In this document: one piece after another, positions 1 to 64,000 of the stretch
How positions within the stretch are numbered: the stretch's first letter is position 1
How the letters are laid out: each line of letters opens with the position of its first letter
From: Escherichia coli
GTDB taxonomy: Bacteria; Pseudomonadota; Gammaproteobacteria; Enterobacterales; Enterobacteriaceae
Length of the DNA stretch: 64,000 bases
Assembly (NCBI RefSeq): GCF_016026235.1
Contig: NZ_CP065613.1
Direction: 5' to 3' (one strand)
Position numbers and translations under genes: made by a program
Notes under the pieces: generated by a model
The model's database searches: none
What the model was told of the DNA's origin: nothing
The model's input: only the letters and a program-made list of their open reading frames with translations

Positions 1-38
1 GGCGGGACATTTTCTGTAACAACCACGACCATGCTCAT
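1..38 (-). CDS. cas2: Cas2 (type I-E), 5' fragment only; ATG at 38..36 overlaps the cas1 stop (TGATG); continues beyond the left window edge
   Basis: Minus-strand reading from 38 gives M-S-M-V-V-V-V-T-E-N-V-P, matching the Cas2 N-terminus as I recall it; position immediately downstream of cas1. Confidence 0.5.
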   Translation of the reverse strand, partial: MSMVVVVTENVP

Positions 39-958
39 CAGCCGCGTCCTCGATGACCGCTATCGCCCAGCGTTTCAGGTTCGGGGATGGCTGGCGGTAA
101 CATATCCGGCGCAGGTTGTGGCGGTTCAATTTCACCTGCGGCAAGGACTTCCTCAATTAACGGTATTAATTTGCCCGTTAACTTAGTGCTACGGAAAATA
201 TCACGACAGGCTAATCTGACTTCTTTATCAGGTTCTGCGGGTTGCCTCGCCGCTATTTCAAATGCCTTTGGTACAACCGAATCAAATTTAATGATATCGG
301 CTATGTCATAAACAAATGAAAGCGGTTTGCCACTATGAATAAATCCAATAGCGGGCGCATATCCCGCGGCTAATACTGCCGCTTCAGAAATACCGTACAG
401 ACATGATGTGGCAGCACTGATGCAGCGATTCACAACATCGCCTTTTTCCCAGTCTTTAGGATCGTATTTGCGACCATTCCATTTCACACCATATTGTTTC
501 GCCAGTAATGCATAGGTCTGGCGAACGCGGGATCCCTCAATTCCCCGTAGCTGATCCACTGAACGGCGAGCTGGCGGTGGCTCACGAAAACGTAATTCAT
601 ACATTTTGCGCACCACCTTCAGGCGTAGATCTTCCGTTAAAGCCAGCTTTGCCTGGTAGAGTAATTTATCTGCCCGCGCCCCTCCGGGTTGTCCGGAAGA
701 GTAAACGCGAACGCCCGCTTCACCGACCCAGACCAGCAGTGTTCCCACCGTGGCGGCCAGATGCACCGCCGCGTGGGAAACTCTCGTTCCCGGTTCGAGC
801 ATAATGCAGGCGACCGATCCCACCGGAATGTGCGTGCGGATCCCGGTTTTGTCGATCAGCACGAAAGCGCCGTCCAGTACGTCGATTTGACCGTACTGGA
901 GGAAGATCATAGAGGTGCGATCTTTTAACGGGATCGGACTCAGTGGTACAAACGTCAC
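38..958 (-). CDS. cas1: Cas1 integrase (type I-E), 306 aa, apparently intact
   Basis: ORF-track protein MTFVPLSPIPLKDRTSMIFLQYGQIDVLDGAFVLIDKTGIRTHIPVGSVACIMLEPG... is close to E. coli YgbT/Cas1 (recalled); start overlaps casE stop. Confidence 0.95.
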   Translation of the reverse strand: MTFVPLSPIPLKDRTSMIFLQYGQIDVLDGAFVLIDKTGIRTHIPVGSVACIMLEPGTRVSHAAVHLAATVGTLLVWVGEAGVRVYSSGQPGGARADKLLYQAKLALTEDLRLKVVRKMYELRFREPPPARRSVDQLRGIEGSRVRQTYALLAKQYGVKWNGRKYDPKDWEKGDVVNRCISAATSCLYGISEAAVLAAGYAPAIGFIHSGKPLSFVYDIADIIKFDSVVPKAFEIAARQPAEPDKEVRLACRDIFRSTKLTGKLIPLIEEVLAAGEIEPPQPAPDMLPPAIPEPETLGDSGHRGRG

Positions 959-1605
959 ACCTCTGCTCCGGGTTTGATCAGCATCAGACCACAGCCGAAC
1001 GCGCGGCTTTTGCCATACCCCTGACTGAGACGTTGCAGAAATAACCCGGGATCGGTGACCGTAAGCATCCCCGTATAATCCACGCTACTGAACTGGATCA
1101 GTTGCCAGGAGTTTTCCCGCCGCAGTTGCTGTTGTCGGTAGGCATCAACCGAGGTATCCAGCAGTGTAAAACCGCTTCTCTCCCCCTGCGCTGCCAGCCA
1201 GTCCAGCGCCGCCTGTTGTTGATGCAACCAGACATCACTTCCTTCTGCCTGCCCCCTCATCTGCCGTTTCGCCTCCATCAGCAGATCGTGGCGCTTGCCC
1301 GCTTTACAGATTGTTGGATTCGCCCGCAGGTTGAAACAAAGTTGTTGTCCGGTACGCAGCTCGGGCACAAATGACCGGCATTCGATGGTGAACGTTTCAC
1401 TTTCCGCCGGGCGTTCCTGCGACAGTACAAAAAAGCGAAACGCGCCCTGGAGTTCTTCCCGACGATAAAGAAATTGCCTTTCTTTGCCGCCAGGGAAGAG
1501 ATCCCACAGCCACTGATGCATCACATATTCCCCGCGATCCACCAGATGCAGCAACTGCGCAGGCGAAAGCTGGCCGGTATGTAAGGTTATTCTTGAGAGG
1601 TACAT
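955..1605 (-). CDS. casE: CasE / Cas6e pre-crRNA endoribonuclease, 216 aa, starting MYLSRITL (internal start of the 262-aa track ORF)
   Basis: MYLS start as in K-12 CasE and C-terminal GCGLMLI motif resembling CasE GCGLLSL; AGGAGG-like RBS (rc of ggttcctcc) about 7 nt upstream of ATG at 1605; operon position. Confidence 0.8.
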   Translation of the reverse strand: MYLSRITLHTGQLSPAQLLHLVDRGEYVMHQWLWDLFPGGKERQFLYRREELQGAFRFFVLSQERPAESETFTIECRSFVPELRTGQQLCFNLRANPTICKAGKRHDLLMEAKRQMRGQAEGSDVWLHQQQAALDWLAAQGERSGFTLLDTSVDAYRQQQLRRENSWQLIQFSSVDYTGMLTVTDPGLFLQRLSQGYGKSRAFGCGLMLIKPGAEV

Positions 1606-2333
1606 GGTTCCTCCTTGCTGAGCCACGGCCCCTGATTGACGGTGCGTTCCCCAAACAGCCATTGCTGACGATTTAAAGGAACATCCCGGCGGCGCAATAT
1701 TTTGCTCGCGACCAGGCCGTCGTGCTCCCCTTCCCACCAGCATTCATCCTGAAGTTTCGGGAGTGCGATTTTCAGGTCGTGGAAATGCTCCTGATACTGG
1801 TGATATGCGTTACGTAAAACATCAGACGCGTTGCCTTCGAGCAGTAACGGCGCAAGTGGTAATGCCAGCGGATGACTTTTTCGCCCCAGATAAAGAGGAA
1901 AAACTGGATGGCGTAAACCGCCCTGCAACTGTTCGAGGCTGTAAGGCGCATCGGCTGTTGTTGCCACCGCCACCATCCACCAGGCGTCGGTGTAGTAGTC
2001 GCGCCGGGAGATAATCGCGCTCAGAAGATCAGGGTCGCTCAACTCTTCGCGACGGCTGAAATAACGCGCTTTACGCACCTCTTTTGGCATCTGGATCGTG
2101 TGATAATCCCGTGCCCAGCGCGGGTTACGGCTGGCGCAAACCACCAGTGAATAGTGGCGATTAAACGCGTTTAAGCGTTCGGTATCATCACGCCGAATCC
2201 CTACCCCGGCAGCCAGCAGACCCAGCAATGCTGAGCGCAAAGGCAGTTCATGGGTATGACGCACTTCGCCGGGGGCATCGACGCCCCAGGATGCCATTGG
2301 CCCATGAAGCTGAAAAATCAGATATTGGCTCAT
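1587..2333 (-). CDS. casD: CasD / Cas5e, 248 aa
   Basis: N-terminus MSQYLIFQLHGPMASWG matches the Cas5e motif (K-12 MRSYLILRLAGPMQAWG); overlaps casE by 19 nt. Confidence 0.8.
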   Translation of the reverse strand: MSQYLIFQLHGPMASWGVDAPGEVRHTHELPLRSALLGLLAAGVGIRRDDTERLNAFNRHYSLVVCASRNPRWARDYHTIQMPKEVRKARYFSRREELSDPDLLSAIISRRDYYTDAWWMVAVATTADAPYSLEQLQGGLRHPVFPLYLGRKSHPLALPLAPLLLEGNASDVLRNAYHQYQEHFHDLKIALPKLQDECWWEGEHDGLVASKILRRRDVPLNRQQWLFGERTVNQGPWLSKEEPCTSQE

Positions 2334-2343
2334 AAGCCGCCCC

Positions 2344-3399
2344 TTACGCGCAGATAAAGTCCAGCACGTCCTTCATGCTTCCCTGTTTGTTCATCACGTC
2401 AAAACTTGCGCATTCGGTCTTCTGTTCGTAGACCGTATTCATATTTTCGCGAAGCGTTGTAATACGCTGCACCGCCACGTCTAACTGCCGGGTGCCATTA
2501 ATGGGTTCATAGAAGGCCGCAGCCAGAGAACGCGGTTGATCGGTGCCTTTTTCCGCCAGCGCCCAGGAAGCATAGGCACGGCTGGCAAAGCTATTTTGTT
2601 TACCGGTTGGGGAAACTTTAAGCGCGGCTTCCGTAAAAGCGCGTATGGTCTGATTAGCTAACGCTTCGTCACCGCCGAGGTTTTCTACCAGCAGATCTTT
2701 ATCAATGCAGATATAGGTGTAGAAAAGTGCTGAACCGAATCCGGTTTCTCCGAGATGCCCGGCACCGGCATCTTCAGAGGCCTAGCGCAAATCATCAACG
2801 GCGGTGAAAAAATCATCTTCGACAATCGTTTCACTGACACCAAACGCATGCGCGACCTGGCAGGCGGCTTCAACATTAAACTCAGGTTTATTCGCCAGCA
2901 TACGACCAAACATAGCGATATCTACCGCTATACGGTCTTTACGTAACAACGCGAGATCTTCCTCTTTTGGCGCGCGCTTTTCTTCTGCCAGTTGATGGGC
3001 CAGCGCTTTTACGGCGTCAAATTCTGCCGGGCTGATATGAACTAATTGTTCAGTTTCGGCGTTAGTGAGCGGATCTTTTGGTTTTTTGTCGTTTTTAGCT
3101 TTCCCAAGATAATCCGCAATTTTTGCCGCCCATTCGATGGCTTTTTTCTCTTCGATGCCTTTCTCAATCAGGATAGTTGCCGCCTCACGCGCAATTCGCC
3201 CACTGCGAATACCAATATGGCCCGCCAGTGCCTGTTCAAAAAGTGCAGAAGTGCGCCACGCACGTTTCAGACTTTGTGAGGAAACGCGCAGACGCGTTGC
3301 ACCACCCAGTACCACAGTTTTTGGCGCACCAGTATCATCACGGTTAAGGTTGGCAGCAGGGTAAGCGGTTAACAAATGAAGCTGAATAAATGTTGTCAT
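2344..3399 (-). pseudogene. casC: CasC / Cas7e with an in-frame TAG at 2784..2782 (codon 206 of 351)
   Basis: Track ORF 2782..3399 ends ...FTAVDDLR then TAG; same frame continues ASEDAGAGHLGETGFGSALFYTYICIDKDLLVENLGG... to TAA at 2346..2344; both halves align to one Cas7e (K-12 ...FTAVDDLQEQGSAHLG...NLAQLQENLGG). Confidence 0.85.
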
Positions 3400-3413
3400 G
3401 AGATAGTCCTTTA

Positions 3414-3950
3414 TTAATTTTGTTCGTTATCGGCGTCGCCAGCCTGGTAATATTCCAGTGCCCAGCGGATACGGATAAATTCGGTTGGCCGCTGCTGGCG
3501 GCGGTGATGATTGAGCAGGTCGTCGCTCTCCTGGCACCAGCGGAAAATATCTTCTGCCAAAGAGATAAGATTGACGGAACCGTTTAATAATTTGACCGCG
3601 CGACGTAACTGACGCAGTAAATCATCCGGCGTTTTTACTGCCGACAGGCGAGTAAAACGCCCCTCCGACATTACCGCCGCCAGCTGCGCGGCAAAAGGCT
3701 GCCGTTCATCAATGGCTTTTACATTGGCGCTAACTGCGGCGACCAGCGCCAGTGCGGTAAAACGCCACTCTTGTGCTTCAATTTTCCACAAAGTGTGGGT
3801 CTGCATCAGCAGAGAACGAAACCCTTCTGACAAGCAAACATCATTAACCGTTGTGCTACGCCGCAGACTGGCACGATTGCCGCGTTTAGCCTGCAACTCT
3901 TCGTGCCATTTACGCAGCGTGGCTTTGTGCTCCTCTTTTACAATACTCAT
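3414..3950 (-). CDS. casB: CasB / Cse2 small Cascade subunit, 178 aa
   Basis: Size and position between casA and casC in a I-E operon; sequence diverged from K-12 CasB so the call rests mainly on synteny. Confidence 0.7.
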   Translation of the reverse strand: MSIVKEEHKATLRKWHEELQAKRGNRASLRRSTTVNDVCLSEGFRSLLMQTHTLWKIEAQEWRFTALALVAAVSANVKAIDERQPFAAQLAAVMSEGRFTRLSAVKTPDDLLRQLRRAVKLLNGSVNLISLAEDIFRWCQESDDLLNHHRRQQRPTEFIRIRWALEYYQAGDADNEQN

Positions 3951-5509
3951 TCAGCAGCCTCCTGCTTTTTCTCCCTGGCGGCGTTAGCATTTTGCTTCTC
4001 CGCTGATGTTGTAAAATATTTCTTGCGTGCGGTCATGACGCGTTCCAAATCAACGGGCTCATATGGATTGGTAAAGACACGATCGTCAAAATCCTGACGC
4101 GCGAATAACCACATTTCCTTTTGCCATTTACTGAGTAATTCGTCCGGATCCTGACCTTCTTCAATTTTGCGCACTAATCTCAGGAATCGATGCTGAGTTT
4201 TGTTCCAGAAGTCGATATCCACAAAACTAAAATCACCCCTTGCACCTTTTGGATCGGAGAACCATGCTTCTTTCAATGCACTCCGTAACAGACTTAGAAT
4301 CCGTGAAGCTGTTTGCGCAGCCAGCCGCAGCTTCGGTATCTGACCTTCTTTTTTATCGAGCAGCAGCGGGAAATGGTGTTCGTACCAACAGCGCGCTTTC
4401 ATGTTGTCGAAATCATAGCCAAATCCCCACAGGCCCACTTTTGCCTGCTTGAGACTGCTGGCATTGAAGAGTTTCACCACCAGCGCGGGAAGTTCCGTAT
4501 TGTTTTCTGATTTACCCGTTTCGATAAGGCCTAACCAGTCACGCCAGATTAAACCGCCCGGTTGTGGTTTAACGGAGTAAAACTCGCCACCCTCTTTAAG
4601 TGGTACACGGTAAGGCGTTAAGGGATGCTGCCACATGGCATAATTCGCACCGTAATTTTTGGTCGTCATCAGGCTCAGGAGCGCGTCGCTCTGCTCACCG
4701 CAAATATCGCAGTTGCCGACTGTCGTGGTATTAAAATCAATACGAATACGGCGAGGCATTCCCCAGTACGCCTGGAGTTTATTGACCTGCTCATCGGTTA
4801 CCACCGCACCGGCCAGTTCGCTGGTGCGCGTCGGGCCAAGCCAGGGGAAAACCAGATCGTCAAATTTTTTGGGTAGCGGTAAATCGGCTTCATCCTGCGG
4901 CATGACATTGATCCACAGTTTGCGCCACAAGGGAGTTTGTTGATTACCCTGATATTCCTGTAATTCAATCAGAGTGGTCATCGGCCCACCGCCGCGTAAA
5001 CCGGTGCGGTAGCCTTTGCCACCTGACGGCGCATTCAACTGTAGGGAGAACAGAGCTAACGCAGAACAATGTGGGCACAGGTATTCCGTTACACCACGCT
5101 TGATAAAGTGGTCTTTATTAAACTTCGTTGTTTGAGCGCCGGGAATCTCAGGCAGTAGCGAAGCGACCGGAACTTTATCTCCGGTGAGCGCCTCGAAATC
5201 CTGCATAAATGAAGGGGAATCTGGCCCAAACTGGAAAGCATGTTCTAATGACAGCAATGCTTCCCGTAGCTTTTCAGCTTCCAGTCCGTCTTCCCAGATA
5301 TCATCCCAACGACGATGATCTTTTGGCGCGAAGCTGGTTTGTAGTAGCCCCAGCAAAAACTGCCATACCGCACCCTGGAGATCTGCCCGCGGCGCAGAAA
5401 TATCGACAACATTTTCATCCGCCAGATCGACTGGCGCCAGTTTGCCTGTCGTTCCGTCTTTAAAACGAACGGGCAACCACGGGGTTGTCAGAAGTGAAAA
5501 CGAGTTCAT
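3947..5509 (-). CDS. casA: CasA / Cse1 (Cas8e) large Cascade subunit, about 520 aa; start taken at MNSFSLL (ATG 5509..5507) rather than the track start at 5578
   Basis: N-terminus MNSFSLLTTPWLPVR parallels K-12 CasA MNLLIDNWIPVR; GAGAGG RBS-like motif 6 nt upstream; alternative start MRMNSF at 5515. Confidence 0.8.
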   Translation of the reverse strand: MNSFSLLTTPWLPVRFKDGTTGKLAPVDLADENVVDISAPRADLQGAVWQFLLGLLQTSFAPKDHRRWDDIWEDGLEAEKLREALLSLEHAFQFGPDSPSFMQDFEALTGDKVPVASLLPEIPGAQTTKFNKDHFIKRGVTEYLCPHCSALALFSLQLNAPSGGKGYRTGLRGGGPMTTLIELQEYQGNQQTPLWRKLWINVMPQDEADLPLPKKFDDLVFPWLGPTRTSELAGAVVTDEQVNKLQAYWGMPRRIRIDFNTTTVGNCDICGEQSDALLSLMTTKNYGANYAMWQHPLTPYRVPLKEGGEFYSVKPQPGGLIWRDWLGLIETGKSENNTELPALVVKLFNASSLKQAKVGLWGFGYDFDNMKARCWYEHHFPLLLDKKEGQIPKLRLAAQTASRILSLLRSALKEAWFSDPKGARGDFSFVDIDFWNKTQHRFLRLVRKIEEGQDPDELLSKWQKEMWLFARQDFDDRVFTNPYEPVDLERVMTARKKYFTTSAEKQNANAAREKKQEAAE

Positions 5510-5606
5510 ACGCATCCTCTCGTAAAAAAGACCATCCCAGGTCGGTTGTCCATCTTTCCATCCTTTTCGGTGTATCAACTATTCAGAGAGTCCTGTCGCA
5601 GACATC

Positions 5607-8295
5607 TCAACCAACCTTGCCAATCAATCCTTCCGTAGCCGAATACCCGCAACTTTCGTCATCGTTGACTAAAATCACGTTTGCCATCTCCGGATCTTGT
5701 CGCTGTTCAATGCACCACAGCCTGAACGCCTCTCCCTCCAGTAAAGAAAACTCATCCCGATGTTTTTTCCACCAGCTTCGGCGCACTCTGACAACGCTCA
5801 TTTCCCATGCGTGAGCACCGGTGGCATAAGGCTTCACCACACCGTCAATACAGGTAGCCAGCCACAGGGAAACAGACTCCTCAGCCAGACGTGTCGACAG
5901 TTTTTCTGGGAGGTAATCGTTGATATTGGCGGCATAGCCGGGCCTGAAGTTCAGCACAAACTTTTTAGCCATTGCGCGATCACAGTAATATTTGCCCACT
6001 TGCTCCTGCTCGCTGCGGGAAAATCCTTCCGGCATTACCACGTCCTCACCGTAGACGGATTCAATAAGAAGCCGGGCTGCGTGTGGCATCTGAATAGCGC
6101 CTTGCCCACGCAGCACACGCTGCGTCAGCCAGATTCGCCCATGATCGGGGTAGACAAATGCACTGTTACGCATCGCACTGCCAAACCATTCATCACCCGG
6201 AGAGTCGTCCCAGACGGGTGCCAGAATCAGCAATTCAGGAGGGGAACGCTCGTCTTTTCCGTCACGCTTTAACTGACCATTAATATCGCGAATATGCCGC
6301 TGTAATCGCCCCGCTCGCTGGATTAGCAAATCAATGGGGGCCAGGTCGGAGATCATTTCGTCCATATCGCAATCAACGCTCTGCTCCAATACCTGAGTGC
6401 TAATAAGGACTTTTCCGGCACGCTGTGAGCTACCTTCTTTACCAAAGCGTGCCAGCGTTTCCGTTTCAATTCGCTGGCGATCGCTAAAAGCAAAGCGGCT
6501 ATGAAAAAGTGAAAGGCTGGAAGCAGGAATGACGCCGCGGGCAAGCAGCTGACGATAAACCTTAATAGCGTCATCGACAGAATTCCGGATCCAGGCGATG
6601 CATTTCCCCTGACTCACCGCCGATTCGATACGCGCAATACACTCTTGTTCGCTATGAAGCCAACCCACGCTCACGCTACGCTCAACGTCTTTGCGCGTCG
6701 CTACCCGGTGTGAATTCACATTGGATTTCGTAACGTGCGTCAGCCAGGGGTAATCATCCTTTTCAAGGAACGGAGCTTCTTGCTGGCCCTCTGTACCCCG
6801 CGCAAAGGCGGCGACGAGTTTGTCGCGCTGCTGTTGGGATAACGTAGCAGAAAGCAAAATGACGCTGTTTCCACCACGCGCCTGCCGCTCGATCAGCCCT
6901 TCAAGAATGCATGACATGTAAGCGTCACAGGCGTGGATCTCATCAGCCAGCAGGATTTTGTTACTCAGCCCCAGAAGCCGCAGATTATTATGTTTGAACG
7001 GCATCACCGCCATCATCGCCTGATCCAGCGTGCCGACGCCAATTTCAGCCAGTAAAGCCTTCTTGTTACTGTCGGCAAACCAGGCTGCACATCCTTGACT
7101 GAACGCTTGTTCATCCGGTTCTTCTGACCCGACTAAATCACCGGACCAGAGTGATTCATTAAAGCGGTCCATTAATGTACGGGCGCTGTGTGCCAGCACC
7201 AGGCTGGGGCGGGATTCTGGCGAATAGAAAGAAAGCCAGGTTTTGACCAGCCGATCGTACATGGCATCGGCCGTTGCCATTGTTGGCAGGCCAAAGCGCT
7301 TTACCCGCAGCCATCAACCTGTGCGCCAGGATAAGCGCCGCTTCTGTTTTACCTGCGCCAGTCACATCTTCCAGAATAAATAACTGTGGCCCTGGCTGGC
7401 TGATATCCAGATCCAGTACCTTTTGCTGTAATGGTGTCGAGTGCTCAATAAAAGGAAACAGCGTATTAATTCCGGTGAAAGGTGCGGTTTCTGCTTTTGG
7501 AGGAAAGACGGTTAAGGCGTTTTGTGCCTGAACTAAAGTTTTCTGCCAGTAATCTTTAATATTCATTGTCTGTGCGACGCGTGGAAAAAATCGCGTTGAC
7601 GAACCCGTCCAGTCTGCGAGTACGACTGTTGCAGAGATATACCAGGAAAGTTGTTTTAAAAGTTCAACGCCCTCGTCATCATCCCAGAATGTGGGAATCT
7701 CTATGAGCGGAAACAGTGCCTTGATTGCAAGGAGAAAATCTCGCGCGGCAGCTTTGTCTTCAGGCAGAAAATTATCCAGCTCATCAATACGGTCAGGTGG
7801 TCGACCATGATGCCCGGTAGTTATGGACATCCACATCTCTATTACACGTGTAAGTTTACGAGAAGAGAGTGAAGATGAAGGAAGCAACTCCTCACATTCA
7901 CTTAAATAATAATTCCACAGCCAGTAACCCAGCGTTGAATGAGAGATCTTTTCGTAATTCTTTCTGGAACCTTCCGGAATCTTGAGTTCAGGGGCCAGGT
8001 AAAGTTGCTGAAAAGAGCGGGCAAATTTTCCAATATCGTGCCAGCACAGCAACCAGGCGAAAAATTGAGCCGCCTGTTCCTTGTCAGAAATCCCTAATTG
8101 ACGAAAATAATCAGCCAGCCCGAAGCAATTTCTTTTAACCATTAAATAGCCCATCGCGGCTACATCCAGCGAATGCCAGCAAAGAAGGTGATAGTCGTCG
8201 CCCCCGTCTTTCTCGCCGCGTCGGGTTTTTCCCCAGAAATCAAAAAAAGTCACAATATTTTTATCCTTCAGTAAACTTAAAGGATATTTACGCAT
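5607..8295 (-). pseudogene. cas3: Cas3 HD-nuclease/helicase split by a frameshift into two overlapping ORFs (7159..8295 and 5607..7280)
   Basis: N-terminal ORF has HD motif (WHDIGKF) and Walker A (VTGAGKTEAAL); C-terminal ORF has DExH (LLADEIHACD); frames switch between about 7280 and 7316 (LMAAGKA... in one frame, ...FGLPTMATADAM in the other). Confidence 0.85.
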
Positions 8296-8476
8296 ATATT
8301 AAAAATTATCTGTGATATATATCAGCCAATAAAACATTTATATTGTGAATAAATTTATGATTTTCATTTGAAATTCATAATAATAAATAGAGACAATATA
8401 TTCACATAAAAAATATAAATTTAAAAAAGGGTGCAGGAGACCAAACCATCACAATTCAATACGCGGGGTTTTACCC
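8296..8476 (-). promoter_or_regulatory. Very AT-rich region upstream of cas3; probable promoter / nucleoid-protein-bound region
   Basis: About 180 bp of strongly AT-biased sequence directly upstream of the cas3 start; promoter function inferred from position only. Confidence 0.3.
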
Positions 8477-9770
8477 CTGAGGGATCCCCAGAAAATTTAG
8501 TAAACCATTATCATATTGGTATACCGTTGCTGTAGAACTTTCAGCCCTGCGTCAAGTGACAGTGTGTTTAGTATGAGTGGAGAATGTCGAATCACATTCT
8601 CCGCCAGTTTTAATAACGAGATGACTCGCCTGTGCTTCACTGTATTTGCCTGATATTTATGATGTATCCCTTTGTTTTCCAGGCTGAAACCGCTTAACCA
8701 CATAATGATACTGGCTAATGTTGCGATCAGACTCAATACCGTGACCCGCCCGGATGAATGACTGGCACCAAACCGTAGTCCAAATCCCCAGCGAGGATTT
8801 TTTTCATCCCTGAAATTTTGCTCAATTTGCATTCTACGGCTGTATAATTTCATTACCTGTTTTGGCGAGAACTCAGTACTGTTTGTGAAAATAAACCATG
8901 GTGATTTCCCGGCAGTACGAGCTTTAGCCGTCACCGATGGTCTGGTTGCTCTTTCCTTCGAGCGTTTAAATCTACGACCTTTAGGCTTACTTTTATAAAG
9001 ATAAAAATGCCCTTCATGTTGTGCATTTTTATCTCGACCCAGCAGGCCTTCACCTAAATAAATTGCTGTCGTTGATGCTTTTGTGCCTGAGTCCGACACC
9101 TTTTCCCAGCCATTACCAACATTGTAATAATGATTGCCCAGTACCCGGCAAATATAGGTCCAGCCACGGGAGCGGAGCTGTTGGAACCATCGCCCCTGAA
9201 AACCGGCATCTGTAATAACAATGACATCAGTCCCGGGGGAAAAGCACTCAGCAAGCGATTCCAGAAAACGCTCATGTACATCTGCATTCGCTGTCTGTGA
9301 TGATGGAACGACACAACTCATCAACGGTAAAGAACGCCCGTCACATGCCAGGCTTGCCCGCAAAAGCTGAAAACGAGAGGCATGATAAGCACTCCAGTCA
9401 ATGAGTATCACAACACGAGACATTCCCCGCGTAATCTTTTGGGTAATTCGCTGAAAAATGGTGGAAACCTCATTTTGCAAATGTCGATTCCCCAACAGTC
9501 GATCCACCCGCTTTATTTTGTTTTTAACTGATGCCGTACCGGTTAAATGACGCCCGATACTGGTAAGTGTGAGGGAAGCGCCATTTATTACAGCATTAGT
9601 TGCGTCAATCAGTGATTTTTGACGGTAAAGATGCAAAGGGGCCAGTATGTTGTTAAGGAAATTTTGGCATAATGAACGTGCAGGCATAGTGGTGATCTCC
9701 TTGAAATTGTTAGCACAATCAATTAGATCACATCTCACTATGCCTGTCTTGTTTTCTGGGGATTCCTCAG
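8477..9770 (-). mobile_element. IS4-family, IS10-like insertion sequence (about 1.29 kb); boundaries approximate
   Basis: Imperfect terminal inverted repeats CTGAGGGATCCCC (8477..) and GGGGATTCCTCAG (..9770) resemble IS10 ends; encloses an IS10-like transposase; the 9-bp flanks do not match (no target-site duplication). Confidence 0.75.
8497..9687 (-). CDS. IS10-like DDE transposase, 396 aa (start at MPARSL, inside the IS)
   Basis: Segments ...KIKRVDRLLGNRHL... and ...YSRRMQIEQNFRDEKNP...KYQANTV... closely parallel the IS10 transposase (KRIDRLLGNRHL, YSKRMQIEETFRDLKSP, HFQANTV). Confidence 0.85.
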   Translation of the reverse strand: MPARSLCQNFLNNILAPLHLYRQKSLIDATNAVINGASLTLTSIGRHLTGTASVKNKIKRVDRLLGNRHLQNEVSTIFQRITQKITRGMSRVVILIDWSAYHASRFQLLRASLACDGRSLPLMSCVVPSSQTANADVHERFLESLAECFSPGTDVIVITDAGFQGRWFQQLRSRGWTYICRVLGNHYYNVGNGWEKVSDSGTKASTTAIYLGEGLLGRDKNAQHEGHFYLYKSKPKGRRFKRSKERATRPSVTAKARTAGKSPWFIFTNSTEFSPKQVMKLYSRRMQIEQNFRDEKNPRWGFGLRFGASHSSGRVTVLSLIATLASIIMWLSGFSLENKGIHHKYQANTVKHRRVISLLKLAENVIRHSPLILNTLSLDAGLKVLQQRYTNMIMVY

Positions 9771-9990
9771 GGGCGATCCTCCAGTTCAAATATAAGGTCA
9801 GAACCTGCATGGTTTATATCAGACATCCCTTCACTCCTTTTAAAGTAAATTTGATCATCTGAATTAGTAAAATAAATTCCCACGAATTTGGGGCGCAGGA
9901 CGCCTTGAGAACGGCTTATCTCATTTTCGCAGTCACTATTTAGTCATCGTTCAAACAGAGAAACAGGCCGCCGAAGCGGCCATTTATTAT

Positions 9991-12861
9991 TTATATTTTT
10001 TCCAGCGCAGTGAGTATTTTCTCCGGTGTGAAATGCCATTCGCGTAACCAGATGCCGCATGCATCGTGAATTGCGGTAGCAATCGCCGGAGCTGCGCCAT
10101 TTACACCGATTTCCGAGATCGATTTCGCCCCGAACGGGCCGACTTTATCGTCGCTCGGCACCAGCACAGCGCGGAAATCACGCGGAATGTCACCAATTTT
10201 CGGTGCGCCGTAACTGCGTAAATCACGCGTTAACGGGTGACCTTCGGCGTCATAAATGATCTCTTCGCTCATACTGTGGCCGATAGCACGCAGGGTGGCA
10301 CCGTAGATTTGTCCCAACGCTAACTCTGGATTGACCGGTGTACCGCAGTCCAGCAAGGCGTAGAATTTATCCAGGCGGATTTCACCCGTACGCGTGTTGA
10401 CGGCAACTTCAGCGAAGTTTGCGCCATACGGGAAAGCGAAATCAGGCGTGATATAACTGCCAGTTCCCACCAGTGAACCAAAGCCGGTGCCGGTTTCGCC
10501 TTTATGGGCAATATCCCCGAAACTAACTTCGCCTTTCTTGCCGCGCACGACGCCCGGCGTTGCTAGTTGAACATCTGCCACTGGCTCACCCAACATTTGC
10601 GCGCCGTGGAACAGAATTTTCTCCCGCAGATTTTCCGCTGCCAAACGCGCCGCGTTACCCGAGAAGCAAGTACCGGACGAGGCATATGCGCCTTTATCAA
10701 ACAACGCATGATCGGTATCACCGGAGATAACATGCACGTCCTGCGGTGGGCAGTGCAGCACTTCTGCTGCCAGTTTCGTCACTACAGTATCCAGACCAGT
10801 ACCAATATCCGCACCGCCAGAATGAACGATAAAGGTGCCGTCCGATTCCAGTTTGATCATGCAGTTAGCCTGATCGATATCCGGGATACCCGATTTCTGC
10901 ATGATAATGGCGACGCCGCGACCGATGTGCCAGTCACCATTTTGCGGTTTCGGTGAAGACCATTGGATCATCTCGCGACCCTGACGCAGGATCTCTTCCA
11001 GTGCGCAGCTGGCGGCGGAAGGAACGGAGGTCGGCGCTTTACCTTCACCGATTGCACCGAGAATTTTCAGCTCTTGCCCTTCGTGTACCCGGTTACGTTC
11101 GATAATTTCCAGTTGGTCGATCTGTAACTGTTCAGCCAGTTCCGCTAATGCCATGGTGATAGCGAAGTTACCTTTCGGTGCGCCATAACCCTGATAAGCA
11201 CCATTTGGGCAAATGTTGCTGTAGTAGGTGGTGACCTGGAAATCGACGTTATCGCACGGATATAACGGCAGCGACAGCGCCGGTCCGTTACATGGTACGG
11301 TGAGTGAGTGGTTGCCGTAAGGGCCAGTGTTGGCGCGGAAATCCATCTTCACTGCCGTCAGGCGACCATCTTTTTTCGCTCCCAGTTTGACGGTGACTTT
11401 CGCGACGTGACGAGAGGTGTTAGCAATAAACTCTTCTTCACGGGTGTAGCGGAACAGGACCGGACGCCCGGTCACGCAGGTTGCCCAGGCGCACACTTCT
11501 TCCAGCAGGATGTCCTGTTTGGAACCAAAACCGCCGCCAACTCGTTCTTTAATGACATGAACTTTATGCTGTTTCATGCCCACGAGGCGCGCGACCTGGC
11601 GGCGTAAGTGCCATGGTACCTGGGTGGAGGCGTGGATAACCAGACGATCGCCGTCCATACGAGTAAAGCAGATATGTGTTTCAGTCGGGCACTGCTGCGC
11701 TTGCGTTGAGTTATAGGTTCGCTCAATGATCACATCGGCATCGGCAAAGCCTTTGTCCATATCGCCAATATGACCATGAATACTGGCGGCGATATTTTTG
11801 CGTGGACGAGAACCGATCGGGAAGTTGATGATCATATGCTCGCCGCGCTGGGCTGCATGGCTGTTATCGTCTTCCAGAGTATCTGGCGCACCAGCAACAT
11901 ACACAACCGGTTCATCGTGCACGACAGGCGCATCTTCCGCCATTGCTTCGTCGATCGACATTACCGGTTTAAGCACTTCATATTCAACGTCGATGAGCTT
12001 CAATGCTTCAAGCGCAATTTCTTCACTTTCAGCGACGACCGCAGCAACACGATCGCCGACGTGACGCATTTTCTTGCCGAACATACGGCGGTCAAGCGGT
12101 GACGGTTCCGGTGCGCTCTGCCCCCCCGGGGTATAGTAGATATCCGGGCAATTCAGATGAGTAATAACGTGAACGACGCCCGGTAAGGCTTCAGCTTTGC
12201 TGACATCCAGATGAGTAATCAGTGCGTGAGCGTGTGGGCTACGTAACATTTTAATGACGCAGGCGTCAGCCGTTACGCGGTCTTCAACATAGCAGGGCTT
12301 CGCCTGCACCATTTTTGCGGCATCAGTTTTAGGATAATGCTTACCAATGACTTCAAGGTCGTCACGGAAAGTCGGAGCGATATCAATGGTGGCCTGCGGA
12401 TTATTTTTACGTGCAACCGCCAGTTCAATGACCTGATAGTATTGTTGCCAGCCTGCATCGCGGCTGAACAAACCAGAAAGCGCGTCGTCGATCTCTTCGC
12501 GGGTAGGTGCGGCGATGCGATCGAGAAGATCGGTGATAATCAGAGCCGCAGCTGGATCGTTATAACCAGACTGCACCACGCCAACATCAACCATTGCCTG
12601 TTGAACCAGACTTAACTCGTTCCATTTGCCCAGAGATTCTGCGGTACGAATATCTGCCTTCTCTAACTGTGCGGCAATAAGCAAGGACGCGTTAACGATA
12701 TTACCGTTAAAGATAATTGCGTCAGAACCGGCAAACCCGAAGCCATCATCACTGTTGCGTACAGAGTGCATTCCCATGTTAAACAACAGCTTTTGCACGT
12801 TTTCGCCTGGATTAACGGTTAGCTCCTGAGGCGCGCCATTTAAAGTAAAGTGGATGATCAT
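9991..12861 (-). CDS. xdhD: Molybdopterin-binding xanthine-dehydrogenase-family protein with N-terminal 2Fe-2S domain, 956 aa
   Basis: Length and N-terminus MIIHFTLNGAPQELTVNPGENVQKLL match E. coli XdhD/YgfN as recalled. Confidence 0.9.
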   Translation of the reverse strand: MIIHFTLNGAPQELTVNPGENVQKLLFNMGMHSVRNSDDGFGFAGSDAIIFNGNIVNASLLIAAQLEKADIRTAESLGKWNELSLVQQAMVDVGVVQSGYNDPAAALIITDLLDRIAAPTREEIDDALSGLFSRDAGWQQYYQVIELAVARKNNPQATIDIAPTFRDDLEVIGKHYPKTDAAKMVQAKPCYVEDRVTADACVIKMLRSPHAHALITHLDVSKAEALPGVVHVITHLNCPDIYYTPGGQSAPEPSPLDRRMFGKKMRHVGDRVAAVVAESEEIALEALKLIDVEYEVLKPVMSIDEAMAEDAPVVHDEPVVYVAGAPDTLEDDNSHAAQRGEHMIINFPIGSRPRKNIAASIHGHIGDMDKGFADADVIIERTYNSTQAQQCPTETHICFTRMDGDRLVIHASTQVPWHLRRQVARLVGMKQHKVHVIKERVGGGFGSKQDILLEEVCAWATCVTGRPVLFRYTREEEFIANTSRHVAKVTVKLGAKKDGRLTAVKMDFRANTGPYGNHSLTVPCNGPALSLPLYPCDNVDFQVTTYYSNICPNGAYQGYGAPKGNFAITMALAELAEQLQIDQLEIIERNRVHEGQELKILGAIGEGKAPTSVPSAASCALEEILRQGREMIQWSSPKPQNGDWHIGRGVAIIMQKSGIPDIDQANCMIKLESDGTFIVHSGGADIGTGLDTVVTKLAAEVLHCPPQDVHVISGDTDHALFDKGAYASSGTCFSGNAARLAAENLREKILFHGAQMLGEPVADVQLATPGVVRGKKGEVSFGDIAHKGETGTGFGSLVGTGSYITPDFAFPYGANFAEVAVNTRTGEIRLDKFYALLDCGTPVNPELALGQIYGATLRAIGHSMSEEIIYDAEGHPLTRDLRSYGAPKIGDIPRDFRAVLVPSDDKVGPFGAKSISEIGVNGAAPAIATAIHDACGIWLREWHFTPEKILTALEKI

Positions 12862-13637
12862 ACGGCTTCCTCCCCAGCCTGTTGGCAGTCGGCATACAGG
12901 TCGGCTACCAGAACTCCCGTGATATAGCGTTTATAGGCCACGCTGCCCCGCAAATCTTCCTGCGGGAAAATGGCGTTGGCGACAGCCTGTTCAAGTGCAT
13001 TGCCTTCCAGATTTTGTTTTTCGACATCGTGCAGACGCAGTGCTTTACTGGCGACGCCATCCAGCGCAATTCGCATACCGTCGTGGTCTGTCATTGCAAC
13101 GGCTGCCGTCACGACGGTTAAACCTGCCTGAGAACGGCTAATTTTGCGGGTCGCACAGGTGCGATACGGATCTTTAATGATAATTTCGGTTAGCAGGCGA
13201 TCGCATGGGCAGGTCAGGTAGTCCTCGATTGACAGCGTTTCGCCGTTGCCAAAAACCAGTTCAGCATCCAGTGCTAGCAGGACGGGAAGCAGCACCGACT
13301 CTTCCTGCCGGGCAGCGATTTCACCACCAATGGTCGACTGATTACGAACATGGCGTGAGTAAACAAAACCGAGGGCTTCACGCAGTGCTGCAGGAATAAA
13401 TCGCGCATCACGCAGTGGCTGCAAGCGAGACATTGCGCCAATCCGCAGTGCACCGTTATCCCAGTCAACCCAGTCCAGTTCCAGATCCTGTAAGGAGATG
13501 GCAATCTTTTTATCGGTACGGGTTGGTGTAGCATTGAGTTTGCTGCCCCCGGCGAACCAGACGGCTTCATCCTGGTAGCGGCGCTTCAGTTCCAGCGCCT
13601 GTTCGACAGAGTCGGGCCTGAAAAATTGTTCAATCAT
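12858..13637 (-). CDS. ygfM: FAD-binding subunit of a molybdenum hydroxylase, 259 aa
   Basis: Size and position between ssnA and xdhD as in K-12. Confidence 0.85.
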   Translation of the reverse strand: MIEQFFRPDSVEQALELKRRYQDEAVWFAGGSKLNATPTRTDKKIAISLQDLELDWVDWDNGALRIGAMSRLQPLRDARFIPAALREALGFVYSRHVRNQSTIGGEIAARQEESVLLPVLLALDAELVFGNGETLSIEDYLTCPCDRLLTEIIIKDPYRTCATRKISRSQAGLTVVTAAVAMTDHDGMRIALDGVASKALRLHDVEKQNLEGNALEQAVANAIFPQEDLRGSVAYKRYITGVLVADLYADCQQAGEEAV

Positions 13638-13687
13638 CTTCTTTCCTTATTTAACCCTCTTCCCTGCGGGAAGAGGGCATCTGTCAT

Positions 13688-15016
13688 TTATGCCAGCGCA
13701 TCCATCCGACGCCACATACTGGCAGCGGCTTTTCTGGCTTGTGCATAAATGGAATCGCAATCGAAGTTAAACTGACGGTCTTCATAGACCATCACACCAT
13801 TGACCATCACGCTGTGAACGCTGCCTGAGCCCATACCGAAAGCGATATGCTCGGCGATATTGTCTGCCAGCAGCGGCGTCGGCGAGTTGTAATCGCAAAT
13901 GGTTAAATCAGCTTTGTAACCGGCTTCCAGAAGCCCAAATTTCGCGCCAAAGTTGCGGCTCATCAGTTCGTTACCGTTAGTCAGGGCTTTGGCAAAACTG
14001 TCAGGCCACAGCGGACCACCCGCATCGCGATGTTTAAAGAAGGCAAATTTCATCTCTTCAAACATGTCCGAACCAATGCCGTCCGTTCCCAACGCCAGAT
14101 TGCGGATGTCGCTAAGATGATGGTTGTAGCCGACATGGTTGTTCATGTTTGAACGGGCGTTATGCACCAGGAACGCATCGCGCTGATTGAGTAGGGTGAT
14201 GTCATCTTTCGACAAGTACAGCCCATGAGCGACCAGTGTTTTGCTGTCGATGAGATCGAATTGCGCCAGTCGTGCCAGCAGGTCTTTGCCGTACCAGTGG
14301 TGACTGTAGGAAACGTCGTAAAGGTCTTCCGCAGCGTGAATATGCAAACCACGGCCTGTGGCTTTCACGGCTTCACGCAGCATCTCCAGACCGGCATCTG
14401 GCACGGTAAACGGCGCGTGAGCACCGATATGTGCTTCCACCAGATACGGCTCGGTTGCTGCTTTCTTCGCCTCATCAATCTGACGGGCAAAGCGGATGTT
14501 TTCTTCTACACCTTCCTGCAACTCTTTGATGCCGTTGTTACGGTCAGTAGTTTCAAAACAGGTCATCGCGCGCAGGCCAACTTTTAAAAATGCGTCGCGC
14601 AATGTGGAGAGCGACCCGCCGATATACGCCGGAGAGGCATGGTGATCGATAACCGATGTACATCCGCTCTTAATCGCTTCCAGGGAACAAATCAGTCCGC
14701 TGTAATAGAGCGACTCTTCATCAAGGGCGCGATCGAGCCGCCACCAGAGATTTTTCAGCGTTGAGATGAAATCCGGGCAGGGGGCGATGTTTGCCATAAT
14801 TCCGCGGGAAAGCCCCGAGTAAAAATGGTTGTGCGAGCAGACAATTCCCGGCATCACAATCCGACTATGCATCTCTTTGTAGCTGGCATCGGGGTAGCGT
14901 TGCGTCAGGGCATCGCCGATAGCGACAATCACGTCATTTTCGATAGCGATATCAACGCCTTCCTGCACTTTCGCCGGGTGTAACTGCACTGCGGTGACAT
15001 TCTTCAGAATCAACAT
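13688..15016 (-). CDS. ssnA: Putative aminohydrolase (amidohydrolase superfamily), 442 aa; start MLILKN
   Basis: Metal-binding HxH motif (SHNHF); length and synteny match SsnA. Confidence 0.85.
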   Translation of the reverse strand: MLILKNVTAVQLHPAKVQEGVDIAIENDVIVAIGDALTQRYPDASYKEMHSRIVMPGIVCSHNHFYSGLSRGIMANIAPCPDFISTLKNLWWRLDRALDEESLYYSGLICSLEAIKSGCTSVIDHHASPAYIGGSLSTLRDAFLKVGLRAMTCFETTDRNNGIKELQEGVEENIRFARQIDEAKKAATEPYLVEAHIGAHAPFTVPDAGLEMLREAVKATGRGLHIHAAEDLYDVSYSHHWYGKDLLARLAQFDLIDSKTLVAHGLYLSKDDITLLNQRDAFLVHNARSNMNNHVGYNHHLSDIRNLALGTDGIGSDMFEEMKFAFFKHRDAGGPLWPDSFAKALTNGNELMSRNFGAKFGLLEAGYKADLTICDYNSPTPLLADNIAEHIAFGMGSGSVHSVMVNGVMVYEDRQFNFDCDSIYAQARKAAASMWRRMDALA

Positions 15017-15018
15017 GA

Positions 15019-18000
15019 TTACACCTCCACGCGGCCCAGCAGATAATGATGATGCTGGTGGACATGGCTGATGATGCGGCACATATCGTTCAGCTCCGGT
15101 GGTACGTTGTTGAACTGACCTTCGCTGTCGATGTTTAACACCCAGCTTTGGTTATTCAGTCGTACTCGTACCCGGCAATCTTCCACAAGGAAGCCTGGGT
15201 TGCTGCTGTTATCAAAGTCTTGCGCCAGGCTGAAGACGGTGATTTTGTCTTTGTACGGTTTACCGTTCCACGGACAGAACTGAGCGCAGTTGCCGCATTC
15301 GTTACAGTAAGCGTCGAGGTGCAGCGTCTGGAAACGGTTCTGGAAGCCTGGGACCGCAATGGAGACGTTGGCGCGGTTCGGGCAGACATCCACACACTTG
15401 CTGCAAACGTAGTTACATTCGAGGCAGCGAGCGGCTTCCTGGGCGACAAACGCGTCACGATCGTCACTGTTCACCAGCGTGATAGAGATATCGCCTTTAC
15501 GTTGATAGATTTCCGCCGGATTGACGTTGTTCCAGTATTTATCGTTCTGGTGGGAACGGATATTTTCCCGACTAAGGATGGCATCGGTCGCCCGACGCGC
15601 GGTTCCGACAGCAGCGACAATGGAGGATGGTCCGCGCTGTACGTCGCCGATCATAAAGACGTCAGTCAGACGAGTTTCGCCATTATGGTCGACGTCTGGC
15701 CAGCCGTTTTTGTCCAGCGGCACGCCCATCGCATTCAGGGCTTCAGTATCCTGCTGTTCACCAATGGCGGTGATCAGGCTGTCTACATGCAGTGTTACTG
15801 TTTCATTGGTTTCAACCGGACGACGACGACCTTTCTCATCCGGTTCGCCAAGCGACATAACGCGCAAGGTTAAGGTGCCATCAGCATCGAAACGTTCCGG
15901 ATTATTCAGGAAACGGAACTCTACGCCGTCGTGCAACGCTTCTTCATACTCTTCGCGCCATGCGGGCATCTCTTGTAGTGAACGACGGTAAACGATCGTT
16001 GCTTTTTCTACGCTTGGAACGCGTAACACCGAACGAGCGCAGTCCATTGCGGTGTTACCCGCCCCGACAACGACCACATGTTTGCCCAGCTTGAGCGCTG
16101 TACCCTTGTTGTATTCACGCAGGAAGGGGAGTGATTTCCAGACATTTTGGTTGTCGCCCGCCAGTTTCACACCGCTATTTTTATCGGTGCCTGTGGCAAT
16201 CAGAACATAATGGAAGCCCTGATTTTTTAACTGTTCAACGGTCAAATCGGGTGAGCAGCCATACTCAAATTTCACGCCGTGAGCGGCAACAAAATCGATA
16301 TCGTGCTGAATTAACTCTGCAGGAATACGGAACTGAGGGATGATATTTTTCACCACGCCGCCTGCATTGGCTTCGCGTTCAAACAGCGTAACCGGATGGC
16401 CCGCTCTGGCAAGGAAGTAACCTGCAGCCAGACCCGCCGGACCTGCACCAATCACGGCAACCGGATGGCGTGAACCAGAACCGGCTGGTTTGTGCCAACG
16501 TTGCTTATATTCATCCCAACCTTTTTCCAGCGCGACTTTTTTCAGTTCGCGGATATTCAGTGCACTGTCGTAATCCAGGCGGGTACAGTTGTATTGGCAC
16601 TGGTGATCGCAAATATGACCGGTAATGGCGGGCAGGGCGTTGCGTTGGTAGATAAGTTCCAGCGCGTCGGCATAGCGGTGTTCGCCAAGCAGACGGATGT
16701 ATTCCGGAATATCTTGCTTGATAGCGCAGGCAGTAACACAGGGGGCAACGTAGCAGTCGGTCAGCGGCAGGTCTTCTGCCACTTCAATACGCTCTTCTGG
16801 CTTCCAGTGTTTCTGGGTGTATTCCATGGTTAACGCATCTGCTGCCAGTCTGTTCAGTCGTTCGACGTCAACATGGTCAAGCCCCCAGGCGTCGGAGCCT
16901 TCCAGCTCGCGCATGCAGGCACTTAAGCGCAGATAGCCGCCTGGTTTCAGCAGGTCGGTTGCCATAGTAATAGGGCGAATACCAGTATCAAAAATATCGC
17001 GGATAGTCAGCTGACTGGCACCACCGGAATAAGAAATGGGCAGTTTGCCGTCAAAGGCGCGAGAGAGAACTGCTGCAACATTGATGGAGAGCGGGAACAG
17101 CGCACGGCCTGACATATACATCTCTTCACCAGGCAGTGCGCCTTTATTGTTGATGGTGCCGAGAGTGTTAGTCAGTTTTACGCCAAAGCCGAGTGATTTT
17201 TCTTTTGCCAGTGCCATCAGGCGTTCCAGCATTTCCAGTGCTTGCGTCAGCTTGAGGTCGTGATCAAATGACTCTTCTTTTAAGCCTATGTAACCGAAAC
17301 CGCAGACATCGAGGATCTCACGAACACGCGCGTATCCCAGTAAGGTCGGGTTAAGTTTCACAAAGGTGTTGAGCCCTTTTTCTTCCAGCATGTAGCGGCA
17401 AATGGCTTCGATTTCATGCGGAGGACAGCCGTGCATGGTGGAGAGGGTGACGCCATGCACCATACTGGTGGGGATGCGAGCGGGTAAGGCTTGCAAGCTT
17501 TCGCGTTTTTCCTGCAATCCGTGGCGAGCTAAAAATGCGTCATCCTGGAGTAATTTATTCAGCGTATCGCGATATTGCGCGAATTTCGGATGGTCAGATG
17601 CGTCCATCATATTGTCGATGAACTGTTGCATTGGCGGTTGCTTAATACCTTCGAGGTTGTAACCGACGCTCATATTAAAGATGAACGATTTACCGGAATC
17701 AGAAGGTTGGAACATCGCTTCGAGAAGGTGCAGGGCAAACCAGGCTTTGAGGTATTCATCCCAGGCTTTAAGCAGGGTAAATTCGGTAGACCATTCGGTG
17801 TTAAAGCACTCGTCTTCGGCATCAATACAGGGCTTTTCCAGCTCTAGGCGGTCAAGAATTTGGACGGTTTTTAGTTCGATGAAACGTCCGCCAGTCAGCC
17901 AGGAAGTGACAATATTTTGCGCGAGCTGCGTGTGCGGGCCAGCGGCAGGGCCGACGGGAGTGGCACAGGTTTCACCGAAGACGCTAACAGTTTTACCTTT

Positions 18001-18117
18001 TACAGGTGAGTAAAACTGTTGCTCGGGAATACCAAAGATTGAGCGTTGTTGTTGGTATTCATCAAATATGCGCGTCAAAAGTTCCTCAAACGGAATGGGA
18101 CGCATAATATCCCCCAT
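15019..18117 (-). CDS. ygfK: Large Fe-S / FAD-NAD oxidoreductase, 1032 aa
   Basis: N-terminus MGDIMRPIPFEELL, size, Cys-rich clusters and dinucleotide-binding GAGPAG motif; synteny. Confidence 0.9.
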   Translation of the reverse strand: MGDIMRPIPFEELLTRIFDEYQQQRSIFGIPEQQFYSPVKGKTVSVFGETCATPVGPAAGPHTQLAQNIVTSWLTGGRFIELKTVQILDRLELEKPCIDAEDECFNTEWSTEFTLLKAWDEYLKAWFALHLLEAMFQPSDSGKSFIFNMSVGYNLEGIKQPPMQQFIDNMMDASDHPKFAQYRDTLNKLLQDDAFLARHGLQEKRESLQALPARIPTSMVHGVTLSTMHGCPPHEIEAICRYMLEEKGLNTFVKLNPTLLGYARVREILDVCGFGYIGLKEESFDHDLKLTQALEMLERLMALAKEKSLGFGVKLTNTLGTINNKGALPGEEMYMSGRALFPLSINVAAVLSRAFDGKLPISYSGGASQLTIRDIFDTGIRPITMATDLLKPGGYLRLSACMRELEGSDAWGLDHVDVERLNRLAADALTMEYTQKHWKPEERIEVAEDLPLTDCYVAPCVTACAIKQDIPEYIRLLGEHRYADALELIYQRNALPAITGHICDHQCQYNCTRLDYDSALNIRELKKVALEKGWDEYKQRWHKPAGSGSRHPVAVIGAGPAGLAAGYFLARAGHPVTLFEREANAGGVVKNIIPQFRIPAELIQHDIDFVAAHGVKFEYGCSPDLTVEQLKNQGFHYVLIATGTDKNSGVKLAGDNQNVWKSLPFLREYNKGTALKLGKHVVVVGAGNTAMDCARSVLRVPSVEKATIVYRRSLQEMPAWREEYEEALHDGVEFRFLNNPERFDADGTLTLRVMSLGEPDEKGRRRPVETNETVTLHVDSLITAIGEQQDTEALNAMGVPLDKNGWPDVDHNGETRLTDVFMIGDVQRGPSSIVAAVGTARRATDAILSRENIRSHQNDKYWNNVNPAEIYQRKGDISITLVNSDDRDAFVAQEAARCLECNYVCSKCVDVCPNRANVSIAVPGFQNRFQTLHLDAYCNECGNCAQFCPWNGKPYKDKITVFSLAQDFDNSSNPGFLVEDCRVRVRLNNQSWVLNIDSEGQFNNVPPELNDMCRIISHVHQHHHYLLGRVEV

Positions 18118-18198
18118 AACCCTCTCCTTAGCTTATACAGATATCATTGAGTGACCGGTGTTGAGAAATCCGGTGGTTTAGGGGGATAGAGCAACAAT

Positions 18199-18216
18199 CG
18201 CACCACTCTTGCCAGG
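18199..18216 (-). promoter_or_regulatory. Candidate sigma54 (-24/-12) promoter upstream of ygfK
   Basis: Minus-strand TGGCAAGAGTGGTGC has GG and GC with canonical -24/-12 spacing, about 85-100 bp upstream of the ygfK start; a sigma54 activator (ygeV) is in the cluster. Confidence 0.3.
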
Positions 18217-18438
18217 TTTGGCGGGAAATATAAAAAAATGTGAGGCGGCTCGAAACTTAAGGGCTTTTTGTGAATGAACTCACAGGTGCTAAATGAGAAT
18301 TAAAATCACTCCTGAAAATTATTATTGCCAGCCCATTTATCAATTTTTCTCTTTTCTCAAAATCAGTGATTCCTTATCATTATGATAATGAGTGCCGGAA
18401 GGATTAAATATTTGAACGCAATCGTTTAACTACGTTTT

Positions 18439-19017
18439 CTAAATTTCAGTATACCTTTCCTTCGCTGTAATAAAGTCGTCCGGAGTATCAATATCTAAAA
18501 TTATTTCTGCATTTTCTATTTCGACGGAATAATGATCTCCCATAAGGAGTGCCTGACGCATATTGGTGACATTGGGTCGTTGGATTGCCTGTATCAAGCA
18601 TGGTTTTGACACTAAAATCGGATGGCCGGGGATGCCATTATGGAGTGGCAGTATTGCGCCATCATTTCGTAACGACCAGATTTTTCTAAAAATATCGATG
18701 GTGAGGGTTGGCATGTCACCGTGGGTGAGAAAACAATGTTCTGTTTGCACTGCGGGTACTGCGGCCTTGACGGATGTTAGTAAACCCTGCGCATAATCTG
18801 GGTTGTGAATAATAGTGATATTGCTCTGGTTCGCATAACGTTCGTGCAGTTCATTACCACGATAGCCGGTGACTAAAATAATTCGGCTACAAAACTGCAA
18901 CGCATTTTTGATACTTGTATCAAGAATTGTTCCCTGTTCCCAGGGTAACATCATTTTCCATTGCCCCATTCTTGATGATAATCCGGCAGCGGTAATTATA
19001 CAGTCGATGGCTGACAT
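18439..19017 (-). CDS. mocA: Molybdenum cofactor cytidylyltransferase, 192 aa
   Basis: Size and synteny (K-12 ygfJ); nucleotidyltransferase-like N-terminus. Confidence 0.8.
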   Translation of the reverse strand: MSAIDCIITAAGLSSRMGQWKMMLPWEQGTILDTSIKNALQFCSRIILVTGYRGNELHERYANQSNITIIHNPDYAQGLLTSVKAAVPAVQTEHCFLTHGDMPTLTIDIFRKIWSLRNDGAILPLHNGIPGHPILVSKPCLIQAIQRPNVTNMRQALLMGDHYSVEIENAEIILDIDTPDDFITAKERYTEI

Positions 19018-19119
19018 AGTGGTTCCATTATTTATAGGGGCTAATAACGCCTGATAATTGCGTTACTTCCTGATGGATTAAGTTGGGGATAATTTATCCC
19101 AGAGAGGTCATAAAGACTC

Positions 19120-19890
19120 GTGAAAAGTATAGTTGACCCATCGGCATTAGTCATTGATTTAGGTGCGCAGAAACGTCCCACTGTGATTTCTGTTGTTGGT
19201 GCTGGGGGGAAAACCAGCTTGCTTTTTTGGCTGGCAGAACTGCTCCAGGCTAGCGGCAGGCGTGTGTTAATCACGACGACGACACATATGTTTATGCCAA
19301 CGTCTCACTGGCCCGTGGTTTTCTGTCGTGATCCCGCCATGCTTCCTCATGCGTCTCTTACATCCCCCATTTCATTTTGTTTTCACAGCTGGAAAGCGAA
19401 CCAGGGAAAAGTGCAGGGATTTACGCCAGAAGCGATTGATGCACTGGTGCAACGACCAGAGTGTGACGTAATTCTCATTGAAGCAGATGGCTCGCGTGGA
19501 ATGCCGTTAAAAGCGCCTGATGAGCACGAACCTTGCATACCCAAAAGCAGTTGCTGCGTGATTGCTGTGATGGGAGGACATACTTTGGGCGCGAAAGTGA
19601 GCACAGAAAATGTCCATCGCTGGTCGCAGTTTGCTGATATTACCGGGTTAACACCTGATGCAACCTTGCAACTGAGCGATCTCGTTGCGCTGGTTCGCCA
19701 CCCTCAGGGGGCGTTTAAAAACGTACCGCAAGGTTGTCGGCGAGTCTGGTTCATTAACCGTTTTTCTCAATGTGAGAATGCGATTGCACAAAGCGAGCTC
19801 CTTCAACCGCTGCAACAACACGACGTAGAGGCAATCTGGCTGGGCGATATACAAGAACATCCTGCAATCGCGCGCAGATTTGTGAATTAG
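19120..19890 (+). CDS. yqeC: Selenium-dependent molybdenum hydroxylase system protein YqeC family, 256 aa
   Basis: Size and synteny; P-loop-like motif VVGAGGKTS. Confidence 0.8.
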   Translation: MKSIVDPSALVIDLGAQKRPTVISVVGAGGKTSLLFWLAELLQASGRRVLITTTTHMFMPTSHWPVVFCRDPAMLPHASLTSPISFCFHSWKANQGKVQGFTPEAIDALVQRPECDVILIEADGSRGMPLKAPDEHEPCIPKSSCCVIAVMGGHTLGAKVSTENVHRWSQFADITGLTPDATLQLSDLVALVRHPQGAFKNVPQGCRRVWFINRFSQCENAIAQSELLQPLQQHDVEAIWLGDIQEHPAIARRFVN

Positions 19891-19937
19891 CGGCCCGGGT
19901 ATTCCGGGTTACTGAAAGGATATCCATTGAGGTTGGT

Positions 19938-21563
19938 ATGAATATTTTCACAGAGGCTGCAAAACTCGAAGAGCAAAATTGTCCGTTTGCGATGGCGCAA
20001 ATTGTTGATAGCCGAGGCTCGACTCCCCGCCATTCTGCACAAATGTTAGTGCGCGCCGATGGTTCTATCGTCGGTACAATTGGTGGCGGAATGGTTGAGC
20101 GGAAGGTGATTGAAGAGTCACTTCAGGCATTGCAGGAACGTAAGCCGCGATTATTCCATGGACGTATGGCTCGTAACGGTGCGGATGCTGTCGGGTCAGA
20201 TTGTGGAGGTGCAATGTCAGTATTTATCAGCGTCCATGGTATGCGTCCACGTCTGGTGTTGATTGGCGCGGGGCATGTCAACCGGGCGATAGCCCAGAGT
20301 GCCGCGCTATTAGGATTTGATATTGCCGTTGCCGATATTTATCGCGAAAGCCTCAATCCTGAACTATTCCCACCATCAACCACGCTTCTCCATGCTGAGT
20401 CGTTTGGTGCGGCAGTGGAAGCACTGGATATTCGCCCTGATAATTTTGTCCTGATTGCCACGAATAATCAGGATCGTGAAGCCCTCGACAAACTCATTGA
20501 ACAGCCCATTGCATGGTTGGGGTTGCTGGCAAGTCGCCGCAAGGTTCAGCTTTTCCTGCGTCAATTGCGTGAGAAAGGCGTGGCTGAAGAACATATTGCC
20601 CGTTTACATGCGCCCGTTGGTTACAACATAGGTGCGGAAACGCCGCAGGAGATCGCCATCAGCGTGCTGGCAGAAATATTACAGGTGAAAAATAACGCGC
20701 CGGGTGGGCTGATGATGAAACCTTCTCATCCTTCCGGACACCAGCTGGTGATGATTCGCGGTGCGGGAGATATCGCCAGTGGTGTGGCGCTACGTCTGTA
20801 TCATGCGGGTTTTAAAGTGATCATGCTGGAAGTGGAAAAACCGACAGTGATTCGTTGTACCGTGGCGTTTGCCCAGGCCGTGTTCGATGGCGAAATGACG
20901 GTCGAAGGCGTCACTGCTCGCCTGGCAACCAGCTCTGCGGAAGCGATGAAACTTACCGAACGCGGATTCATCCCTGTGATGGTAGATCCCGCCTGTTCAT
21001 TGCTTGATGAACTGAAACCGCTTTGCGTGGTGGACGCTATTCTGGCGAAACAGAATTTGGGAACGCGGGCAGATATGGCACCAGTAACAATCGCGCTTGG
21101 GCCGGGCTTTACTGCTGGGAAGGATTGTCATGCGGTAATTGAAACAAATCGCGGGCACTGGCTCGGTCAGGTGATTTACTCTGGTTGTGCGCAGGAGAAT
21201 ACCGGTGTTCCTGGCAATATTATGGGGCATACCACCCGACGGGTGATCCGTGCTCCTGCTGCAGGCATTATGCGATCCAACGTGAAATTAGGCGATCTGG
21301 TGAAAGAGGGCGATGTGATTGCCTGGATTGGTGAGCATGAAATTAAAGCACCGTTGACGGGGATGGTGCGTGGCTTGTTGAACGACGGCCTGGCAGTGGT
21401 TGGTGGTTTTAAAATTGGTGATATCGATCCTCGTGGTGAAACCGCTGATTTCACCAGCGTTTCTGATAAAGCCCGGGCGATTGGCGGCGGCGTACTTGAG
21501 GCGTTAATGATGTTGATGCATCAGGGCGTTAAAGCGACAAAAGAAGTGCTGGAAGTGGCTTAA
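19938..21563 (+). CDS. yqeB: XdhC/CoxI-family maturation protein, 541 aa
   Basis: Size and synteny with K-12 yqeB. Confidence 0.85.
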   Translation: MNIFTEAAKLEEQNCPFAMAQIVDSRGSTPRHSAQMLVRADGSIVGTIGGGMVERKVIEESLQALQERKPRLFHGRMARNGADAVGSDCGGAMSVFISVHGMRPRLVLIGAGHVNRAIAQSAALLGFDIAVADIYRESLNPELFPPSTTLLHAESFGAAVEALDIRPDNFVLIATNNQDREALDKLIEQPIAWLGLLASRRKVQLFLRQLREKGVAEEHIARLHAPVGYNIGAETPQEIAISVLAEILQVKNNAPGGLMMKPSHPSGHQLVMIRGAGDIASGVALRLYHAGFKVIMLEVEKPTVIRCTVAFAQAVFDGEMTVEGVTARLATSSAEAMKLTERGFIPVMVDPACSLLDELKPLCVVDAILAKQNLGTRADMAPVTIALGPGFTAGKDCHAVIETNRGHWLGQVIYSGCAQENTGVPGNIMGHTTRRVIRAPAAGIMRSNVKLGDLVKEGDVIAWIGEHEIKAPLTGMVRGLLNDGLAVVGGFKIGDIDPRGETADFTSVSDKARAIGGGVLEALMMLMHQGVKATKEVLEVA

Positions 21564-21603
21564 ATGAAAATGGCCGGATGGTATTACCCACCCGGCCTTA
21601 AAA

Positions 21604-22536
21604 TTACTGACAAATCACCGTTCCGGTTTTGCCTTCAATCCCTTCTTTCGCTTTGCTCAATACGGTAATCAGTGCTTCACGACCTGCGCGAGAGCGAGCA
21701 AACGAGGCGGCAGCTTCCACTTTAGGCAGCATAGAACCTTTCGCAAAATGACCTTCTTCGATAAAGCGTTCAGCATCACTTAATGACAGGCGATCGAGCC
21801 ACTGTTCATTCTCTTTACCGAAGTTAATGGCCACTTTTTCTACCGCAGTCAGAATGATCAGCATATCGGCATCAATCATTTCTGCTAAACGGGCGCTGGC
21901 CCAGTCTTTATCGATAACCGCGCTGGCACCACGCAGATGGTTACCTTCACGAATAACAGGGATACCACCACCGCCAACGGTGATCACCACCTGGCCTGCA
22001 TCTACCAGAGCTTTAACCGTTTCTTTTTCAATGATATCAACCGGTTTTGGCGAGGCAACAACACGGCGATAGCCGCGACCAGCATCTTCTTTCAGAGTGT
22101 AACCCTGTTTTGTCAGTTGCTCTGCTTCTTGCTCGGTAAAGAACGAACCGATCGGCTTGGTCGGGTTGAGGAATGCCGGATCGTTAGCGTCGACTTCGAC
22201 CTGAGTAACCAGCGTTGCTACAGGTTTATTAATGCCCCGAGAAAGCAGTTCTTCTCTTAAAGCGTTTTGTAGATCGTAACCAATATAACCCTGGCTTAAT
22301 GCAACACAGACAGACATCGGCAGCATTGGCGAGTGCGCTTCAGTTTTTGCGGCAGCTTCAAAGGCCTGGTTAATCATGCCCACCTGCGGCCCGTTACCAT
22401 GAGTGACGATAACTTCATGTCCCTGGGCAATTAAATCAACAATTGCCTGAGAAGTAATTTTTACCGCTTTCATTTGCCCGGCCAGGTCATCGCCCAGCGC
22501 ATTCCCGCCCAGGGCGAGAACAATTTTCTTACTCAT
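21604..22536 (-). CDS. yqeA: Carbamate kinase-like protein, 310 aa
   Basis: N-terminus MSKKIVLALGGNAL typical of carbamate kinases; synteny. Confidence 0.9.
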   Translation of the reverse strand: MSKKIVLALGGNALGDDLAGQMKAVKITSQAIVDLIAQGHEVIVTHGNGPQVGMINQAFEAAAKTEAHSPMLPMSVCVALSQGYIGYDLQNALREELLSRGINKPVATLVTQVEVDANDPAFLNPTKPIGSFFTEQEAEQLTKQGYTLKEDAGRGYRRVVASPKPVDIIEKETVKALVDAGQVVITVGGGGIPVIREGNHLRGASAVIDKDWASARLAEMIDADMLIILTAVEKVAINFGKENEQWLDRLSLSDAERFIEEGHFAKGSMLPKVEAAASFARSRAGREALITVLSKAKEGIEGKTGTVICQ

Positions 22537-22583
22537 TTTTCCTCACTCATCATTCTTGATTGTGTATAGATCCCTAGCAGTGG

Positions 22584-23969
22584 TTAGAGCACGGGAGGGA
22601 CAAACGGTTTGCGTCGCAGGAAACGACCTCGCCCGGCTTTGCCTGTAAAGGTGCCGTCACAGAAAATCGTTTCACCACGGGATAAGGTTCTGACAATCGC
22701 GCCCTGACAGGTAAAACCCTCCCATGGCGAGTAGTCGGCGTTGTCGTGGAGATGGCGATGCTGAATTTGTTGGCTCTGACGTGGGTCGATAATCACCACG
22801 TCGCCATCGGAACCGGGCGCTAATAATCCTTTTTGCGGCCACAGGCCAAACAGCCTGGCGGGCATTGCGCTGGTTAATTCAACAAAGCGTTCCGGTGTTA
22901 TACGTCCCGTCATCACGCCACTGGAAAACAGTAACTGCATGCGGTTTTCCACACCGGGTAAGCCATTTGGGCAGCGACTGAAATCGCCTTTAGAAATTTG
23001 CAGGCGTTGAGCCATTGAGAACGTGCAGTGATCGGTCGCCACCACGTCAATCGCACCATCGCTGATGCCACACCACAGTTTGTCCTGCTCGCGTACGTTA
23101 CGCAGCGGTGGGCTAAGAATGAACTTCATGCCATCTTCTGTATCGTAACTGCGTTCGTCCAACAGGAGATATTGTGGGCAGGTTTCAACCCAGACTGGCT
23201 GGTGATTCGCACGGGCAAGACGCAGATAATCCAGACCTAAGCCGTTAGACAGGTGCACGATATAGAGCGGGGCGTTACCGGCAATTTGTGCCAGGTTAAT
23301 CATGCGGGCGATGGCTTCCGCTTCGCATTCCAGAGGGCGACTCAAGGCGTGATAGCGCGGCGCGGTTAACCCTGCGGCGATAAACTCCGCCCGCTTGCTG
23401 GCGATAGCCGCATCATTTTCCGGGTGCACGGTGGTCAGCGCGCCGGATTCATGCAGACGGCGTAATGCCTGCAAAACCTCGTCATCGTTGAGTTTGTATT
23501 GATAGGTTAAATAGAGTTTAAAACTGCTCAGCCCTTCCTCGACCATCATAGGGATTTCGTCGAGGATGGCGTGATTAATGTGCTGGATCACACCATGAAA
23601 GCTGTAGTCGATGACCGCCTTATGGGCGGCATAGCCACGATAAACCTCCAGTTGATGGCGTAACCGACAGCCGTTTGGGCCAAATCCCATATGGTCAATA
23701 ATGGTTGTTGTACCGCCACACGCAGCTGCGCGGGTACCGGTAAAAAAATCATCACAACTGCGCGCGATGCCGACATCAATATTGAAATGCGTATGGACAT
23801 CCACGCCGCCAGGGAAAACGTAACAGCCAGTGGCATCAATTTCTTCATACGGGAGCTGCGGCGAAATATTGTTGCCCAACTGGCGAACAATCCCGCTTTC
23901 AATCAGCAAATCCGGTTTGGCTTGTCCATCTGCGTTAACGACAGTGCCGTTTTTGATCAATACGCGCAT
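22584..23969 (-). CDS. hyuA: D-phenylhydantoinase / dihydropyrimidinase-family amidohydrolase, 461 aa (start MRVLIKNG)
   Basis: HxH metal motif (DVHTHF); size and synteny. Confidence 0.9.
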   Translation of the reverse strand: MRVLIKNGTVVNADGQAKPDLLIESGIVRQLGNNISPQLPYEEIDATGCYVFPGGVDVHTHFNIDVGIARSCDDFFTGTRAAACGGTTTIIDHMGFGPNGCRLRHQLEVYRGYAAHKAVIDYSFHGVIQHINHAILDEIPMMVEEGLSSFKLYLTYQYKLNDDEVLQALRRLHESGALTTVHPENDAAIASKRAEFIAAGLTAPRYHALSRPLECEAEAIARMINLAQIAGNAPLYIVHLSNGLGLDYLRLARANHQPVWVETCPQYLLLDERSYDTEDGMKFILSPPLRNVREQDKLWCGISDGAIDVVATDHCTFSMAQRLQISKGDFSRCPNGLPGVENRMQLLFSSGVMTGRITPERFVELTSAMPARLFGLWPQKGLLAPGSDGDVVIIDPRQSQQIQHRHLHDNADYSPWEGFTCQGAIVRTLSRGETIFCDGTFTGKAGRGRFLRRKPFVPPVL

Positions 23970-24021
23970 AGCAAACTCCAAAAACCCTCCGGCGAACCGG
24001 AGGGGAATAAGTGAAGAGTAA

Positions 24022-25233
24022 TTATTCGGTTGCCAGCCAGCTTAACGGGATTGCAGCGTACATCGCGGCACAGGTCACCAGGTGAGATTTCCAGGTTTTT
24101 TCGTTAGGTGCATGCGCTTCAGGTTCTTTACCCGGGCCAAAGCCGATCACCGGAATGCCGTGACGGCCCATGATAGATACGCCGTTAGTTGAGAAGGTCC
24201 ACTTATCAACAACCGGCGCTTTGCCAAACAGCCCTTCGTAGGCATTCACCAGTGCTTTAACGGTGAAGTGATCTTCTTCCACTTTCCAGGTCGGGAAGTA
24301 GCATTCGGTTGGGTAAACCAGGCCAGTCCAGGACGGACGGTCGTAGTTGTACATAGAAACAACCGCGTTAGCTTTCTGTACTGCAGGCAGGGCGCGGATT
24401 TCGTCCAGCGCGCCTTCCCAGGTTTCGCCCCAGGTCAGACGGCGGTCAATAGAGACGGCGCAGCTATCTGCTACAGCGCAACGGCTTGGGGATGTGAAGA
24501 AGATTTCAGAAACGGTGAGGGTGCCTTTGCCGAGGAATTCGTCATAACCCAGACGTTGGGAGAGTTCTTGTAATTCGCCAAGAATCGGACCCATTTTGAA
24601 AATGGCGTTGTCACCGCGTTCTGGCGCAGAACCGTGGCAGCTAACACCCTGAACATCAATACGAATTTCCATACGACCGCGCTGACCACGGTATACCTGG
24701 CAGTCGGTTGGTTCGGTACTGACCACAAATTCCGGGCGAATGCCGGATTGTTCAATAATGTACTGCCAGCACAGACCGTCGCAGTCTTCTTCCTGCACAG
24801 TACCGGTAACCAGCAGGGTATATTCATCTTCCAGACCGAGGTCTTTAATGATTTTACCGGCATAAACCATAGATGCCATGCCGCCTTCCTGGTCGGAAGT
24901 ACCGCGACCACCGATCAGCTCATCAGTTTCCATGCCTTCGTACGGATCGAAGTCCCAGTTTTTGATGTTGCCAATGCCGACGGTATCGATATGAGCGTCC
25001 ATTGCCACCAGACGCGGGCCGTGGCCGATATAACCGAGAACGTTACCCATCGGGTCGATTTCAACTTTATCGAAGCCGACTTTTTCCATCTCTTCTTTAA
25101 TACGATGTACTACGCGTTTCTCGTCGCAGCTTTCACTGGGAATAGCAACCATGTCGCGCAGGAAGCGAGTCATATCCGCCTGGTAATCTTTTGCTTTTTC
25201 AAGAATCAGTTTGAATGGAATATTCTTAGCCAT
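24022..25233 (-). CDS. ygeY: M20-family peptidase/deacylase, 403 aa (start MAKNIPF)
   Basis: Size and synteny. Confidence 0.85.
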
Positions 25234-25289
25234 TATTTTTCTCCAGATTTTTACTCCCCGTTTTGCAGGGAGCAGTTCCAATAGGGTGA

Positions 25290-26486
25290 TTAAGGTGCTA
25301 CAGCGTGTTTGCCTTCCCAGACAACTTCGCGGTAGTGCTTCACGTCGGTGTCGCCTTCAGTGCTGATAACCAGCACTACGGCATCTTTGTTCAGCGCCAG
25401 TTTTTGCATCAGGCTTTGACGTTGCGGGTGATAATGAACCGCCGCGAGAACGCCCAAACCGACAGCGCCGGATTCACCGGAGATGATGCGCGGGTCGTTG
25501 CCGTACGGATTACCCAGCACGCGCATACCTAATGCGGCAACGCTGTCCTGGCAGGAGATGAATTGGGTGGCGCAGTTACGTAGGATTTCCCAGCCCAGCG
25601 GGTTAGGTTCGCCACAGGCCAGGCCCGCCATGATGGTGGCCATATCACCGCCAACGTTGACGATGTCGCCTTTGACGCCGGAGCGATAAATACAGTCAGC
25701 TTTGTCAGGTTCAACAATAATGCTGTGCAGATTTTGCGGGCTGTAGACGTCGACCAGATAACCCAGCACACCACCGGCCATTGCACCGACACCGGCTTGC
25801 AGCAGAACGTGTGTCGGGGTTACGCCCATTTCACGCATTTGCTCGACGGCTTCATCTGCCAGGGTTGCGTAGCCTTGCATGATCCAGGTTGGGATTTTGG
25901 TGTAACCTTCCCATGCTGTGTCCTGTACCACTTCCCAGCCGTGCTGCTGCGCGTGTTGCATGGTCAGGCGAACGGTATCGTCATAGTTCATATCCGTGAC
26001 GATGCACTCGGCACCGAGGTTCAGAATGGCGTCAACGCGTTCCTGAGCAGAACCTTTCGGCATGTAAATCACCGCATTCTGTCCGAGTTGCTGTGCTGCC
26101 CATGCCACACCGCGCCCGTGGTTGCCGTCGGTGGTGGTCGCGAAGGTCATTTTTTCGCCGATGGCATTTTTCAGGTGCTCAAATGACAGCGTTTCGATAT
26201 CAAGATGATATTTTTCACACAATAATTGAGCGATGGCGTACGCACCGCCGAGCATTTTGAAGGCGTTCAGACCGAATCGTTTTGATTCGTCTTTGACAAG
26301 AATTTTCTTCACACCAAAAAGGTTTGCGAGATCGTCCAGCGCACAAAGCGGTGTTGGGCGATAACCAGCTATTTTCTGGTGGAACTGGCGCGCCAGTTTG
26401 GCCTGGCTTTGCGAAAAGAGCGGTGATGTTTCGCCGTTGAAAAATTTGTTATCGGCGATATCAATCTTCAATGAGAAAACGGACAT
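25290..26486 (-). CDS. dpaL: Diaminopropionate ammonia-lyase (PLP-dependent), 398 aa
   Basis: Size and synteny (K-12 ygeX). Confidence 0.85.
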
Positions 26487-26543
26487 ATCCTATCCTTTTG
26501 GCCTCTGGAAATAGAGGGCCGACCAGCTGATCGGCCCGAGGGG

Positions 26544-27734
26544 TTATTTCACGCGTTCTTGCGCTTCTTTCAGCAGTTGCTCGAGCAGTGCACCTGGTTT
26601 GGCGTATTTACGGGACAGGATCATCGCGGCGATGATATAAGGCTTCCAGCTGGCTTCTTTGTAGGTAGCGATACGGTATTTTTCGAATACGCCTTCAGTC
26701 ACTTCACCTTCTTTGCAGGATACGCCGCTGATATCAGCTGGCAGGCAGTGCATGTACAGGGCTTCGCCATCACGGGTCAGTTCCATCATCTCTTCAGTAC
26801 AATGCCAGTCTTTGTGTTGCGCGTTCTGTGCCAGACACTGTTTTTCCAGTGCTTTTAAGCCTTCGTGATCGTTCGCACGCAGCAATTCAGTACGCTCTTC
26901 CATCACTTTGTAAGGTGCCCATGACTTCGGATAAACGATGTCTGCGTCTTTGAAGGCTTCTTCCATGCTGGTGACCTGACGGAAGCTACCACCGGAGGCT
27001 TTAGCATTGTTTTTCGCCACTTCAACCACATCCGGGATCAGGTCGTAGCCTTCCGGATGGGCCAAGGTGACATCCATACCGAAGCGAGTCATCAGACCGA
27101 TGATGCCTTGTGGTACAGAGAGCGGTTTGCCATAGCTTGGAGAGTAGGCCCAGGTCATGGCGATTTTTTTACCTTTCAGGTTTTCCAGTGAACCAAAGTG
27201 TTCACGTAACCACGCGAGGTCAGCCATTGACTGAGTCGGGTGGTCAATATCGCATTGCAGGTTCACTAAAGCCGGACGCTGTGGCAGTACACCCTGCTTG
27301 TAACCGTCATCAAGTGCAGCGCCAACTTCACGCATATAGGCGTTGCCTGCGCCCAGATACATATCGTCGCGAATACCAATAGCGTCGGCGCAGAAGGAGA
27401 TCATATTGGCGGTTTCACGCACGGTTTCGCCGTGAGCGATTTGTGATTTGCCTTCATCGAGATCTTGCTGTGCAAGGCCGAGCAGGTTAAGCGCGGAAGC
27501 ATAAGAGAAGCGGGTACGAGTGGAGTTGTCGCGGAATACGGAAATACCTAATCCACTATTAAAGACTTTGGTTGAGATGTTTTCAGCACGCAGTGCTTTT
27601 AATGCTGCGGCAACGTCCAGTACTTGTTTCAGTTCATCTGGCGTCTGTTCCCACGTTAACAAAAAATCTTTCTCGTGAAGGTGAGAGGTCAGCGAATTGA
27701 TATCCTTAATCAGCTCATTAACAGTTTTCATCAT
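26544..27734 (-). CDS. ygeW: Carbamoyltransferase-family protein, 396 aa
   Basis: Transcarbamylase-like STRTR motif; size and synteny. Confidence 0.9.
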   Translation of the reverse strand: MMKTVNELIKDINSLTSHLHEKDFLLTWEQTPDELKQVLDVAAALKALRAENISTKVFNSGLGISVFRDNSTRTRFSYASALNLLGLAQQDLDEGKSQIAHGETVRETANMISFCADAIGIRDDMYLGAGNAYMREVGAALDDGYKQGVLPQRPALVNLQCDIDHPTQSMADLAWLREHFGSLENLKGKKIAMTWAYSPSYGKPLSVPQGIIGLMTRFGMDVTLAHPEGYDLIPDVVEVAKNNAKASGGSFRQVTSMEEAFKDADIVYPKSWAPYKVMEERTELLRANDHEGLKALEKQCLAQNAQHKDWHCTEEMMELTRDGEALYMHCLPADISGVSCKEGEVTEGVFEKYRIATYKEASWKPYIIAAMILSRKYAKPGALLEQLLKEAQERVK

Positions 27735-27822
27735 AAAGTCCCGGTAGTGGAATGACAGGCAAAGTGGTTTATTTCACTGTGACTTGCCAAAGTGATTGGT
27801 GTTTTCACAGCTATACCTGGGA

Positions 27823-27841
27823 CTAACAATAAGTGTGCCAG
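27823..27841 (-). promoter_or_regulatory. Candidate sigma54 promoter upstream of ygeW (weaker match)
   Basis: Minus-strand CTGGCACACTTATTGTT: consensus -24 TGGCAC with correct spacing, but -12 element is TTGT instead of TTGC; about 90 bp upstream of ygeW start. Confidence 0.25.
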
Positions 27842-28209
27842 AATTATCCACGGGGCTGCAAAAGACTAATTTGACGGATAATGTGTGGGGTTGATCACAA
27901 ATTGATGCTAGCTTCCGGTTGTTTGTAAAATACGAAAACGTTTGGCTTTTTTTATTGCGTTATTTATTTGCTGCTAAGTATCAGAAATAAGATAAAGGGG
28001 CAGGCTATCCCTCGTCAGTTTGATAAACTCACCGCCGTAATTCTCATATTGATATAGAAATGTGATATCTCTTCCATAATTTCATTAGAAAGTGATAAAA
28101 ATCTTATGTTTTTATCAAAGCCAATTTCGCCTGAGTTAATATCATCATGATCTGTGAACCATCAACGTCTTCAATGATCGACTTTTAAGTAAGTCTGGAA
28201 GGTAAAGCT

Positions 28210-29988
28210 ATGGAGCTTGCTACTACGCAGTCAGTATTGATGCAAATTCAACCGACAATTCAGCGTTTTGCCAGAATGCTTGCCAGCGTTTTGCAGCTTG
28301 AGGTTGAGATCGTTGATGAAAACTTGTGTCGCGTCGCCGGAACGGGCGCGTATGGGAAGTTTCTTGGTCGCCAGTTGAGCGGCAACTCACGCCTGCTCCG
28401 CCACGTCCTGGAAACGAAAACTGAAAAAGTTGTGACACAGTCTCGCTTCGATCCCCTTTGCGAAGGTTGCGATAGTAAAGAAAATTGCCGCGAAAAAGCA
28501 TTTCTGGGTACGCCTGTCATTTTACAGGATCGTTGTGTTGGGGTGATAAGTTTGATTGCCGTTACCCACGAGCAACAAGAGCATATCAGTGATAATTTAC
28601 GCGAATTTTCTGATTATGTTCGCCATATATCCACCATTTTTGTTTCGAAACTTCTGGAGGATCAGGGGCCAGGAGATAACATCAGTAAAATATTCGCGAC
28701 CATGATCGATAATATGGATCAGGGCGTATTAGTTGTTGATGATGAAAGTCGGGTTCAGTTTGTTAATCAGACTGCCTTAAAAACACTTGGCGTTGTACAA
28801 AATAATATTATTGGGAAACCTATCCGTTTCAGACCATTAACATTTGAGAGTAATTTTACCCATGGACATATGCAGCATATTGTTTCGTGGGACGATAAAA
28901 GTGAATTAATCATTGGTCAATTGCATAACATTCAGGGCCGACAATTATTTTTAATGGCGTTTCACCAATCGCATACCAGTTTTTCTGTAGCAAATGCACC
29001 TGATGAACCACATATTGAACAATTGGTTGGCGAGTGCCGTGTTATGCGGCAATTAAAACGACTCATTAGCCGTATTGCACCCAGCCCATCCAGCGTTATG
29101 GTGGTTGGTGAAAGCGGCACGGGTAAAGAAGTCGTCGCCCGTGCAATCCATAAGTTGAGCGGAAGACGGAATAAACCCTTTATTGCTATCAACTGTGCCG
29201 CGATTCCGGAGCAGCTTCTGGAGAGCGAACTGTTCGGTTATGTTAAAGGCGCATTTACTGGCGCTTCTGCCAACGGTAAAACAGGGTTGATTCAGGCGGC
29301 GAATACGGGCACGCTGTTTCTCGATGAAATAGGTGATATGCCATTAATGTTGCAGGCTAAATTACTGCGCGCTATTGAGGCACGTGAAATTCTGCCGATT
29401 GGTGCCAGTAGCCCAATACAAGTCGACATTCGCATCATTTCTGCAACTAACCAGAATTTGGCCCAGTTCATTGCCGAAGGTAAATTCCGCGAAGATCTCT
29501 TCTACCGACTTAATGTTATCCCGATAACTCTGCCACCGCTGCGTGAACGTCAGGAAGATATTGAACTACTGGTGCATTACTTTTTACATCTGCATACCCG
29601 TCGTCTGGGATCGGTTTATCCTGGCATTGCTCCCGATGTCGTCGAAATATTGCGTAAGCATCGTTGGCCCGGAAACCTGCGCGAGTTAAGCAATTTGATG
29701 GAATATCTGGTTAACGTTGTTCCTTCAGGTGAAGTTATCGACAGCACGCTATTGCCGCCAAATCTGCTGAATAATGGCACAACGGAGCAAAGTGATGTAA
29801 CAGAGGTCACTGAGGCACACCTGTCACTCGATGATGCGGGCGGCACGGCGCTGGAGGAGATGGAAAAGCAAATGATCCGCGAGGCGCTTTCACGTCATAA
29901 CAGCAAGAAGCAAGTTGCTGATGAACTGGGCATCGGCATTGCTACGCTCTATCGCAAGATTAAGAAATATGAGTTGTTAAACACATAA
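28210..29988 (+). CDS. ygeV: Sigma54-dependent transcriptional activator (enhancer-binding protein), 592 aa
   Basis: AAA+ sigma54-interaction motifs (GESGTGKE, GAFTGA) and C-terminal HTH; divergent from ygeW. Confidence 0.9.
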   Translation: MELATTQSVLMQIQPTIQRFARMLASVLQLEVEIVDENLCRVAGTGAYGKFLGRQLSGNSRLLRHVLETKTEKVVTQSRFDPLCEGCDSKENCREKAFLGTPVILQDRCVGVISLIAVTHEQQEHISDNLREFSDYVRHISTIFVSKLLEDQGPGDNISKIFATMIDNMDQGVLVVDDESRVQFVNQTALKTLGVVQNNIIGKPIRFRPLTFESNFTHGHMQHIVSWDDKSELIIGQLHNIQGRQLFLMAFHQSHTSFSVANAPDEPHIEQLVGECRVMRQLKRLISRIAPSPSSVMVVGESGTGKEVVARAIHKLSGRRNKPFIAINCAAIPEQLLESELFGYVKGAFTGASANGKTGLIQAANTGTLFLDEIGDMPLMLQAKLLRAIEAREILPIGASSPIQVDIRIISATNQNLAQFIAEGKFREDLFYRLNVIPITLPPLRERQEDIELLVHYFLHLHTRRLGSVYPGIAPDVVEILRKHRWPGNLRELSNLMEYLVNVVPSGEVIDSTLLPPNLLNNGTTEQSDVTEVTEAHLSLDDAGGTALEEMEKQMIREALSRHNSKKQVADELGIGIATLYRKIKKYELLNT

Positions 29989-29999
29989 CCTCAGTGAAT

Positions 30000-30019
30000 C
30001 CGGCCTGAATTCAGGCCGG
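30000..30019. terminator. Bidirectional hairpin between convergent ygeV and xdhC
   Basis: Perfect palindrome CCGGCCTGAATTCAGGCCGG between two convergent stop codons. Confidence 0.5.
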
Positions 30020-30027
30020 ATATCCTT

Positions 30028-30507
30028 TTACTTCGTTTTCTCGCAATCCAGAACTGTATTTACAATCATCTGATACCCCGTGCAGCGACAAAGATTTCCC
30101 GCCAGTCCGCGACGAATTTCCGTAATGGTTAATGGCTTCTCGCGTGGTTTCGCCAGCATTGCCGTGGTAGCCATAATCAGGCCAGGCGTACAAAACCCGC
30201 ACTGCACTGCGCCGGATTTCGCATAAGCCTGCTGAACATGAGAAAGTTTTCCGCCTTTCGCTTCACCTTCAAGCGTGCGGATCTCTTTTCCTTCAGCCCA
30301 GGCGGCAAGGTATAAGCAACTGTCTATTGCTGTGCCGTCGACCAGCACCGTACAGGCACCACATTCACCCACGCAGCACCCTTGTTTGACACTTAGCAGT
30401 CCTTGTTCGCGGAGTAATTCCGAGAGCGGCGTGCCTGGTGCGGCATGAAGCTGAAAAGGCATCCCGTTAATGGTGCATTCGATGGTAATTGTTTCGCTGT
30501 GATTCAT
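30028..30507 (-). CDS. xdhC: Xanthine dehydrogenase Fe-S subunit, 159 aa
   Basis: 2Fe-2S ferredoxin-type Cys motifs; size and synteny. Confidence 0.9.
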
Positions 30508-31382
30508 TGCAATTTTCCCCCCGCCGCGGCGACGGCTTCGCTAATCACTTTTTTGGTCATCGTCTGGATGAGATGCAGACGAAACTCTTTACTGGCCCGC
30601 CATGAAGAACGCGGGGCGACATCTTGCAGGACAGATTCGCTGATAGCTTCCAGCGTTTGCAGGTTTAATGGCGCATTTTGTGCAGTCTGTTCGGCATGTT
30701 GGCAGCGAATCGGCGTTGGCGCGGCAACACCAAATGCCAGGCGTAATTCGCTGAAATTGCCGTTATCCAGTCGGCAATGTGCGGCGCAGCCAATTGTTGA
30801 AATATCCATTGCGTCGCGCATGGCATATTTAAAATGCGCGCTGCCCGCGTGTTCTTTCGGCTGTGGCGGAAAATGAAAGGCGACGAGGATTTCGTCATGC
30901 TCAAGAGACACTTTGCCCGGCCCGGTGTGAAAGCCATTAATCGGGACGAAACGAACACCGCGCGGGGAGTGGATCTCCAGTTTCGCGTCATAAATTAGCG
31001 TTGGCGTGGCAGAATCTGCGCTGGTGGCACCGTTGCAAATATTTCCACCGTAGGTAGCGACGTTACGGATCTGCGGTCCAGCAATGGACGTGGCCGCAGC
31101 ACATAACGCCGGGAGATGACGTTGAGTTATAGGATCTTCTATTAGCTGGGTAAATGTCGTTGCAGAGCCGATACGTAGCGAGCCATCTTCCGCCAGCGTA
31201 ATTCCCCGCAGCTCCGCCAGATTATGAATATCAACAATATGGCGATAACGGTCATTGTGATGGTGGAGCTGAATCAGTACGTCAGTGCCACCGGCGAGCA
31301 GTTTGGCCTGCGGGTTGTCAGCCAGCAGGTTGATGGCATCGGCAAGGGTTGCTGCGCGATGGTAAGAAGCAAAATCAAACAT
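30504..31382 (-). CDS. xdhB: Xanthine dehydrogenase FAD-binding subunit, 292 aa
   Basis: Size and synteny. Confidence 0.9.
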
Positions 31383-31392
31383 GATGTTATCC

Positions 31393-33651
31393 TCAAATCA
31401 ATCCTGCCAGATGGAACTCTTCATATAACCGTTTTGGCGTCAGCGGCAGTGTATTGATTGCAACACCGGTAGCCATCTTCACCGCGTTACGAATAGCAGC
31501 GGCAACAGGAATTATTGGTGGCTCACCCAGTGACTTATGTCCGTATGCGGATTGCGGCTCATTGATTTCGACGAACGCGCTTTCCAGTTGTGGCAGATCC
31601 GGCATGGTCGGCATTTTGTAATCCAGCAGATTGGGGTTACGGACCACGCCGCTTTTAGCATCGATGATCATCTCTTCAAATAGCGCCCAGCCAATGCCCA
31701 TTCCCATTCCGCCGTGTACCTGACCTTCTGCCAGCAGTGGATTAAGAATATGCCCTGAATCATGAACGTTGAGGATGCGGTTGATGGTGACTTTGCACAG
31801 CGCAATATCGACCGTCAGATCAACAAAGGTACAGCCAAACGCCGGTGGGTTAGTGGTGGTTTTGATGGAGCTTTCAGCAGAGAGCTGCCCGCCGCGTTCA
31901 GGGTGGTAGAAAGCGTCCATCGCCAAATCTTTTAACGACATTAACGGCTCTTCCGGTCGTTCAACCAGCACGATATGGCCTTTTATCAGGGTCAGATTCA
32001 TCGCTGACTGATGTAGCATGACTGCGGCGTGAGCGATGATTTTCTCTTTTAATAATAGTGCCGCACTGCGCAGCGCAGGCGCGGCAACATAGCTCTGGCG
32101 TGAGGCAAATGCGCCGGGATCGAACGGCGTAACGTCGGTATCTTGAGTTGAAATAACGCGAACGTCGCTGACGGGAACCCCCACGGTTTCTGCCACCATT
32201 TGCGAGAAGACGGTGTCGGCACCCTGACCGATTTCCGTCGCGCCGCTTTGCACGTTGATGGTTCCATCCTGATTCATCAGAAGGCGCGCGCCTGCTATTT
32301 CTACGCCGACAGGCCAGGTGTTAGAGGTGTAGCTAAAACAGGCGACGCCAACGCCGCGGCGCAAATTGCCTTGCTGGTTCTGGCATTCTGCACGGCGTTT
32401 TTCCCATTCAAAGATTTTCCGGCCTTTTTCAAGACACTCCGGCAACCCTGCGCTGTAAATACGTTTGCCCGTGAGCGGATTAGCATCTCCTTCGCGGGCG
32501 GCGTTGCGTAAACGAATTTCAGCAGGATCAATACCTAACGCTGTCGCGGCGTCATCAAGCATAGACTCAACGGCAAATACGACTTGTGGCGCGCCATAAC
32601 CACGCATCGCACCAGCCGAGGGGTGGTTGGTATAGCAGGTCTTTGAACTGTAAGCGTAGGCACAACGAGGATAAAGGTAAGCGACTTTATTCCCCCCCGC
32701 AGAAGCGATGGAGTGCCCGTGAGATGCATAAGCGCCGGTGTTAGACAGAACATCCAGACTATAACCTTTCAATGTTCCGTCGCGGTTCACGCCCATTTGC
32801 CCGTCAATGGTAAAAGCGTGGCGGGTACGGGTTGCGAGGAAACACTCTTCACGGCTAAGGGAAACTTTCACCGGAATGCCGCCAAGCTTGCTGGTCAGGA
32901 ATGCCGCCATTGGCTCTTCCAGTACATCCTGTTTATTACCAAAACCGCCACCGACAAATGGTTTGATGACTCGTACGCATGACCAGGGAATATCCAGCGC
33001 CTGACCAACCACGCGGCGAACAATGTGCGGGATCTGGGTGCTGGAAACGATGGTAATTCGCGAGTCATCCTCCATCCACGCCAGCGATGTTACGCTTTCC
33101 ATGTGACAATGTTGAATAACGGGGGTCTGATAGTGCCCCTGTACCTGGTAGTCGGCGGCATCGATTGTTTGTTGGACATTACCCGTCGACATCGTGCTTT
33201 GTTTCAGTAAATTGCCACCGTTATGGATTGGTGCAGCGTCTTCTGCCAGCGCCGCTTCTGGCGTGGTGATAACGGGTAATTCTTGCCACTCAATGCTGAC
33301 CAATTGCGCCGCTTTTTCTGCCGTGAGTTCATCGCGGGCCACGACGATGGCAACGGCGTCACCATGATGACGAACATGGCGAGTTAGCAGTGCGCGATCG
33401 GCGGTATCGCGCTTGTTTTCGTCAAGTGTCCAGGCATGCCCAGCTGTAGCGAATGGAATATCAGGCACATCTTCCCAGGTAAAAATCGCCAGTACGCCCG
33501 GCAAACTTCTGGCTTGTTCATCATTAATACTTACGGCATAACCATGTGCGATAGGGCTACGTACATATTTCGCATAACACATGCCCGCCATAACATAATC
33601 GTCAGTATATCGTGCCCGCCCGGTGACCTTAGCAATGGCATCGACGCGCAT
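31393..33651 (-). CDS. xdhA: Xanthine dehydrogenase molybdenum-binding subunit, 752 aa (start MRVDAIAK)
   Basis: Size and synteny; internal start gives the expected length. Confidence 0.9.
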   Translation of the reverse strand: MRVDAIAKVTGRARYTDDYVMAGMCYAKYVRSPIAHGYAVSINDEQARSLPGVLAIFTWEDVPDIPFATAGHAWTLDENKRDTADRALLTRHVRHHGDAVAIVVARDELTAEKAAQLVSIEWQELPVITTPEAALAEDAAPIHNGGNLLKQSTMSTGNVQQTIDAADYQVQGHYQTPVIQHCHMESVTSLAWMEDDSRITIVSSTQIPHIVRRVVGQALDIPWSCVRVIKPFVGGGFGNKQDVLEEPMAAFLTSKLGGIPVKVSLSREECFLATRTRHAFTIDGQMGVNRDGTLKGYSLDVLSNTGAYASHGHSIASAGGNKVAYLYPRCAYAYSSKTCYTNHPSAGAMRGYGAPQVVFAVESMLDDAATALGIDPAEIRLRNAAREGDANPLTGKRIYSAGLPECLEKGRKIFEWEKRRAECQNQQGNLRRGVGVACFSYTSNTWPVGVEIAGARLLMNQDGTINVQSGATEIGQGADTVFSQMVAETVGVPVSDVRVISTQDTDVTPFDPGAFASRQSYVAAPALRSAALLLKEKIIAHAAVMLHQSAMNLTLIKGHIVLVERPEEPLMSLKDLAMDAFYHPERGGQLSAESSIKTTTNPPAFGCTFVDLTVDIALCKVTINRILNVHDSGHILNPLLAEGQVHGGMGMGIGWALFEEMIIDAKSGVVRNPNLLDYKMPTMPDLPQLESAFVEINEPQSAYGHKSLGEPPIIPVAAAIRNAVKMATGVAINTLPLTPKRLYEEFHLAGLI

Positions 33652-34104
33652 GCATGATTCACCCGTAGCGGTTGCTTCCCGCGCTTCCATAGAAATCCCC
33701 TCGATTTGAACATTTGGTTCTTATGGCAAAGATTTAGTCTAAGCAGGCAAGATTTACGCCAGAAACGACGATAAGCGTTAGGGGAGGTAGGAAGTGTGAT
33801 GACGTTAAAAAAACACAGATATGATACGAAACAGGACTCTGAATAGGGGCAGTGATACGTATCAATATGAGTGGCGATAAAATCAATGTGATAAATTGGG
33901 ATTATTACGCATCAGGATGGGAAATAGGGTAAAAAGTCAGGAAGTTCGATACCTCTACAGCGAATATTTTGCTGATGATACTTCCCTTTGCCAAATGAAA
34001 TTAACCTCTTTCTCTATTACCACGTTTTTCCAGAAGCAAGAGATTGGGTATCAAGAGGCTGGCTGCTATGATAAGGCGTCTTGTTTTTTAAGCGAGGAAA
34101 GATT

Positions 34105-34860
34105 TTGAGTGCGGGACGCCTGAATAAAAAATCTCTGGGTATCGTGATGTTGTTATCGGTTGGACTGCTTTTGGCGGGCTGTTCGGGTAGCAAATCATCC
34201 GATACAGGAACGTATTCCGGCTCCGTTTACACCGTGAAACGGGGGGATACGCTATATCGTATTTCGCGCACCACGGGAACCAGCGTAAAAGAACTGGCGC
34301 GACTGAACGGCATTTCCCCCCCTTACACCATTGAAGTTGGTCAGAAACTAAAACTGGGTGGGGCGAAAAGTAGCAGTAGTACACGTAAATCAACCGCCAA
34401 ATCAACGACCAAAACCGCATCGGTTACACCGTCATCAGCGGTACCGAAATCTTCCTGGCCGCCAGTAGGGCAACGTTGTTGGTTATGGCCAACGACAGGG
34501 AAAGTTATCATGCCGTATTCGACAGCAGATGGCGGCAATAAAGGGATTGATATCTCAGCTCCACGGGGTACACCTATTTACGCCGCGGGTGCAGGAAAGG
34601 TGGTGTATGTGGGCAACCAGCTGCGTGGCTACGGTAATCTCATCATGATTAAACACAGTGAAGATTACATTACGGCTTACGCCCATAATGACACGATGCT
34701 GGTAAATAATGGGCAAAGCGTGAAGGCTGGGCAAAAAATCGCCACTATGGGGAGCACGGATGCGGCATCTGTTCGCCTGCATTTCCAGATTCGTTACCGT
34801 GCAACGGCAATTGATCCGCTACGTTACTTGCCGCCGCAGGGCAGCAAGCCAAAATGCTGA
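34105..34860 (+). CDS. ygeR: LysM / M23-peptidase-domain lipoprotein, 251 aa, probable TTG start
   Basis: Lipobox LLAGCSGS, LysM-like YTVKRGDTLYRISR, M23-like C-terminus; divergent from xdhA. Confidence 0.85.
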   Translation: MSAGRLNKKSLGIVMLLSVGLLLAGCSGSKSSDTGTYSGSVYTVKRGDTLYRISRTTGTSVKELARLNGISPPYTIEVGQKLKLGGAKSSSSTRKSTAKSTTKTASVTPSSAVPKSSWPPVGQRCWLWPTTGKVIMPYSTADGGNKGIDISAPRGTPIYAAGAGKVVYVGNQLRGYGNLIMIKHSEDYITAYAHNDTMLVNNGQSVKAGQKIATMGSTDAASVRLHFQIRYRATAIDPLRYLPPQGSKPKC

Positions 34861-34938
34861 TGGCGAATTAATCAGCAGTCAGCAGCGCGGCACTTGCTAA
34901 GGAGAGCGTAAGGTTTATAATGCCTTACGCATCTCGAA

Positions 34939-35012
34939 GCGGGCGTAGTTCAATGGTAGAACGAGAGCTTCCCAAGCTCTATACGAGGGTTCGATTCCCT
35001 TCGCCCGCTCCA
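34939..35012 (+). tRNA. glyU: tRNA-Gly (anticodon CCC)
   Basis: 74-nt GCGGGCGTAGTTCAATGGTAGAACGAGAGCTTCCCAAGCTCTATACGAGGGTTCGATTCCCTTCGCCCGCTCCA with 7-bp acceptor stem, CCC anticodon loop, T-loop GGTTCGATTCC and 3' CCA. Confidence 0.9.
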
Positions 35013-35245
35013 ATTTATCTTCACCTCATCAATCTGCCATTTTTGCTGTATCTGATTTTCTATATTATCTTAATTCAATCGCTTCAGACTTTTCGCAATC
35101 GCCGTAATATTTCCCCATTTTGTTGTAAATAAAAAGCGTTTACGCAATGCAATCCTTTTGTAACAACCCAGGTAAAACACCTTATTTTCAAGTTGTTAAA
35201 TAAGTGGTTATCTACGCTTTTAACAAACGATTGATGGAATATTTT

Positions 35246-35301
35246 ATGAAAGGGAAATCTGCATTAACTCTTCTGCTCGCTGGTATATTTTCGTGCGGCA
35301 C
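35246..35301 (+). pseudogene. 5' fragment (18 codons) of an ORF with a signal-peptide-like N-terminus, cut by the IS1 left end
   Basis: ATG at 35246 gives MKGKSALTLLLAGIFSCG..., then the IS1 inverted repeat begins at 35302; identity not recognised. Confidence 0.3.
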
Positions 35302-35356
35302 GGTGATGCTGCCAACTTACTGATTTAGTGTATGATGGTGTTTTTGAGGTGCTCCA

Positions 35357-35632
35357 GTGGCTTCTGTTTCTATCAGCTGTCCCTCCTGTTCAGCTACTGA
35401 CGGGGTGGTGCGTAACGGCAAAAGCACCGCCGGACATCAGCGCTATCTCTGCTCTCACTGCCGTAAAACATGGCAACTGCAGTTCACTTACACCGCTTCT
35501 CAACCCGGTACGCACCAGAAAATCATTGATATGGCCATGAATGGCGTTGGATGCCGGGCAACTGCCCGCATTATGGGCGTTGGCCTCAACACGATTTTAC
35601 GTCACTTAAAAAACTCAGGCCGCAGTCGGTAA
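35357..35632 (+). CDS. insA: IS1 InsA, 91 aa
   Basis: Protein [43 protein letters not shown]... is the IS1 InsA sequence. Confidence 0.9.
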
Positions 35633-36054
35633 CCTCGCGCATACAGCCGGGCAGTGACGTCATCGTCTGCGCGGAAATGGACGAACAGTGGGGCTATGTC
35701 GGGGCTAAATCGCGCCAGCGCTGGCTGTTTTACGCGTATGACAGTCTCCGGAAGACGGTTGTTGCGCACGTATTCGGTGAACGCACTATGGCGACGCTGG
35801 GGCGTCTTATGAGCCTGCTGTCACCCTTTGACGTGGTGATATGGATGACGGATGGCTGGCCGCTGTATGAATCCCGCCTGAAGGGAAAGCTGCACGTAAT
35901 CAGCAAGCGATATACGCAGCGAATTGAGCGGCATAACCTGAATCTGAGGCAGCACCTGGCACGGCTGGGACGGAAGTCGCTGTCGTTCTCAAAATCGGTG
36001 GAGCTGCATGACAAAGTCATCGGGCATTATCTGAACATAAAACACTATCAATAA
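35551..36054 (+). CDS. insB: IS1 InsB reading frame (expressed as InsAB' by frameshifting)
   Basis: 167-aa ORF overlapping insA, typical IS1 organisation. Confidence 0.85.
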
Positions 36055-36069
36055 GTTGGAGTCATTACC

Positions 36070-36248
36070 CGTCGGGTCAATGTCAATGGTGGCGCGATCG
36101 CACTCGGTCACCCGATAGGCGCTTCCGGTTGCCGAATCCTGGTTTCTCTGGTTCATGAAATGGTGAAACGTAATGCCCGCAAAGGGCTGGCAACGCTTTG
36201 TATCGGCGGGGGCCAGGGCGTGGCATTGACCATTGAACGTGACGAGTA
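36070..36248 (+). pseudogene. yqeF: 3' remnant (about 59 codons) of a thiolase gene, truncated by IS1
   Basis: In-frame C-terminus ...[54 protein letters not shown] is a thiolase tail; sits upstream of kduI as yqeF does in K-12. Confidence 0.7.
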
Positions 36249-36405
36249 GCTCTGCATTTCCTCCTTACCGATAAATATCTGCCGTCATTAATCTGTTGAA
36301 TAATGATGGCTGGCAAGTCGACATTCATTTTCTGGGCTCCCTCATTTTTCCATTCTCATGACATATTCGTGATCGACACTGCACTTTTTTTAATCCTTAA
36401 CTTAA

Positions 36406-36426
36406 AAATGAAACATTGTTTTATTT
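36406..36426. promoter_or_regulatory. KdgR-operator-like palindrome upstream of kduI
   Basis: AAATGAAACATTGTTTTATTT resembles the KdgR box AATGAAACAnTGTTTCATT. Confidence 0.35.
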
Positions 36427-36473
36427 TTAATTGAAAACCCTAGCCCATGGGCATATCATCCCTTTATAGAGAA

Positions 36474-36491
36474 AACGAAACAGTGTTTCAC
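36474..36491. promoter_or_regulatory. Second KdgR-like palindrome upstream of kduI
   Basis: AACGAAACAGTGTTTCAC, inverted repeat GAAACA-N-TGTTTC, about 45 bp upstream of the kduI GTG start. Confidence 0.35.
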
Positions 36492-36535
36492 TATCGTTTT
36501 CTATTTTCACGCTTCACTGATTATCGGAGGTTGAT

Positions 36536-37372
36536 GTGGACGTAAGACAGAGCATCCACAGTGCGCACGCAAAAACGCTGGATACCCAAGGGCTGCGCAA
36601 TGAATTTTTGGTTGAAAAGGTATTTGTCGCCGATGAGTACACCATGGTTTACAGCCACATTGACCGAATTATTGTTGGCGGCATTATGCCGATAACTAAA
36701 ACGGTTTCCGTTGGCGGGGAAGTTGGTAAACAACTCGGCGTAAGCTATTTCCTTGAACGTCGCGAGTTAGGTGTTATCAATATTGGCGGTGCCGGTACGA
36801 TTACTGTCGATGGCCAATGCTATGAAATCGGTCACCGCGACGCCCTGTATGTTGGTAAAGGTGCAAAAGAAGTTGTCTTTGCCAGTATTGATACCGCCAC
36901 TCCGGCAAAGTTTTATTACAATTGCGCACCCGCGCATACGACGTATCCCACCAAAAAAGTCACACCGGACGAAGTATCTCCAGTCACGTTAGGCGATAAC
37001 CTCACCAGTAACCGTCGCACAATTAACAAATATTTTGTCCCGGATGTGCTGGAAACCTGCCAATTGAGTATGGGGCTGACGGAGCTGGCTCCAGGTAACT
37101 TGTGGAACACCATGCCGTGTCACACTCACGAGCGCCGGATGGAAGTTTATTTCTATTTCAATATGGATGATGACGCCTGCGTTTTCCACATGATGGGGCA
37201 GCCGCAAGAAACGCGTCACATTGTGATGCATAACGAGCAGGCGGTGATCTCCCCGAGCTGGTCGATTCATTCCGGCGTCGGAACCAAAGCTTATACCTTT
37301 ATCTGGGGCATGGTCGGTGAAAACCAGGTCTTTGATGATATGGACCATGTGGCCGTTAAAGATTTGCGCTAG
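36536..37372 (+). CDS. kduI: 5-dehydro-4-deoxy-D-glucuronate isomerase, 278 aa (GTG start)
   Basis: [24 protein letters not shown]... matches KduI. Confidence 0.95.
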
Positions 37373-37401
37373 TTGTGGGCATAAACGAATAAGGTATTGT
37401 T

Positions 37402-38163
37402 ATGATTTTAAGTGCATTTTCTCTCGAAGGTAAAGTTGCGGTCGTCACTGGCTGTGATACTGGGCTGGGCCAGGGGATGGCGTTGGGGCTGGCGCAAGCG
37501 GGCTGTGACATTGTTGGCATTAACATCGTTGAACCTACTGAAACCATCAAGCAGGTCACGGCGCTGGGGCGTCGTTTTTTAAGCCTGACCGCCGATCTGC
37601 GAAAGATTGATGGTATTCCAGCACTGCTGGATCGCGCGGTAGCGGAGTTTGGTCATATTGATATCCTGGTGAATAACGCCGGATTGATTCGCCGCGAAGA
37701 TGCTCTCGAGTTCAGCGAAAAGGACTGGGACGATGTCATGAACCTGAATATCAAGAGCGTATTCTTCATGTCTCAGGCAGCGGCGAAACACTTTATCGCG
37801 CAAGGCAATGGCGGCAAGATTATCAATATCGCGTCAATGCTCTCCTTCCAGGGCGGGATCCGTGTGCCTTCTTATACCGCATCAAAAAGCGGCGTGATGG
37901 GTGTGACGCGATTGATGGCGAACGAATGGGCTAAACACAACATTAATGTTAATGCGATAGCTCCGGGTTACATGGCGACCAACAATACTCAACAACTACG
38001 GGCAGATGAACAACGTAGCGCGGAAATTCTCGACCGCATTCCAGCTGGTCGTTGGGGACTGCCGAGTGACCTGATGGGGCCGATAGTGTTCCTTGCCTCC
38101 AACGCTTCAGATTATGTGAATGGTTATACCATTGCCGTGGATGGCGGTTGGCTGGCGCGTTAA
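37402..38163 (+). CDS. kduD: 2-dehydro-3-deoxy-D-gluconate 5-dehydrogenase (SDR family), 253 aa
   Basis: SDR glycine motif TGCDTGLG and YxxxK active-site motif (YTASK); synteny. Confidence 0.95.
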   Translation: MILSAFSLEGKVAVVTGCDTGLGQGMALGLAQAGCDIVGINIVEPTETIKQVTALGRRFLSLTADLRKIDGIPALLDRAVAEFGHIDILVNNAGLIRREDALEFSEKDWDDVMNLNIKSVFFMSQAAAKHFIAQGNGGKIINIASMLSFQGGIRVPSYTASKSGVMGVTRLMANEWAKHNINVNAIAPGYMATNNTQQLRADEQRSAEILDRIPAGRWGLPSDLMGPIVFLASNASDYVNGYTIAVDGGWLAR

Positions 38164-38185
38164 TTCATTCTTCTTACTTTTATGA

Positions 38186-38209
38186 CCCTGCCGCATGGCA
38201 GGGTTTTTT
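38186..38209 (+). terminator. Rho-independent terminator after kduD
   Basis: Hairpin CCCTGCC-GCAT-GGCAGGG followed by TTTTTT. Confidence 0.6.
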
Positions 38210-38477
38210 ATACCTGTAGATCATCATAATCCATATCATGGTTATGAAATAATCCATATTAATTATCAATCAATGAACTTTATGAATTTTATCTGCTGTA
38301 AAATTAGGTGGTTAATAATAATCTCAATAATTCAACTTATTTTGAAAATTGGAATATCCATCACATAACGACATGTCGCAGCAATTTAATCCATATTTAT
38401 GCTGTTTCCGACCTGACACCTGCGTGAGTTGTTCACGTATTTTTTCACTATGTCTTACTCTCTGCTGGCAGGAAAAA

Positions 38478-39896
38478 ATGGTTACTATCAATACGGAATC
38501 TGCTTTAACGCCACGTTCTTTGCGGGATACGCGGCGTATGAATATGTTTGTTTCGGTAGCTGCTGCGGTCGCAGGATTGTTATTTGGTCTTGATATCGGC
38601 GTAATCGCCGGAGCGTTGCCGTTCATTACCGATCACTTTGTGCTGACCAGTCGTTTGCAGGAATGGGTGGTTAGTAGCATGATGCTCGGCGCAGCAATTG
38701 GTGCGCTGTTTAATGGTTGGCTGTCGTTCCGCCTGGGGCGTAAATACAGCCTGATGGCGGGGGCCATCCTGTTTGTACTCGGTTCTATAGGGTCCGCTTT
38801 TGCGACCAGCGTAGAGATGTTAATCGCCGCTCGTGTGGTGCTGGGCATTGCTGTCGGGATCGCGTCTTACACCGCTCCTCTGTATCTTTCTGAAATGGCA
38901 AGTGAAAACGTTCGCGGTAAGATGATCAGTATGTACCAGTTGATGGTCACACTCGGCATCGTGCTGGCGTTTTTATCTGATACAGCGTTCAGTTATAGCG
39001 GTAACTGGCGCGCAATGTTGGGGGTTCTTGCTTTACCAGCAGTTCTGCTGATTATTCTGGTGGTCTTCCTGCCAAATAGCCCGCGCTGGCTGGCGGAAAA
39101 GGGGCGTCATATTGAGGCGGAAGAAGTATTGCGTATGCTGCGTGATACGTCGGAAAAAGCGCGAGAAGAACTCAACGAAATTCGTGAAAGCCTGAAGTTA
39201 AAACAGGGCGGTTGGGCACTGTTTAAGATCAACCGTAACGTCCGTCGTGCTGTGTTTCTCGGTATGTTGTTGCAGGCGATGCAGCAGTTTACCGGTATGA
39301 ACATCATCATGTACTACGCGCCGCGTATCTTCAAAATGGCGGGCTTTACGACCACAGAACAACAGATGATTGCGACTCTGGTCGTAGGGCTGACCTTTAT
39401 GTTCGCCACCTTTATTGCGGTGTTTACGGTAGATAAAGCAGGGCGTAAACCGGCTCTGAAAATTGGTTTCAGCGTGATGGCGTTAGGCACTCTGGTGCTG
39501 GGCTATTGCCTGATGCAGTTTGATAACGGTACGGCTTCCAGTGGCTTGTCCTGGCTCTCTGTTGGCATGACGATGATGTGTATTGCCGGTTATGCGATGA
39601 GCGCCGCGCCAGTGGTGTGGATCCTGTGCTCTGAAATTCAGCCGCTGAAATGCCGCGATTTCGGTATTACCTGTTCGACCACCACGAACTGGGTGTCGAA
39701 TATGATCATCGGCGCGACCTTCCTGACGCTGCTCGACAGCATTGGCGCTGCCGGTACGTTCTGGCTCTACACTGCGCTGAACATTGCGTTTGTGGGCATC
39801 ACTTTCTGGCTCATTCCGGAAACCAAAAATGTCACGCTGGAACATATCGAACGCAAACTGATGGCAGGCGAGAAGTTGAGAAATATCGGCATCTGA
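38478..39896 (+). CDS. araE: Arabinose:H+ symporter (MFS), 472 aa; start [10 protein letters not shown] inside the longer track ORF
   Basis: Sequence matches AraE; sugar-porter motifs. Confidence 0.95.
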
Positions 39897-39902
39897 TTTC
39901 AC

Positions 39903-39935
39903 GGGCCGGATGTGCTGTACATCCGGCCCTTTTTT
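39903..39935 (+). terminator. Rho-independent terminator after araE
   Basis: GGGCCGGATG-TGCTGTAC-ATCCGGCCC hairpin followed by TTTTTT. Confidence 0.7.
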
Positions 39936-40024
39936 CGTTAATAGAGATTGGGCACTTGGCCGTTGAGGCGTTTGTCTCGTTCCTTATTCAGCCTTGTTGC
40001 GGTAACACACATCAGGAGAGAGGA

Positions 40025-40717
40025 ATGAAAACAATTGGTTTGCTGGGAGGAATGAGCTGGGAATCCACCATTCCTTACTATCGTTTGATAAATGAAGGCA
40101 TTAAACAGCGGCTTGGTGGGCTTCACTCTGCGCAAGTGCTGCTACATAGCGTCGATTTTCATGAAATAGAAGAGTGCCAGCGTCGCGGGGAATGGGATAA
40201 AACTGGGGACATTCTGGCTGAGGCGGCGCTTGGCTTACAGCGGGCGGGCGCAGAAGGTATTGTGTTATGTACCAATACGATGCATAAAGTGGCGGATGCC
40301 ATTGAGTCACGTTGCACTCTGCCTTTCTTACACATTGCGGATGCCACCGGACGTGCAATTACCGGGGCCGGAATGACTCGTGTGGCGCTGCTGGGTACGC
40401 GTTACACCATGGAACAGGATTTTTATCGCGGGCGGCTGACGGAACAATTTTCCATCAATTGTCTTATTCCTGAAGCGGATGAACGGGCGAAAATTAATCA
40501 GATTATTTTTGAAGAACTGTGTCTGGGGCAATTTACCGAAGCGTCACGCGCTTATTATGCGCAAGTGATTGCTCGCCTTGCAGAACAGGGCGCACAGGGC
40601 GTCATTTTTGGCTGCACAGAAATTGGTTTACTGGTGCCAGAAGAGCGCAGTGTTTTGCCTGTGTTTGATACTGCGGCGATCCATGCCGAGGATGCTGTCG
40701 CTTTTATGCTGTCGTAG
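40025..40717 (+). CDS. ygeA: Asp/Glu racemase-family protein, 230 aa
   Basis: [24 protein letters not shown]...; size and synteny. Confidence 0.9.
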
Positions 40718-41639
40718 CTGACGACAAAATAGCGTCAAGAGAAGTGACCAGTTTCGGTAACCCCGCTTGTAAATGCCCACTAAACGCCTGAACCAGCGCT
40801 GATGACGGGCGGTGCAGGGGGCGGATCAGGCTGACGGTGAACGGAACCGCAATACTGAACCGCCGCACCACTAAACCGCTTGCCGCATAATCTAGTGCGG
40901 TGAGCGGGTTAACCACCGAAACACCTACCCCCGCCCGTACCATTGCGCAGACTGACGCGGCGCTGTGGGTTTCTACGATCATGCGTCGTTTAACCTGATG
41001 TTCAGTAAATAGCTGATCCAGCAACTGGCGATAGCTGTCAGTACGGGAAAGGCTGATGTAGTTCTCACCCTGAAAATCATCCGGCGTTAATACCTTTTTT
41101 ACCGCCAGCGGATGACCCGGAGGTAACACACACACTTCATCTAAAGAGAGTAATTCGGTACGTTCTGTTCCCGCAGGCGTATGGAGCGTTTCAGTGAGTC
41201 CTAAATCATGACGCTGGGCCGAGAGCCACTCTTCAAGTAGCGGTGATTCCTGGGGCACGATATTTAAGCTGACATCGGGATAACGTGCCAGAAAGGGTTG
41301 CAGGAGCTGCGGTAAAAAAGATTGCGAAAAGACCGGCAGGCAGGCAATAGACAGTTCTCCCTGGCGAAACTCGCGCAGACTTTCTGCGGCGCTGACAATG
41401 CGATCCAGTCCGTACCAGGATCGTTGCACTTCTTCAAACAGACGCAGTCCTTGCACGGTAGGATGTAATCGTCCACGTACGCGCTCAAACAATTTCAGCC
41501 CGATCACCTTCTCAAAGCGCGCAAGTTCGCGGCTGACGGTTGGCTGTGAGGTGTGTAGCAGGTGTGCCGCCTCAGTCAGGCTTCCGGCGGTCATTACCGC
41601 ATGAAAAATTTCAATATGACGTAAGTTAACGGCGGCCAT
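40704..41639 (-). CDS. lysR: LysR-type transcriptional activator of lysA, 311 aa
   Basis: N-terminal HTH ([23 protein letters not shown]); divergent from lysA. Confidence 0.95.
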
Positions 41640-41760
41640 TAGCGCTCTCTCGCAATCCGGTAATCCATATCATTTTTGCATAGACTCGACATAAATCGAT
41701 ATTTTTTATTCTTTTTATGATGTGGCGTAATCATAAAAAAGCACTTATCTGGAGTTTGTT

Positions 41761-43023
41761 ATGCCACATTCACTGTTCAGCACCGATACCGATCTCACCG
41801 CCGAAAATCTGCTGCGTTTGCCCGCTGAATTTGGCTGCCCGGTGTGGGTCTACGATGCGCAAATTATTCGTCGGCAGATTGCAGCGCTGAAACAGTTTGA
41901 TGTGGTGCGCTTTGCACAGAAAGCCTGTTCCAATATTCATATTTTGCGATTAATGCGTGAGCAGGGCGTGAAAGTGGATTCCGTCTCGTTAGGCGAAATA
42001 GAGCGTGCGTTGGCGGCGGGTTACAATCCGCAAACGCACCCCGATGATATTGTTTTTACGGCAGATGTTATCGATCAGGCGACGCTTGAACGCGTCAGTG
42101 AATTGCAAATTCCGGTGAATGCGGGTTCTGTTGATATGCTCGACCAACTGGGCCAGGTTTCGCCAGGGCATCGGGTATGGCTGCGCGTTAACCCGGGGTT
42201 TGGTCACGGACATAGCCAAAAAACCAATACCGGTGGCGAAAACAGCAAGCACGGTATCTGGTACACCGATCTGCCCGCCGCACTGGACGTGATACAACGT
42301 CATCATCTGCAGCTGGTCGGCATTCACATGCACATTGGTTCTGGCGTTGATTATGCCCATCTGGAACAGGTGTGTGGTGCTATGGTGCGTCAGGTCATCG
42401 AATTCGGTCAGGATTTACAGGCTATTTCTGCGGGCGGTGGGCTTTCTGTTCCTTATCAACAGGGTGAAGAGGCGGTTGATACCGAACATTATTATGGTCT
42501 GTGGAATGCCGCGCGTGAGCAAATCGCCCGCCATTTGGGCCACCCTGTGAAACTGGAAATTGAACCGGGTCGCTTCCTGGTAGCGCAGTCTGGCGTATTA
42601 ATTACTCAGGTGCGGAGCGTCAAACAAATGGGGAGCCGCCACTTTGTGCTGGTTGATGCCGGGTTCAACGATCTGATGCGCCCGGCAATGTACGGTAGTT
42701 ACCACCATATCAGTGCCCTGGCAGCTGATGGTCGTTCTCTGGAACACGCGCCAACGGTGGAAACCGTCGTCGCCGGACCGTTATGTGAATCGGGCGATGT
42801 CTTTACCCAGCAGGAAGGGGGAAATGTTGAAACCCGCGCCTTGCCGGAAGTGAAGGCAGGTGATTATCTGGTACTGCATGATACAGGGGCATATGGCGCA
42901 TCAATGTCATCCAACTACAACAGCCGTCCGCTGTTACCAGAAGTTCTGTTTGATAATGGTCAGGCGCGGTTGATTCGCCGTCGCCAGACCATCGAAGAAT
43001 TACTGGCGCTGGAATTGCTTTAA
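41761..43023 (+). CDS. lysA: Diaminopimelate decarboxylase, 420 aa
   Basis: Sequence and size match LysA; adjacent divergent lysR. Confidence 0.95.
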   Translation: MPHSLFSTDTDLTAENLLRLPAEFGCPVWVYDAQIIRRQIAALKQFDVVRFAQKACSNIHILRLMREQGVKVDSVSLGEIERALAAGYNPQTHPDDIVFTADVIDQATLERVSELQIPVNAGSVDMLDQLGQVSPGHRVWLRVNPGFGHGHSQKTNTGGENSKHGIWYTDLPAALDVIQRHHLQLVGIHMHIGSGVDYAHLEQVCGAMVRQVIEFGQDLQAISAGGGLSVPYQQGEEAVDTEHYYGLWNAAREQIARHLGHPVKLEIEPGRFLVAQSGVLITQVRSVKQMGSRHFVLVDAGFNDLMRPAMYGSYHHISALAADGRSLEHAPTVETVVAGPLCESGDVFTQQEGGNVETRALPEVKAGDYLVLHDTGAYGASMSSNYNSRPLLPEVLFDNGQARLIRRRQTIEELLALELL

Positions 43024-43029
43024 CTGCGG

Positions 43030-44061
43030 TTAGTCGCTGGTTGCATGATGACTTGCCTCCAGCGACGGAGTTGACACTGAATGACGACGTACCAGCGTCG
43101 GACTAAAGACATTAGTGATTTCCGGGAGAGGGCGATTATCCGCCAGCGCCAAAGCCAGTTCGGCAGCCTGGGTCGCCATCGTCACGATTGGGTAACGCAC
43201 GGTGGTCAGGCGCGGACGCACATAGCGTGACACCAGCACATCATCAAAGCCAATTAACGAAATCTCACCCGGTACATCAATACCATTATCATTGAGAACG
43301 CCCATCGCACCCGCCGCCATTGAATCGTTATAACAGGCTACCGCAGTGAAATTTCTTCCTCGTCCCAAAAGCTCGGTCATTGCCTGTTCGCCGCCGCTTT
43401 CGTCTGGTTCGCCAAATGTCACCAGCCGGTCATTGGCCGCAATACCACTTTCAGCAAGGGCATCGTAATACCCTTGCAGACGATCTTCGGCGTCAGAAAT
43501 AGAGTGGTTAGAGCACAGATAACCAATGCGGGTATGACCTTGCTGAATTAAATGACGCGTTGCCAGCCAGGCACCGTAACGATCGTCAAGAGCAATACAA
43601 CGGTTTTCAAAGCCAGGCAGGATACGGTTGATCAGCACCATACCGGGCATTTGTTTCATTAATGAGGCTAAATCGGCATCCGGGATCATTTTGGCATGGA
43701 CGACCAACGCAGCACAGCGATGGCGGATCAGTTGCTCAATAGCCTGACGCTCTTTTTGTTCGTTGTGGTAACCGTTGCCAATCAATAAGAAATTACCGGT
43801 GTGATAAGCCACCTGTTCGACCGCTTTCACCATTGCACCGAAAAACGGATCGGAAACATCACCAACGATCAGACCGACCGTTTCAGTGGTCTGCTGCGCC
43901 AGCGCACGGGCGTTGGCGTTCGGGTGATAGCTAAGAGACTCCATTGCACTATGCACAGCCAGCCGGGAAGCTTCGCTGGCTTTGGGTGAATTATTAATGA
44001 CGCGGGAAACGGTGGCGACTGAAACGCCTGCCAGTCGGGCTACATCCTTTATGGTCGCCAT
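43030..44061 (-). CDS. galR: Galactose repressor (LacI family), 343 aa
   Basis: MATIKDVARLAGVSVATVSRVINNSPKASEASR... LacI-type HTH; matches GalR. Confidence 0.95.
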   Translation of the reverse strand: MATIKDVARLAGVSVATVSRVINNSPKASEASRLAVHSAMESLSYHPNANARALAQQTTETVGLIVGDVSDPFFGAMVKAVEQVAYHTGNFLLIGNGYHNEQKERQAIEQLIRHRCAALVVHAKMIPDADLASLMKQMPGMVLINRILPGFENRCIALDDRYGAWLATRHLIQQGHTRIGYLCSNHSISDAEDRLQGYYDALAESGIAANDRLVTFGEPDESGGEQAMTELLGRGRNFTAVACYNDSMAAGAMGVLNDNGIDVPGEISLIGFDDVLVSRYVRPRLTTVRYPIVTMATQAAELALALADNRPLPEITNVFSPTLVRRHSVSTPSLEASHHATSD

Positions 44062-44274
44062 GAAAATACCTTAGTGGGTAAACGCTTACATTCTTTCAGT
44101 GTTACGGAAAACGCCCGTTGGTTCAAGGGGTGGCGTGTTTTCATCGTGGGAATGTGAGCCAAACGCAAATAAGTAAGACAAAAAAAGAGATTGCAAACCT
44201 TTGGTTACACTTTGCGAAACGCTGTTGCGATTGACCGCTGGTGGCGTTTGGCTTCAGGTTGCTAAAGTGGTGAT

Positions 44275-44357
44275 CCCAGAGGTATTGATAGGTGAAGTCA
44301 ACTTCGGGTTGAGCACATGAATTACACCAGCCTGCGCAGATGCGCAGGTTTTTTTTT
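44275..44357 (+). ncRNA. omrB: OmrA/OmrB-family small RNA, copy 1 (probably OmrB by length)
   Basis: Starts CCCAGAGGTATTGATAGGTGA (conserved Omr 5' end), ends in hairpin CCTGCGCAGATGCGCAGG plus T9; lies between galR and aas. Confidence 0.8.
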
Positions 44358-44471
44358 GCCGGTCATCAATCTGTAACAGTAACCGACAATTTACACACCT
44401 CGTTGCATTTCCCTTCATTCCTTTGCGTTTTCTCGCTGGCGAAGAGTCGTCGTGCAGACCACAATCAAGAT

Positions 44472-44559
44472 CCCAGAGGTATTGATTGGTGAGATTATTC
44501 GGTACGCTCTTCGTACCCTGTCTCTTGCACCAACCTGCGCGGATGCGCAGGTTTTTTTT
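44472..44559 (+). ncRNA. omrA: OmrA/OmrB-family small RNA, copy 2 (probably OmrA by length)
   Basis: Starts CCCAGAGGTATTGATTGGTGA, ends in hairpin CCTGCGCGGATGCGCAGG plus T8; shares 5' and 3' ends with copy 1 but differs in the middle. Confidence 0.8.
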
Positions 44560-44625
44560 CGCACCTAATTTACTGTCGCTCGCGTTCTTTATCTCGTGTA
44601 ATCTCCCTCCATTCGCTTTTACTGA

Positions 44626-47992
<3,367 letters not shown>

Positions 47993-47997
47993 TATTT

Positions 47998-48019
47998 AAC
48001 GCCGGTTTGAACCGGCGTT
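47998..48019. terminator. Bidirectional hairpin between convergent lplT and tas
   Basis: AACGCCGGTT-TG-AACCGGCGTT palindrome between the two stop codons. Confidence 0.5.
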
Positions 48020-48023
48020 AATC

Positions 48024-49064
48024 TTATGGTGCAGGATAAGTATAAACCTGATGCACCGCTTCAATTTCAGCTAAAACTTCTTCGCTCAACTCCAGATGCA
48101 AACTTTCGACGTTAGTTTTCAGCTGCTCCATCGTGGTTGCGCCCAGCAGAGTGCTGGCAACAAACGGTTGACGGCGTACAAAAGCGAGCGCCAGCTGAGC
48201 AGGATCCAGCCCATGACGTCTGGCAATATCAACATACGCCGCGACGGCTTTTTGCGTTTGCTCACCGCTATAGCGGGTGAACCGACTAAAGAGCGTATTA
48301 CGTGCGCCAGCGGGTTTTGCACCGTTGAGATATTTCCCGGTCAGCGTGCCGAAACCCAGGCACGAATAGGCCAGCAGTTCGACCCCTTCATACTGGCTGA
48401 CTTCTGCCAGACCTACTTCAAAACTGCGGTTTAACAGACTGTAAGGGTTCTGAATGGTGACAATACGCGGCAGATCGTGTTTGTCCGCCAGATGCAGGTA
48501 GCGCATTACGCCAAATGCAGTTTCGTTCGACACGCCGATATAACGAATTTTTCCCGCTCGTTGGTACTCTGCCAGTGCGTCCAGCGTATCCAGCAGCGAA
48601 ACCGCAGGCGCAGAATCTGTCCAGCTATAACCGAGTTTGCCGAAGCAGTTGGTTGGGCGCTGCGGCCAGTGCACCTGATAAAGATCGAGGTAATCAGTCT
48701 GCAGACGCTTGAGGCTGTCATGCAACGCTTCGCGGATATTCTTCCGATCCAGCGCCTGATCCGGGCGGATGCCCTTGTCATTATTGCGCGACGGTCCGCT
48801 CACTTTGGAGGCGATAATTAACTTTTCGCGGCTGCCATGTTTCGCCAGCCAGTTGCCGACGTAGGTTTCGGTTAACCCTTGCGTTTCGGGGCGCGGAGGT
48901 ACTGGGTACATTTCGGCAACGTCGATAAGGTTAATGCCCTGAGCGACGGCATAGTCGAGTTGTGCGTGGGCGTCGGCTTCGCTGTTCTGTTCACCAAACG
49001 TCATCGTGCCAAGCCCCAGCGTGCTGACTTCCAGCGAACTGTGGGGTATACGGTGATATTGCAT
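48024..49064 (-). CDS. tas: Aldo-keto reductase, 346 aa (start MQYHRIPHSSL)
   Basis: Matches Tas; the track ORF extends artificially upstream into IS4. Confidence 0.9.
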   Translation of the reverse strand: MQYHRIPHSSLEVSTLGLGTMTFGEQNSEADAHAQLDYAVAQGINLIDVAEMYPVPPRPETQGLTETYVGNWLAKHGSREKLIIASKVSGPSRNNDKGIRPDQALDRKNIREALHDSLKRLQTDYLDLYQVHWPQRPTNCFGKLGYSWTDSAPAVSLLDTLDALAEYQRAGKIRYIGVSNETAFGVMRYLHLADKHDLPRIVTIQNPYSLLNRSFEVGLAEVSQYEGVELLAYSCLGFGTLTGKYLNGAKPAGARNTLFSRFTRYSGEQTQKAVAAYVDIARRHGLDPAQLALAFVRRQPFVASTLLGATTMEQLKTNVESLHLELSEEVLAEIEAVHQVYTYPAP

Positions 49065-49148
49065 AGCCGTTTCCTTTTTATAATCACGACATAAGGAATA
49101 TAAAAATGGCAGAGGGAAGGGAAAAGGGAAAGAGAAAAATCTTAAGGC

Positions 49149-49161
49149 CAGCCGGATGCTG
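49149..49161. repeat. IS4 target-site duplication, left copy (CAGCCGGATGCTG)
   Basis: 13-bp direct repeat flanking IS4, identical to 50588..50600. Confidence 0.7.
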
Positions 49162-50587
49162 TAATGCCAGTCAGTTAAGCAACTGACTGGCTCTTTTTCG
49201 GGGCTGTGGGGTATTTCCAGGGCCTCTCCTTTACCACTCTCGGGAAGGCCCTTCCCCTTCTCGTCGGTAATTTCACAAGTTGTCCCATACTTGCAAGATC
49301 GCGCATCAGCTCCGGTATACGTCCCGGTGAAGCGCCCTGCAATGTCATCAGCATTCTCATCACCATTCCGCATGATTCTGAGAAACTCAGTTGATTCGGC
49401 CAGTAACCTTTCAGATGTTCCGCCATTTTAATCATCTGATATCTCACCAGATTATAAGCCAGTAAGACACCCCACAGCTCTTGCTCCACAAGCTCCGGCT
49501 TTTTACTTCTCAGCGTCAGCCTGCTCAGTTGCATCGTCTGTTTTATCTCCCTGTATCCCAGTTCGATTTCCCAGCGATGACTGTACAGATCCGCCATTTC
49601 TCCTCCGGGGAAGCGCATGGCGTCCGTCATCGACGTCAGCAGATGGCAGACTTTTCCTTTGCGCGTCACGGTCAGCAGGCGGGCTGTCACTTCATTTCCC
49701 AGTCCCGGCCACTTTTTTCGTGCCTGCGGGCTGGTTTTCAGCTTCACCAGATGATCGCCTTTACCCAGTTTTCTGAGCTCTTCATATTGCGCTCCCTTTC
49801 TGAGAGGTATCATCCAGTGGCGGTGTTCTCCCGCCAGGCTCCAGGCATTTAACAGTCCCAGTGAGTAATAACCTTTATCCATTAACGTCAGAGTGTTATC
49901 GCCGGTTTGTTCTATAAGTTGCTCAGCAAGCTCATTTTCGCTGTTCTTCATCGTGCCGAAGGCTGCAGCCGTCAGCAGATGGCTGGTCAGTTCCATCTGG
50001 CAGACCATTTTGACCTGCGGGTAGAGCGCCGGGTTCCCGGCATGTGTCTGGCGGGGGAAGGCTGCATCGTTCTCTGGTGTATCCGGTGTGCGCCAGAACA
50101 CACCATCGATGGCCAGCAGGGTCAGGCCGCACCAGTGCGGATGCGGCGTGGCGTTATGCCAGAGCTGCGCTGTTTTCGTGAACACGCGGCGGACAGCCTC
50201 ACTTCCCAGGCGCTGGCGGGCCTGAATAACGGCACTGGGGGCAACGAAGGGGCGATTGCCCGGCAGCATGATGTCCAGGCGATTCACAATCTGGTGAAGA
50301 GGTTCTTTACGCTCAAGCGCCATGCCAACAATACACCAGACCATCATTTCGAGGGGAAGACGGCGCTTGCGTAGCGTTACAGTACCTGATTCGGCAAGGC
50401 AACGAGAGATGAGTTCGGGGTCGAGGTAATCCCCCAGAGAAGTCAGTGGGTTACGCAGAGAATCGTAACGGGATACCAGATCAAGAGCCTGTCCAATGTG
50501 CATAAAAAAATCCGGAAACAAGTGAGCGTTTCCGGATTCTTACACAGCCACTGGATCGGTCAACTGATCCTTAACTGATCGGCATTA
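49162..50587 (-). mobile_element. IS4 (1426 bp)
   Basis: Terminal inverted repeats TAATGCCAGTCAGTTAAG (left) and CTTAACTGATCGGCATTA (right); encodes the IS4 transposase; flanked by a 13-bp direct repeat. Confidence 0.9.
49175..50503 (-). CDS. insG: IS4 transposase InsG, 442 aa (start [10 protein letters not shown])
   Basis: Sequence recognised as IS4 InsG. Confidence 0.9.
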
Positions 50588-50600
50588 CAGCCGGATGCTG
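50588..50600. repeat. IS4 target-site duplication, right copy (CAGCCGGATGCTG)
   Basis: Identical to 49149..49161. Confidence 0.7.
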
Positions 50601-50610
50601 ACCTTATTTG

Positions 50611-50829
50611 TTAACGTTCAATAATTTGCGAAACATCATCACGGTTAATTTGCATCGCGTTACCTTGCTGATCGTGATAACTCACCAGCCCGGTATCATC
50701 ATCAATTTCAGGTTTTCCATCGGTCAAAATCATACGGCCATCTTTGGTCGCCATGACGTAATCACTGGAACACCCGGAAACAGCAAACGCCAGTCCGACT
50801 GCAGAAATTATTACTGCCCATTTTTTCAT
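50611..50829 (-). CDS. ygdR: Small lipoprotein, 72 aa
   Basis: [23 protein letters not shown]... lipobox; synteny. Confidence 0.85.
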
Positions 50830-50966
50830 CCGGTTATCCTCATTTGGCCCACCTATGATAATAGTCTGTTTATAAACTGACGTTATATATCTTGAAAGCA
50901 GGAAAATCTTAAACTGTGAGGGTAACAGGAGTGAGTACGCCCTCCCGCAGGAGAGCGTACGGAGTA

Positions 50967-51680
50967 TCAGAGCGGGTTCTTTTTGTTGCGAATCAGGTTG
51001 AGGCTTTCAACCGCAATAGAGAAGAACATCGCGAAGTAGATGTAACCTTTCGGTACGTGGATGTCGAAACTTTCCAGAATCAGGGTAAAGCCCACCAGAA
51101 TCAGGAAAGAGAGCGCCAGCATTTTTACCGAAGGATGGCGTTCGACAAAATCACCAATCGAGCGCGCGGCGAACATCATCACGCCTACGGCAATCACCAC
51201 GGCTGCCATCATAATAAACAGGTGATCTGACAGACCCACAGCGGTAATCACCGAGTCGAGGCTGAAGATAATATCCAGTAGCATAATCTGCACGATAGCG
51301 CCGAGGAATGATGAAACGCGTGTTTTCAGCCCTTCTTCTTCACCTTCAATGGATTCGTGGATTTCCTTGCTGGCTTTCCAGATAAGGAACAAGCCACCCA
51401 GAAGCAGAATCAAATCACGGGCAGAAATTTCCTGACTGAATATTGTAAAAAGCGGATTTGTCAGGCGCGTAACCCAGGCGATTGATGCCAGCAGCGCCAG
51501 ACGCATAACCATGGCTCCCGCCAACCCCAGACGGCGCGCATGAGCACGTTGTGCTGTGGGAAGCTTTGCCACCACCAGAGAAAGGAAAATAATATTGTCG
51601 ATCCCAAGAACGATCTCCAGCAGCGTCAGCGTACCGAGCGCAAGCCAGGCGTTAGGATCGGTTATCCATGCAAATAACAT
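50967..51680 (-). CDS. ygdQ: TerC-family inner-membrane protein, 237 aa
   Basis: Hydrophobic profile; synteny. Confidence 0.9.
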
Positions 51681-51748
51681 CTAAAAAGCCCTGCCAAAAA
51701 AATGAAGCGGTAATTATATGCCCGGAAAGCGGCAGGTCAAAGCGATGG

Positions 51749-52438
51749 CTACTGGATCAGAAAATGACGGGCCAGCAGCGCACTGGTGAAATTTTTCTTC
51801 AAATAAAAGCCGCGCGGCAGCGTCAGAATCCGTTCGCCCCGGGCACCAATGGCTTCGGTAAGCGCTTTCGCATTCGCTGCTTTCGGTCGTATCTGTAAAT
51901 ACTCCCCGTGACGAGCGGTAATCCGCTCAACCTGACCGAGAACAATCATATCCATTAATTCTTCCCAGTCTTCGCGTAGCTGCCGGTCTTCCTCTTCATT
52001 CGGGCTCCACAGCAACGGTGATCCTACGCGACGCTGCGCCAGCGGGATGCTGCGCTCGCCTTCAACCGGTATCCACAGTACGCGTTTGAGTTTGTGGCGC
52101 ACGTGGCTGGTTTCCCAGGTCACCCCGCTATTGCCCGTTAACGGGGCAACACAAACGAATGTTGTTTCCAGCGGACGACCAAGACTATCCACAGGGATAG
52201 TTTTAAGTTCCACGCCCAGAGCAGCAAAATCTTGCTCAGGTTTACTCCCTGCGCTGGCACCTAGCCAGATCTCCAGTAACACGCCAATCCAGCCCTTATC
52301 GCGTTTTAAATTCTCTGGCGTAACCAGCCCGGCAAGTGCCGCCAGTTCTCCCAATGTATAACCAGAAAGTTGCTGTGCTTGCGCTAACAACTGTTCTTCA
52401 GTTTCGGGAGGAGAGAGCAGTGGGCGAGGTTGGGACAT
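51749..52438 (-). CDS. mutH: Methyl-directed mismatch repair endonuclease, 229 aa
   Basis: Sequence and size match MutH. Confidence 0.95.
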
Positions 52439-52623
52439 GTCATGATACCTTGGTTAAAAAACAAACAGCAATTATGTGCCGAATATTCGCAGTGTAACTT
52501 TTTCCACATGCGTTGTTCAATTCTCTGATTTATATTGCTTTTTAGGTTACCGGTAATCGAGTTGCGCAACACTGCAACGGGTTTTCCAAATCTGGTCACT
52601 GAAAATAAACAGGATCTTACACC

Positions 52624-52770
52624 ATGTTATCCACAGAAAGCTGGGATAACTGTGAAAAACCTCCACTACTGTTTCCATTTACAGCCTTGACGTGCGACGA
52701 AACTCCAGTTTTTAGTGGTTCAGTGCTTAACTTAGTGGCACATTCTGTGGATAAATACGGCATTGGTTGA
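52624..52770 (+). CDS. ygdT: Small ORF, 48 aa (MLSTESWDNCEKPPLLFPFTALTCDETPVFSGSVLNLVAHSVDKYGIG), possibly ygdT; below the ORF-track size cutoff
   Basis: ATG-to-TGA ORF in the mutH-rppH interval where K-12 has a small ygdT; no functional evidence. Confidence 0.45.
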   Translation: MLSTESWDNCEKPPLLFPFTALTCDETPVFSGSVLNLVAHSVDKYGIG

Positions 52771-53122
52771 TCTTTCGCCAACCCGTAAATGAGAGGTGTG
52801 ACCTGGGTCACGAATTACTCTTTTTCATTACTCAAATTACATGTAATGCATTGACTAATAATGAATATTTTAAAATGTCTATATCGGGATTATTCAGAAT
52901 GCTCCGGGTTTTCCCGTAGTAATTCCGTAGTTCTTCACAACTCTATCCACAGAAAAGGTGAATAAAAACGGCTATCCACCCCTTCCTCTGTTTATAACTC
53001 TGCACATAACTGTGAGTTATTCAATTGTTATTAGTGTGTAATGCCCTGCAGAGAGTGGTTTACCGTCTTCCTGGAGTATGAAACAATCATTCGTATATAA
53101 AGCTTTATATTGAGGTAGTCCG

Positions 53123-53653
53123 GTGATTGATGACGATGGCTACCGCCCAAACGTAGGTATCGTGATTTGTAATCGCCAGGGGCAGGTAATGTGGGCCCGG
53201 CGATTTGGTCAGCACTCCTGGCAATTTCCGCAAGGCGGAATTAACCCCGGAGAATCCGCAGAGCAGGCGATGTACCGTGAATTGTTTGAAGAAGTAGGAT
53301 TAAGCCGCAAAGACGTTCGAATCCTTGCTTCAACGCGTAACTGGTTGCGCTACAAATTACCGAAACGTTTGGTGCGTTGGGACACGAAGCCGGTTTGTAT
53401 CGGCCAAAAACAAAAATGGTTTCTCTTGCAGCTGGTGAGCGGCGATGCAGAAATCAATATGCAAACCAGCAGTACACCAGAGTTTGACGGCTGGCGATGG
53501 GTAAGTTACTGGTATCCGGTCAGACAGGTGGTGTCATTTAAACGTGATGTCTACCGTAGGGTAATGAAAGAGTTCGCGAGTGTGGTGATGTCACTGCAGG
53601 AAAATACGCCAAAACCACAAAACGCATCTGCTTATCGACGTAAAAGAGGTTAA
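53123..53653 (+). CDS. rppH: RNA pyrophosphohydrolase (Nudix), 176 aa, GTG start
   Basis: Nudix box [22 protein letters not shown]. Confidence 0.95.
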
Positions 53654-53665
53654 GTCACGCCAATT

Positions 53666-55912
53666 ATGCTCACTCGCCTGCGCGAAATAGTCGAAAAGGT
53701 AGCCAGCGCACCACGCCTGAATGAGGCGTTAAATATTCTGGTTACCGACATCTGTCTTGCGATGGATACCGAGGTCTGTTCGGTCTACCTGGCCGATCAT
53801 GATCGACGTTGTTACTACCTGATGGCGACCCGGGGGCTGAAAAAACCACGCGGTCGCACTGTAACGCTTGCGTTTGATGAAGGGATCGTCGGCCTGGTTG
53901 GCAGGCTGGCGGAACCGATAAACCTTGCAGATGCGCAAAAGCACCCCAGCTTCAAATACATCCCCTCCGTAAAAGAAGAGCGTTTCCGCGCGTTTTTAGG
54001 CGTACCAATTATTCAACGTCGCCAGTTGCTTGGTGTACTGGTGGTACAGCAACGAGAGTTGCGCCAGTATGACGAAAGTGAAGAATCCTTCCTGGTGACG
54101 CTTGCCACCCAGATGGCAGCGATTCTTTCTCAGTCGCAGTTGACTGCCTTGTTTGGGCAATATCGCCAGACGCGAATCCGCGCATTACCGGCAGCACCTG
54201 GTGTGGCGATTGCCGAAGGCTGGCAGGATGCCACGTTACCTTTAATGGAACAGGTGTATCAGGCATCAACGCTGGATCCGGCTCTGGAACGCGAACGACT
54301 GACCGGGGCGCTGGAAGAAGCGGCAAACGAGTTTCGCCGCTACAGCAAACGCTTTGCCGCCGGTGCACAAAAAGAAACGGCGGCTATTTTCGATCTTTAC
54401 TCGCACCTGCTTTCGGACACCCGGCTGCGTCGCGAATTGTTTGCCGAGGTTGATAAAGGCTCGGTGGCAGAGTGGGCGGTAAAAACGGTCATTGAAAAAT
54501 TTGCCGAACAGTTTGCCGCGCTAAGCGATAACTATCTCAAAGAGCGCGCTGGCGATTTACGTGCGCTGGGTCAGCGATTGCTGTTTCATCTTGATGACGC
54601 TAATCAAGGGCCGAACGCCTGGCCGGAACGTTTCATTCTGGTGGCAGATGAACTGTCAGCGACAACTCTTGCTGAGCTGCCCCAGGATCGCTTAGTGGGT
54701 GTTGTCGTGCGAGATGGCGCAGCCAACTCCCATGCTGCGATCATGGTACGTGCGCTGGGGATCCCTACCGTGATGGGCGCGGATATTCAGCCTTCGGTGC
54801 TGCATCGTAGGACGCTGATCGTTGATGGCTATCGCGGTGAATTGCTGGTCGATCCGGAGCCGGTACTGCTGCAAGAATATCAGCGGCTAATTAGTGAAGA
54901 GATTGAGCTTAGCCGTCTGGCGGAAGATGACGTCAATTTACCCGCGCAGTTAAAAAGCGGTGAGCGTATAAAAGTCATGCTCAATGCTGGTTTAAGCCCG
55001 GAACATGAAGAAAAACTGGGCAGCCGTATTGATGGCATCGGTCTTTATCGCACTGAAATCCCATTCATGCTGCAAAGTGGTTTCCCGTCGGAAGAAGAAC
55101 AGGTGGCGCAGTATCAGGGGATGCTGCAAATGTTCAATGATAACCCCGTCACCTTGCGTACGCTGGATGTCGGAGCAGATAAGCAGCTGCCTTACATGCC
55201 GATCAGCGAAGAGAATCCATGCCTGGGTTGGCGTGGGATTCGCATTACGCTCGATCAGCCGGAGATCTTCTTGATCCAGGTGCGGGCGATGCTGCGTGCT
55301 AATGCCGCTACGGGCAACCTGAATATTCTGTTGCCGATGGTCACCAGCCTCGATGAAGTTGATGAAGCACGCCGCCTGATTGAACGTGCCGGACGTGAAG
55401 TCGAGGAGATGATCGGTTACGAAATTCCCAAACCACGTATCGGCATCATGCTGGAAGTGCCGTCAATGGTATTTATGCTGCCGCATCTGGCAAAGCGGGT
55501 CGATTTCATCTCTGTTGGCACCAACGATCTGACTCAATACATTCTGGCCGTTGATCGCAACAATACCCGGGTGGCGAACATTTATGACAGTCTTCATCCT
55601 GCAATGTTACGAGCTCTGGCGATGATCGCCCGGGAAGCGGAAATACATGGTATCGATCTCCGTTTGTGCGGTGAAATGGCGGGCGATCCCATGTGCGTGG
55701 CAATCCTCATTGGGCTTGGGTATCGCCATCTGTCTATGAACGGACGTTCTGTAGCGCGGGTAAAATACCTGCTGCGGCGCATTGATTTTGCCGAAGCAGA
55801 AAATCTTGCGCAGCGTAGTCTGGAAGCGCAACTGGCGACCGAAGTTCGTCATCAGGTTGCAGCCTTTATGGAGCGTCGTGGCATGGGCGGGCTGATTCGC
55901 GGAGGGTTATAG
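53666..55912 (+). CDS. ptsP: PTS enzyme I-Ntr (GAF domain plus EI), 748 aa
   Basis: Size and synteny downstream of rppH. Confidence 0.95.
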   Translation: MLTRLREIVEKVASAPRLNEALNILVTDICLAMDTEVCSVYLADHDRRCYYLMATRGLKKPRGRTVTLAFDEGIVGLVGRLAEPINLADAQKHPSFKYIPSVKEERFRAFLGVPIIQRRQLLGVLVVQQRELRQYDESEESFLVTLATQMAAILSQSQLTALFGQYRQTRIRALPAAPGVAIAEGWQDATLPLMEQVYQASTLDPALERERLTGALEEAANEFRRYSKRFAAGAQKETAAIFDLYSHLLSDTRLRRELFAEVDKGSVAEWAVKTVIEKFAEQFAALSDNYLKERAGDLRALGQRLLFHLDDANQGPNAWPERFILVADELSATTLAELPQDRLVGVVVRDGAANSHAAIMVRALGIPTVMGADIQPSVLHRRTLIVDGYRGELLVDPEPVLLQEYQRLISEEIELSRLAEDDVNLPAQLKSGERIKVMLNAGLSPEHEEKLGSRIDGIGLYRTEIPFMLQSGFPSEEEQVAQYQGMLQMFNDNPVTLRTLDVGADKQLPYMPISEENPCLGWRGIRITLDQPEIFLIQVRAMLRANAATGNLNILLPMVTSLDEVDEARRLIERAGREVEEMIGYEIPKPRIGIMLEVPSMVFMLPHLAKRVDFISVGTNDLTQYILAVDRNNTRVANIYDSLHPAMLRALAMIAREAEIHGIDLRLCGEMAGDPMCVAILIGLGYRHLSMNGRSVARVKYLLRRIDFAEAENLAQRSLEAQLATEVRHQVAAFMERRGMGGLIRGGL

Positions 55913-56062
55913 CGCGGATCATATACATATCTTTTAACGGTATCCGGCAACCAGCCAGGTCCCCTTGTGCTATTATTCGCACCTTTGGAGCGCCTGAAAC
56001 CTGCGGCGCGCATTTCAATCGCTGTTCTCTTTCAGCGAAATAACAAGAACTTGTGGTGACAG

Positions 56063-56938
56063 ATGACCAGTAGCTATCTGCATTTTCCGGAGTTTGATCC
56101 GGTCATTTTCTCAATAGGACCCGTGGCGCTTCACTGGTACGGCCTGATGTATCTGGTGGGTTTCATTTTTGCAATGTGGCTGGCAACACGTCGGGCGAAT
56201 CGTCCGGGCAGCGGCTGGACCAAAAATGAAGTTGAAAACTTACTCTATGCGGGCTTCCTCGGCGTCTTCCTCGGGGGACGTATTGGTTATGTTCTGTTCT
56301 ACAATTTCCCGCAGTTTATGGCCGATCCGCTGTATCTGTTCCGTGTCTGGGACGGCGGCATGTCCTTCCACGGCGGCCTGATTGGCGTTATCGTGGTGAT
56401 GATTATCTTTGCCCGCCGTACTAAACGTTCCTTCTTCCAGGTTTCTGATTTTATCGCACCACTCATTCCGTTTGGTCTTGGTGCCGGGCGTCTGGGCAAC
56501 TTTATTAACGGTGAATTGTGGGGCCGCGTTGACCCGAACTTCCCGTTTGCCATGCTGTTCCCAGGCTCCCGTACAGAAGATATTTTGCTGCTGCAAACCA
56601 ACCCGCAGTGGCAATCCATTTTCGACACTTACGGTGTGCTGCCGCGCCACCCATCACAGCTTTACGAGCTGCTGCTGGAAGGTGTGGTGCTGTTTATTAT
56701 CCTCAACCTGTATATTCGTAAACCGCGGCCAATGGGAGCTGTCTCAGGCTTGTTCCTGATTGGCTACGGCGCGTTTCGCATCATTGTTGAGTTTTTCCGC
56801 CAGCCCGACGCGCAGTTTACTGGTGCCTGGGTGCAGTACATCAGCATGGGGCAAATTCTTTCCATCCCGATGATTGTCGCGGGTGTGATCATGATGGTCT
56901 GGGCATATCGTCGCAGCCCACAGCAACACGTTTCCTGA
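56063..56938 (+). CDS. lgt: Prolipoprotein diacylglyceryl transferase, 291 aa
   Basis: Sequence [31 protein letters not shown]... Confidence 0.95.
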
Positions 56939-56944
56939 GGAACC

Positions 56945-57739
56945 ATGAAACAGTATTTAGAACTGATGCAAAAAGTGCTCGACGAAGGCACACAGAAAAA
57001 CGACCGTACCGGAACCGGAACGCTTTCCATTTTTGGTCATCAGATGCGTTTTAACCTGCAGGATGGATTCCCGCTGGTGACAACTAAACGTTGCCACCTG
57101 CGTTCCATCATCCATGAACTGCTGTGGTTTCTGCAGGGCGACACTAACATTGCTTATCTACACGAAAACAATGTCACCATCTGGGACGAATGGGCCGATG
57201 AAAACGGCGACCTCGGGCCAGTGTATGGTAAACAGTGGCGCGCCTGGCCAACGCCAGATGGTCGTCATATTGACCAGATCACTACGGTACTGAACCAGCT
57301 GAAAAACGACCCGGATTCGCGCCGCATTATTGTTTCAGCGTGGAACGTAGGCGAACTGGATAAAATGGCGCTGGCACCGTGCCATGCATTCTTCCAGTTC
57401 TATGTGGCAGACGGCAAACTCTCTTGTCAGCTTTATCAGCGCTCCTGTGACGTCTTCCTCGGCCTGCCGTTTAACATTGCCAGCTACGCGTTACTGGTGC
57501 ATATGATGGCGCAGCAGTGCGATCTGGAAGTGGGTGATTTTGTCTGGACCGGTGGCGACACGCACCTGTACAGCAACCATATGGATCAAACTCATCTGCA
57601 ATTAAGCCGCGAACCGCGTCCGCTGCCGAAGTTGATTATCAAACGTAAACCCGAATCCATCTTCGACTACCGTTTCGAAGACTTTGAGATTGAAGGATAC
57701 GATCCACATCCGGGCATTAAAGCGCCGGTGGCTATCTAA
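56945..57739 (+). CDS. thyA: Thymidylate synthase, 264 aa
   Basis: [28 protein letters not shown]... classic ThyA. Confidence 0.95.
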
Positions 57740-57760
57740 TTACGAAACATCCTGCCAGAG

Positions 57761-57788
57761 CCGACGCCAGTGTGCGTCGGTTTTTTTT
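57761..57788 (+). terminator. Rho-independent terminator after thyA
   Basis: CCGACGC-CAGTGT-GCGTCGG hairpin followed by T8. Confidence 0.7.
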
Positions 57789-57923
57789 ACCCTCCGTTAA
57801 ATTCTTCGAGACGCCTTCCCGAAATTTTGCAACCTCCTGCAACGGCGTAAATAGTCCGGAAGATGCGCCGAAGAAATAGAAACTGGCCCTCGTCTTTTTT
57901 TCTCCTCGCTCCATACTGCCGGC

Positions 57924-58394
57924 ATGAAAACACAACGTGGTTATACGCTGATTGAAACGCTGGTCGCGATGCTGATTTTGGTCATGCTAAGCGCAAGTGG
58001 ACTCTATGGCTGGCAATACTGGCAGCAGTCGCAACGGCTTTGGCAAACCGCCAGCCAGGCGCGGGACTATTTGCTCTATTTACGTGAAGATGCCAACTGG
58101 CATAACCGCGACCACAGTATCAGTGTTATCAGGGAGGGGACGTTATGGTGCCTTGTGAGTTCCGTTGCTGGGGCGAATACCTGTCATGGCAGTTCACCAT
58201 TGGTCTTTGTGCCACGCTGGCCCGAAGTCGAAATGAGCGACCTGACACCTTCGCTTGCTTTCTTTGGCCTACGCAATACCGCATGGGCCGGGCATATTCG
58301 CTTCAAAAACTCAACGGGCGAGTGGTGGCTGGTGGTTTCGCCGTGGGGAAGACTCCGGCTTTGTCAGCAAGGAGAAACAGAAGGATGCCTGTGA
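57924..58394 (+). CDS. ppdA: Prepilin-peptidase-dependent protein A (type IV pseudopilin-like), 156 aa
   Basis: N-terminal prepilin motif [12 protein letters not shown]. Confidence 0.85.
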
Positions 58395-58948
58395 AAGAGC
58401 AAGGTTTTTCTCTGCTGGAAGTGTTGATTGCTATGGCGATCAGTAGCGTATTGTTGCTGGGGGCTGCACGCTTTCTGCCTGCGTTACAGCGTGAAAGTTT
58501 AACGAGCACCCGTAAGCTGGCGCTGGAAGATGAAATCTGGCTGCGGGTATTTACCGTCGCGAAGCATCTCCAGAGGGCGGGTTATTGTCATGGCAGCTGT
58601 ACCGGCGAAGGGCTGGAAATTGTCGGACAGGGTGACTGTATCATTGTGCAGTGGGATGCGAACAGTAACGGTATCTGGGATCGCGAACCGGTAAAAGAGT
58701 CCGACCAGATTGGATTTCGTCTGAAGGAGCATGTGCTGGAAACGCTACGCGGTGCGACATCCTGTGAAGGTAAGGGCTGGGATAAAGTCACTAATCCGGA
58801 TGCCATCATTATCGACACTTTTCAGGTCGTACGTCAGGATGTCAGCGGCTTCTCGCCGGTGTTGACGGTTAATATGCGTGCTGCCAGTAAGTCTGAACCG
58901 CAAACCGTGGTGAATGCCAGCTATAGCGTGACAGGATTCAACCTGTGA
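58385..58948 (+). CDS. ppdB: Prepilin-peptidase-dependent protein B, 187 aa (start [13 protein letters not shown])
   Basis: Prepilin-type N-terminus [11 protein letters not shown]; overlaps ppdA stop. Confidence 0.85.
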
Positions 58949-59352
58949 ACCGCGAAAAGGGTGTTTCGTCACTGGCTCTGGTCCTGATGCTGCTGGTTTT
59001 GGGTAGCTTGCTATTACAAGGAATGAGCCAACAGGATCGCAGTTTTGCCTCTCGCGTGAGCATGGAAAGTCAGTCATTGCGCCGCCAGGCCATCGTTCAG
59101 TCGGCGCTGGCGTGGGGAAAAATGCACTCCTGGCAGACGCAGCCAGCAGTTCAGTGCTCGCAGTACGCTGGAACCGATGCCCGTGTTTGTTTGCGTTTAT
59201 TGGCAGATAATGAAGCCTTATTGATTGCCGGTTATGAAGGCGTTTCGTTGTGGCGAACAGGTGAAGTCATCGATGGAAACATTGGTTTTTCGCCACGCGG
59301 CTGGAGCGATTTTTGTCCGCTGAAAGAGGGGGCGTTATGTCAGCTTCCCTGA
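58945..59352 (+). CDS. ygdB: Protein YgdB, 135 aa, GTG start
   Basis: Synteny within the ppd operon; hydrophobic N-terminus. Confidence 0.75.
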
Positions 59353-59660
59353 AGAATCAACAAGGCTTTAGCCTGCCGGAGGTAATGTTGGCGATGGTGC
59401 TGATGGTGATGATTGTCACTGCGTTATCGGGTTTCCAGCGAACATTAATGAACAGTCTTGCCAGCAGAAACCAGTACCAACAGCTCTGGCGGCATGGTTG
59501 GCAGCAAACGCAACTGCGCGCGATTTCGCCACCTGCCAACTGGCAGGTCAACCGAATGCAGACATCGCAGGCGGGATGTGTCAGCATCAGCGTTACGCTA
59601 GTTTCACCCGGGGGCAGAGAAGGCGAGATGACCCGCCTGCATTGCCCGAATCGTCAGTAG
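59337..59660 (+). CDS. ppdC: Prepilin-peptidase-dependent protein C, 107 aa (start [16 protein letters not shown])
   Basis: Prepilin-like N-terminus [11 protein letters not shown]; synteny upstream of recC. Confidence 0.8.
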
Positions 59661-59672
59661 TCAGGAGCCGCT

Positions 59673-62600
59673 ATGTTAAGGGTCTACCATTCCAATCGTC
59701 TGGACGTGCTGGAAGCGTTGATGGAGTTTATTGTCGAACGCGAACGGCTGGACGATCCTTTCGAACCAGAGATGATTCTGGTGCAAAGTACCGGTATGGC
59801 ACAGTGGCTGCAAATGACCCTGTCGCAAAAGTTTGGTATTGCGGCAAACATTGATTTTCCGCTGCCTGCGAGCTTTATCTGGGATATGTTCGTCCGGGTG
59901 TTACCGGAGATCCCCAAAGAGAGCGCCTTTAACAAACAGAGCATGAGCTGGAAACTGATGACTCTGCTGCCGCAATTGCTGGAGCGCGAAGACTTTACCC
60001 TGTTGCGGCATTATCTGACTGACGATAGCGACAAGCGAAAGCTGTTCCAGCTTTCCTCAAAAGCGGCGGACCTGTTTGACCAGTATCTGGTCTATCGTCC
60101 GGACTGGCTGGCACAGTGGGAAACAGGACATTTGGTTGAAGGGCTGGGAGAGGCACAGGCCTGGCAAGCGCCGTTGTGGAAGGCGCTGGTGGAATATACA
60201 CATGAACTCGGACAACCGCGTTGGCACCGCGCCAATCTCTATCAGCGCTTTATCGAAACGCTGGAGTCCGCGACGACCTGCCCGCCGGGGTTACCTTCGC
60301 GCGTCTTTATATGCGGTATTTCCGCGTTACCGCCTGTTTATCTCCAGGCGCTCCAGGCGCTGGGTAAACATATTGAAATCCATCTCCTGTTTACCAACCC
60401 CTGCCGTTATTACTGGGGCGATATTAAAGATCCTGCTTATCTGGCGAAACTGCTGACCCGTCAGCGTCGACACAGTTTTGAAGATCGCGAATTGCCGCTA
60501 TTTCGCGATAGCGAAAATGCCGGACAGCTCTTTAACAGCGATGGTGAACAGGATGTCGGCAACCCGCTGCTGGCTTCATGGGGTAAGCTTGGGCGCGACT
60601 ACATTTATCTCCTTTCTGATCTGGAGAGCAGCCAGGAGCTGGACGCTTTTGTCGATGTCACGCCAGATAACCTGCTGCATAACATTCAGTCTGACATTCT
60701 GGAACTGGAAAACCGCGCCGTTGCTGGTGTGAACATCGAAGAGTTTTCCCGTAGCGATAACAAACGCCCGCTTGATCCACTGGATAGCAGTATCACCTTC
60801 CACGTTTGCCATAGCCCGCAGCGTGAAGTTGAAGTTTTGCACGATCGCCTGCTGGCGATGCTGGAGGAAGACCCGACACTTGCTCCGCGCGACATCATCG
60901 TGATGGTGGCCGACATCGACAGCTACAGTCCGTTTATTCAGGCAGTGTTTGGTAGCGCACCTGCGGATCGTTACCTGCCTTACGCCATTTCCGACCGTCG
61001 TGCGCGGCAGTCACATCCGGTACTGGAAGCGTTTATCAGCCTGTTATCACTGCCTGACAGTCGCTTTGTGTCAGAGGATGTGCTGGCGCTGCTGGATGTG
61101 CCGGTGCTGGCGGCGCGGTTTGACATCACCGAAGAAGGGCTGCGTTATTTACGCCAGTGGGTCAACGAGTCCGGCATTCGTTGGGGCATAGATGACGACA
61201 ACGTTCGCGAGCTGGAACTCCCCGCCACCGGACAACACACCTGGCGATTTGGCCTGACGCGTATGTTGTTGGGCTACGCGATGGAGAGCGCGCAGGGCGA
61301 GTGGCAATCGGTTCTACCTTATGATGAATCGAGCGGCTTAATTGCAGAACTGGTGGGGCATCTGGCTTCACTGCTAATGCAGCTAAACATCTGGCGTCGC
61401 GGGCTGGCACAGGAGCGTCCGCTGGAAGAGTGGTTGCCGGTTTGTCGCGATATGCTCAACGCCTTCTTCCTGCCGGATGCGGAAACCGAAGCGGCGATGA
61501 CGCTGATCGAACAACAATGGCAGGCGATTATCGCCGAAGGTTTAGGTGCGCAGTATGGCGATGCGGTGCCGCTGTCACTATTGCGTGATGAACTGGCACA
61601 GCGCCTGGATCACGAACGTATCAGCCAGCGTTTTCTCGCCGGGCCTGTTAACATTTGTACTCTGATGCCAATGCGTTCAATTCCGTTCAAAGTGGTTTGC
61701 CTGCTGGGAATGAACGACGGCGTTTATCCACGTCAGCTTGCGCCATTGGGCTTTGACCTGATGAGCCAGAAACCGAAGCGTGGCGACCGTAGCCGTCGCG
61801 ATGACGACCGCTACCTGTTCCTGGAAGCGTTAATTTCCGCGCAGCAAAAACTCTATATCAGCTATATCGGGCGTTCCATTCAGGATAACAGTGAACGTTT
61901 CCCGTCGGTACTGGTGCAGGAACTGATCGACTACATCGGGCAAAGTCATTATCTACCGGGCGATGAAGCGCTCAACTGTGATGAAAGCGAGGCAAGGGTA
62001 AAAGCGCATCTTACTTGCCTCCATACCCGGATGCCGTTTGATCCACAAAACTACCAGCCAGGCGAACGACAAAGCTATGCTCGTGAATGGCTACCTGCGG
62101 CCAGCCAGGCTGGTAAAGCACATTCTGAATTTGTTCAGCCGCTGCCGTTTACCTTACCGGAAACCGTGCCGCTGGAAACGCTACAACGATTCTGGGCACA
62201 TCCGGTGCGGGCGTTCTTCCAGATGCGTTTGCAGGTGAACTTCCGTACTGAAGACAGCGAAATCCCCGACACCGAGCCATTTATTCTGGAAGGACTTAGC
62301 CGTTATCAAATCAATCAGCAGTTATTGAATGCACTGGTTGAGCAGGATGATGCCGAACGCTTGTTCCGTCGCTTCCGGGCGGCAGGGGATTTACCGTATG
62401 GCGCTTTTGGTGAAATTTTCTGGGAAACACAGTGCCAGGAGATGCAGCAGCTTGCCGACAGAGTCATTGCCTGTCGCCAGCCGGGGCAGAGTATGGAAAT
62501 TGATCTCGCCTGCAACGGTGTGCAGATAACTGGCTGGTTGCCGCAGGTGCAGCCGGATGGCTTGTTGCGCTGGCGTCCCTCTTTATTAAGTGTGGCGCAG

Positions 62601-63041
62601 GGAATGCAACTTTGGCTGGAACACCTTGTCTACTGTGCCAGCGGTGGTAATGGTGAAAGTCGCCTTTTTCTACGCAAAGACGGCGAGTGGCGTTTTCCGC
62701 CGCTTGCAGCCGAACAGGCTTTGCATTACCTCTCACAACTGATTGAGGGGTATCGTGAAGGGATGTCCGCGCCATTGCTGGTGTTACCTGAAAGTGGCGG
62801 CGCGTGGCTAAAAACCTGTTATGACGCGCAAAACGATGCCATGCTGGATGACGATTCCACGTTGCAAAAAGCCCGTACGAAATTCCTTCAGGCTTACGAA
62901 GGCAACATGATGGTGCGTGGCGAAGGTGATGATATCTGGTATCAAAGGCTCTGGCGGCAATTAACACCAGAGACAATGGAGGCAATCGTTGAACAGTCGC
63001 AACGTTTCCTGTTACCGCTGTTTCGCTTTAATCAGTCATGA
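59673..63041 (+). CDS. recC: RecBCD exonuclease V gamma subunit, 1122 aa
   Basis: Size and sequence match RecC. Confidence 0.95.
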   Translation: MLRVYHSNRLDVLEALMEFIVERERLDDPFEPEMILVQSTGMAQWLQMTLSQKFGIAANIDFPLPASFIWDMFVRVLPEIPKESAFNKQSMSWKLMTLLPQLLEREDFTLLRHYLTDDSDKRKLFQLSSKAADLFDQYLVYRPDWLAQWETGHLVEGLGEAQAWQAPLWKALVEYTHELGQPRWHRANLYQRFIETLESATTCPPGLPSRVFICGISALPPVYLQALQALGKHIEIHLLFTNPCRYYWGDIKDPAYLAKLLTRQRRHSFEDRELPLFRDSENAGQLFNSDGEQDVGNPLLASWGKLGRDYIYLLSDLESSQELDAFVDVTPDNLLHNIQSDILELENRAVAGVNIEEFSRSDNKRPLDPLDSSITFHVCHSPQREVEVLHDRLLAMLEEDPTLAPRDIIVMVADIDSYSPFIQAVFGSAPADRYLPYAISDRRARQSHPVLEAFISLLSLPDSRFVSEDVLALLDVPVLAARFDITEEGLRYLRQWVNESGIRWGIDDDNVRELELPATGQHTWRFGLTRMLLGYAMESAQGEWQSVLPYDESSGLIAELVGHLASLLMQLNIWRRGLAQERPLEEWLPVCRDMLNAFFLPDAETEAAMTLIEQQWQAIIAEGLGAQYGDAVPLSLLRDELAQRLDHERISQRFLAGPVNICTLMPMRSIPFKVVCLLGMNDGVYPRQLAPLGFDLMSQKPKRGDRSRRDDDRYLFLEALISAQQKLYISYIGRSIQDNSERFPSVLVQELIDYIGQSHYLPGDEALNCDESEARVKAHLTCLHTRMPFDPQNYQPGERQSYAREWLPAASQAGKAHSEFVQPLPFTLPETVPLETLQRFWAHPVRAFFQMRLQVNFRTEDSEIPDTEPFILEGLSRYQINQQLLNALVEQDDAERLFRRFRAAGDLPYGAFGEIFWETQCQEMQQLADRVIACRQPGQSMEIDLACNGVQITGWLPQVQPDGLLRWRPSLLSVAQGMQLWLEHLVYCASGGNGESRLFLRKDGEWRFPPLAAEQALHYLSQLIEGYREGMSAPLLVLPESGGAWLKTCYDAQNDAMLDDDSTLQKARTKFLQAYEGNMMVRGEGDDIWYQRLWRQLTPETMEAIVEQSQRFLLPLFRFNQS

Positions 63042-63216
63042 GCGCTGTATAAAAATTGCGCAATCTATCCGCTTACTTTATGATGCGCACCAGTCACGGA
63101 CTGATGGTTATATAAACATAGGCTGACTCGTGCAGCACAAGATTAAATTCTGGCAGATGATTTGCGTTAACCTGTTGAATCTGGCCAGAAAATAAAGTTG
63201 ATTATGAGGTCCGTGA

Positions 63217-64000
63217 ATGCCCCGCAGCACCTGGTTCAAAGCATTATTGTTGTTAGTTGCCCTTTGGGCACCCTTAAGTCAGGCAGAAACGGGATGGCAG
63301 CCGATTCAGGAAACCATCCGTAAAAGTGATAAAGATAACCGCCAGTATCAGGCTATACGTCTGGATAACGGTATGGTGGTCTTGCTGGTTTCTGATCCGC
63401 AGGCAGTTAAATCGCTATCGGCGCTGGTGGTGCCCGTTGGGTCGCTGGAAGATCCCGAGGCGTACCAGGGGCTGGCACATTACCTTGAACATATGAGTCT
63501 GATGGGGTCGAAAAAGTACCCGCAGGCTGACAGTCTGGCCGAATATCTCAAAATGCACGGCGGTAGTCACAATGCCAGCACTGCGCCGTATCGCACGGCT
63601 TTCTATCTGGAAGTTGAGAACGACGCCTTGCCCGGTGCGGTAGACCGCCTGGCCGATGCTATTGCAGAACCCTTGCTCGACAAGAAATACGCCGAACGTG
63701 AGCGTAATGCAGTGAACGCTGAATTAACCATGGCGCGTACGCGTGACGGGATGCGCATGGCACAGGTCAGCGCAGAAACCATTAACCCGGCACACCCCGG
63801 TTCAAAGTTTTCTGGTGGTAACCTCGAAACTTTAAGCGACAAACCTGGTAATCCGGTGCAGCAGGCGCTGAAAGATTTCCACGAGAAGTACTATTCCGCC
63901 AATTTGATGAAGGCGGTTATTTACAGTAATAAACCGCTGCCGGAGTTGGCAAAAATGGCGGCGGACACCTTTGGTCGCGTGCCGAACAAAGAGAGCAAAA
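63217..64000 (+). CDS. ptrA: Protease III (pitrilysin), N-terminal part; runs off the right window edge
   Basis: ATG at 63217 gives MPRSTWFKALLLLVALWAPLSQA signal peptide and the inverted zinc motif HYLEH of M16 peptidases. Confidence 0.9.
   Translation, partial: MPRSTWFKALLLLVALWAPLSQAETGWQPIQETIRKSDKDNRQYQAIRLDNGMVVLLVSDPQAVKSLSALVVPVGSLEDPEAYQGLAHYLEHMSLMGSKKYPQADSLAEYLKMHGGSHNASTAPYRTAFYLEVENDALPGAVDRLADAIAEPLLDKKYAERERNAVNAELTMARTRDGMRMAQVSAETINPAHPGSKFSGGNLETLSDKPGNPVQQALKDFHEKYYSANLMKAVIYSNKPLPELAKMAADTFGRVPNKESK

Follow-up and report, generated by a model that had tools for sequence, protein, structure and literature searches.

The window analysed here, a 64,000-nucleotide stretch of an Escherichia coli genome (contig NZ_CP065613.1), begins within a type I-E CRISPR-Cas locus, beyond which lie an ISEc60 copy, a remnant of xanQ and xdhD. 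The features are given below by their coordinates in the window.

1-38, minus strand: 5′ end of cas2e, with its ATG at 38-36 and 12 codons in the window before the gene runs off position 1
38-958, minus strand: cas1e, intact, 306 aa (TIGR03638, 380.6 bits, profile positions 3-268 of 269)
955-1605, minus strand: cas6e/casE, intact, 216 aa (TIGR01907, 288.8 bits, profile positions 1-207 of 208)
1587-2333, minus strand: cas5e/casD, intact, 248 aa (TIGR01868, 155 bits, profile positions 1-228 of 230)
2344-3399, minus strand: cas7e/casC pseudogene with a single in-frame amber at codon 206 (TAG at 2784-2782; TIGR01869 above cut-off)
3414-3950, minus strand: casB/cse2, intact, 178 aa (TIGR02548, 102.3 bits against a cut-off of 28.5, profile positions 2-166 of 167)
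3947-5509, minus strand: casA/cse1, intact, 520 aa (TIGR02547, 606.9 bits against a cut-off of 70, profile positions 1-503 of 504)
5607-8295, minus strand: cas3 pseudogene, in which the loss of 11 bp (AGGGTTTGTTT) near 7296 shifts the frame and leaves open reading frames of 378 aa and 557 aa
8296-8473, no strand: AT-rich native region upstream of cas3, of which 178 bp are retained, the alignment with E. coli 100181 reaching position 8477 of the window
8474-9773, minus strand: ISEc60 (IS4 family), 1300 bp with 22-bp terminal inverted repeats (NF033591, 360 bits)
9774-9826, minus strand: 5′ remnant of xanQ, 17 codons
9991-12861, minus strand: xdhD, beyond the xanQ remnant

The assignment to type I-E is supported by the presence of both signature subunits, Cse1/CasA and Cse2/CasB, with fully covered profiles, by the expected gene order casA-casB-cas7-cas5-cas6, and by Cas1e and Cas2e, next to which lie a leader and an array with repeats of 29 bp and spacers of 32 nt. 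CasA has the length of the annotated E. coli protein. Cas7e is a member of the set by homology though truncated by the amber codon, and Cas3 is recognizable by homology as an HD and SF2 helicase protein but its integrity is lost through the 11-bp frameshift. An earlier note on this DNA had described a full-length cas1, a cas2 start, uninterrupted casE, casD, casB and casA, and disrupted casC and cas3, all of which agrees with our annotation.

To read the sequence left of position 1, we used the public E. coli assembly GCA_900449985.1 (L003), which is 100% identical to window positions 1-13399. It holds a complete cas2 (L003 13362-13655) coding for 97 aa with 99% identity to Cas2e of E. coli 100181, followed by a 96-bp leader, an array of seven repeats and six spacers, and iap. 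Leader and array thus lie directly left of position 1, where the earlier note had placed them, and the complete cas2 of L003 speaks against a disruption of cas1 or cas2 outside the window, which would have contradicted its reading. The Cas1e product has 99.3% identity to an intact Cas1e of E. coli and conserves the catalytic residues E141, H208, D218 and D221, and the leader matches that of a strain with an intact system at 96 of 96 positions. No structural defect is present in Cas1, Cas2, the leader or the six-spacer array.

The window and L003 belong to a clone whose members have flanks that are 99.98-100% identical, and in which arrays of seven, six and three spacers occur, the leader-proximal spacer being common to all. 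The differences among sub-lineages consist of internal spacer loss only, and no new leader-proximal spacer was found among the compared arrays of the clone. Five spacers are private to the clone, and the system therefore acquired spacers at some earlier time; it may have been active until shortly before the amber arose. Searches with the clone's seven spacers found no protospacer among 50,697 phage records, the five private spacers had no match in 5426 E. coli genomes, and among plasmids only the ancestral terminal spacer was matched, to chromosome-sized or CRISPR-bearing records; thus neither a self-target nor a known target emerged from these collections. A megablast search with the whole leader and array returned mostly repeat matches, and none of the Rfam families attained its gathering score in the 20.6 kb of the extended locus.

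The two lesions in the interference genes are simple. The cas7e translation equals the intact E. coli Cas7e WP_000206438.1 except for one internal stop, which results from a C-to-T change at a Dcm site (gcgCCAGGcc in the intact gene, gcgCTAGGcc in the window) converting Gln206 to amber. None of the 2504 genomes holding the region, in a set of 5426 complete E. coli genomes, carries this T. In cas3, the 11-bp deletion is the sole internal indel relative to E. coli 100181 and to the sister genomes L002 and L005, both of which have an intact Cas3 of 899 aa, and it is absent from all 2728 genomes holding this region in the same set of 5426. The frameshift falls inside RecA1, 15 residues past the Walker A motif; beyond it, a tail of 45 residues is read out of frame. 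The HD domain (TIGR01596) is found in the 378-aa frame and the helicase core (TIGR01587) in the contiguous 557-aa frame, an arrangement that resembles the naturally split Cas3′ (helicase) and Cas3′′ (HD nuclease). We rejected such a natural split because the break lies within RecA1 rather than at the HD/helicase boundary and because the deletion is missing from the sister genomes; unlike the split form, the cas3 of the window is a frameshifted gene rather than two complete in-frame genes. Cas5e also carries a derived substitution, S32L (codon 32 is TTG in the window and TCG in L001, L002 and L005). Substitutions within the clone in the cas genes, four nonsynonymous and two synonymous, are tiny numbers that are consistent with relaxed constraint. 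With a truncated Cas7e and a frameshifted Cas3, crRNA-guided interference is predicted to be absent.

The Cas proteins are strongly diverged from those of K-12, as had been suggested, CasE (27% identity), CasD (34%) and CasB (no significant alignment) more so than Cas1 (84%); the remaining values are 86% for Cas2, 30% for CasC, 21% for CasA and 25-31% for Cas3. Comparison with other I-E variants identifies the genes as the widespread second E. coli cas-E set, which 3256 of the 5426 complete genomes match at ≥90% nucleotide identity. On these identities, the divergence is that of the common non-K-12 E. coli set and nothing unusual. A Shigella origin was also considered; in NCBI, the exact proteins bear the label Escherichia coli.

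The ISEc60 copy is 99.7-100% identical to annotated copies of this element, and its transposase gene (8497-9687) reads toward cas3. The copy is a hybrid located at an inversion breakpoint: one of its flanks is the hok|IS|cas3 junction of L002, the other the xanQ::ISEc60 junction of FDAARGOS_943, a sister strain. From 9771 on, the window runs colinearly with K-12, starting at K-12 position 3,024,406 and descending, and this part is inverted with respect to cas3. An inversion of ~137 kb thus took place by recombination of the ISEc60 near cas3 with a second copy in xanQ. Between 5400 and 8600, matches to promoter and terminator consensus sequences were no more numerous than in shuffled sequence.

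Comparison of the clone members reveals a graded series. L002 and L005 have ISEc60 upstream of cas3 and the cas7 amber, with cas3 intact; the window and L003 have, in addition to the IS and the amber, the cas3 deletion and the inversion; in FDAARGOS_943 the whole locus is gone, leaving hok, ISEc60, the terminal degenerate repeat and iap. In the latter strain, an IS-adjacent deletion took everything from cas3 to the last spacer. L004, a genome of another lineage with a second haplotype, carries the same cas7 amber without the IS, and its cas1 is interrupted by two nonsense codons. On this second haplotype the amber had an independent origin, a recurrence that the Dcm context of codon 206 may explain.

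We interpret the locus as a recently pseudogenised type I-E system with the common non-K-12 cas set, in its normal position between iap and cysH, in an IS-rich E. coli clone, a reading to which we assign a probability of about 85%. The C-to-T change that makes codon 206 of Cas7e an amber instead of Gln lies at the methylated cytosine of the Dcm site (CCAGG to CTAGG). It would remove the C-terminal 145 residues of Cas7e, the Cascade backbone subunit, so that Cascade could presumably not assemble. Later, in the sub-lineage of the window, the 11-bp deletion frameshifted cas3 in the first RecA domain and probably abolished the helicase-nuclease. ISEc60 was by then in place 178 bp upstream of cas3; it then recombined with the xanQ copy and inverted about 137 kb, as the hybrid flanks show. 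That the adaptation module is intact would reflect the small target it offers to mutation and the youth of the decay rather than any purpose for which it is kept, and the endpoint of the process can be seen in the whole-locus deletion of FDAARGOS_943. The series within one clone, up to loss of the whole locus, lends strong support to the earlier suggestion of a system in decay.

Neutral decay and selection for the loss of interference look alike in sequence, and it is as part of the reading given above that decay is probably the better account. The competing proposal is that selection rather than drift inactivated interference while the adaptation genes lay outside that pressure; for example, the clone may have had a plasmid or prophage to keep, or may have escaped autoimmunity after read-through from ISEc60 de-repressed cas3 and Cascade. 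Both hits do fall in interference genes, the cas7 amber did arise independently on a second haplotype, and the ISEc60 transposase gene, pointing toward cas3, could in principle drive it. However, two hits that both fall in the 7.25 kb of interference genes, with none in the 1.2 kb of adaptation genes, are what chance predicts (P = 0.73), and the recurrence of the amber would be accounted for by its Dcm context. Furthermore, a cas3 knock-out gives no extra benefit once cas7 is dead, L004 has the amber without any IS, and the spacers offer neither a self-target nor a known target in the E. coli, phage and plasmid sequences searched. We consider selection unlikely.

A different view of codon 206, where the amber allele arose at least twice on different haplotypes, is that its Dcm site is more than the place of a single neutral lesion: natural E. 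coli populations might repeatedly switch Cascade off there, in a methylation-dependent and possibly reversible way. Reversal is conceivable since Vsr can also restore CCAGG from CTAGG. Such a switch appears very improbable. At Dcm sites, deamination of 5-methylcytosine yields T:G mismatches that Vsr counteracts (PMC2715241). The idea of a Dcm hot spot was tested by an exact search for Cas7 products ending at other sites where one transition creates a nonsense codon. For Dcm sites it found a 278-aa product in one contig and no 180-aa product, and, for non-Dcm sites, truncations at 55, 89, 117 and 135 and none at 249, 267, 287 and 304, counts that do not separate a hot spot from selection, being confounded by contig-end fragments and clonal sampling.

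It could also be supposed that the locus persists for adaptation or for a non-immune role, with Cas1-Cas2 kept for spacer uptake without interference or Cas1 for DNA repair, and with Cascade and Cas3 dispensable. The intact cas1, cas2, leader and first repeat and the conserved catalytic residues of Cas1 would fit this idea, which the earlier note had raised as an alternative to decay. Against it, the sub-lineages show internal spacer losses and no leader-proximal gain, nothing of cas1, cas2 or the array is left in FDAARGOS_943, the cas1 of L004 contains two nonsense codons, and the small target size accounts for the intact genes, in line with the P value of 0.73. A retained role thus finds no support here, and we regard it as very improbable. 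Finally, there is next to no chance that the disruptions are sequencing or assembly artefacts, since over ten independent assemblies, from NCBI and from Logan read sets, share the amber and at least six of these the identical deletion, and since loss of 11 bp in non-homopolymer sequence is atypical of sequencing error.

The decay of E. coli I-E loci is already known biology, and the E. coli I-E system is largely silent. The locus is best seen as a well-resolved example of I-E erosion, adding little beyond bookkeeping, in which the steps from point mutation to small deletion, IS-mediated inversion and complete IS-adjacent deletion can be followed within one clone. Only the occurrence of the first knock-out at a Dcm methylation hot spot, and its recurrence on a second haplotype, is mildly new; it suggests that a bias in mutation may influence which of the cas genes are the first to be lost.

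Among known systems, the closest is that of E. coli 100181 (NZ_CM128595.1), which has the same non-K-12 set, gene order, iap-adjacent position, 29-bp repeat (GTGTTCCCCGCGCCAGCGGGGATAAACCG) and 96-bp leader, with 93-99.7% amino acid identity. The window differs from it by the cas7 codon-206 amber, the cas3 11-bp deletion, the ISEc60 copy 178 bp upstream of cas3, the inversion that puts xanQ′-xdhD in place of hok-cysH, and a short array of 6 rather than 12 spacers. K-12 MG1655 (casABCDE12, cas3) shares the architecture, the locus, a near-identical repeat, two old spacers and the similar Cas1 and Cas2, whereas identity falls to 20-34% for its Cascade subunits and Cas3 and its CasB is unalignable, placing it in a different cas-E group; such groups have been horizontally exchanged (Touchon and Rocha 2010, PMC2886076). 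In the same study, 17 of the 40 I-E systems from Escherichia and Salmonella were partial, with frequent cas3 and cse1 pseudogenes and a repeat number that dropped with decay, and inactivation of cas genes by IS elements has also been described (PMC10359306). The window resembles these degraded loci of Shigella, Salmonella and E. coli in its cas3 and Cascade-gene pseudogenes beside intact neighbours, in the involvement of an IS, in its shortened array and in the complete loss of the locus in a relative. Unlike in loci with IS-inactivated cas genes, the IS interrupts no cas gene here: inactivation came from one point mutation and one small deletion, and the IS mediated an inversion in the window and, in the sister strain, deletion of the whole locus.

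The locus at window positions 1-8295 is best read as a type I-E system in decay, one of the two readings that the earlier note proposed, and it is found within one clone in graded states that run from an insertion sequence plus an amber codon to deletion of the whole locus. NCBIfam profiles identified a complete type I-E gene set, and the ORF listing placed all features of this interval on the minus strand:

38-1, minus: cas2e, ATG at 38-36, 12 codons in the window, running off position 1
38-958, minus: cas1e, 306 aa, intact
955-1605, minus: cas6e, 216 aa, intact
1587-2333, minus: cas5e, 248 aa, intact
2344-3399, minus: cas7e (casC), 351 codons, one internal stop
3414-3950, minus: casB, 178 aa, intact
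3947-5509, minus: casA, 520 aa, intact
5607-8295, minus: cas3, frameshifted, ORFs of 378 aa and 557 aa
8474-9773: ISEc60 (IS4 family), 1300 bp, 22-bp inverted repeats, transposase reading toward cas3

Each intact gene aligns with its profile over the full length. Among complete E. coli genomes, strain 100181, with every cas gene annotated as intact, gives the best match to window 1-8500 (96.6% identity), and the alignment contains a single internal indel, an 11-bp deletion in cas3 near 7296. In cas7e we observed no indel, and in-frame translation reveals a single internal stop at codon 206 (TAG, window 2782-2784) in a protein otherwise identical to the intact allele. The site reads gcgCTAGGcc in the window and gcgCCAGGcc in the intact allele, so the Q206 codon has undergone a C-to-T transition that replaced the inner C of a Dcm site. 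Deamination of 5-methylcytosine at Dcm sites produces T:G mismatches that are normally repaired by Vsr (PMC2715241). Since the next in-frame start codon past the amber is codon 308, no substantial C-terminal Cas7 fragment is possible. The cas3 frame shifts after ...AHRLMAAGKA, 15 residues beyond the Walker A motif GAGKTE, and continues as a 45-residue out-of-frame tail; of the two ORFs, the 378-aa N-terminal one carries the match to the HD-domain profile and the 557-aa C-terminal one that to the helicase-core profile. A natural Cas3''/Cas3' split was rejected because the break falls inside RecA1.

The disruption of casC and cas3 noticed earlier is thus explained by these two lesions, and sequencing error does not account for them, as both occur in L003 (GCA_900449985.1, 100% identical to window 1-13399) and, with 0-2 mismatches, in four further assemblies and read sets (L006, L007, L009 and L010). 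A fifth, L011, is identical over its covered part, which includes the amber and leaves the cas3 deletion site outside. Neither lesion was found in 5426 complete E. coli genomes, where the best match over the cas3 site is 90.2%, reflecting the gap, and that over the cas7 amber 99.0%, a single mismatch. An exact-sequence look-up placed the 205-aa truncated Cas7 on many contigs.

L003 is a contig of 4.56 Mb, and its proteins carry the label Escherichia coli. It also extends the locus left of position 1, where leader and array lie as predicted. Its cas2 is full length (97 aa). The stop codon of cas1 and the ATG of cas2 overlap, and the Cas1 catalytic residues are conserved. The AT-rich 96-bp leader is identical to that of strain 100181 at 96/96 positions, and the array comprises six canonical or near-canonical 29-bp repeats, one degenerate terminal repeat and six 32-nt spacers, followed by iap. 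Arrays of the clone hold 7 spacers (sister genome L005), 6 (window and L003) or 3 (sister genome L002). The leader-proximal spacer is identical in all of them and they differ by internal deletions only; therefore no spacer has been acquired since the amber-bearing common ancestor, and acquisition took place earlier in lineage history. Five of the spacers are unique to this clone, and searches of phages, plasmids and the 5426 complete E. coli genomes detected no target for any of these five.

Over the 6.5-kb housekeeping flank between iap and truD, L003, L002, L005 and the sister strain FDAARGOS_943 share 99.98-100% identity, versus 97-98.5% against unrelated E. coli. L002 and L005 carry the IS and the cas7 amber with an intact Cas3 (899 aa), and L002 is not inverted. 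The window and L003 additionally have the cas3 deletion, an inversion and a derived nonsynonymous change, S32L, in cas5e (TCG to TTG, window 2239), restricted to the window sub-lineage; codon 32 encodes Ser in L002, L005 and the comparison sequence L001 alike. In FDAARGOS_943, which shows 1 mismatch in the 6.5-kb flank, everything from cas3 through the last spacer is deleted beside the IS, leaving the order hok, ISEc60, degenerate terminal repeat, iap (L016 16056-17355, NZ_CP065615.1). This genome has 36 ISEc60 matches and many other IS elements, and its rpoS and fhlA are frameshifted. The cas-gene substitutions within the clone (4 nonsynonymous, 2 synonymous) fit relaxed constraint, though the count is too small for a test.

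Upstream of cas3, 178 bp of native sequence remain before ISEc60. Past it, in place of the hok-cysH seen in other E. coli, lies the beginning of xanQ (17 codons) followed by xdhD, and from there the sequence runs colinear with K-12 from 3,024,406 downward. The junction in L002 is cysH-hok, ISEc60, cas3 (IS at 3617-4916), and FDAARGOS_943 carries xanQ::ISEc60 at exactly the window's junction. The window's ISEc60 has one flank of each type (hok/cas3 and xanQ::IS) and lacks a matching target duplication; the arrangement is therefore an inversion by recombination between two inverted copies. The ISEc60 within 8474-9826 is thus a recombinant of two copies, represented by L002 3617-4916 and L014 1501-2800, and the inversion spans about 137 kb in K-12 coordinates, disrupting xanQ and placing xdhD beside cas3. 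Elsewhere, an IS1 at window 35022-36070 (insA/insB ORFs 35357-36054) beside tRNA-Gly(CCC) replaces about 14.4 kb of K-12, from yqeF to ygeQ, including the ETT2 remnant.

The same amber occurs on another haplotype, L004 (codon 206 at 6918-6920; the corresponding codon of L015 is at 7116-7118), which shares 95.5% identity with the window across the locus. Its cas7 shows 24 differences, and those closest to the amber lie 373 bp upstream and 5 bp downstream. Strain A30, the closest complete genome to L004, has CAG at codon 206 on the same haplotype, hence the amber arose at least twice; A30 cas3 bears its own, different nonsense mutation at codon 493. A further sequence, L008, may represent a third origin or recombination. 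Nineteen operon codons give amber by a Dcm-site transition, and Coulondre and colleagues are said to have located lacI amber hot spots at CCAGG sites in 1978. Further truncated Cas7 products were looked up as well, and such variants proved common in data from E. coli and Shigella.

The earlier note also considered retention of the system for a non-immune role. Interference genes span 7254 bp versus 1215 bp for cas1 and cas2, and for two random inactivating hits the probability that both strike interference genes is 0.73. In L004, cas1 is interrupted by two nonsense codons, and FDAARGOS_943 lacks cas1 and cas2 entirely. Taken together, these observations give non-immune retention no support.

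The strong divergence from the K-12 set noted earlier holds: identity to K-12 is 84-86% for Cas1 and Cas2 and 20-34% for the Cascade subunits and Cas3, and CasB gives no significant alignment. All Cas proteins are 93-99.7% identical to those of strain 100181, and 3256/5426 complete genomes match the cas gene set at at least 90% nucleotide identity; the divergence from K-12 is thus ordinary. Two old spacers, one along with a variant repeat, are common to the window lineage and K-12, consistent with the old spacers that Touchon and Rocha (2010, PMC2886076) described across several cas-E groups of Escherichia and Salmonella, groups that are incongruent with the species tree. The unit at L003 13813-13873, spacer GCAACGACGGTGAGATTTCACGCCTGACGCTG with its variant repeat (…GCCAGCAGGG…), is also the penultimate unit of the K-12 array (L012), despite the low identity between the two strains in Cascade and Cas3. 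Against strain 100181, cas7e differs at 2/1056 nucleotides and the whole locus by 3.4%, and the Cas3 N-terminus has only 92.8% protein identity. Such strongly mosaic divergence along the operon suggests recombination within the cas cluster.

Loss would have proceeded from the Dcm-site amber in cas7 to the cas3 frameshift, with IS-mediated rearrangement alongside the cas lesions and whole-locus deletion in the sister strain FDAARGOS_943. This course matches earlier descriptions of I-E systems in Escherichia and Salmonella (PMC2886076), and is related to IS-driven CRISPR inactivation (PMC10359306).

Follow-up and report, generated by a model that had tools for sequence, protein, structure and literature searches.

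An amber codon at a former Dcm site in cas7e of a decaying type I-E CRISPR-Cas locus of Escherichia coli

Type I-E Cas7e, or CasC (TIGR01869, PF09344), has the solved homologs 9uer_E, 5u07_D and 4qyz_D. Residues 190-223 of Cas7 form a thumb that is followed by the C-terminal part of the palm, and six Cas7 subunits interlock by thumb-palm contacts into the backbone of Cascade (PMC5965380). In E. coli the cas-E genes are dispensable and often inactivated (Almendros et al. 2014, PMC3903273), and the I-E system is silenced by H-NS (PMC3737337).

The cas7e gene studied here lies in the window, by which we mean the whole stretch of 64,000 nucleotides of E. coli DNA that was analyzed. It matches the type I-E Cas7e family in sequence, operon order and locus; however, while the members of this family have an open frame, the gene of the window is closed at codon 206. 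The lesions of the window are a cas7e nonsense codon, a cas3 frameshift and an insertion sequence (IS) beside cas3. They affect the same locus and are of the same kinds as the IS elements and point mutations by which cas-E is known to decay in E. coli and Shigella (PMC3903273), and they add nothing essential to these. In the clade to which the window belongs, the amber codon is accompanied by a deletion of 11 bp and by an inversion mediated by IS copies.

The interrupted cas7e gene

The reading frame of cas7e begins with an ATG at position 3399, reads ...EDDFFTAVDDLR (tail ...FFTAVDDLR) and then meets TAG at 2784..2782. Past this codon the frame stays open for 145 codons (ASEDAGAGHLGETGFGSALFYTY...) until TAA at 2346..2344. 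All of these coordinates had been given in an earlier note on this DNA, and they proved correct when the strand was read again. The parts of the gene are as follows.

2344..3399, minus strand: cas7e (casC/cse4) pseudogene, 351 codons plus stop; 99.8% identity to annotated intact cas7e, both halves matching TIGR01869
2782..2784, minus strand: amber codon TAG, codon 206, from CAG (Gln), with the changed base at window position 2784
2782..3399, minus strand: the sole translatable ORF, encoding 205 aa from the N-terminal side of Cas7e (N-terminal palm, fingers, thumb base; boundaries by alignment with K-12 CasC and from PMC5965380)
2347..2781, minus strand: C-terminal remnant of 145 codons, untranslated (TIGR01869 match; scan for in-frame start codons)

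Against the NCBIfam profile TIGR01869 (casC_Cse4), the 205-aa N-terminal piece matched positions 1-206 with 280.8 bits (cut-off 178.05), and PF09344 is recorded for this product. The 145-aa downstream piece matched positions 208-325 (E 3.6e-44, 152 bits). As the two pieces cover adjoining stretches of the profile, they are contiguous halves of one Cas7e, and the proposal of the earlier note that the segment after the TAG is the C-terminal half of the protein is borne out. In comparison with intact annotated E. coli alleles, for example that of strain ES5, the gene of the window was 99.8% identical over 1056 bp, and its two mismatches were the C-to-T change that makes CAG into TAG and one synonymous-type SNP. 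The lesion is therefore one nonsense codon in an otherwise full-length gene, as the same note had claimed. When the codon was repaired in silico, the predicted Cas7e gave a 630-bit match to PDB 9uer_E, a solved chain nearly identical to it; K-12 CasC (4qyz_D) was only a distant relative (E 4e-28).

Codon 206 aligns with approximately residue 208 of K-12 CasC and lies inside the thumb, so that the 205-aa product keeps the N-terminal 58% of the protein and lacks the tip of the thumb and the C-terminal part of the palm. Functional Cas7e has an uninterrupted palm-fingers-thumb frame; in the window this frame is broken. The first canonical in-frame start past the TAG is a GTG at codon 308 (window 2478), with none for 102 codons, and the C-terminal 145 residues therefore cannot be made separately. 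Separate translation of this half was rejected as a candidate, there being no in-frame ATG, GTG or TTG until codon 308. Gene callers predicted nothing over the C-terminal remnant in two of the fetched loci described below (L003 and L004). Because of the TAG at codon 206 and the lack of a canonical restart before codon 308, the gene is filed as a pseudogene of the Cas7e family, a non-functional member.

As translation breaks off halfway through the thumb and the C-terminal palm half is missing, the six-subunit Cas7 backbone is predicted to be unable to form on the crRNA, and in the absence of this backbone interference and primed adaptation would be lost, the former as the earlier note had expected. 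Judged by the known structures of Cascade, the 205-aa fragment should fail to build the complex. The untranslated stretch of about 450 nt may also lower the expression of cas5e, cas6e, cas1 and cas2 via polarity.

The amber allele in other assemblies and the state of the operon

In the public collection 38 blocks list the exact 205-aa product. Reading them gave at least 24 contigs that encode it, in independent assemblies, and ten loci were fetched, five from NCBI assemblies and five from SRA-derived (Logan) assemblies. TAG stood at codon 206 in all ten loci, and in eight of them cas7e was 100% identical to that of the window. The NCBI assemblies carrying the TAG are GCA_901482675.2, GCA_900449985.1, GCA_002461615.1, GCA_902503985.1 and GCA_001907535.1; over 13,399 bp the window has 100% identity to contig UGFA01000002.1 of E. 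coli GCA_900449985.1 (L004). The carriers differed among themselves in cas3, in SNPs and in the length of the CRISPR array and are therefore independent isolates of one clade, which is very young (no more than 5 SNPs in 8.5 kb). An exact 33-mer search of 5,426 complete E. coli genomes with the TAG context of the window (621C) gave zero matches, so that the window's own allele occurs only in draft and SRA assemblies, and the 621T variant of this 33-mer was found in 3 records of the same genomes, representing 2 strains. Among the complete-genome records having this cas7e, 3 of 2640 carried the TAG and the remainder did not; the intact alleles that were inspected all had CAG. In the complete RefSeq strains 2017.01.04CC and E1, which have other haplotypes, PGAP annotates cas7e with this lesion as a pseudogene ('internal stop'). 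Literature searches turned up no earlier account of this particular cas7e allele.

The operon has the order cas3-cse1-cse2-cas7-cas5-cas6e-cas1, and the window starts inside cas1e. Both cas2 and the CRISPR array lie past its left end and are present in the identical assembly L004; in relatives the locus adjoins iap/cysH. The type I-E variant is the non-K-12 'E1'/O157:H7-type, and O157:H7 genomes match at about 95%. Besides cas7e, the window contains the following cas genes.

38..958, minus strand: cas1e, intact, 306 aa (gene calls and profile match)
955..1605, minus strand: cas6e/casE, intact, 216 aa (gene calls and profile match)
1587..2333, minus strand: cas5e/casD, intact, 248 aa; downstream of the amber codon, possibly subject to polarity
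3414..3950, minus strand: cse2/casB, intact, 178 aa (gene calls and profile match)
3947..5509, minus strand: cse1/casA, intact, 520 aa (TIGR02547, 606.9 bits; L004 gene calls)
5607..8295, minus strand: cas3 pseudogene, ORFs of 378 aa and 557 aa; 11-bp deletion AGGGTTTGTTT, cas3 nt 1001-1011, window ~7295-7297

The 378-aa ORF of cas3 corresponds to the HD domain and the 557-aa ORF to the helicase. The sister assemblies L003 and L006 have the TAG in cas7e, yet their cas3 is intact (899 aa); the amber codon therefore preceded the 11-bp frameshift in cas3, the order to be expected if the system was already dead. The arrays of the clade (L003, L004 and L006-L008), located between cas2 and iap, contain 2, 5 or 6 spacers, with 5 in L004, and form nested subsets. 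They have the same first and last spacers and differ by internal deletions only. Since the leader-proximal spacer is common to all of them, no acquisition is visible. When the five spacers of the clade were compared with the window, allowing up to 5 mismatches, no self-targeting match was found within it. Decay is under way in the type I-E system of this clade, as is commonplace in E. coli, where I-E is dispensable and silenced by H-NS.

Other cas lesions were seen among relatives. E1 (L014) and 118UI (L016) have a common internal stop in cas1e, and the cas3 gene of E1 holds an IS5; A30 (L017) has an internal stop in cas3. Shortened calls of cse2 or cas5e occurred in several carriers of a nonsense cas7e (relatives including L026, L028, L029, L031 and L032).

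Upstream of cas3 the window has been rearranged around an IS element.

8474..9773, minus strand: IS4-family element (ISEc60/ISSfl1-like), terminal repeats CCCCTGAGGRATC, transposase at 8497..9687

This element precedes the cas3 ATG by 178 bp. At its left junction it agrees with L003 (hok-IS-cas3), at its right one with FDAARGOS_943 (xanQ'-IS-xdhD), and these mixed junctions point to an inversion of about 140 kb, by recombination of two IS copies, that put xdhD beside cas3. Beyond the element and up to about position 64000, the genes xdhD-ygfM-ssnA-ygfK...recC follow in the reverse of the K-12 order. Two further insertions were noted in the window. An IS1 copy at 35301..36069 stands immediately downstream of tRNA-Gly(CCC) (34939..35012), in place of about 9.7 kb that strain KFu022 has there, namely the ETT2 type III secretion remnant, yqeI, yqeH, yqeG and the greater part of yqeF. 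An IS4 transposase gene (49175..50521, minus strand) lies between tas and ygdR; this insertion is also present in strain VR50 and is missing from an otherwise 100%-identical stretch of FDAARGOS_943.

The earlier note had raised the alternative of a sequencing error. With an error of sequencing or assembly the true base would be C, the codon CAG and the gene intact. Single-base differences are indeed the commonest type of error; however, the identical TAG in at least ten loci from independent assemblies excludes this explanation, whose probability we regard as negligible. The same codon is found in five NCBI assemblies and in separate SRA runs assembled by Logan, two more complete RefSeq strains carry it on other haplotypes, and one shared faulty read set is contradicted by the carriers' differing cas3 genes, arrays and SNPs. 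Readthrough of the amber codon that keeps the system working, whether through a natural suppressor tRNA (such as a glnV/supE-like one, restoring Gln) or in a context-dependent manner, is extremely improbable as well, even though a CAG-to-TAG change is of exactly the type that supE-like suppressors correct. Homologs vary at residue 206 (Ala in 9uer_E; Lys or Glu elsewhere), so that a suppressed full-length product would probably work if a suppressor existed; a tRNA scan of the 64-kb window, however, gave a single tRNA-Gly(CCC) and no suppressor. The 145 downstream codons are still free of stops and identical among the carriers, but in a clade as young as this one such conservation weighs little, and the TAG itself is not conserved among orthologs, as its frequency in complete genomes shows. 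With six Cas7 subunits per Cascade a basal level of readthrough would presumably be insufficient, and the later frameshift of cas3 in the same clade is what is expected of a system already dead. Very probably, then, the cas7e gene of the window carries a genuine inherited nonsense mutation, Gln206 to amber, that has made a type I-E backbone gene a pseudogene.

Dcm sites and the recurrence of the stop codon

The earlier note had left the ancestral sense codon at CAG, GAG or AAG, to be settled by alignment with relatives; in the nearest intact alleles (ES5, 720632, 118UI and A30) codon 206 is CAG. At position 2784 the window has A on the plus strand where ES5 has G, i.e., T versus C on the coding strand, a C-to-T transition, and the context of the codon is CGC-CAG-GCC in intact alleles versus CGC-TAG-GCC in the window. 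The change falls within a Dcm site.

2781..2785, minus strand: CTAGG, remnant of a mutated Dcm site (ancestral CCAGG), with the inner C, which is 5-methylated in Dcm sites, changed to T

Most E. coli carry dcm, and in 1978 Coulondre and colleagues reportedly located amber hotspots of lacI at CCAGG. There are only three Dcm sites in cas7e, at nt 540, 615 and 833 of the gene, and all three can yield an amber codon, at codons 181 and 206 on the coding strand and at TGG279 via the opposite strand. CCAGG sites are amber hotspots owing to deamination of 5-methylcytosine to thymine (PMC12606429), which very-short-patch repair by Vsr normally counters (PMC2715241). The methylated inner C of CCAGG at codon 206 would have deaminated spontaneously to give CTAGG, escaping this repair. 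The cas7e amber codon probably arose by deamination at the Dcm site.

The number of different cas7e haplotypes with this TAG is four at the least and may be as high as seven. The haplotypes with TAG at codon 206 differ by 24-50 nt and fall into 7 clusters (single-linkage, no more than 3 nt); around the codon there are 4 distinct contexts within 60 nt on either side and 6 within 150 nt. In three of the four TAG haplotype groups that were compared, that of the window included, there is a CAG twin 1-3 nt away, and intact twins are found for the major backgrounds. Among such pairs, 2017.01.04CC (TAG) differs from 720632 at 1 of 1056 nt, L005 from A30 at 3 nt and the window from ES5 at 2 nt. E1 (TAG) and 118UI (CAG) differ across 13,212 aligned bp by a single base, that in codon 206. 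At codon 181, the other in-frame Dcm site, a CTAGG amber occurs in many public E. coli assemblies and on at least four haplotypes (L020-L028, with cas7e at 1501-2556). Among the ambers outside Dcm sites, codon 118 was found on one haplotype and codon 250 on two. Contigs were also counted by exact look-ups of the predicted truncated products; the counts given below are confounded by clonal sampling and were used qualitatively, and because some exact matches (L047-L049) are ORFs cut at contig ends, with no stop, they overstate nonsense alleles, the rare ones most.

Dcm site, codon 181: 180-aa product, 121 contigs (66 + 55)
Dcm site, codon 206: 205-aa product, 176 contigs
Dcm site, codon 279: 278-aa product, 6 contigs
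Non-Dcm site, codon 118: 117-aa product, 101 contigs
Six other non-Dcm sites: products of 135-310 aa, 0-15 contigs each

Amber codons at the Dcm sites of cas7e were found to recur independently and above those at non-Dcm sites, in a semi-quantitative comparison whose sampling is uncorrected for phylogeny. At the lacI hotspots the change is identical, from C-CAG-G to C-TAG-G at the inner C with an amber codon made, and the recurrence in cas7e, in independent lineages and at both in-frame CCAGG sites, is as the hotspot model expects. The two cases differ in that cas7e was observed in natural populations and lacI in a laboratory mutant collection, and in that the excess of Dcm over non-Dcm sites in cas7e is semi-quantitative only. 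The 8.2-kb cas operon has 27 further Dcm sites, and in 46 loci these showed no significant excess of C>T: 7 of 54 Dcm columns were polymorphic versus 438 of 4209 other columns (13% versus 10.4%, p = 0.5), and singletons made up 4 of 54 versus 119 of 4209 (7.4% versus 2.8%, odds ratio 2.7, p = 0.07).

Instead of arising by repeated mutation, one ancestral TAG tract might have spread between haplotypes by homologous recombination. Such exchange is documented in the Cascade region of E. coli (PMC3903273), L009 has a window-like cas7e inside an operon that is otherwise 5.6% divergent, and some TAG haplotypes have identical flanks within 60 nt on either side. Nevertheless, we consider this very unlikely as the source of the recurrence, as there are four distinct contexts at this distance and the window departs from the others at position 621, 5 nt downstream of its TAG. 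No flanking SNPs of a donor type were seen to have moved along with the TAG, and both the CAG twins of three of the four groups and the single base separating E1 from 118UI in 13.2 kb argue for mutation in place. Another explanation, compatible with the hotspot, is that TAG-206 recurs through positive selection for the loss of Cascade, which might for example end self-targeting or let plasmids and prophages in more easily. Many cas7e nonsense alleles exist, and some are highly sampled, including one outside Dcm sites (117 aa, 101 contigs); several carriers have further cas lesions; and cas-E genes of E. coli are often inactivated by IS elements (PMC3903273). Recurrence at two CCAGG codons, however, is the prediction of a mutation bias, while selection would scatter hits over every knockout site and all Cascade genes; transcriptional silencing by H-NS (PMC3737337) leaves little cost to select against, and the array spacers of the clade have no match within the window. 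We therefore regard selection as an unlikely cause of the recurrence; it may contribute, although it is not needed, and it fails to explain the concentration on CCAGG codons. Deamination at Dcm sites remains the preferred origin of the repeated amber codons.

The region around cas7e has a composite appearance in its own right. In the cas7e-cse2 segment (window ~2000..4000) the window, ES5 (L001) and L009 show 0-2 differences per kb, and in the flanking cas3/cse1 and cas5-cas1 segments the three are 4-6% divergent. By its pattern of divergence, the Cascade region of these three reads as a recombination mosaic like that described by Almendros et al. 2014.

A more far-reaching idea, to which we assign little credence, is that the CCAGG sites at codons 181 and 206 act as a Dcm/Vsr-dependent, bidirectional, high-rate switch, in which deamination of 5-methylcytosine would turn Cascade off and Vsr-biased T:G repair at CTAGG would turn it back on. 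If this were true, E. coli would hold standing on/off variation in CRISPR interference that resembles a contingency locus and is possibly kept by fluctuating selection.

Significance of the cas7e pseudogene

The cas7e pseudogene of the window is real, but there is nothing unusual about it: it exemplifies known biology, probably arose by a textbook mutational mechanism and leaves the understanding of CRISPR biology unchanged. Seen across relatives, the cas lesions give the overall picture of a piecemeal decay of the I-E operon. For the genome from which the window comes, the type I-E CRISPR-Cas system is best annotated as non-functional, since the cas7e and cas3 pseudogenes should, as far as their sequences tell, remove interference; with this predicted loss, the spacers of the genome are not to be read as active immunity. 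For analyses of pseudogenes and of convergence the locus calls for caution, because identical nonsense alleles across lineages need not mean descent or selection. It offers an example from natural populations of a phenomenon known from the laboratory, in which amber codons at Dcm sites repeatedly knock out one dispensable gene.

What the first reader, a model, noticed from the sequence alone, without database searches (positions are those of the whole stretch)
5607..8295. cas3 is split by a frameshift between the HD-nuclease and helicase halves
The HD and Walker A motifs lie in ORF 7159..8295, and the DExH motif with the rest of the helicase lies in ORF 5607..7280, in a different frame with a 122-nt overlap. 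Conceptually removing one nucleotide near 7296 joins ...LMAAGKA to FGLPTMATADAM..., giving a continuous Cas3-like protein of about 890 aa. Together with the casC nonsense codon, the interference module appears inactivated at two independent points.
Basis: partly seen in the sequence, partly recalled or inferred. Interest (0 to 1): 0.55.

Follow-up and report, generated by a model that had tools for sequence, protein, structure and literature searches.

The report
cas3 pseudogene from an 11-base deletion
The cas3 gene of this E. coli type I-E CRISPR locus is broken by a real, inherited 11-base deletion inside the helicase core, in a locus whose casC gene was already knocked out, so this is ordinary decay of a disused immune system.

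Summary
Two minus-strand ORFs, 7159..8295 and 5607..7280, overlap by 122 nt. They carry contiguous parts of one type I-E Cas3: HD domain plus Walker A in the first, motif Ia, DEIH, RecA2 and the C-terminal domain in the second.

The lesion is an 11-nt deletion (AGGGTTTGTTT) between window 7296 and 7295, not a one-base insertion. It removes part of Q334 plus G335-L336-F337, between helicase motifs I and Ia. Restoring the 11 nt gives a clean 899-aa ORF whose exact sequence exists in public E. coli (WP_096854470.1).

Sister genomes 99.8% identical over 8.5-9.8 kb still carry the 11 nt. At least five independent assemblies carry the identical deletion, so it is not an assembly error.

The casC amber codon (CAG to TAG, 2782..2784) is also real. 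It is present in the cas3-intact sisters, so casC was lost first and cas3 decayed afterwards.

The break lies inside RecA1, not at the natural Cas3''/Cas3' boundary, so the pieces cannot mimic a natural split Cas3. An ISEc60 element and an IS-mediated inversion lie just upstream.

Verdict: an ordinary, recent, lineage-specific pseudogene of low interest.

The parts
5607..8295 (-). cas3 pseudogene (type I-E, cas-E1 variant). It spans 2689 nt, against 2700 nt in intact alleles.
   Evidence: 96% identical to intact E. coli cas3 with a single 11-nt gap. The cas3E1-R primer of PMC3903273 matches 8195..8214 exactly.
7297..8295 (-). Native Cas3 residues 1-333. Includes the HD domain (7585..8235) and Walker A GAGKT (7345..7359).
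7295..7296 (-). Deletion junction. Eleven bases (AGGGTTTGTTT on the coding strand) are missing between these two positions. They encoded part of Q334 plus G335, L336 and F337.
   Evidence: Alignments to D8, strain 319, L008 and the 99.8%-identical sister L010.
7159..7296 (-). Out-of-frame tail of the N-terminal fragment: 45 unrelated codons (LWPANNGNG...INGPL) followed by TAA.
5607..7295 (-). Native Cas3 residues 338-899, now in the +1 frame. Contains motif Ia (FGLPTMAT, from 7295), DEIH (6933..6944), the RecA2/Cas3-like_C_2 domain (6291..6611) and the C-terminal domain.
2344..3399 (-). casC/cas7e with a premature amber codon at 2782..2784 (Q206*, CAG to TAG).
38..5509 (-). The rest of the cas operon, all full length versus strain D8: casA 3947..5509, casB 3414..3950, cas5e 1587..2333, cas6e 955..1605, cas1 38..958.
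8474..9773 (-). ISEc60 (IS4 family) about 180 nt upstream of cas3. Its far side joins xdhD instead of hok-cysH.

Best explanation
cas3 here is a recent, lineage-specific pseudogene. An 11-nt deletion inside the RecA1 helicase domain shifts the reading frame after residue 333. The N-terminal product (HD domain plus Walker A plus 45 junk residues) lacks motifs Ia-VI and the C-terminal domain. Any C-terminal product lacks the HD domain and motif I, so neither can unwind or degrade Cascade-bound targets. The deletion arose in a background where Cascade was already dead (casC Q206*), so cas3 had no function left to select for. This is neutral decay of an interference module. The adaptation genes cas1 and cas2 and a short CRISPR array remain intact. 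Shown: the lesion, its position, its presence in independent assemblies, the intact precursor, and the order of events. Inferred: loss of function of the protein fragments, and neutrality.
For: The only indel across the whole cas operon versus an intact reference is the 11-nt gap in cas3. Re-inserting the 11 nt gives an 899-aa ORF with one terminal stop. That exact sequence is a real protein, P0136 = WP_096854470.1 / EHD3420448.1, found on 5 contigs. Sister genomes GCA_901482675.2 (L010) and GCA_002461615.1 (L009) are 99.8% identical over 8.5-9.8 kb. L010 reads GCGC-AGGGTTTGTTT-TTTGG at the site, and both already carry the casC amber codon. The deletion-bearing 378-aa fragment is on about 20 contigs. 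Of the loci fetched, four from four assemblies or sequencing runs are 100% identical to the window and L006 (ERR9828666) differs by one base; all five carry the deletion. The deleted residues align to SGCY in the T. terrenum Cas3 structure 4q2c, just before motif Ia. G335 is invariant in 28 homologues of 54-95% identity. In the AlphaFold model, residues 335-339 form a beta-strand between the Walker A helix and motif Ia. Synonymous and non-synonymous counts versus intact alleles look like intact-versus-intact comparisons, which fits a recent lesion.
Against: No expression or activity data are available. The N-terminal fragment keeps a complete HD domain and could retain some nuclease activity in isolation. 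A CUU_U sequence at the junction could in principle allow rare +1 slippage.
Confidence: 0.95

Rival explanations
1. The frameshift is a sequencing or assembly artefact and the real gene is intact.
For: The ancestral sequence is T-rich at the site (GGGTTTGTTTTTTGG), which is where indel errors can occur.
Against: The difference is 11 nt, not a homopolymer length error. The junction GCGC|TTTGG has only a T3 run. The five fetched loci, from five assemblies or sequencing runs including two Logan read assemblies, all carry the same deletion; four are 100% identical to the window and one differs by a single base. Other assemblies of the sister clade consistently show the 11 nt.
Confidence: 0.01
2. 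It is a functional two-gene arrangement, like the natural Cas3'' (HD) plus Cas3' (helicase) split found in some type I systems.
For: One ORF carries the HD domain and the other carries most of the helicase. GenBank annotates them as two CDS, STM06206.1 and STM06207.1.
Against: The break lies inside RecA1, separating motif I from motifs Ia and II, not at the HD/helicase boundary near residue 240-290. Three core beta-strand residues including invariant G335 are lost. No Shine-Dalgarno-like sequence precedes either candidate restart codon, 7280 or 7172. Relatives 99.8% identical have the fused 899-aa gene. Cascade is dead anyway because of casC Q206*.
Confidence: 0.02
3. Programmed or leaky +1 ribosomal frameshifting at GCG CUU UGG (CUU to UUU slip, as at the prfB site) restores some near-full-length Cas3 lacking 4 residues.
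For: The deletion happens to create CUU_U exactly at the junction, and a +1 shift there enters the correct frame. A weak G-rich stretch (GCGGGU) lies upstream.
Against: By established knowledge of prfB-type sites, the A-site codon should be a stop or a starved codon. Here it is UGG (Trp). The G-rich stretch is 6-7 nt from CUU rather than the roughly 3 nt needed to stimulate +1 shifting. The site is not conserved, because it exists only as a by-product of the deletion. The product would still lack most of a core beta-strand including invariant G335.
Confidence: 0.02

Closest known systems
Intact E. coli type I-E Cas3, cas-E1 variant (for example WP_096854470.1; O157:H7-type Cas3 WP_001233978.1)
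   Same: Same gene, same locus next to casABCDE-cas1-cas2. Identical at every residue to WP_096854470.1 once the 11 nt are restored, and about 96% DNA identity to O157-type alleles.
   Different: Eleven nt are missing in RecA1, so no full-length product can be made.
Degraded cas loci of E. coli and Shigella (for example the partially deleted cas3 of S. flexneri 2a 301 noted in PMC3903273)
   Same: Loss of interference genes in IS-rich lineages of the species. Chimeric Cas3-Cas1, Cas3-Cas7 and Cas3-CasA proteins in the database point to frequent internal deletions.
   Different: Here the damage is minimal, one small deletion and one nonsense codon, rather than large deletions or IS insertions within the genes.
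Natural split Cas3'' (HD) plus Cas3' (helicase) of some type I-A/I-B systems
   Same: Superficially an HD-bearing ORF followed by a helicase-bearing ORF.
   Different: The natural split lies at the domain boundary and each gene is complete. Here the break falls between helicase motifs I and Ia and arose by a recent deletion.

Membership tests
Type I-E Cas3 (HD nuclease fused to SF2 helicase) | N-terminal HD domain | tested here: met
   TIGR01596 cas3_HD E=1.8e-26 on ORF 7159..8295. Pfam Cas3_HD covers residues 21-237 of the intact allele.
Type I-E Cas3 (HD nuclease fused to SF2 helicase) | SF2 helicase motifs I, Ia and II (DExH), plus a RecA2 domain | tested here: met
   GAGKT, FGLPTMAT and DEIH are present. 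cas3_core and Cas3-like_C_2 hits are found. The whole protein aligns to Cas3 structures 4q2c, 4qqw and 6c66.
Type I-E Cas3 (HD nuclease fused to SF2 helicase) | Located beside the type I-E Cascade genes and cas1-cas2 | tested here: met
   casA, casB, casC, cas5e, cas6e and cas1 lie directly downstream. cas2 and the CRISPR array are seen in L003.
Type I-E Cas3 (HD nuclease fused to SF2 helicase) | One uninterrupted reading frame encoding all domains (needed to be a functional member) | tested here: not met
   An 11-nt deletion splits the frame after residue 333. By descent it is a cas3 gene, but it is a pseudogene.
Natural split Cas3''/Cas3' | Break at the HD/helicase domain boundary, leaving a complete RecA1 in the helicase gene | tested here: not met
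   The break is between motif I and motif Ia, inside RecA1.
Natural split Cas3''/Cas3' | The split architecture is conserved among close relatives | tested here: not met
   Relatives 99.8% identical have the fused 899-aa gene.
prfB-type programmed +1 frameshift site | CUU_U slippery P-site codon with a stop or slow A-site codon and a Shine-Dalgarno-like element about 3 nt upstream | tested here: not met
   CUU_U is present, but the A-site codon is UGG and the G-rich element is 6-7 nt upstream. The site criteria come from established knowledge of prfB.
prfB-type programmed +1 frameshift site | Measured frameshifting efficiency | not testable with these tools
   This needs a reporter assay.

The most novel reading that the evidence does not exclude
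The 378-aa N-terminal fragment, with a complete HD domain and Walker A, persists as a stand-alone Cas3''-like nuclease with some Cascade-independent role. Alternatively, rare +1 slippage at the newly created CUU_U yields a trace of Cas3 lacking 4 residues. Either way the locus would not be entirely dead.
Probability: 0.03. Interest if true: 0.3.

Novelty: already known. Interest (0 to 1): 0.08.

Why it matters
It matters little beyond correct annotation. The two ORFs should be annotated as one frameshifted cas3 pseudogene, and the strain should be scored as interference-deficient. The modest value lies in a cleanly resolved order of decay within one clade. First came the casC nonsense codon, then the cas3 deletion, with an ISEc60 insertion and an IS-mediated inversion at the cas3 border. 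This fits the long-standing view that type I-E CRISPR-Cas in E. coli is often not maintained for immunity.

Tried and rejected
1. Direct repeats or microhomology that could explain the deletion. None flank it and its placement is unique. A TTTG/TTTG repeat in the ancestor would predict a 7-nt loss, not an 11-nt loss.
2. A complex mutational event, suggested by three SNPs just 5' of the deletion relative to D8. Rejected because intact alleles with the same AAGKA codons exist (P0016, L010), so these SNPs are ordinary allelic variation.
3. Signs of long-term decay. Synonymous and non-synonymous counts in cas3 match intact-versus-intact comparisons, and there are no further stops or indels.
4. Shine-Dalgarno sequences or promoters that could drive the C-terminal ORF. 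No Shine-Dalgarno-like sequence was found, and no promoter-like site lies upstream of it on the coding strand; the scan as a whole gave 5 promoter-like matches against 2.6 expected.
5. A copy of this allele among 5,426 complete RefSeq E. coli genomes. None exceeds 96.1% identity. The relatives were found only in draft and Logan assemblies.
6. Overlapping ORF pairs elsewhere in the window (38349/39650, 48024/49175, 57924/58145), checked as possible further frameshifts. They are merely over-extended ORFs of araE/ygeA, tas/IS4 and ppd genes.
7. A literature search for this specific lesion found nothing specific.

Full report
**Observation.** The window holds two minus-strand ORFs, 7159..8295 (378 aa) and 5607..7280 (557 aa). 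They overlap by 122 nt in different frames.
- NCBIfam places the first on positions 4-331 of the 878-position Cas3 model, and it also hits the Cas3 HD model.
- NCBIfam places the second on positions 342-747, and it also hits the cas3_core helicase model. The two are therefore adjacent parts of one Cas3.
- Walker A (GAGKT) is at 7345..7359 and DEIH is at 6933..6944.
- The rest of a type I-E operon lies directly downstream on the same strand: casA, casB, casC, cas5e, cas6e and cas1.

**Nature of the lesion.** The region is 90-96% identical to cas3 in 3,254 of 5,426 complete E. coli genomes, where cas3 is one 2,700-nt, 899-aa gene.
- Alignment to two intact alleles shows a single gap. Eleven bases (AGGGTTTGTTT on the coding strand) are missing between window 7296 and 7295.
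- Across the whole operon this is the only indel relative to strain D8. The only premature stop outside cas3 is in casC.
- Re-inserting the 11 nt gives an 899-codon ORF with one terminal stop.
- That exact protein exists in public data as WP_096854470.1 / EHD3420448.1 (E. coli O167), on five contigs.
- Two sister genomes, GCA_901482675.2 and GCA_002461615.1, are 99.8% identical to the window over 8.5-9.8 kb. For GCA_901482675.2 (L010) the differences are five SNPs, a 1-nt indel at the IS end, and these 11 nt; L010 reads GCGC-AGGGTTTGTTT-TTTGG.

The real event was an 11-nt deletion.

Three SNPs just 5' of the gap relative to D8 are ordinary allelic variation, since intact alleles carry them. 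No flanking direct repeat explains the deletion.

**Not an artefact.** The exact 378-aa frameshifted fragment is encoded on about 20 contigs. These include a 4.56-Mb NCTC contig, two independent draft assemblies and two Logan read assemblies. Four of the five fetched loci are 100% identical to the window through the junction, and L006 (ERR9828666) differs by one base. The junction has no homopolymer.

**Where it hits the protein.** Pfam puts the HD domain at residues 21-237. The deletion removes two bases of the Q334 codon plus G335, L336 and F337.
- In the alignment to the Thermobaculum terrenum Cas3 structure 4q2c, this segment (there SGCY) sits between the helix that follows Walker A and motif Ia, FALPTMATSN.
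- G335 is invariant in 28 homologues of 54-95% identity.
- In an AlphaFold model (mean pLDDT 72.5), residues 335-339 form a beta-strand between helix 316-329 and helix 343-360.

The break is therefore inside RecA1, not at the HD/helicase boundary.
- The N-fragment has the HD domain, motif I and 45 junk residues.
- The C-fragment has motifs Ia onward.
- No Shine-Dalgarno-like sequence precedes either candidate restart codon.
- The +1 slip that the new CUU_UGG sequence might allow lacks the stop or slow A-site codon and the close upstream Shine-Dalgarno element of known +1 sites. That judgement rests on established knowledge of prfB. Its product would also still lack most of a core strand.

**Context and order of events.** casC carries CAG to TAG at codon 206 of 351, at 2782..2784.
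- The truncated 205-aa CasC occurs in more places (38 index blocks) than the cas3 fragment.
- It occurs in the cas3-intact sisters L009/L013 and L010.
- It also occurs in two divergent cas haplotypes, L012 and L015 (about 95% identity), which have intact cas3.

By parsimony, casC was inactivated first and the cas3 deletion followed in a sub-lineage. That is what is expected once Cascade cannot assemble and Cas3 has nothing to be recruited to.

Synonymous and non-synonymous counts give no sign of further decay, so the lesion is recent. cas1 and cas2 are intact, and a six-repeat CRISPR array lies just beyond the window start. Naive spacer acquisition could in principle persist; that is an inference.

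**Surroundings.** An ISEc60 element (IS4 family, about 8474..9773) sits about 180 nt upstream of cas3.
- In the sister L010, its far side is hok-cysH, the normal neighbour.
- In the window, its far side is xdhD-ygfM-ssnA-ygfK in inverted orientation.
- A related strain, FDAARGOS_943, has an ISEc60 between xdhD and a truncated xanQ, and 36 matching places for this IS in its chromosome.

The simplest reading is an inversion between two inverted ISEc60 copies. The lineage is IS-rich. O167 is, from my own knowledge, a classical enteroinvasive serogroup, but that link was not tested here.

**Comparison with what is known.** The gene is the cas-E1 variant of E. coli cas3. The diagnostic primer of Almendros et al. 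(PMC3903273) matches 8195..8214 exactly. That paper also documents recombination among cas-E genes, and mentions in its methods a partially deleted cas3 in Shigella flexneri 301. The protein database holds many E. coli Cas3-Cas1, Cas3-Cas7 and Cas3-CasA chimeras, which indicate frequent internal deletions.

A frameshifted cas3 in such a lineage is unremarkable.

**Verdict.** This is an ordinary, recent, inherited pseudogene. Interest is low.

Noticed in passing
window 8474-9990 (also L010 617-1912 and L017): An ISEc60 (IS4 family) lies about 180 nt upstream of cas3. It joins cas3 to xdhD-ygfM-ssnA-ygfK in inverted orientation. A 99.8%-identical sister genome has hok-cysH on the far side of the same IS. 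This looks like an inversion between two inverted ISEc60 copies spanning, from my recollection of the K-12 map rather than any measurement here, roughly 135 kb.
   Followed up: partly
window 2782-2784; L012 and L015: The casC Q206* amber allele is more widespread than the cas3 deletion (38 index blocks). It occurs in at least three cas haplotypes about 95% identical to each other, two of them with intact cas3. Either the nonsense allele is old or it has spread by recombination. L015 is nearly identical to the window from casC to cas1 but diverges in casA, casB and cas3.
   Followed up: partly
window 5607-8295: The cas3 allele is a mosaic. Its 5' third is closest to D8/O157-type alleles, while its 3' end is identical to the P0016/L008 type. 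This fits the recombination among cas-E genes described in PMC3903273.
   Followed up: partly
window 49175-50521: A second, different IS4-family transposase (NF033592 type) lies next to the tas aldo-keto reductase gene, which is further evidence of an IS-rich genome.
   Followed up: no
L003 18648-18990 (just beyond window position 1): A CRISPR array of six type I-E repeats at 61-nt spacing follows an intact cas2. The adaptation module and the array are preserved even though interference is dead.
   Followed up: partly
L017 (FDAARGOS_943, NZ_CP065615.1): A complete E. coli genome with a 99.9% identical xdhD region has 36 places matching the ISEc60 query. Its xanQ is truncated by one copy and its xdhD is split by an IS5. 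No place in it, or in any other complete genome, matches this cas3 allele at 99% or more.
   Followed up: partly
one search hit list (P0058, P0060, P0061, P0081, P0086, P0116-P0119): Many E. coli database proteins combine Cas3 domains with Cas1, CasA, Cas6e or Cas7 domains at about 93% identity. This suggests recurrent in-frame internal deletions of the cas operon across the species.
   Followed up: no
L001 345-639 (E. coli D8): The reference strain used for its intact cas3 has a frameshifted cas2 of its own, another example of piecemeal cas decay in E. coli.
   Followed up: no

Follow-up and report, generated by a model that had tools for sequence, protein, structure and literature searches.

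How cas3 came to lie next to xdhD, with an insertion sequence (IS) between them whose flanks lack a target-site duplication, is the question raised by a 64,000-bp stretch of the Escherichia coli contig NZ_CP065613.1 (assembly GCF_016026235.1), hereafter called the window. The interval singled out in the original prediction, 8296-9990, is the entire cas3-xdhD spacer and is larger than the element itself, being bounded by the ATG of cas3 at 8295 (minus strand) and the stop codon of xdhD at 9991. It begins with 181 bp of cas3 upstream region (8296-8476), which matches the uninterrupted cas3-hokX spacers of other E. coli as far as window position 8477 and ends within the terminator hairpin of hokX with the bases GCGGGGTTTTACCC. 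The element follows at 8477-9770 (minus strand), and xdhD, intact and encoding 956 aa, occupies 9991-12861 (minus strand) according to the open reading frame list and alignment. According to the earlier description the 3' end of xdhD comes directly after the IS, which proved incorrect: the alignment to K-12 stops at 3,024,406 and the K-12 xanQ gene starts at 3,024,351, so that the right breakpoint lies inside xanQ, at nt 56, and IS and xdhD therefore do not abut. Between them lie a xanQ 5' fragment (9771-9826, minus strand; nt 1-56, i.e. codons 1-18 plus 2 nt), identified by K-12 alignment, and the 164-bp xanQ-xdhD intergenic region (9827-9990), identified by K-12 comparison. The existence of the junction was thus borne out, but the sites of its breakpoints had to be redefined as nt 56 of xanQ on the right, instead of the end of xdhD, and the hokX terminator on the left.

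The element, which runs from CTGAGGGATCCCC to GGGGATTCCTCAG, is intact and, over its 1294 bp, 100% identical to several copies annotated by NCBI PGAP as 'IS4-like element ISEc60'. These annotated copies, found in chromosomes and pINV-type plasmids of enteroinvasive-type (EIEC-type) E. coli, share its terminal repeats and its 396-aa transposase, WP_001111632.1. The transposase gene (8497-9687, minus strand) scored 360 bits against the NCBIfam model NF033591 for the IS4 family, for which the cut-off is 152, and PF01609 was matched on the called 396-aa gene. The longest transposase open reading frame (437 aa, 8497-9810) has its ATG in the xanQ flank, beyond the end of the IS, and gene callers start the transposase at the internal ATG at 9687; transcription from the xanQ promoter might conceivably read through into the transposase. 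The inverted repeats that had been recognised earlier are present at 8477-8495 (left, transposase-stop end) and 9752-9770 (right, transposase-start end), with 18 of 19 bases complementary, as established by repeat search and copy comparison. The ends were set by comparison with 10 other insertions at 9 sites. The repeat search itself gave a 22-nt inverted repeat (8474-8495/9752-9773), the outer 3 bp of which (8474-8476/9771-9773) were rejected as IS sequence and are regarded as a coincidence of the flanks, because other ISEc60 copies differ at those bases. Transposase, terminal repeats and nucleotide identity all agree, and the element is ISEc60, of the IS4 family. A literature search on ISEc60 and on the assembly accessions returned nothing relevant.

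The earlier designation of the element as IS4-family and IS10-like holds for the family, but its likeness to IS10 is distant. The transposase shows 36% identity over 93% of its length to the transposases of IS10A and ISVsa5 (E 4e-64), and 'IS10-like' is therefore fair only as a distant family resemblance. With these members of the IS10 group of the IS4 family, ISEc60 shares a related DDE transposase, a length of about 1.3 kb and a symmetric target consensus, and its termini, starting CTGAG.GATCCCC, presumably resemble IS10 ends. An IS10 isoform or close variant was rejected on the grounds that 36% transposase identity is far below isoform level and that the target duplications measure 10-11 bp, not 9 bp, the size of the duplication produced by IS10. 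The targets differ as well, those of ISEc60 resembling G[GA][GT]-N4-5-[CT]C[CT], often inside GGGG...CCCC hairpins, and not NGCTNAGCN.

All 10 simple ISEc60 insertions, at 9 sites, are flanked by perfect direct duplications of 10 or 11 bp. Seven insertions at six sites carry 10 bp, among them GGGCGATCCT, GGGATAACCA, GAGAAATCCT, GGTAAATCCC (twice, in a tandem pair) and GAGAATGCCC, and three sites carry 11 bp, among them GGGATTTTCCC and GGGGTTTTACC. The window copy differs from these simple insertions in having no 10-11-bp duplication: its left flank, GGGTTTTACCC (8466-8476, plus strand), and its right flank, GGGCGATCCT (9771-9780, plus strand), do not match at any length from 6 to 15 bp. The original prediction was accordingly right that the flanks lack a target duplication, although the size it expected, 9 bp, should be 10-11 bp as seen at the 10 simple insertions. 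A matching 9-bp duplication at better-defined ends, which it had named as the finding that would speak against it, was sought with the refined ends and is absent; alternative end definitions giving a 9-bp duplication were likewise rejected by flank comparison. The mismatch of the flanks argues against a simple insertion and not against the identity of the element as ISEc60. For comparison, the window also holds, at about 49162-50589 (K-12 ~2,971,500), a plain IS4 insertion with a 12-13-bp duplication, (C)AGCCGGATGCTG, in contrast to the duplication-less ISEc60.

The origin of the two flanks became apparent in the closest complete relative, FDAARGOS_943 (NZ_CP065615.1), which is 99.94% identical, with 4 mismatches to the window over 6.9 kb of xdhD-ygfK, and in which about 36 places match ISEc60. 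In this genome an ISEc60 copy, here termed IS_B, lies at the exact xanQ position of the window with GGGCGATCCT on both sides, followed by the rest of xanQ and guaD. The right flank of the window element is one copy of this 10-bp duplication. At the other locus, uninterrupted relatives read ACGCGGGGTTTTACCCCCGCGTGG, a hairpin that lies immediately 3' of hokX, a Hok/Gef gene, and then continue into cysH. FDAARGOS_943 instead carries a second ISEc60, IS_A, and reads cysJ-cysI-cysH-hokX, R-end to L-end, iap, with GGGTTTTACCCCCGCGTGG flanking the R-end; at this junction of the R-end with GGGTTTTACCCCCGC-hokX-cysH the transposase is on the strand opposite to that of IS_B. Joined to the window sequence GGGGTTTTACCC that abuts the L-end, the R-end flank of FDAARGOS_943 reconstitutes a normal insertion with the 11-bp duplication GGGTTTTACCC, of which the left flank of the window element is one copy, derived from the ancestral hokX-terminator insertion IS_A. 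The complementary copy of GGGTTTTACCC, placed after the ISEc60 R-end beside hokX, was seen in FDAARGOS_943, GCA_031665325.1 and GCA_900449985.1. The segment between IS_A and IS_B is un-inverted in FDAARGOS_943, where both copies are kept on opposite strands. The window copy is thus chimeric, its left junction coming from IS_A and its right junction from IS_B, and this origin from two separate insertions explains why it has no duplication.

Further relatives bear on the two sites. A plain ISEc60 insertion at the hokX terminator is present in GCA_901482675.2, offset by 1 bp from IS_A, so that this terminator was used at two positions 1 bp apart in close relatives (GGGTTTTACCC and GGGGTTTTACC). 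This offset indicates that the hokX-terminator site has been hit recurrently, and given this recurrence it is from the identical junctions that we infer a common IS_A ancestry of the window genome and FDAARGOS_943. On contigs UGBG01000002.1 and UGBT01000002.1 ISEc60 occupies exactly this xanQ position with unchanged orientation, between flanks only 98.9% identical to the window, a pattern suggestive of a hot spot or of recombinational transfer. A look-up with the 428-aa truncated XanQ found un-inverted ISEc60::xanQ genomes; GCA_900449985.1 was not among them, because the rest of xanQ is deleted at its second junction (see below). The same look-up with a 434-aa truncated XanQ found adapter-ended short contigs only, and that with GuaD, a common allele, was uninformative, as was one with the exact XdhD sequence, whose allele occurs in 53,151 blocks. 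In FDAARGOS_943 the L-end of the hokX-terminator ISEc60 (positions 36058-37351 of the extracted locus) adjoins the iap side, with the CRISPR-1 array and the cas operon entirely absent; this is an IS-associated deletion.

Alignment to K-12 showed that the DNA to the right of the element has been turned around. Window 9771-64000 (minus strand) is colinear with K-12 from 3,024,406 down to 2,958,101 in reverse and represents the in-window part of a 125.8-kb inverted segment, whereas the cas genes keep their K-12 orientation; reversed colinearity was observed over 54 kb in the window and again at the other end of the segment, for cysJ-hokX. Near the junction the sign of the GC skew switches, from negative up to about 12 kb to positive from 16 kb on. 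The window junction (J1) is present with 100% identity on contig UGFA01000002.1 of GCA_900449985.1, with ISEc60 at 3,870,614-3,871,907; this contig was reached through an exact-protein search with the 378-aa Cas3 fragment described below, and searching with the FDAARGOS_943 allele of CysJ located the second junction (J2) on the same contig. J2 reads cysJ-cysI-cysH-hokX, the complement of GGGTAAAACCC, ISEc60 from nt 1294 down to nt 535, IS4, and CGACATTTGCCGGGG leading on to lysS. Its ISEc60 remnant (3,744,081-3,744,840) is cut off by IS4 and lies in the orientation opposite to that of the window copy, which runs from 1 to 1294. From the coordinates of J1 and J2 the inverted block measures 125,773 bp (3,744,841-3,870,613). 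The halves of the duplication have been exchanged, GGGTTTTACCC forming the left flank of the window IS and its reverse complement lying beside the R-end at J2; of the xanQ duplication, GCA_900449985.1 has lost the other half, which is documented only in relatives (FDAARGOS_943). An independent assembly, GCA_014155105.1, also shows J1 with 100% identity across 12.5 kb, and J2 is the same in GCA_031665325.1.

Most of what had been proposed for this locus was therefore upheld. An IS without a duplication at an unusual adjacency is confirmed and does mark a rearrangement, its flanks being halves of the hokX-terminator and xanQ insertions; the xdh-to-kduI block lies, as suggested, in a large inversion with one breakpoint here, the other junction being 125.8 kb away; and the oppositely oriented second copy that had been anticipated near cysH or xanQ was found at hokX/cysH, with the complementary half of the left-flank duplication. 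The gene order that the prediction had given as normal agrees with that of relatives, which have cas3-hokX-cysH and xdhD-xanQ-guaD, and the alignment of the window to K-12 shows a reversed segment. The inversion reading of the cas3-xdhD junction is supported.

J2 has been reworked. It lacks ISEc60 nt 1-534 and about 10 kb of chromosome comprising the rest of xanQ, guaD, ghxQ, ygfS, ygfT, uacT and idi, and in place of the missing DNA it has an IS4 (positions 12018-13445 of the extracted locus) that is itself chimeric. The left flank of this IS4 is ISEc60 nt 535-546, and in a pINV plasmid the same ISEc60 site (nt 534-546) is occupied by a plain IS4 flanked by a 12-13-bp duplication; the right flank, CGACATTTGCCG, is exactly the duplication copy seen in four unrelated genomes where a plain IS4 lies between idi and lysS. 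Both appear as recurrent IS4 targets, ISEc60 nt 534-546 in both orientations and the idi-lysS terminator sequence CGACATTTGCCG in four unrelated E. coli. FDAARGOS_943 has neither an IS4 in IS_A nor an IS4 at idi-lysS.

Under the proposed course of events, two ordinary and oppositely oriented insertions of ISEc60 would have been present in the ancestor at a distance of about 126-137 kb: IS_A in the hokX terminator hairpin, between cas3 and cysH, with the 11-bp duplication GGGTTTTACCC, and IS_B in xanQ after nt 56, with the 10-bp duplication GGGCGATCCT. Inverted repeats give rise to inversions through RecA-dependent recombination, and host homologous recombination between the inverted IS_A and IS_B would have flipped the intervening DNA, yielding the cas3-upstream region, ISEc60 and xanQ'-xdhD as in the window, and hokX, ISEc60 and the rest of xanQ at the other end. 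Later, an IS4 inserted in the second-junction ISEc60 may have recombined with an IS4 at the idi-lysS terminator, the pair now being direct, which would have removed ISEc60 nt 1-534 and about 10 kb. This succession, in which the ISEc60 pair made the inversion and the IS4 pair then made the deletion, is considered the best explanation, with about an even chance of being correct.

The same elements may also have acted in reverse order, a course that is possible at somewhat lower probability. An IS4 already resident in IS_A would have recombined with an inverted IS4 at the idi-lysS terminator, inverting the DNA from hokX to idi; IS_B and the leftmost 546 bp of IS_A would thereby have come to lie in direct orientation, and recombination between them would have removed the IS4 together with the DNA from idi to the rest of xanQ, making the window junction a deletion product. 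The IS4 ends abutting ISEc60 nt 535 and lysS are opposite ends, as this order requires, IS4 does insert both at ISEc60 nt 534-546 and at idi-lysS, and with an IS4 already in IS_A the 1426 bp of IS4 homology would exceed the 534-546 bp of ISEc60 available. However, FDAARGOS_943 lacks an IS4 at either place, the number of events is as large as in the inversion-first order and not smaller, and the intermediate genome was not found among the genomes examined, none of which has an intermediate structure of any sort. The polymorphisms within the IS did not locate a crossover, 768A being private to the FDAARGOS_943 copy and 1173A occurring only in the J2 fragment. We lean slightly towards the order in which the ISEc60 inversion preceded the IS4 deletion; the window element is an IS_A/IS_B recombinant under both orders.

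Explanations that do without recombination between two resident copies fare far worse. If the xanQ copy had attacked the hokX terminator by intramolecular transposition, a second copy, an inverted 11-bp duplication and the inversion would all have arisen at once with no prior IS_A, and the junctions of GCA_900449985.1, taken alone, would look the same as under the two-step model. Yet FDAARGOS_943 has the identical junction of R-end and hokX together with the xanQ copy and an un-inverted segment, and therefore ISEc60 sat at the exact hokX position without the inversion; a plain hokX-terminator insertion also exists in GCA_901482675.2, and the studied IS4-family elements, such as IS10 and IS50, are known to move by non-replicative cut-and-paste. 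A one-step origin is thus highly improbable, and we infer recombination rather than transposition. A repeat-induced misjoin across one of the roughly 36 ISEc60 copies deserves mention in so far as the four junctions of IS ends with flanks are identical before and after the inversion, so that short reads cannot separate the two states, and draft contigs break at the IS. Against such an artefact, J1 is identical (100%, 12.5 kb) in two separate multi-megabase assemblies, J2 is the same in two assemblies, the two junctions are mutually consistent, and the GC skew flips at the junction. As for an ancestral or alternative cas3-xdhD order, into which an IS would simply have inserted and its duplication then decayed, only the bare adjacency speaks for it; relatives have cas3-hokX-cysH and xdhD-xanQ-guaD, the two flanks correspond exactly to halves of two insertions that are themselves documented, and the cas3-IS-xdhD adjacency occurs in 0 of 5,426 complete E. 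coli genomes, none of which covers 80% or more of window 8000-10300, or of 7700-8900, at a single place. The sharing of J1 and J2 across assemblies and the absence of the adjacency from the complete genomes make both accounts very unlikely, a misassembly having only a slight chance and an ancestral order hardly any.

The lineage is ridden with IS, the window also holding an IS1 and an IS4, and shows decay and rearrangement elsewhere. In the ETT2 island region an IS1 at 35302-36069 stands in place of K-12 2,984,591-2,998,772 (yqeF' to ygeQ'), about 14 kb having been lost in this IS1-associated deletion. GCA_900449985.1 holds a second duplication-less and chimeric ISEc60, joining a ygcU fragment to a ygcN fragment (positions 3303-4596 of the extracted locus); its ygcU flank matches a plain insertion in GCA_901482675.2, and a deletion of about 6 kb between two ISEc60 copies is therefore implied, while a look-up with YgcN did not find this form of the gene in GCA_900449985.1. 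On the other side of the junction, cas3 is a pseudogene (5607-8295, minus strand), broken into open reading frames of 557 and 378 aa by a deletion of 11 bp near 7296 that shows on alignment to intact cas3 of relatives; the gene calls are Cas3_HD (378 aa) and Cas3-like_C (521 aa), and the 378-aa Cas3 fragment is lineage-specific, occurring on 20 contigs in the public collection. The cas7/casC gene (2333-3399) has an in-frame stop near 2784, a Q-to-stop change in ...DDLR*ASED.... From the casC stop and the cas3 frameshift it follows that the type I-E system has decayed.

A thread that is only mildly new is the apparent choice of target by ISEc60. The element may be strongly site-selective for short GGG-N5-CCC stem-loops, such as terminators, which it would cut with a 10-11-bp stagger, and the hokX terminator and xanQ nt 47-56 may have been hit repeatedly and independently across lineages, but this remains a tentative and rather doubtful proposal. 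Were it true, inverted repeats would be pre-positioned in the chromosome, and both this inversion and the loss of the cas locus would be recurrent, not one-off, events.

IS-mediated inversions by homologous recombination between inverted copies have been described for IS-rich E. coli and Shigella, and the event studied here is of a type already known, a textbook IS-driven rearrangement common in IS-rich E. coli and Shigella-like strains. It provides a cleanly resolved case of a multicopy IS reshaping such a chromosome: two nested recombinations are superimposed, and an intra-replichore inversion of 126 kb is explained by the two IS pairs, ISEc60 and IS4, as is a 10-kb loss that takes the purine-salvage genes xanQ, guaD, ghxQ and uacT as well as idi. 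In a sister strain, the loss of the entire CRISPR-Cas operon is associated with the same copy of ISEc60. Its use lies in structural-variant annotation and in the caution it suggests in assembling IS-rich genomes, and it carries little weight beyond this strain. As in the described inversions, both breakpoints lie at IS copies of opposite orientation with the duplication halves exchanged, the block is colinear but reversed, and un-inverted relatives hold both parent copies; there is no difference in kind, the particular feature of this case being a second junction reworked by an IS4 pair with a 10-kb deletion.

Follow-up and report, generated by a model that had tools for sequence, protein, structure and literature searches.

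A complete gene cluster very probably serving reductive purine and uric acid catabolism in an insertion sequence-rich Escherichia coli strain

Molybdenum hydroxylases, an Fe-S flavoprotein, amidohydrolases, a carbamoyltransferase and a carbamate kinase lie side by side in a 64,000-nucleotide stretch of Escherichia coli contig NZ_CP065613.1 (hereafter the window), and the locus raises the question of whether they serve a single pathway and what that pathway consumes. A preliminary description of this DNA had guessed at anaerobic purine breakdown ending in ATP formation from carbamoyl phosphate, a guess that the reconstitutions published in 2025 bear out. We consider it highly likely that this is the cluster with which E. 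coli degrades purines and uric acid anaerobically along the reductive (2,8-dioxopurine, or "yanthine") pathway, and that it also carries a feeder enzyme, cofactor-maturation genes and its own regulator. Both cluster and pathway were already known, and the catalytic steps are characterized in two 2025 studies.

Sixteen genes, all intact, occupy positions 9991-33690 of the window (percentages are identities to the K-12 protein):

9991..12861, minus strand: xdhD, Mo/[2Fe-2S] subunit of the reductase converting urate to 2,8-dioxopurine (DOPDH), 956 aa, 100%
12858..13637, minus strand: ygfM, FAD subunit and XdhD partner, 99.6%, TIGR03312, FAD_binding_5 domain
13688..15016, minus strand: ssnA, amidohydrolase, 98.6%, TIGR03314
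15019..18117, minus strand: ygfK, Fe-S flavoprotein, NAD(P)H:2,8-dioxopurine oxidoreductase (DOPOR), 99.4%, TIGR03315
18439..19017, minus strand: mocA, molybdenum cofactor cytidylyltransferase, 99.5%, TIGR03310
19120..19890, plus strand: yqeC, selenium cofactor trait marker, 100%, TIGR03172 and Pfam YqeC
19938..21563, plus strand: yqeB, Mo hydroxylase/selenium cofactor maturation factor, 99.8%, TIGR03309
21604..22536, minus strand: yqeA (arcC), carbamate kinase, 100%, TIGR00746
22584..23969, minus strand: hyuA, hydantoinase, 99.6%, TIGR02033, assayed in both 2025 studies
24022..25233, minus strand: ygeY, M20 amidase removing the second ureido group, 100%, TIGR03526, with published assays
25290..26486, minus strand: ygeX/dpaL, PLP-dependent diaminopropionate ammonia-lyase, 99.7%, TIGR03528
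26544..27734, minus strand: ygeW, knotted carbamoyltransferase, 100%, TIGR03316, structure 3Q98
28210..29988, plus strand: ygeV, sigma-54 enhancer-binding protein (PAS, AAA+ and HTH_8), 99.7%
30028..30507, minus strand: xdhC, [2Fe-2S] subunit of xanthine dehydrogenase, 100%, NF007387
30504..31382, minus strand: xdhB, FAD subunit of xanthine dehydrogenase, 100%, NF007427
31393..33690, minus strand: xdhA, Mo subunit of xanthine dehydrogenase, 99.7%, NF007426

The genes named in the preliminary description, their order and their place are confirmed by the open reading frames, the annotation and a tblastn comparison with K-12, and the strands fit a reverse-complement orientation relative to K-12. 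All 16 K-12 proteins matched the window over their full length and without gaps at 98.6-100% identity, SsnA being the lowest (98.6%) and XdhD, YgeW, YgeY, YqeA, YqeC, XdhB and XdhC being identical; the same comparison revealed no frameshifts or internal stops in the 16 reading frames. The right boundary of 33651 given earlier coincides with the K-12 xdhA start, but both the open frame and RefSeq begin at 33690 (765 aa), with model NF007426 aligning from residue 5. Profile comparison placed 15 of the 16 products above the curated cut-off of the NCBIfam model specific to each, the exception being YgeV, which has no such model and whose best NCBIfam matches fall under cut-off.

Every catalytic step has been assigned and reconstituted, mostly with K-12 enzymes (Li et al. 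2025, PMC12507026; Liu et al. 2025, bioRxiv 10.1101/2025.04.24.650524), so that the earlier statement that several steps were biochemically unassigned is outdated. Because the proteins of this strain are 98.6-100% identical to those of K-12, the published activities can presumably be transferred to them. On this basis XdhABC would oxidize xanthine to urate and feed XdhD; XdhD-YgfM would convert urate to 2,8-dioxopurine with NADH as reductant; YgfK would reduce (dearomatize) 2,8-dioxopurine with NAD(P)H; SsnA would open the reduced pyrimidine ring to give ureidomethyl-hydantoin; and HyuA would open the hydantoin ring to give 2,3-diureidopropionate. YgeW would then phosphorolyze one ureido group of 2,3-diureidopropionate to carbamoyl phosphate, from which YqeA would transfer phosphate to ADP, yielding ATP, CO2 and NH3, while YgeY would hydrolyze the other ureido group to leave 2,3-diaminopropionate and YgeX would convert the latter to pyruvate and two NH3. 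The predicted net reaction is that of urate plus four reducing equivalents to pyruvate, 2 CO2 and 4 NH3, with one ATP gained through substrate-level phosphorylation.

XdhD scores 2122 bits against TIGR03313 (cut-off 1102) and only 517 bits against the XdhA model, and its Pfam domains are Fer2_2, Ald_Xan_dh_C and MoCoBD_1/2; judged by its sequence, it is a DOPDH-type Mo subunit distinct from XdhA. The activity of K-12 XdhD has been demonstrated, with a ∼30-kDa protein, putatively YgfM, copurifying with it (PMC12507026), and ygfM overlaps the start of xdhD by 4 nt. XdhD-YgfM acts reductively, from urate to 2,8-dioxopurine, and not as a hydroxylase as a reader might assume. Glu606 of K-12 XdhD has been proposed to orient urate in the active site (PMC12507026); the K-12 protein in which this residue was described is 100% identical to that of the window. 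For the xanthine branch, a delta-xdhA mutant lost xanthine consumption (PMC12507026).

YgfK contains Fer4_20 and Pyr_redox_2 domains and has a middle region resembling dihydropyrimidine dehydrogenase and NfnA. Its activity has been shown, with selenate neither needed nor stimulating (bioRxiv 10.1101/2025.04.24.650524), and it is a 2,8-dioxopurine reductase rather than a selenate reductase. The activity of SsnA was measured in an assay coupled with YgfK (PMC12507026); ssnA starts 2 nt past the ygfK stop, and both members of this adjacent pair exceed the cut-offs of their own models. The downstream enzymes HyuA, YgeW, YgeY and YgeX are all present and intact in the window. YgeW activity is reported in both studies, which conflict on the group removed: the 2-ureido group, giving albizziin, according to Li et al. 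(PMC12507026), or the 3-ureido group, giving 3-amino-2-ureidopropanoate, according to Liu et al. (bioRxiv 10.1101/2025.04.24.650524). The latter authors also showed that YgeW and YqeA together make ATP from 2,3-diureidopropionate in vitro, and they support the role of YgeX in the pathway (bioRxiv 10.1101/2025.04.24.650524).

The region is matched in 5,331 of 5,426 complete E. coli genomes, 5,148 of which match at least 80% of the cluster length, and SsnA homologues of other phyla have the same neighbor genes. We counted neighbors within 10 kb at 42 SsnA loci from many phyla, each at least 18 kb long. YgfK was found at 28 of these distant loci, retaining its pairing with SsnA, and a molybdenum-hydroxylase large subunit also at 28, with YgeY at 27, HyuA at 21, YqeA at 16 and YgeW at 14; at least three of these six partners were present at 27 of the 42. 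The co-occurrence check proposed in the preliminary description thus finds the core partners recurring near SsnA, and the grouping of the 16 genes is not due to chance.

The closest known system is the uricolytic cluster b2866-b2881 of K-12, which has these 16 genes in identical order and orientation, with products at 98.6-100% identity, and shares four sigma-54 promoters, differing by ∼180 bp of additional sequence between yqeA and yqeB. The clusters of Clostridium sporogenes and C. difficile (XdhAC/DOPDH, YgfK or UacX, SsnA, HyuA, YgeW or UacY, YgeY and YgeX) share the chemistry and core families and are likewise linked to yqeB/yqeC and a sigma-54 activator, the equivalent gene set in Clostridiales standing under sigma-54 control as the DioR regulon. 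The clostridial DOPDH has no FAD subunit and makes no use of NAD(P)H (bioRxiv 10.1101/2025.04.24.650524), unlike XdhD-YgfM of E. coli, for which NADH is the reductant (PMC12507026); in C. difficile, UacX takes the place of YgfK and the hydrolase UacY replaces YgeW and YqeA, forgoing ATP (PMC12507026). Reductive pyrimidine degradation (PydA dihydropyrimidine dehydrogenase, PydB dihydropyrimidinase and PydC) follows a similar logic of ring reduction, opening by a cyclic amidohydrolase and ureido removal, with likeness to PydA in the YgfK middle region, which matches dihydropyrimidine dehydrogenase, and to PydB in HyuA, which passes the dihydropyrimidinase model TIGR02033. The present route differs in having a purine substrate that first loses its 6-oxo group, in dismantling two rings with two ureido groups, and in phosphorolyzing one ureido group to yield ATP. 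This last step resembles the arginine deiminase pathway, in which ornithine carbamoyltransferase and carbamate kinase similarly combine a reverse carbamoyltransferase with a kinase for substrate-level ATP, but the donor here is 2,3-diureidopropionate rather than citrulline and YgeW belongs to a separate "knotted" YgeW family.

Between the two enzyme operons lie the cofactor genes. MocA supplies the molybdenum cofactor in its cytosine dinucleotide form, and YqeB and YqeC, both above equivalog cut-offs (TIGR03309 and TIGR03172), are putative maturation factors of a labile selenium cofactor, a role extended to E. coli from clostridial genetics. YqeB comprises XdhC_CoxI and XdhC_C domains (residues 12-247) followed by the TIGR03309 region (residues 271-526). 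The possible selenium-dependent molybdenum hydroxylase component of the preliminary description stands as far as the associated yqeB and yqeC genes go; the dependence itself is demonstrated for clostridial enzymes only. DOPDH activity in C. sporogenes depends on selenium/SelD (bioRxiv 10.1101/2025.04.24.650524), as does growth of C. difficile, the only species from which the genetic requirement for yqeB is known (PMC11448449). According to Johnstone and Self, E. coli "likely does not make" selenium-dependent molybdenum hydroxylases. No selD was seen among the window open reading frames or the identified flanking genes.

Promoters of the GG-N10-GC (-24/-12) type precede the operons, and four such sites match those mapped in K-12 by sigma-54 ChIP-seq, verbatim over the matched stretches. 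The promoters, the CRP-like sites beside them and the terminator-like hairpins are as follows:

18190..18206, minus strand: sigma-54 promoter of ygfK-ssnA-ygfM-xdhD, GTGGTGCGATTGTTGCT, matching K-12 ChIP-seq site OS31
18269..18284, no strand: CRP site of perfect consensus (TGTGA-N6-TCACA), upstream of the ygfK promoter and putatively bound by CRP
19521..19537, plus strand: sigma-54 promoter within yqeC driving yqeB, TGAGCACGAACCTTGCA, K-12 site IS34
21572..21597, no strand: hairpin between converging yqeB and yqeA, likely a bidirectional terminator
27825..27841, minus strand: sigma-54 promoter of ygeW-ygeX-ygeY-hyuA-yqeA, CTGGCACACTTATTGTT, identical to K-12 ChIP-seq site OS30
27884..27899, no strand: CRP-like site close upstream of the ygeW promoter, one mismatch, TGTGGGGTTGATCACA
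29998..30021, no strand: hairpin between converging ygeV and xdhC, likely a bidirectional terminator, 10-bp stem with 7 GC pairs
33746..33762, minus strand: sigma-54 promoter of xdhABC, CTGGCGTAAATCTTGCC, identical to K-12 ChIP-seq site OS29

The -24 TGG and -12 TTGTTGC of the ygfK promoter show no variation across 13 orthologous regions from Enterobacterales, and the 16 matched bases of the yqeC intragenic promoter (19522-19537) are identical to IS34, which was validated in K-12 by mutagenesis, qRT-PCR and Western blotting (PMC4591121). An RpoN gSELEX peak falls within the ygeV/ygeW spacer (PMC8743547), for which Li et al. also describe a native Crp site, together with glucose repression of the pathway (PMC12507026). 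The site at 18269..18284 is the sole zero-mismatch CRP consensus match in the 64-kb window and lies in a block largely conserved across Enterobacterales; such CRP-like sites beside the promoters would mediate the reported repression. The yqeB/yqeA hairpin is GC rich, with 8 GC pairs in a 10-bp stem, and is followed by a T-rich tail.

YgeV is probably the activator of the cluster. Its Pfam matches comprise Sigma54_activat (residues 272-439, E = 8.5e-71), an AAA-lid, HTH_8 (548-587) and a PAS match (162-206), and the cluster genes form one "YgeV" expression module (iModulon); other published links of YgeV are to ethanol-stressed two-component-system knockouts and to indole. The genes are co-regulated, as their shared sigma-54 promoters and the YgeV module establish. 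The preliminary description had named a lack of co-regulation, or an unrelated function for each gene, as evidence against its reading; co-regulation holds, and the functions make up one pathway. A conserved dyad, TTMTCA-N3-TGATA, accompanies the three intergenic sigma-54 promoters at a distance of 106-208 bp on their upstream side:

18374..18388, no strand: palindrome TTATCATAATGATAA, candidate YgeV upstream activating site of the ygfK promoter
28041..28054, no strand: dyad TTCTCATATTGATA, exact motif match, candidate YgeV site common to divergent ygeV and ygeW
33860..33894, no strand: dyad-like pair upstream of the xdhA promoter, CACTCATATTGATA and TTATCACATTGATT, at a spacing of 21 bp, with a presumed similar function

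The dyad has nine matches in the window, five of them in the ∼1 kb upstream of these three promoters, and 2.4 are expected in the whole 64 kb. The ygfK copy is an exact match to TTMTCATWWTGATA on both strands, and other Proteobacteria also keep the dyad upstream of ygfK: with at most one mismatch, TTMTCA-N3-TGATA occurs in the matching region of 14 of 15 orthologous loci, and in 11 of these a sigma-54 element detected by regex follows 141-187 bp downstream. At that one site we also note a likeness to a Fur box. The copy at 28041..28054 lies ∼208 bp from the ygeW -24 element and ∼160 bp from the ygeV start codon, upstream of both, and the xdhA-upstream sites, with two mismatches each, are 106 and 127 bp upstream of -24. 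The dyad would be where YgeV binds to activate the four sigma-54 promoters. A broader and more tentative proposal, to which we give somewhat less than an even chance as a whole, is that the dyad is the YgeV site, that a PAS activator sensing urate or 2,8-dioxopurine fires the four promoters together with CRP, and that XdhD and XdhA need the YqeB/YqeC/SelD selenium cofactor. The selenium part of this proposal contradicts the view that E. coli has no selenium-dependent molybdenum hydroxylase.

Older annotations imply another explanation, in which the genes are unrelated neighbors that encode a subunit of selenate reductase (YgfK), a D-phenylhydantoinase (HyuA), an orphan transcarbamylase (YgeW), a viability factor of stationary phase (SsnA) and a hypoxanthine oxidase (XdhD). 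The RefSeq and NCBIfam names that persist ("putative selenate reductase subunit YgfK," "D-phenylhydantoinase," "selenium metabolism protein SsnA") speak for it, but YgfK neither requires selenate nor is stimulated by it, seven enzymes process one substrate chain sequentially in vitro (PMC12507026; bioRxiv 10.1101/2025.04.24.650524), blocked mutants build up the matching intermediates (bioRxiv 10.1101/2025.04.24.650524), and the genes are coexpressed, have sigma-54 promoters in common and colocalize across phyla. We regard this explanation as extremely improbable and reject it, refuted as it is by in vitro reconstitution. Just as improbable is the classical clostridial purine fermentation, which runs from xanthine through 4-ureido-5-imidazolecarboxylate and formiminoglycine to glycine, not via 2,8-dioxopurine. 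It was the sole known anaerobic purine pathway until 2023, and the cluster does hold xanthine-dehydrogenase-family enzymes and amidohydrolases; however, its intermediates were sought in mutant metabolomes and not found (Liu et al., bioRxiv 10.1101/2025.04.24.650524), while 2,8-dioxopurine, ureidomethyl-hydantoin and diaminopropionate rather than formiminoglycine had already been reported in blocked mutants. The end enzymes moreover use diaminopropionate, not glycine, and a carbamoyltransferase and a hydantoinase would be without a role in that route. In the sequence examined we found no feature at odds with the reductive urate pathway.

A different doubt concerns whether the reductive pathway still matters to this strain, as the cluster could be intact yet functionally stranded, or starting to decay, and contribute little to the cell. 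In K-12, xdhD is followed by xanQ-guaD-ghxQ-ygfS-ygfT-uacT, whereas in the window the first 55 bp of xanQ are followed by ISEc60, which truncates the gene at that point and links the cluster to a degraded cas3; guaD, ghxQ, ygfST and uacT are absent from the window. The cas3 remnant is split into two overlapping open reading frames (7159-8295 and 5607-7280) in a stretch 11 nt shorter than in intact alleles. The truncated xanQ and its junction with cas3 favor stranding, as do the further IS elements and deletions in the flanks and the state of the closest complete genome, FDAARGOS_943, which has 36 ISEc60 matches and in which xdhD is cut by an IS5-family element and yqeC by ISSfl1. Weighing on the other side, none of the 16 frames, the four sigma-54 promoters or the terminator-like hairpins is altered, uacT (a urate transporter) may lie at another chromosomal location, and the complete identity of several products to K-12 argues against relaxed selection so far. 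We think stranding unlikely. Neither the cluster nor any of its four sigma-54 promoters is interrupted, even though the strain is rich in IS elements, and the earlier contrast between an intact cluster and its CRISPR-Cas neighbor holds, with 16 whole frames on one side and the divided cas3 on the other.

Confident annotation of this region is now possible, and "selenate reductase," "phenylhydantoinase" and similar misleading labels can be replaced. What is new here is small: the candidate YgeV operator (the dyad), the CRP-like sites beside the promoters and the ISEc60-xanQ-cas3 junction. The dyad offers a concrete candidate operator for the regulator YgeV that is ready for testing. The wider interest lies in the host, as about one-third of human urate enters the intestine, where gut bacteria dispose of it by this pathway, which is being engineered into probiotic E. 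coli against hyperuricemia and gout (PMC12507026; bioRxiv 10.1101/2025.04.24.650524).

The cluster is present in the window as the preliminary description had set it out, with 16 genes in the K-12 order that together run as the reverse complement of K-12 b2866-b2881.

Genes of the urate/purine catabolism cluster, from the ORF listing and the RefSeq annotation of a matching genome
9991-12861, minus strand, xdhD
12858-13637, minus strand, ygfM
13688-15016, minus strand, ssnA
15019-18117, minus strand, ygfK
18439-19017, minus strand, mocA
19120-19890, plus strand, yqeC
19938-21563, plus strand, yqeB
21604-22536, minus strand, yqeA/arcC
22584-23969, minus strand, hyuA
24022-25233, minus strand, ygeY
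25290-26486, minus strand, ygeX/dpaL
26544-27734, minus strand, ygeW
28210-29988, plus strand, ygeV
30028-30507, minus strand, xdhC
30504-31382, minus strand, xdhB
31393-33690, minus strand, xdhA

All 16 K-12 proteins align with the window end to end and without gaps at 98.6-100% identity, and for 15 of the 16 products the score passes the curated cut-off of the NCBIfam model specific to it; YgeV, which lacks a model of this kind, was identified through its Pfam domains (a PAS match at residues 162-206, an AAA+ sigma-54 interaction domain at 272-439 and HTH_8 at 548-587). Since all 16 frames are uninterrupted, the cluster genes contain no in-frame UGA that could specify selenocysteine. The interval is matched in 5,331 of 5,426 complete E. 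coli genomes, and in 5,148 of them the match covers 80% or more of it. A solved structure exists for YgeW (3Q98), while for XdhD and YgfK experimental structures are those of relatives only. The type I-E cas operon nearby (38-8295, cas1 to casA, then cas3) had been described as broken next to an intact cluster, and this contrast is borne out: two overlapping ORFs (5607-7280 and 7159-8295) stand in place of one cas3 frame. Intact alleles are 11 nt longer than this stretch, whose identity to complete E. coli genomes does not exceed 97.3%. When all 64 kb were scanned with Rfam, neither a riboswitch nor any other RNA element turned up within the cluster; the only matches, all outside, are a tRNA-Gly (34939-35009) and the tandem sRNA genes OmrA and OmrB between galR and aas (44275-44559; RF00079, 86 and 97 bits).

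The proposed function, anaerobic purine breakdown yielding ATP from carbamoyl phosphate, is correct in substance because the biochemistry has been published step by step. Li et al. (Life Metab 2025; PMC12507026), working mostly with K-12 enzymes, with HyuA from C. difficile and with C. difficile UacY as an alternative to YgeW, reported that XdhD, co-purifying with a protein of ∼30 kDa taken to be YgfM, uses NADH to reduce urate to 2,8-dioxopurine ("yanthine"); that YgfK and SsnA convert 2,8-dioxopurine and NAD(P)H to ureidomethyl-hydantoin; that HyuA opens the hydantoin to 2,3-diureidopropionate; and that YgeW removes one ureido group with phosphate, after which YgeY and YgeX form pyruvate. 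XdhABC supplies urate from xanthine, which a ΔxdhA mutant does not consume (PMC12507026). Liu et al. (bioRxiv 10.1101/2025.04.24.650524) obtained ATP from 2,3-diureidopropionate via YgeW and YqeA, and the two studies differ as to the ureido group taken off by YgeW (PMC12507026; bioRxiv 10.1101/2025.04.24.650524). The suggested selenium-linked molybdenum enzyme is likewise right in substance, the selD data being those for the clostridial urate-to-2,8-dioxopurine reductase (DOPDH), which was inactive after purification from a selD mutant (bioRxiv 10.1101/2025.04.24.650524). Selenium dependence has been demonstrated for clostridial enzymes only and is doubted for E. coli; selenate was unnecessary for YgfK (bioRxiv 10.1101/2025.04.24.650524). 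The statement that several steps lack a biochemical assignment was true until about 2023 and has since been overtaken by published work.

Co-occurrence across genomes had been proposed as a check on this module, and it supports it. We aligned SsnA with 40 distant representatives and with this alignment retrieved 80 loci, one genome per species; partners within 10 kb of SsnA were counted in the 42 loci that reach 18 kb. YgfK and a molybdenum-hydroxylase large subunit were each found near SsnA in 28 of the 42 loci, followed by YgeY (27/42), HyuA (21/42), YqeA (16/42) and YgeW (14/42), with at least three of these six partners in 27 of the 42. The taxa covered are Enterobacterales, Rhodocyclaceae, Endozoicomonas, Spirochaetota, Sporomusaceae, Ignavibacteria and Bacillota, and the survey reproduces the published distribution. 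One betaproteobacterial locus, in a Rhodocyclaceae MAG (CAJQTY010000001.1), has xdhABC-ygfK-ssnA-ygfM-xdhD-mocA-yqeC-yqeB-ygeV, with proteins 41-76% identical to those of E. coli; the 21 kb examined there lack ygeWXY-hyuA-yqeA.

Sigma-54 ChIP-seq in K-12 located binding ahead of xdhA, ygeW and ygfK and also within yqeC, at a site that mutagenesis identified as the yqeB promoter (Bonocora et al.; PMC4591121), and the ygeV/ygeW spacer carries an RpoN gSELEX peak (PMC8743547). All four mapped sites are found in the window, so that co-regulation, the point on which the preliminary description had staked its reading, holds. The equivalents of these genes in Clostridiales form the regulon of DioR, a different sigma-54 activator. 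Published work links YgeV to two-component-system knockouts under ethanol stress, and also to indole and virulence.

Sigma-54 sites (each identical to the K-12 site over the matched stretch), copies of the dyad TTMTCA-N3-TGATA, and terminator-like hairpins (each at the end of a transcription unit)
33746-33762, sigma-54 site of xdhA
27825-27841, sigma-54 site of ygeW
18190-18206, sigma-54 site of ygfK
19521-19537, sigma-54 site inside yqeC, for yqeB
18374-18388, dyad upstream of ygfK, exact match and perfect palindrome, TTATCATAATGATAA
28041-28054, dyad in the ygeV/ygeW spacer, exact match
33860-33873, dyad-like copy 1 upstream of xdhA, two mismatches
33881-33894, dyad-like copy 2 upstream of xdhA, two mismatches, 21 bp from copy 1
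9966-9981, terminator-like hairpin
21572-21597, terminator-like hairpin
29998-30021, terminator-like hairpin

The yqeB-yqeA spacer (21563-21604) is 40 bp long here and holds the terminator hairpin only, as in most E. coli examined; in K-12 MG1655 it is ∼180 bp longer.

Comparison of the DNA upstream of the cluster's sigma-54 promoters yielded the dyad TTMTCA-N3-TGATA, which we infer to be a candidate upstream activating site for YgeV, the enhancer-binding protein encoded within the cluster. Of its nine matches in the window, five lie upstream of the promoters, in roughly 1 kb of DNA, with 2.4 expected across the whole 64 kb. The ygfK upstream regions of 13 Enterobacterales align with a mean column identity of only 49%, and the conserved blocks include the sigma-54 elements, the dyad and a CRP-consensus block. 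A match precedes ygfK in 14 of 15 proteobacterial orthologous loci, lying 141-187 bp upstream of a pattern-detected sigma-54 element in 11 of these 14. Among orthologous loci the dyad also stands beside sigma-54 promoters of alternative molybdenum-hydroxylase operons, adjoins ygeV in a Rhodocyclaceae genome and occurs as tandem pairs in Endozoicomonas. A further copy, TTCTCACATTGAGA at 19765-19778, lies within the coding part of yqeC, ∼160 bp before yqeB and downstream of the mapped intragenic promoter, and is kept in seven comparison loci (L004, L007, L008, L010, L011, L026 and L040).

Other readings of these upstream regions were weighed. The ygfK palindrome resembles a Fur box, agreeing by eye at ∼13 of 19 positions; this likeness is confined to the ygfK copy, those of ygeW and xdhA do not fit, and the Fur reading was rejected. 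The 10-mer ATGAGAATTA occurs exactly three times in the 64 kb, each time near a sigma-54 promoter, and was dropped as a separate motif because alignment with orthologous regions reads it better as a dyad half-site (TTCTCAT) and/or part of a CRP-like site. The CRP pattern as a whole, with 31 matches in the window where 27 are expected, shows no enrichment, and among its matches only promoter-adjacent sites with zero or one mismatch are worth noting: the conserved block upstream of ygfK, a perfect TGTGA-N6-TCACA in E. coli at 18269-18284, and one-mismatch sites that precede the ygeW and yqeC promoters by 45-60 bp. The latter, as sequence matches, would agree with what Li et al. describe, a native Crp site and repression by glucose (PMC12507026).

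Beyond xdhD the window departs from K-12, where xanQ-guaD-ghxQ-ygfS-ygfT-uacT follow directly. Here, K-12 homology ends at 9771, 55 bp into xanQ, at an inserted IS4-like ISEc60 (8474-9773; transposase ORF 8497-9810, 437 aa), and intact xanQ, guaD, ghxQ, ygfS, ygfT and uacT were not found within the 64 kb. The other side of ISEc60 abuts the cas3 upstream region, and compared with K-12 the xdh region is inverted, the orientation of the cas genes being unchanged. This junction implies an IS-mediated inversion, for which the simplest explanation would be that two ISEc60 copies recombined and turned round ∼140 kb of the K-12 map, with the second junction outside the window. The cas3/ISEc60 junction occurs in no complete E. 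coli genome of the collection; the exact YgfK and SsnA sequences recur in ∼19 assemblies that carry the label E. coli, among them GCA_031665325.1, which has an xdhD-transposase-cse1 arrangement consistent with the junction. The nearest complete genome, FDAARGOS_943 (NZ_CP065615.1, a record with 36 ISEc60 matches), shares the IS/xanQ-stub/xdhD junction, and its cluster is being inactivated, with an IS5-family element interrupting xdhD and ISSfl1 interrupting yqeC (11001-23128).

Insertion sequences also mark the other flank. An IS1 transposase remnant (35551-36054, region 35100-36500) takes the place that in other E. coli belongs to ETT2 type III secretion remnants, ygeQ and yqeF/yqeG, a region deleted here since kduI comes directly next, and an IS4-family transposase ORF (49175-50521) adjoins tas and overlaps its extended frame (48024-49373).

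Taken together, the cluster is a real, intact, well-conserved and biochemically solved pathway, already known and a low-ranking lead for discovery. Two minor observations are new: a candidate operator for YgeV, and the separation of the cluster from the transporter genes through an IS element.
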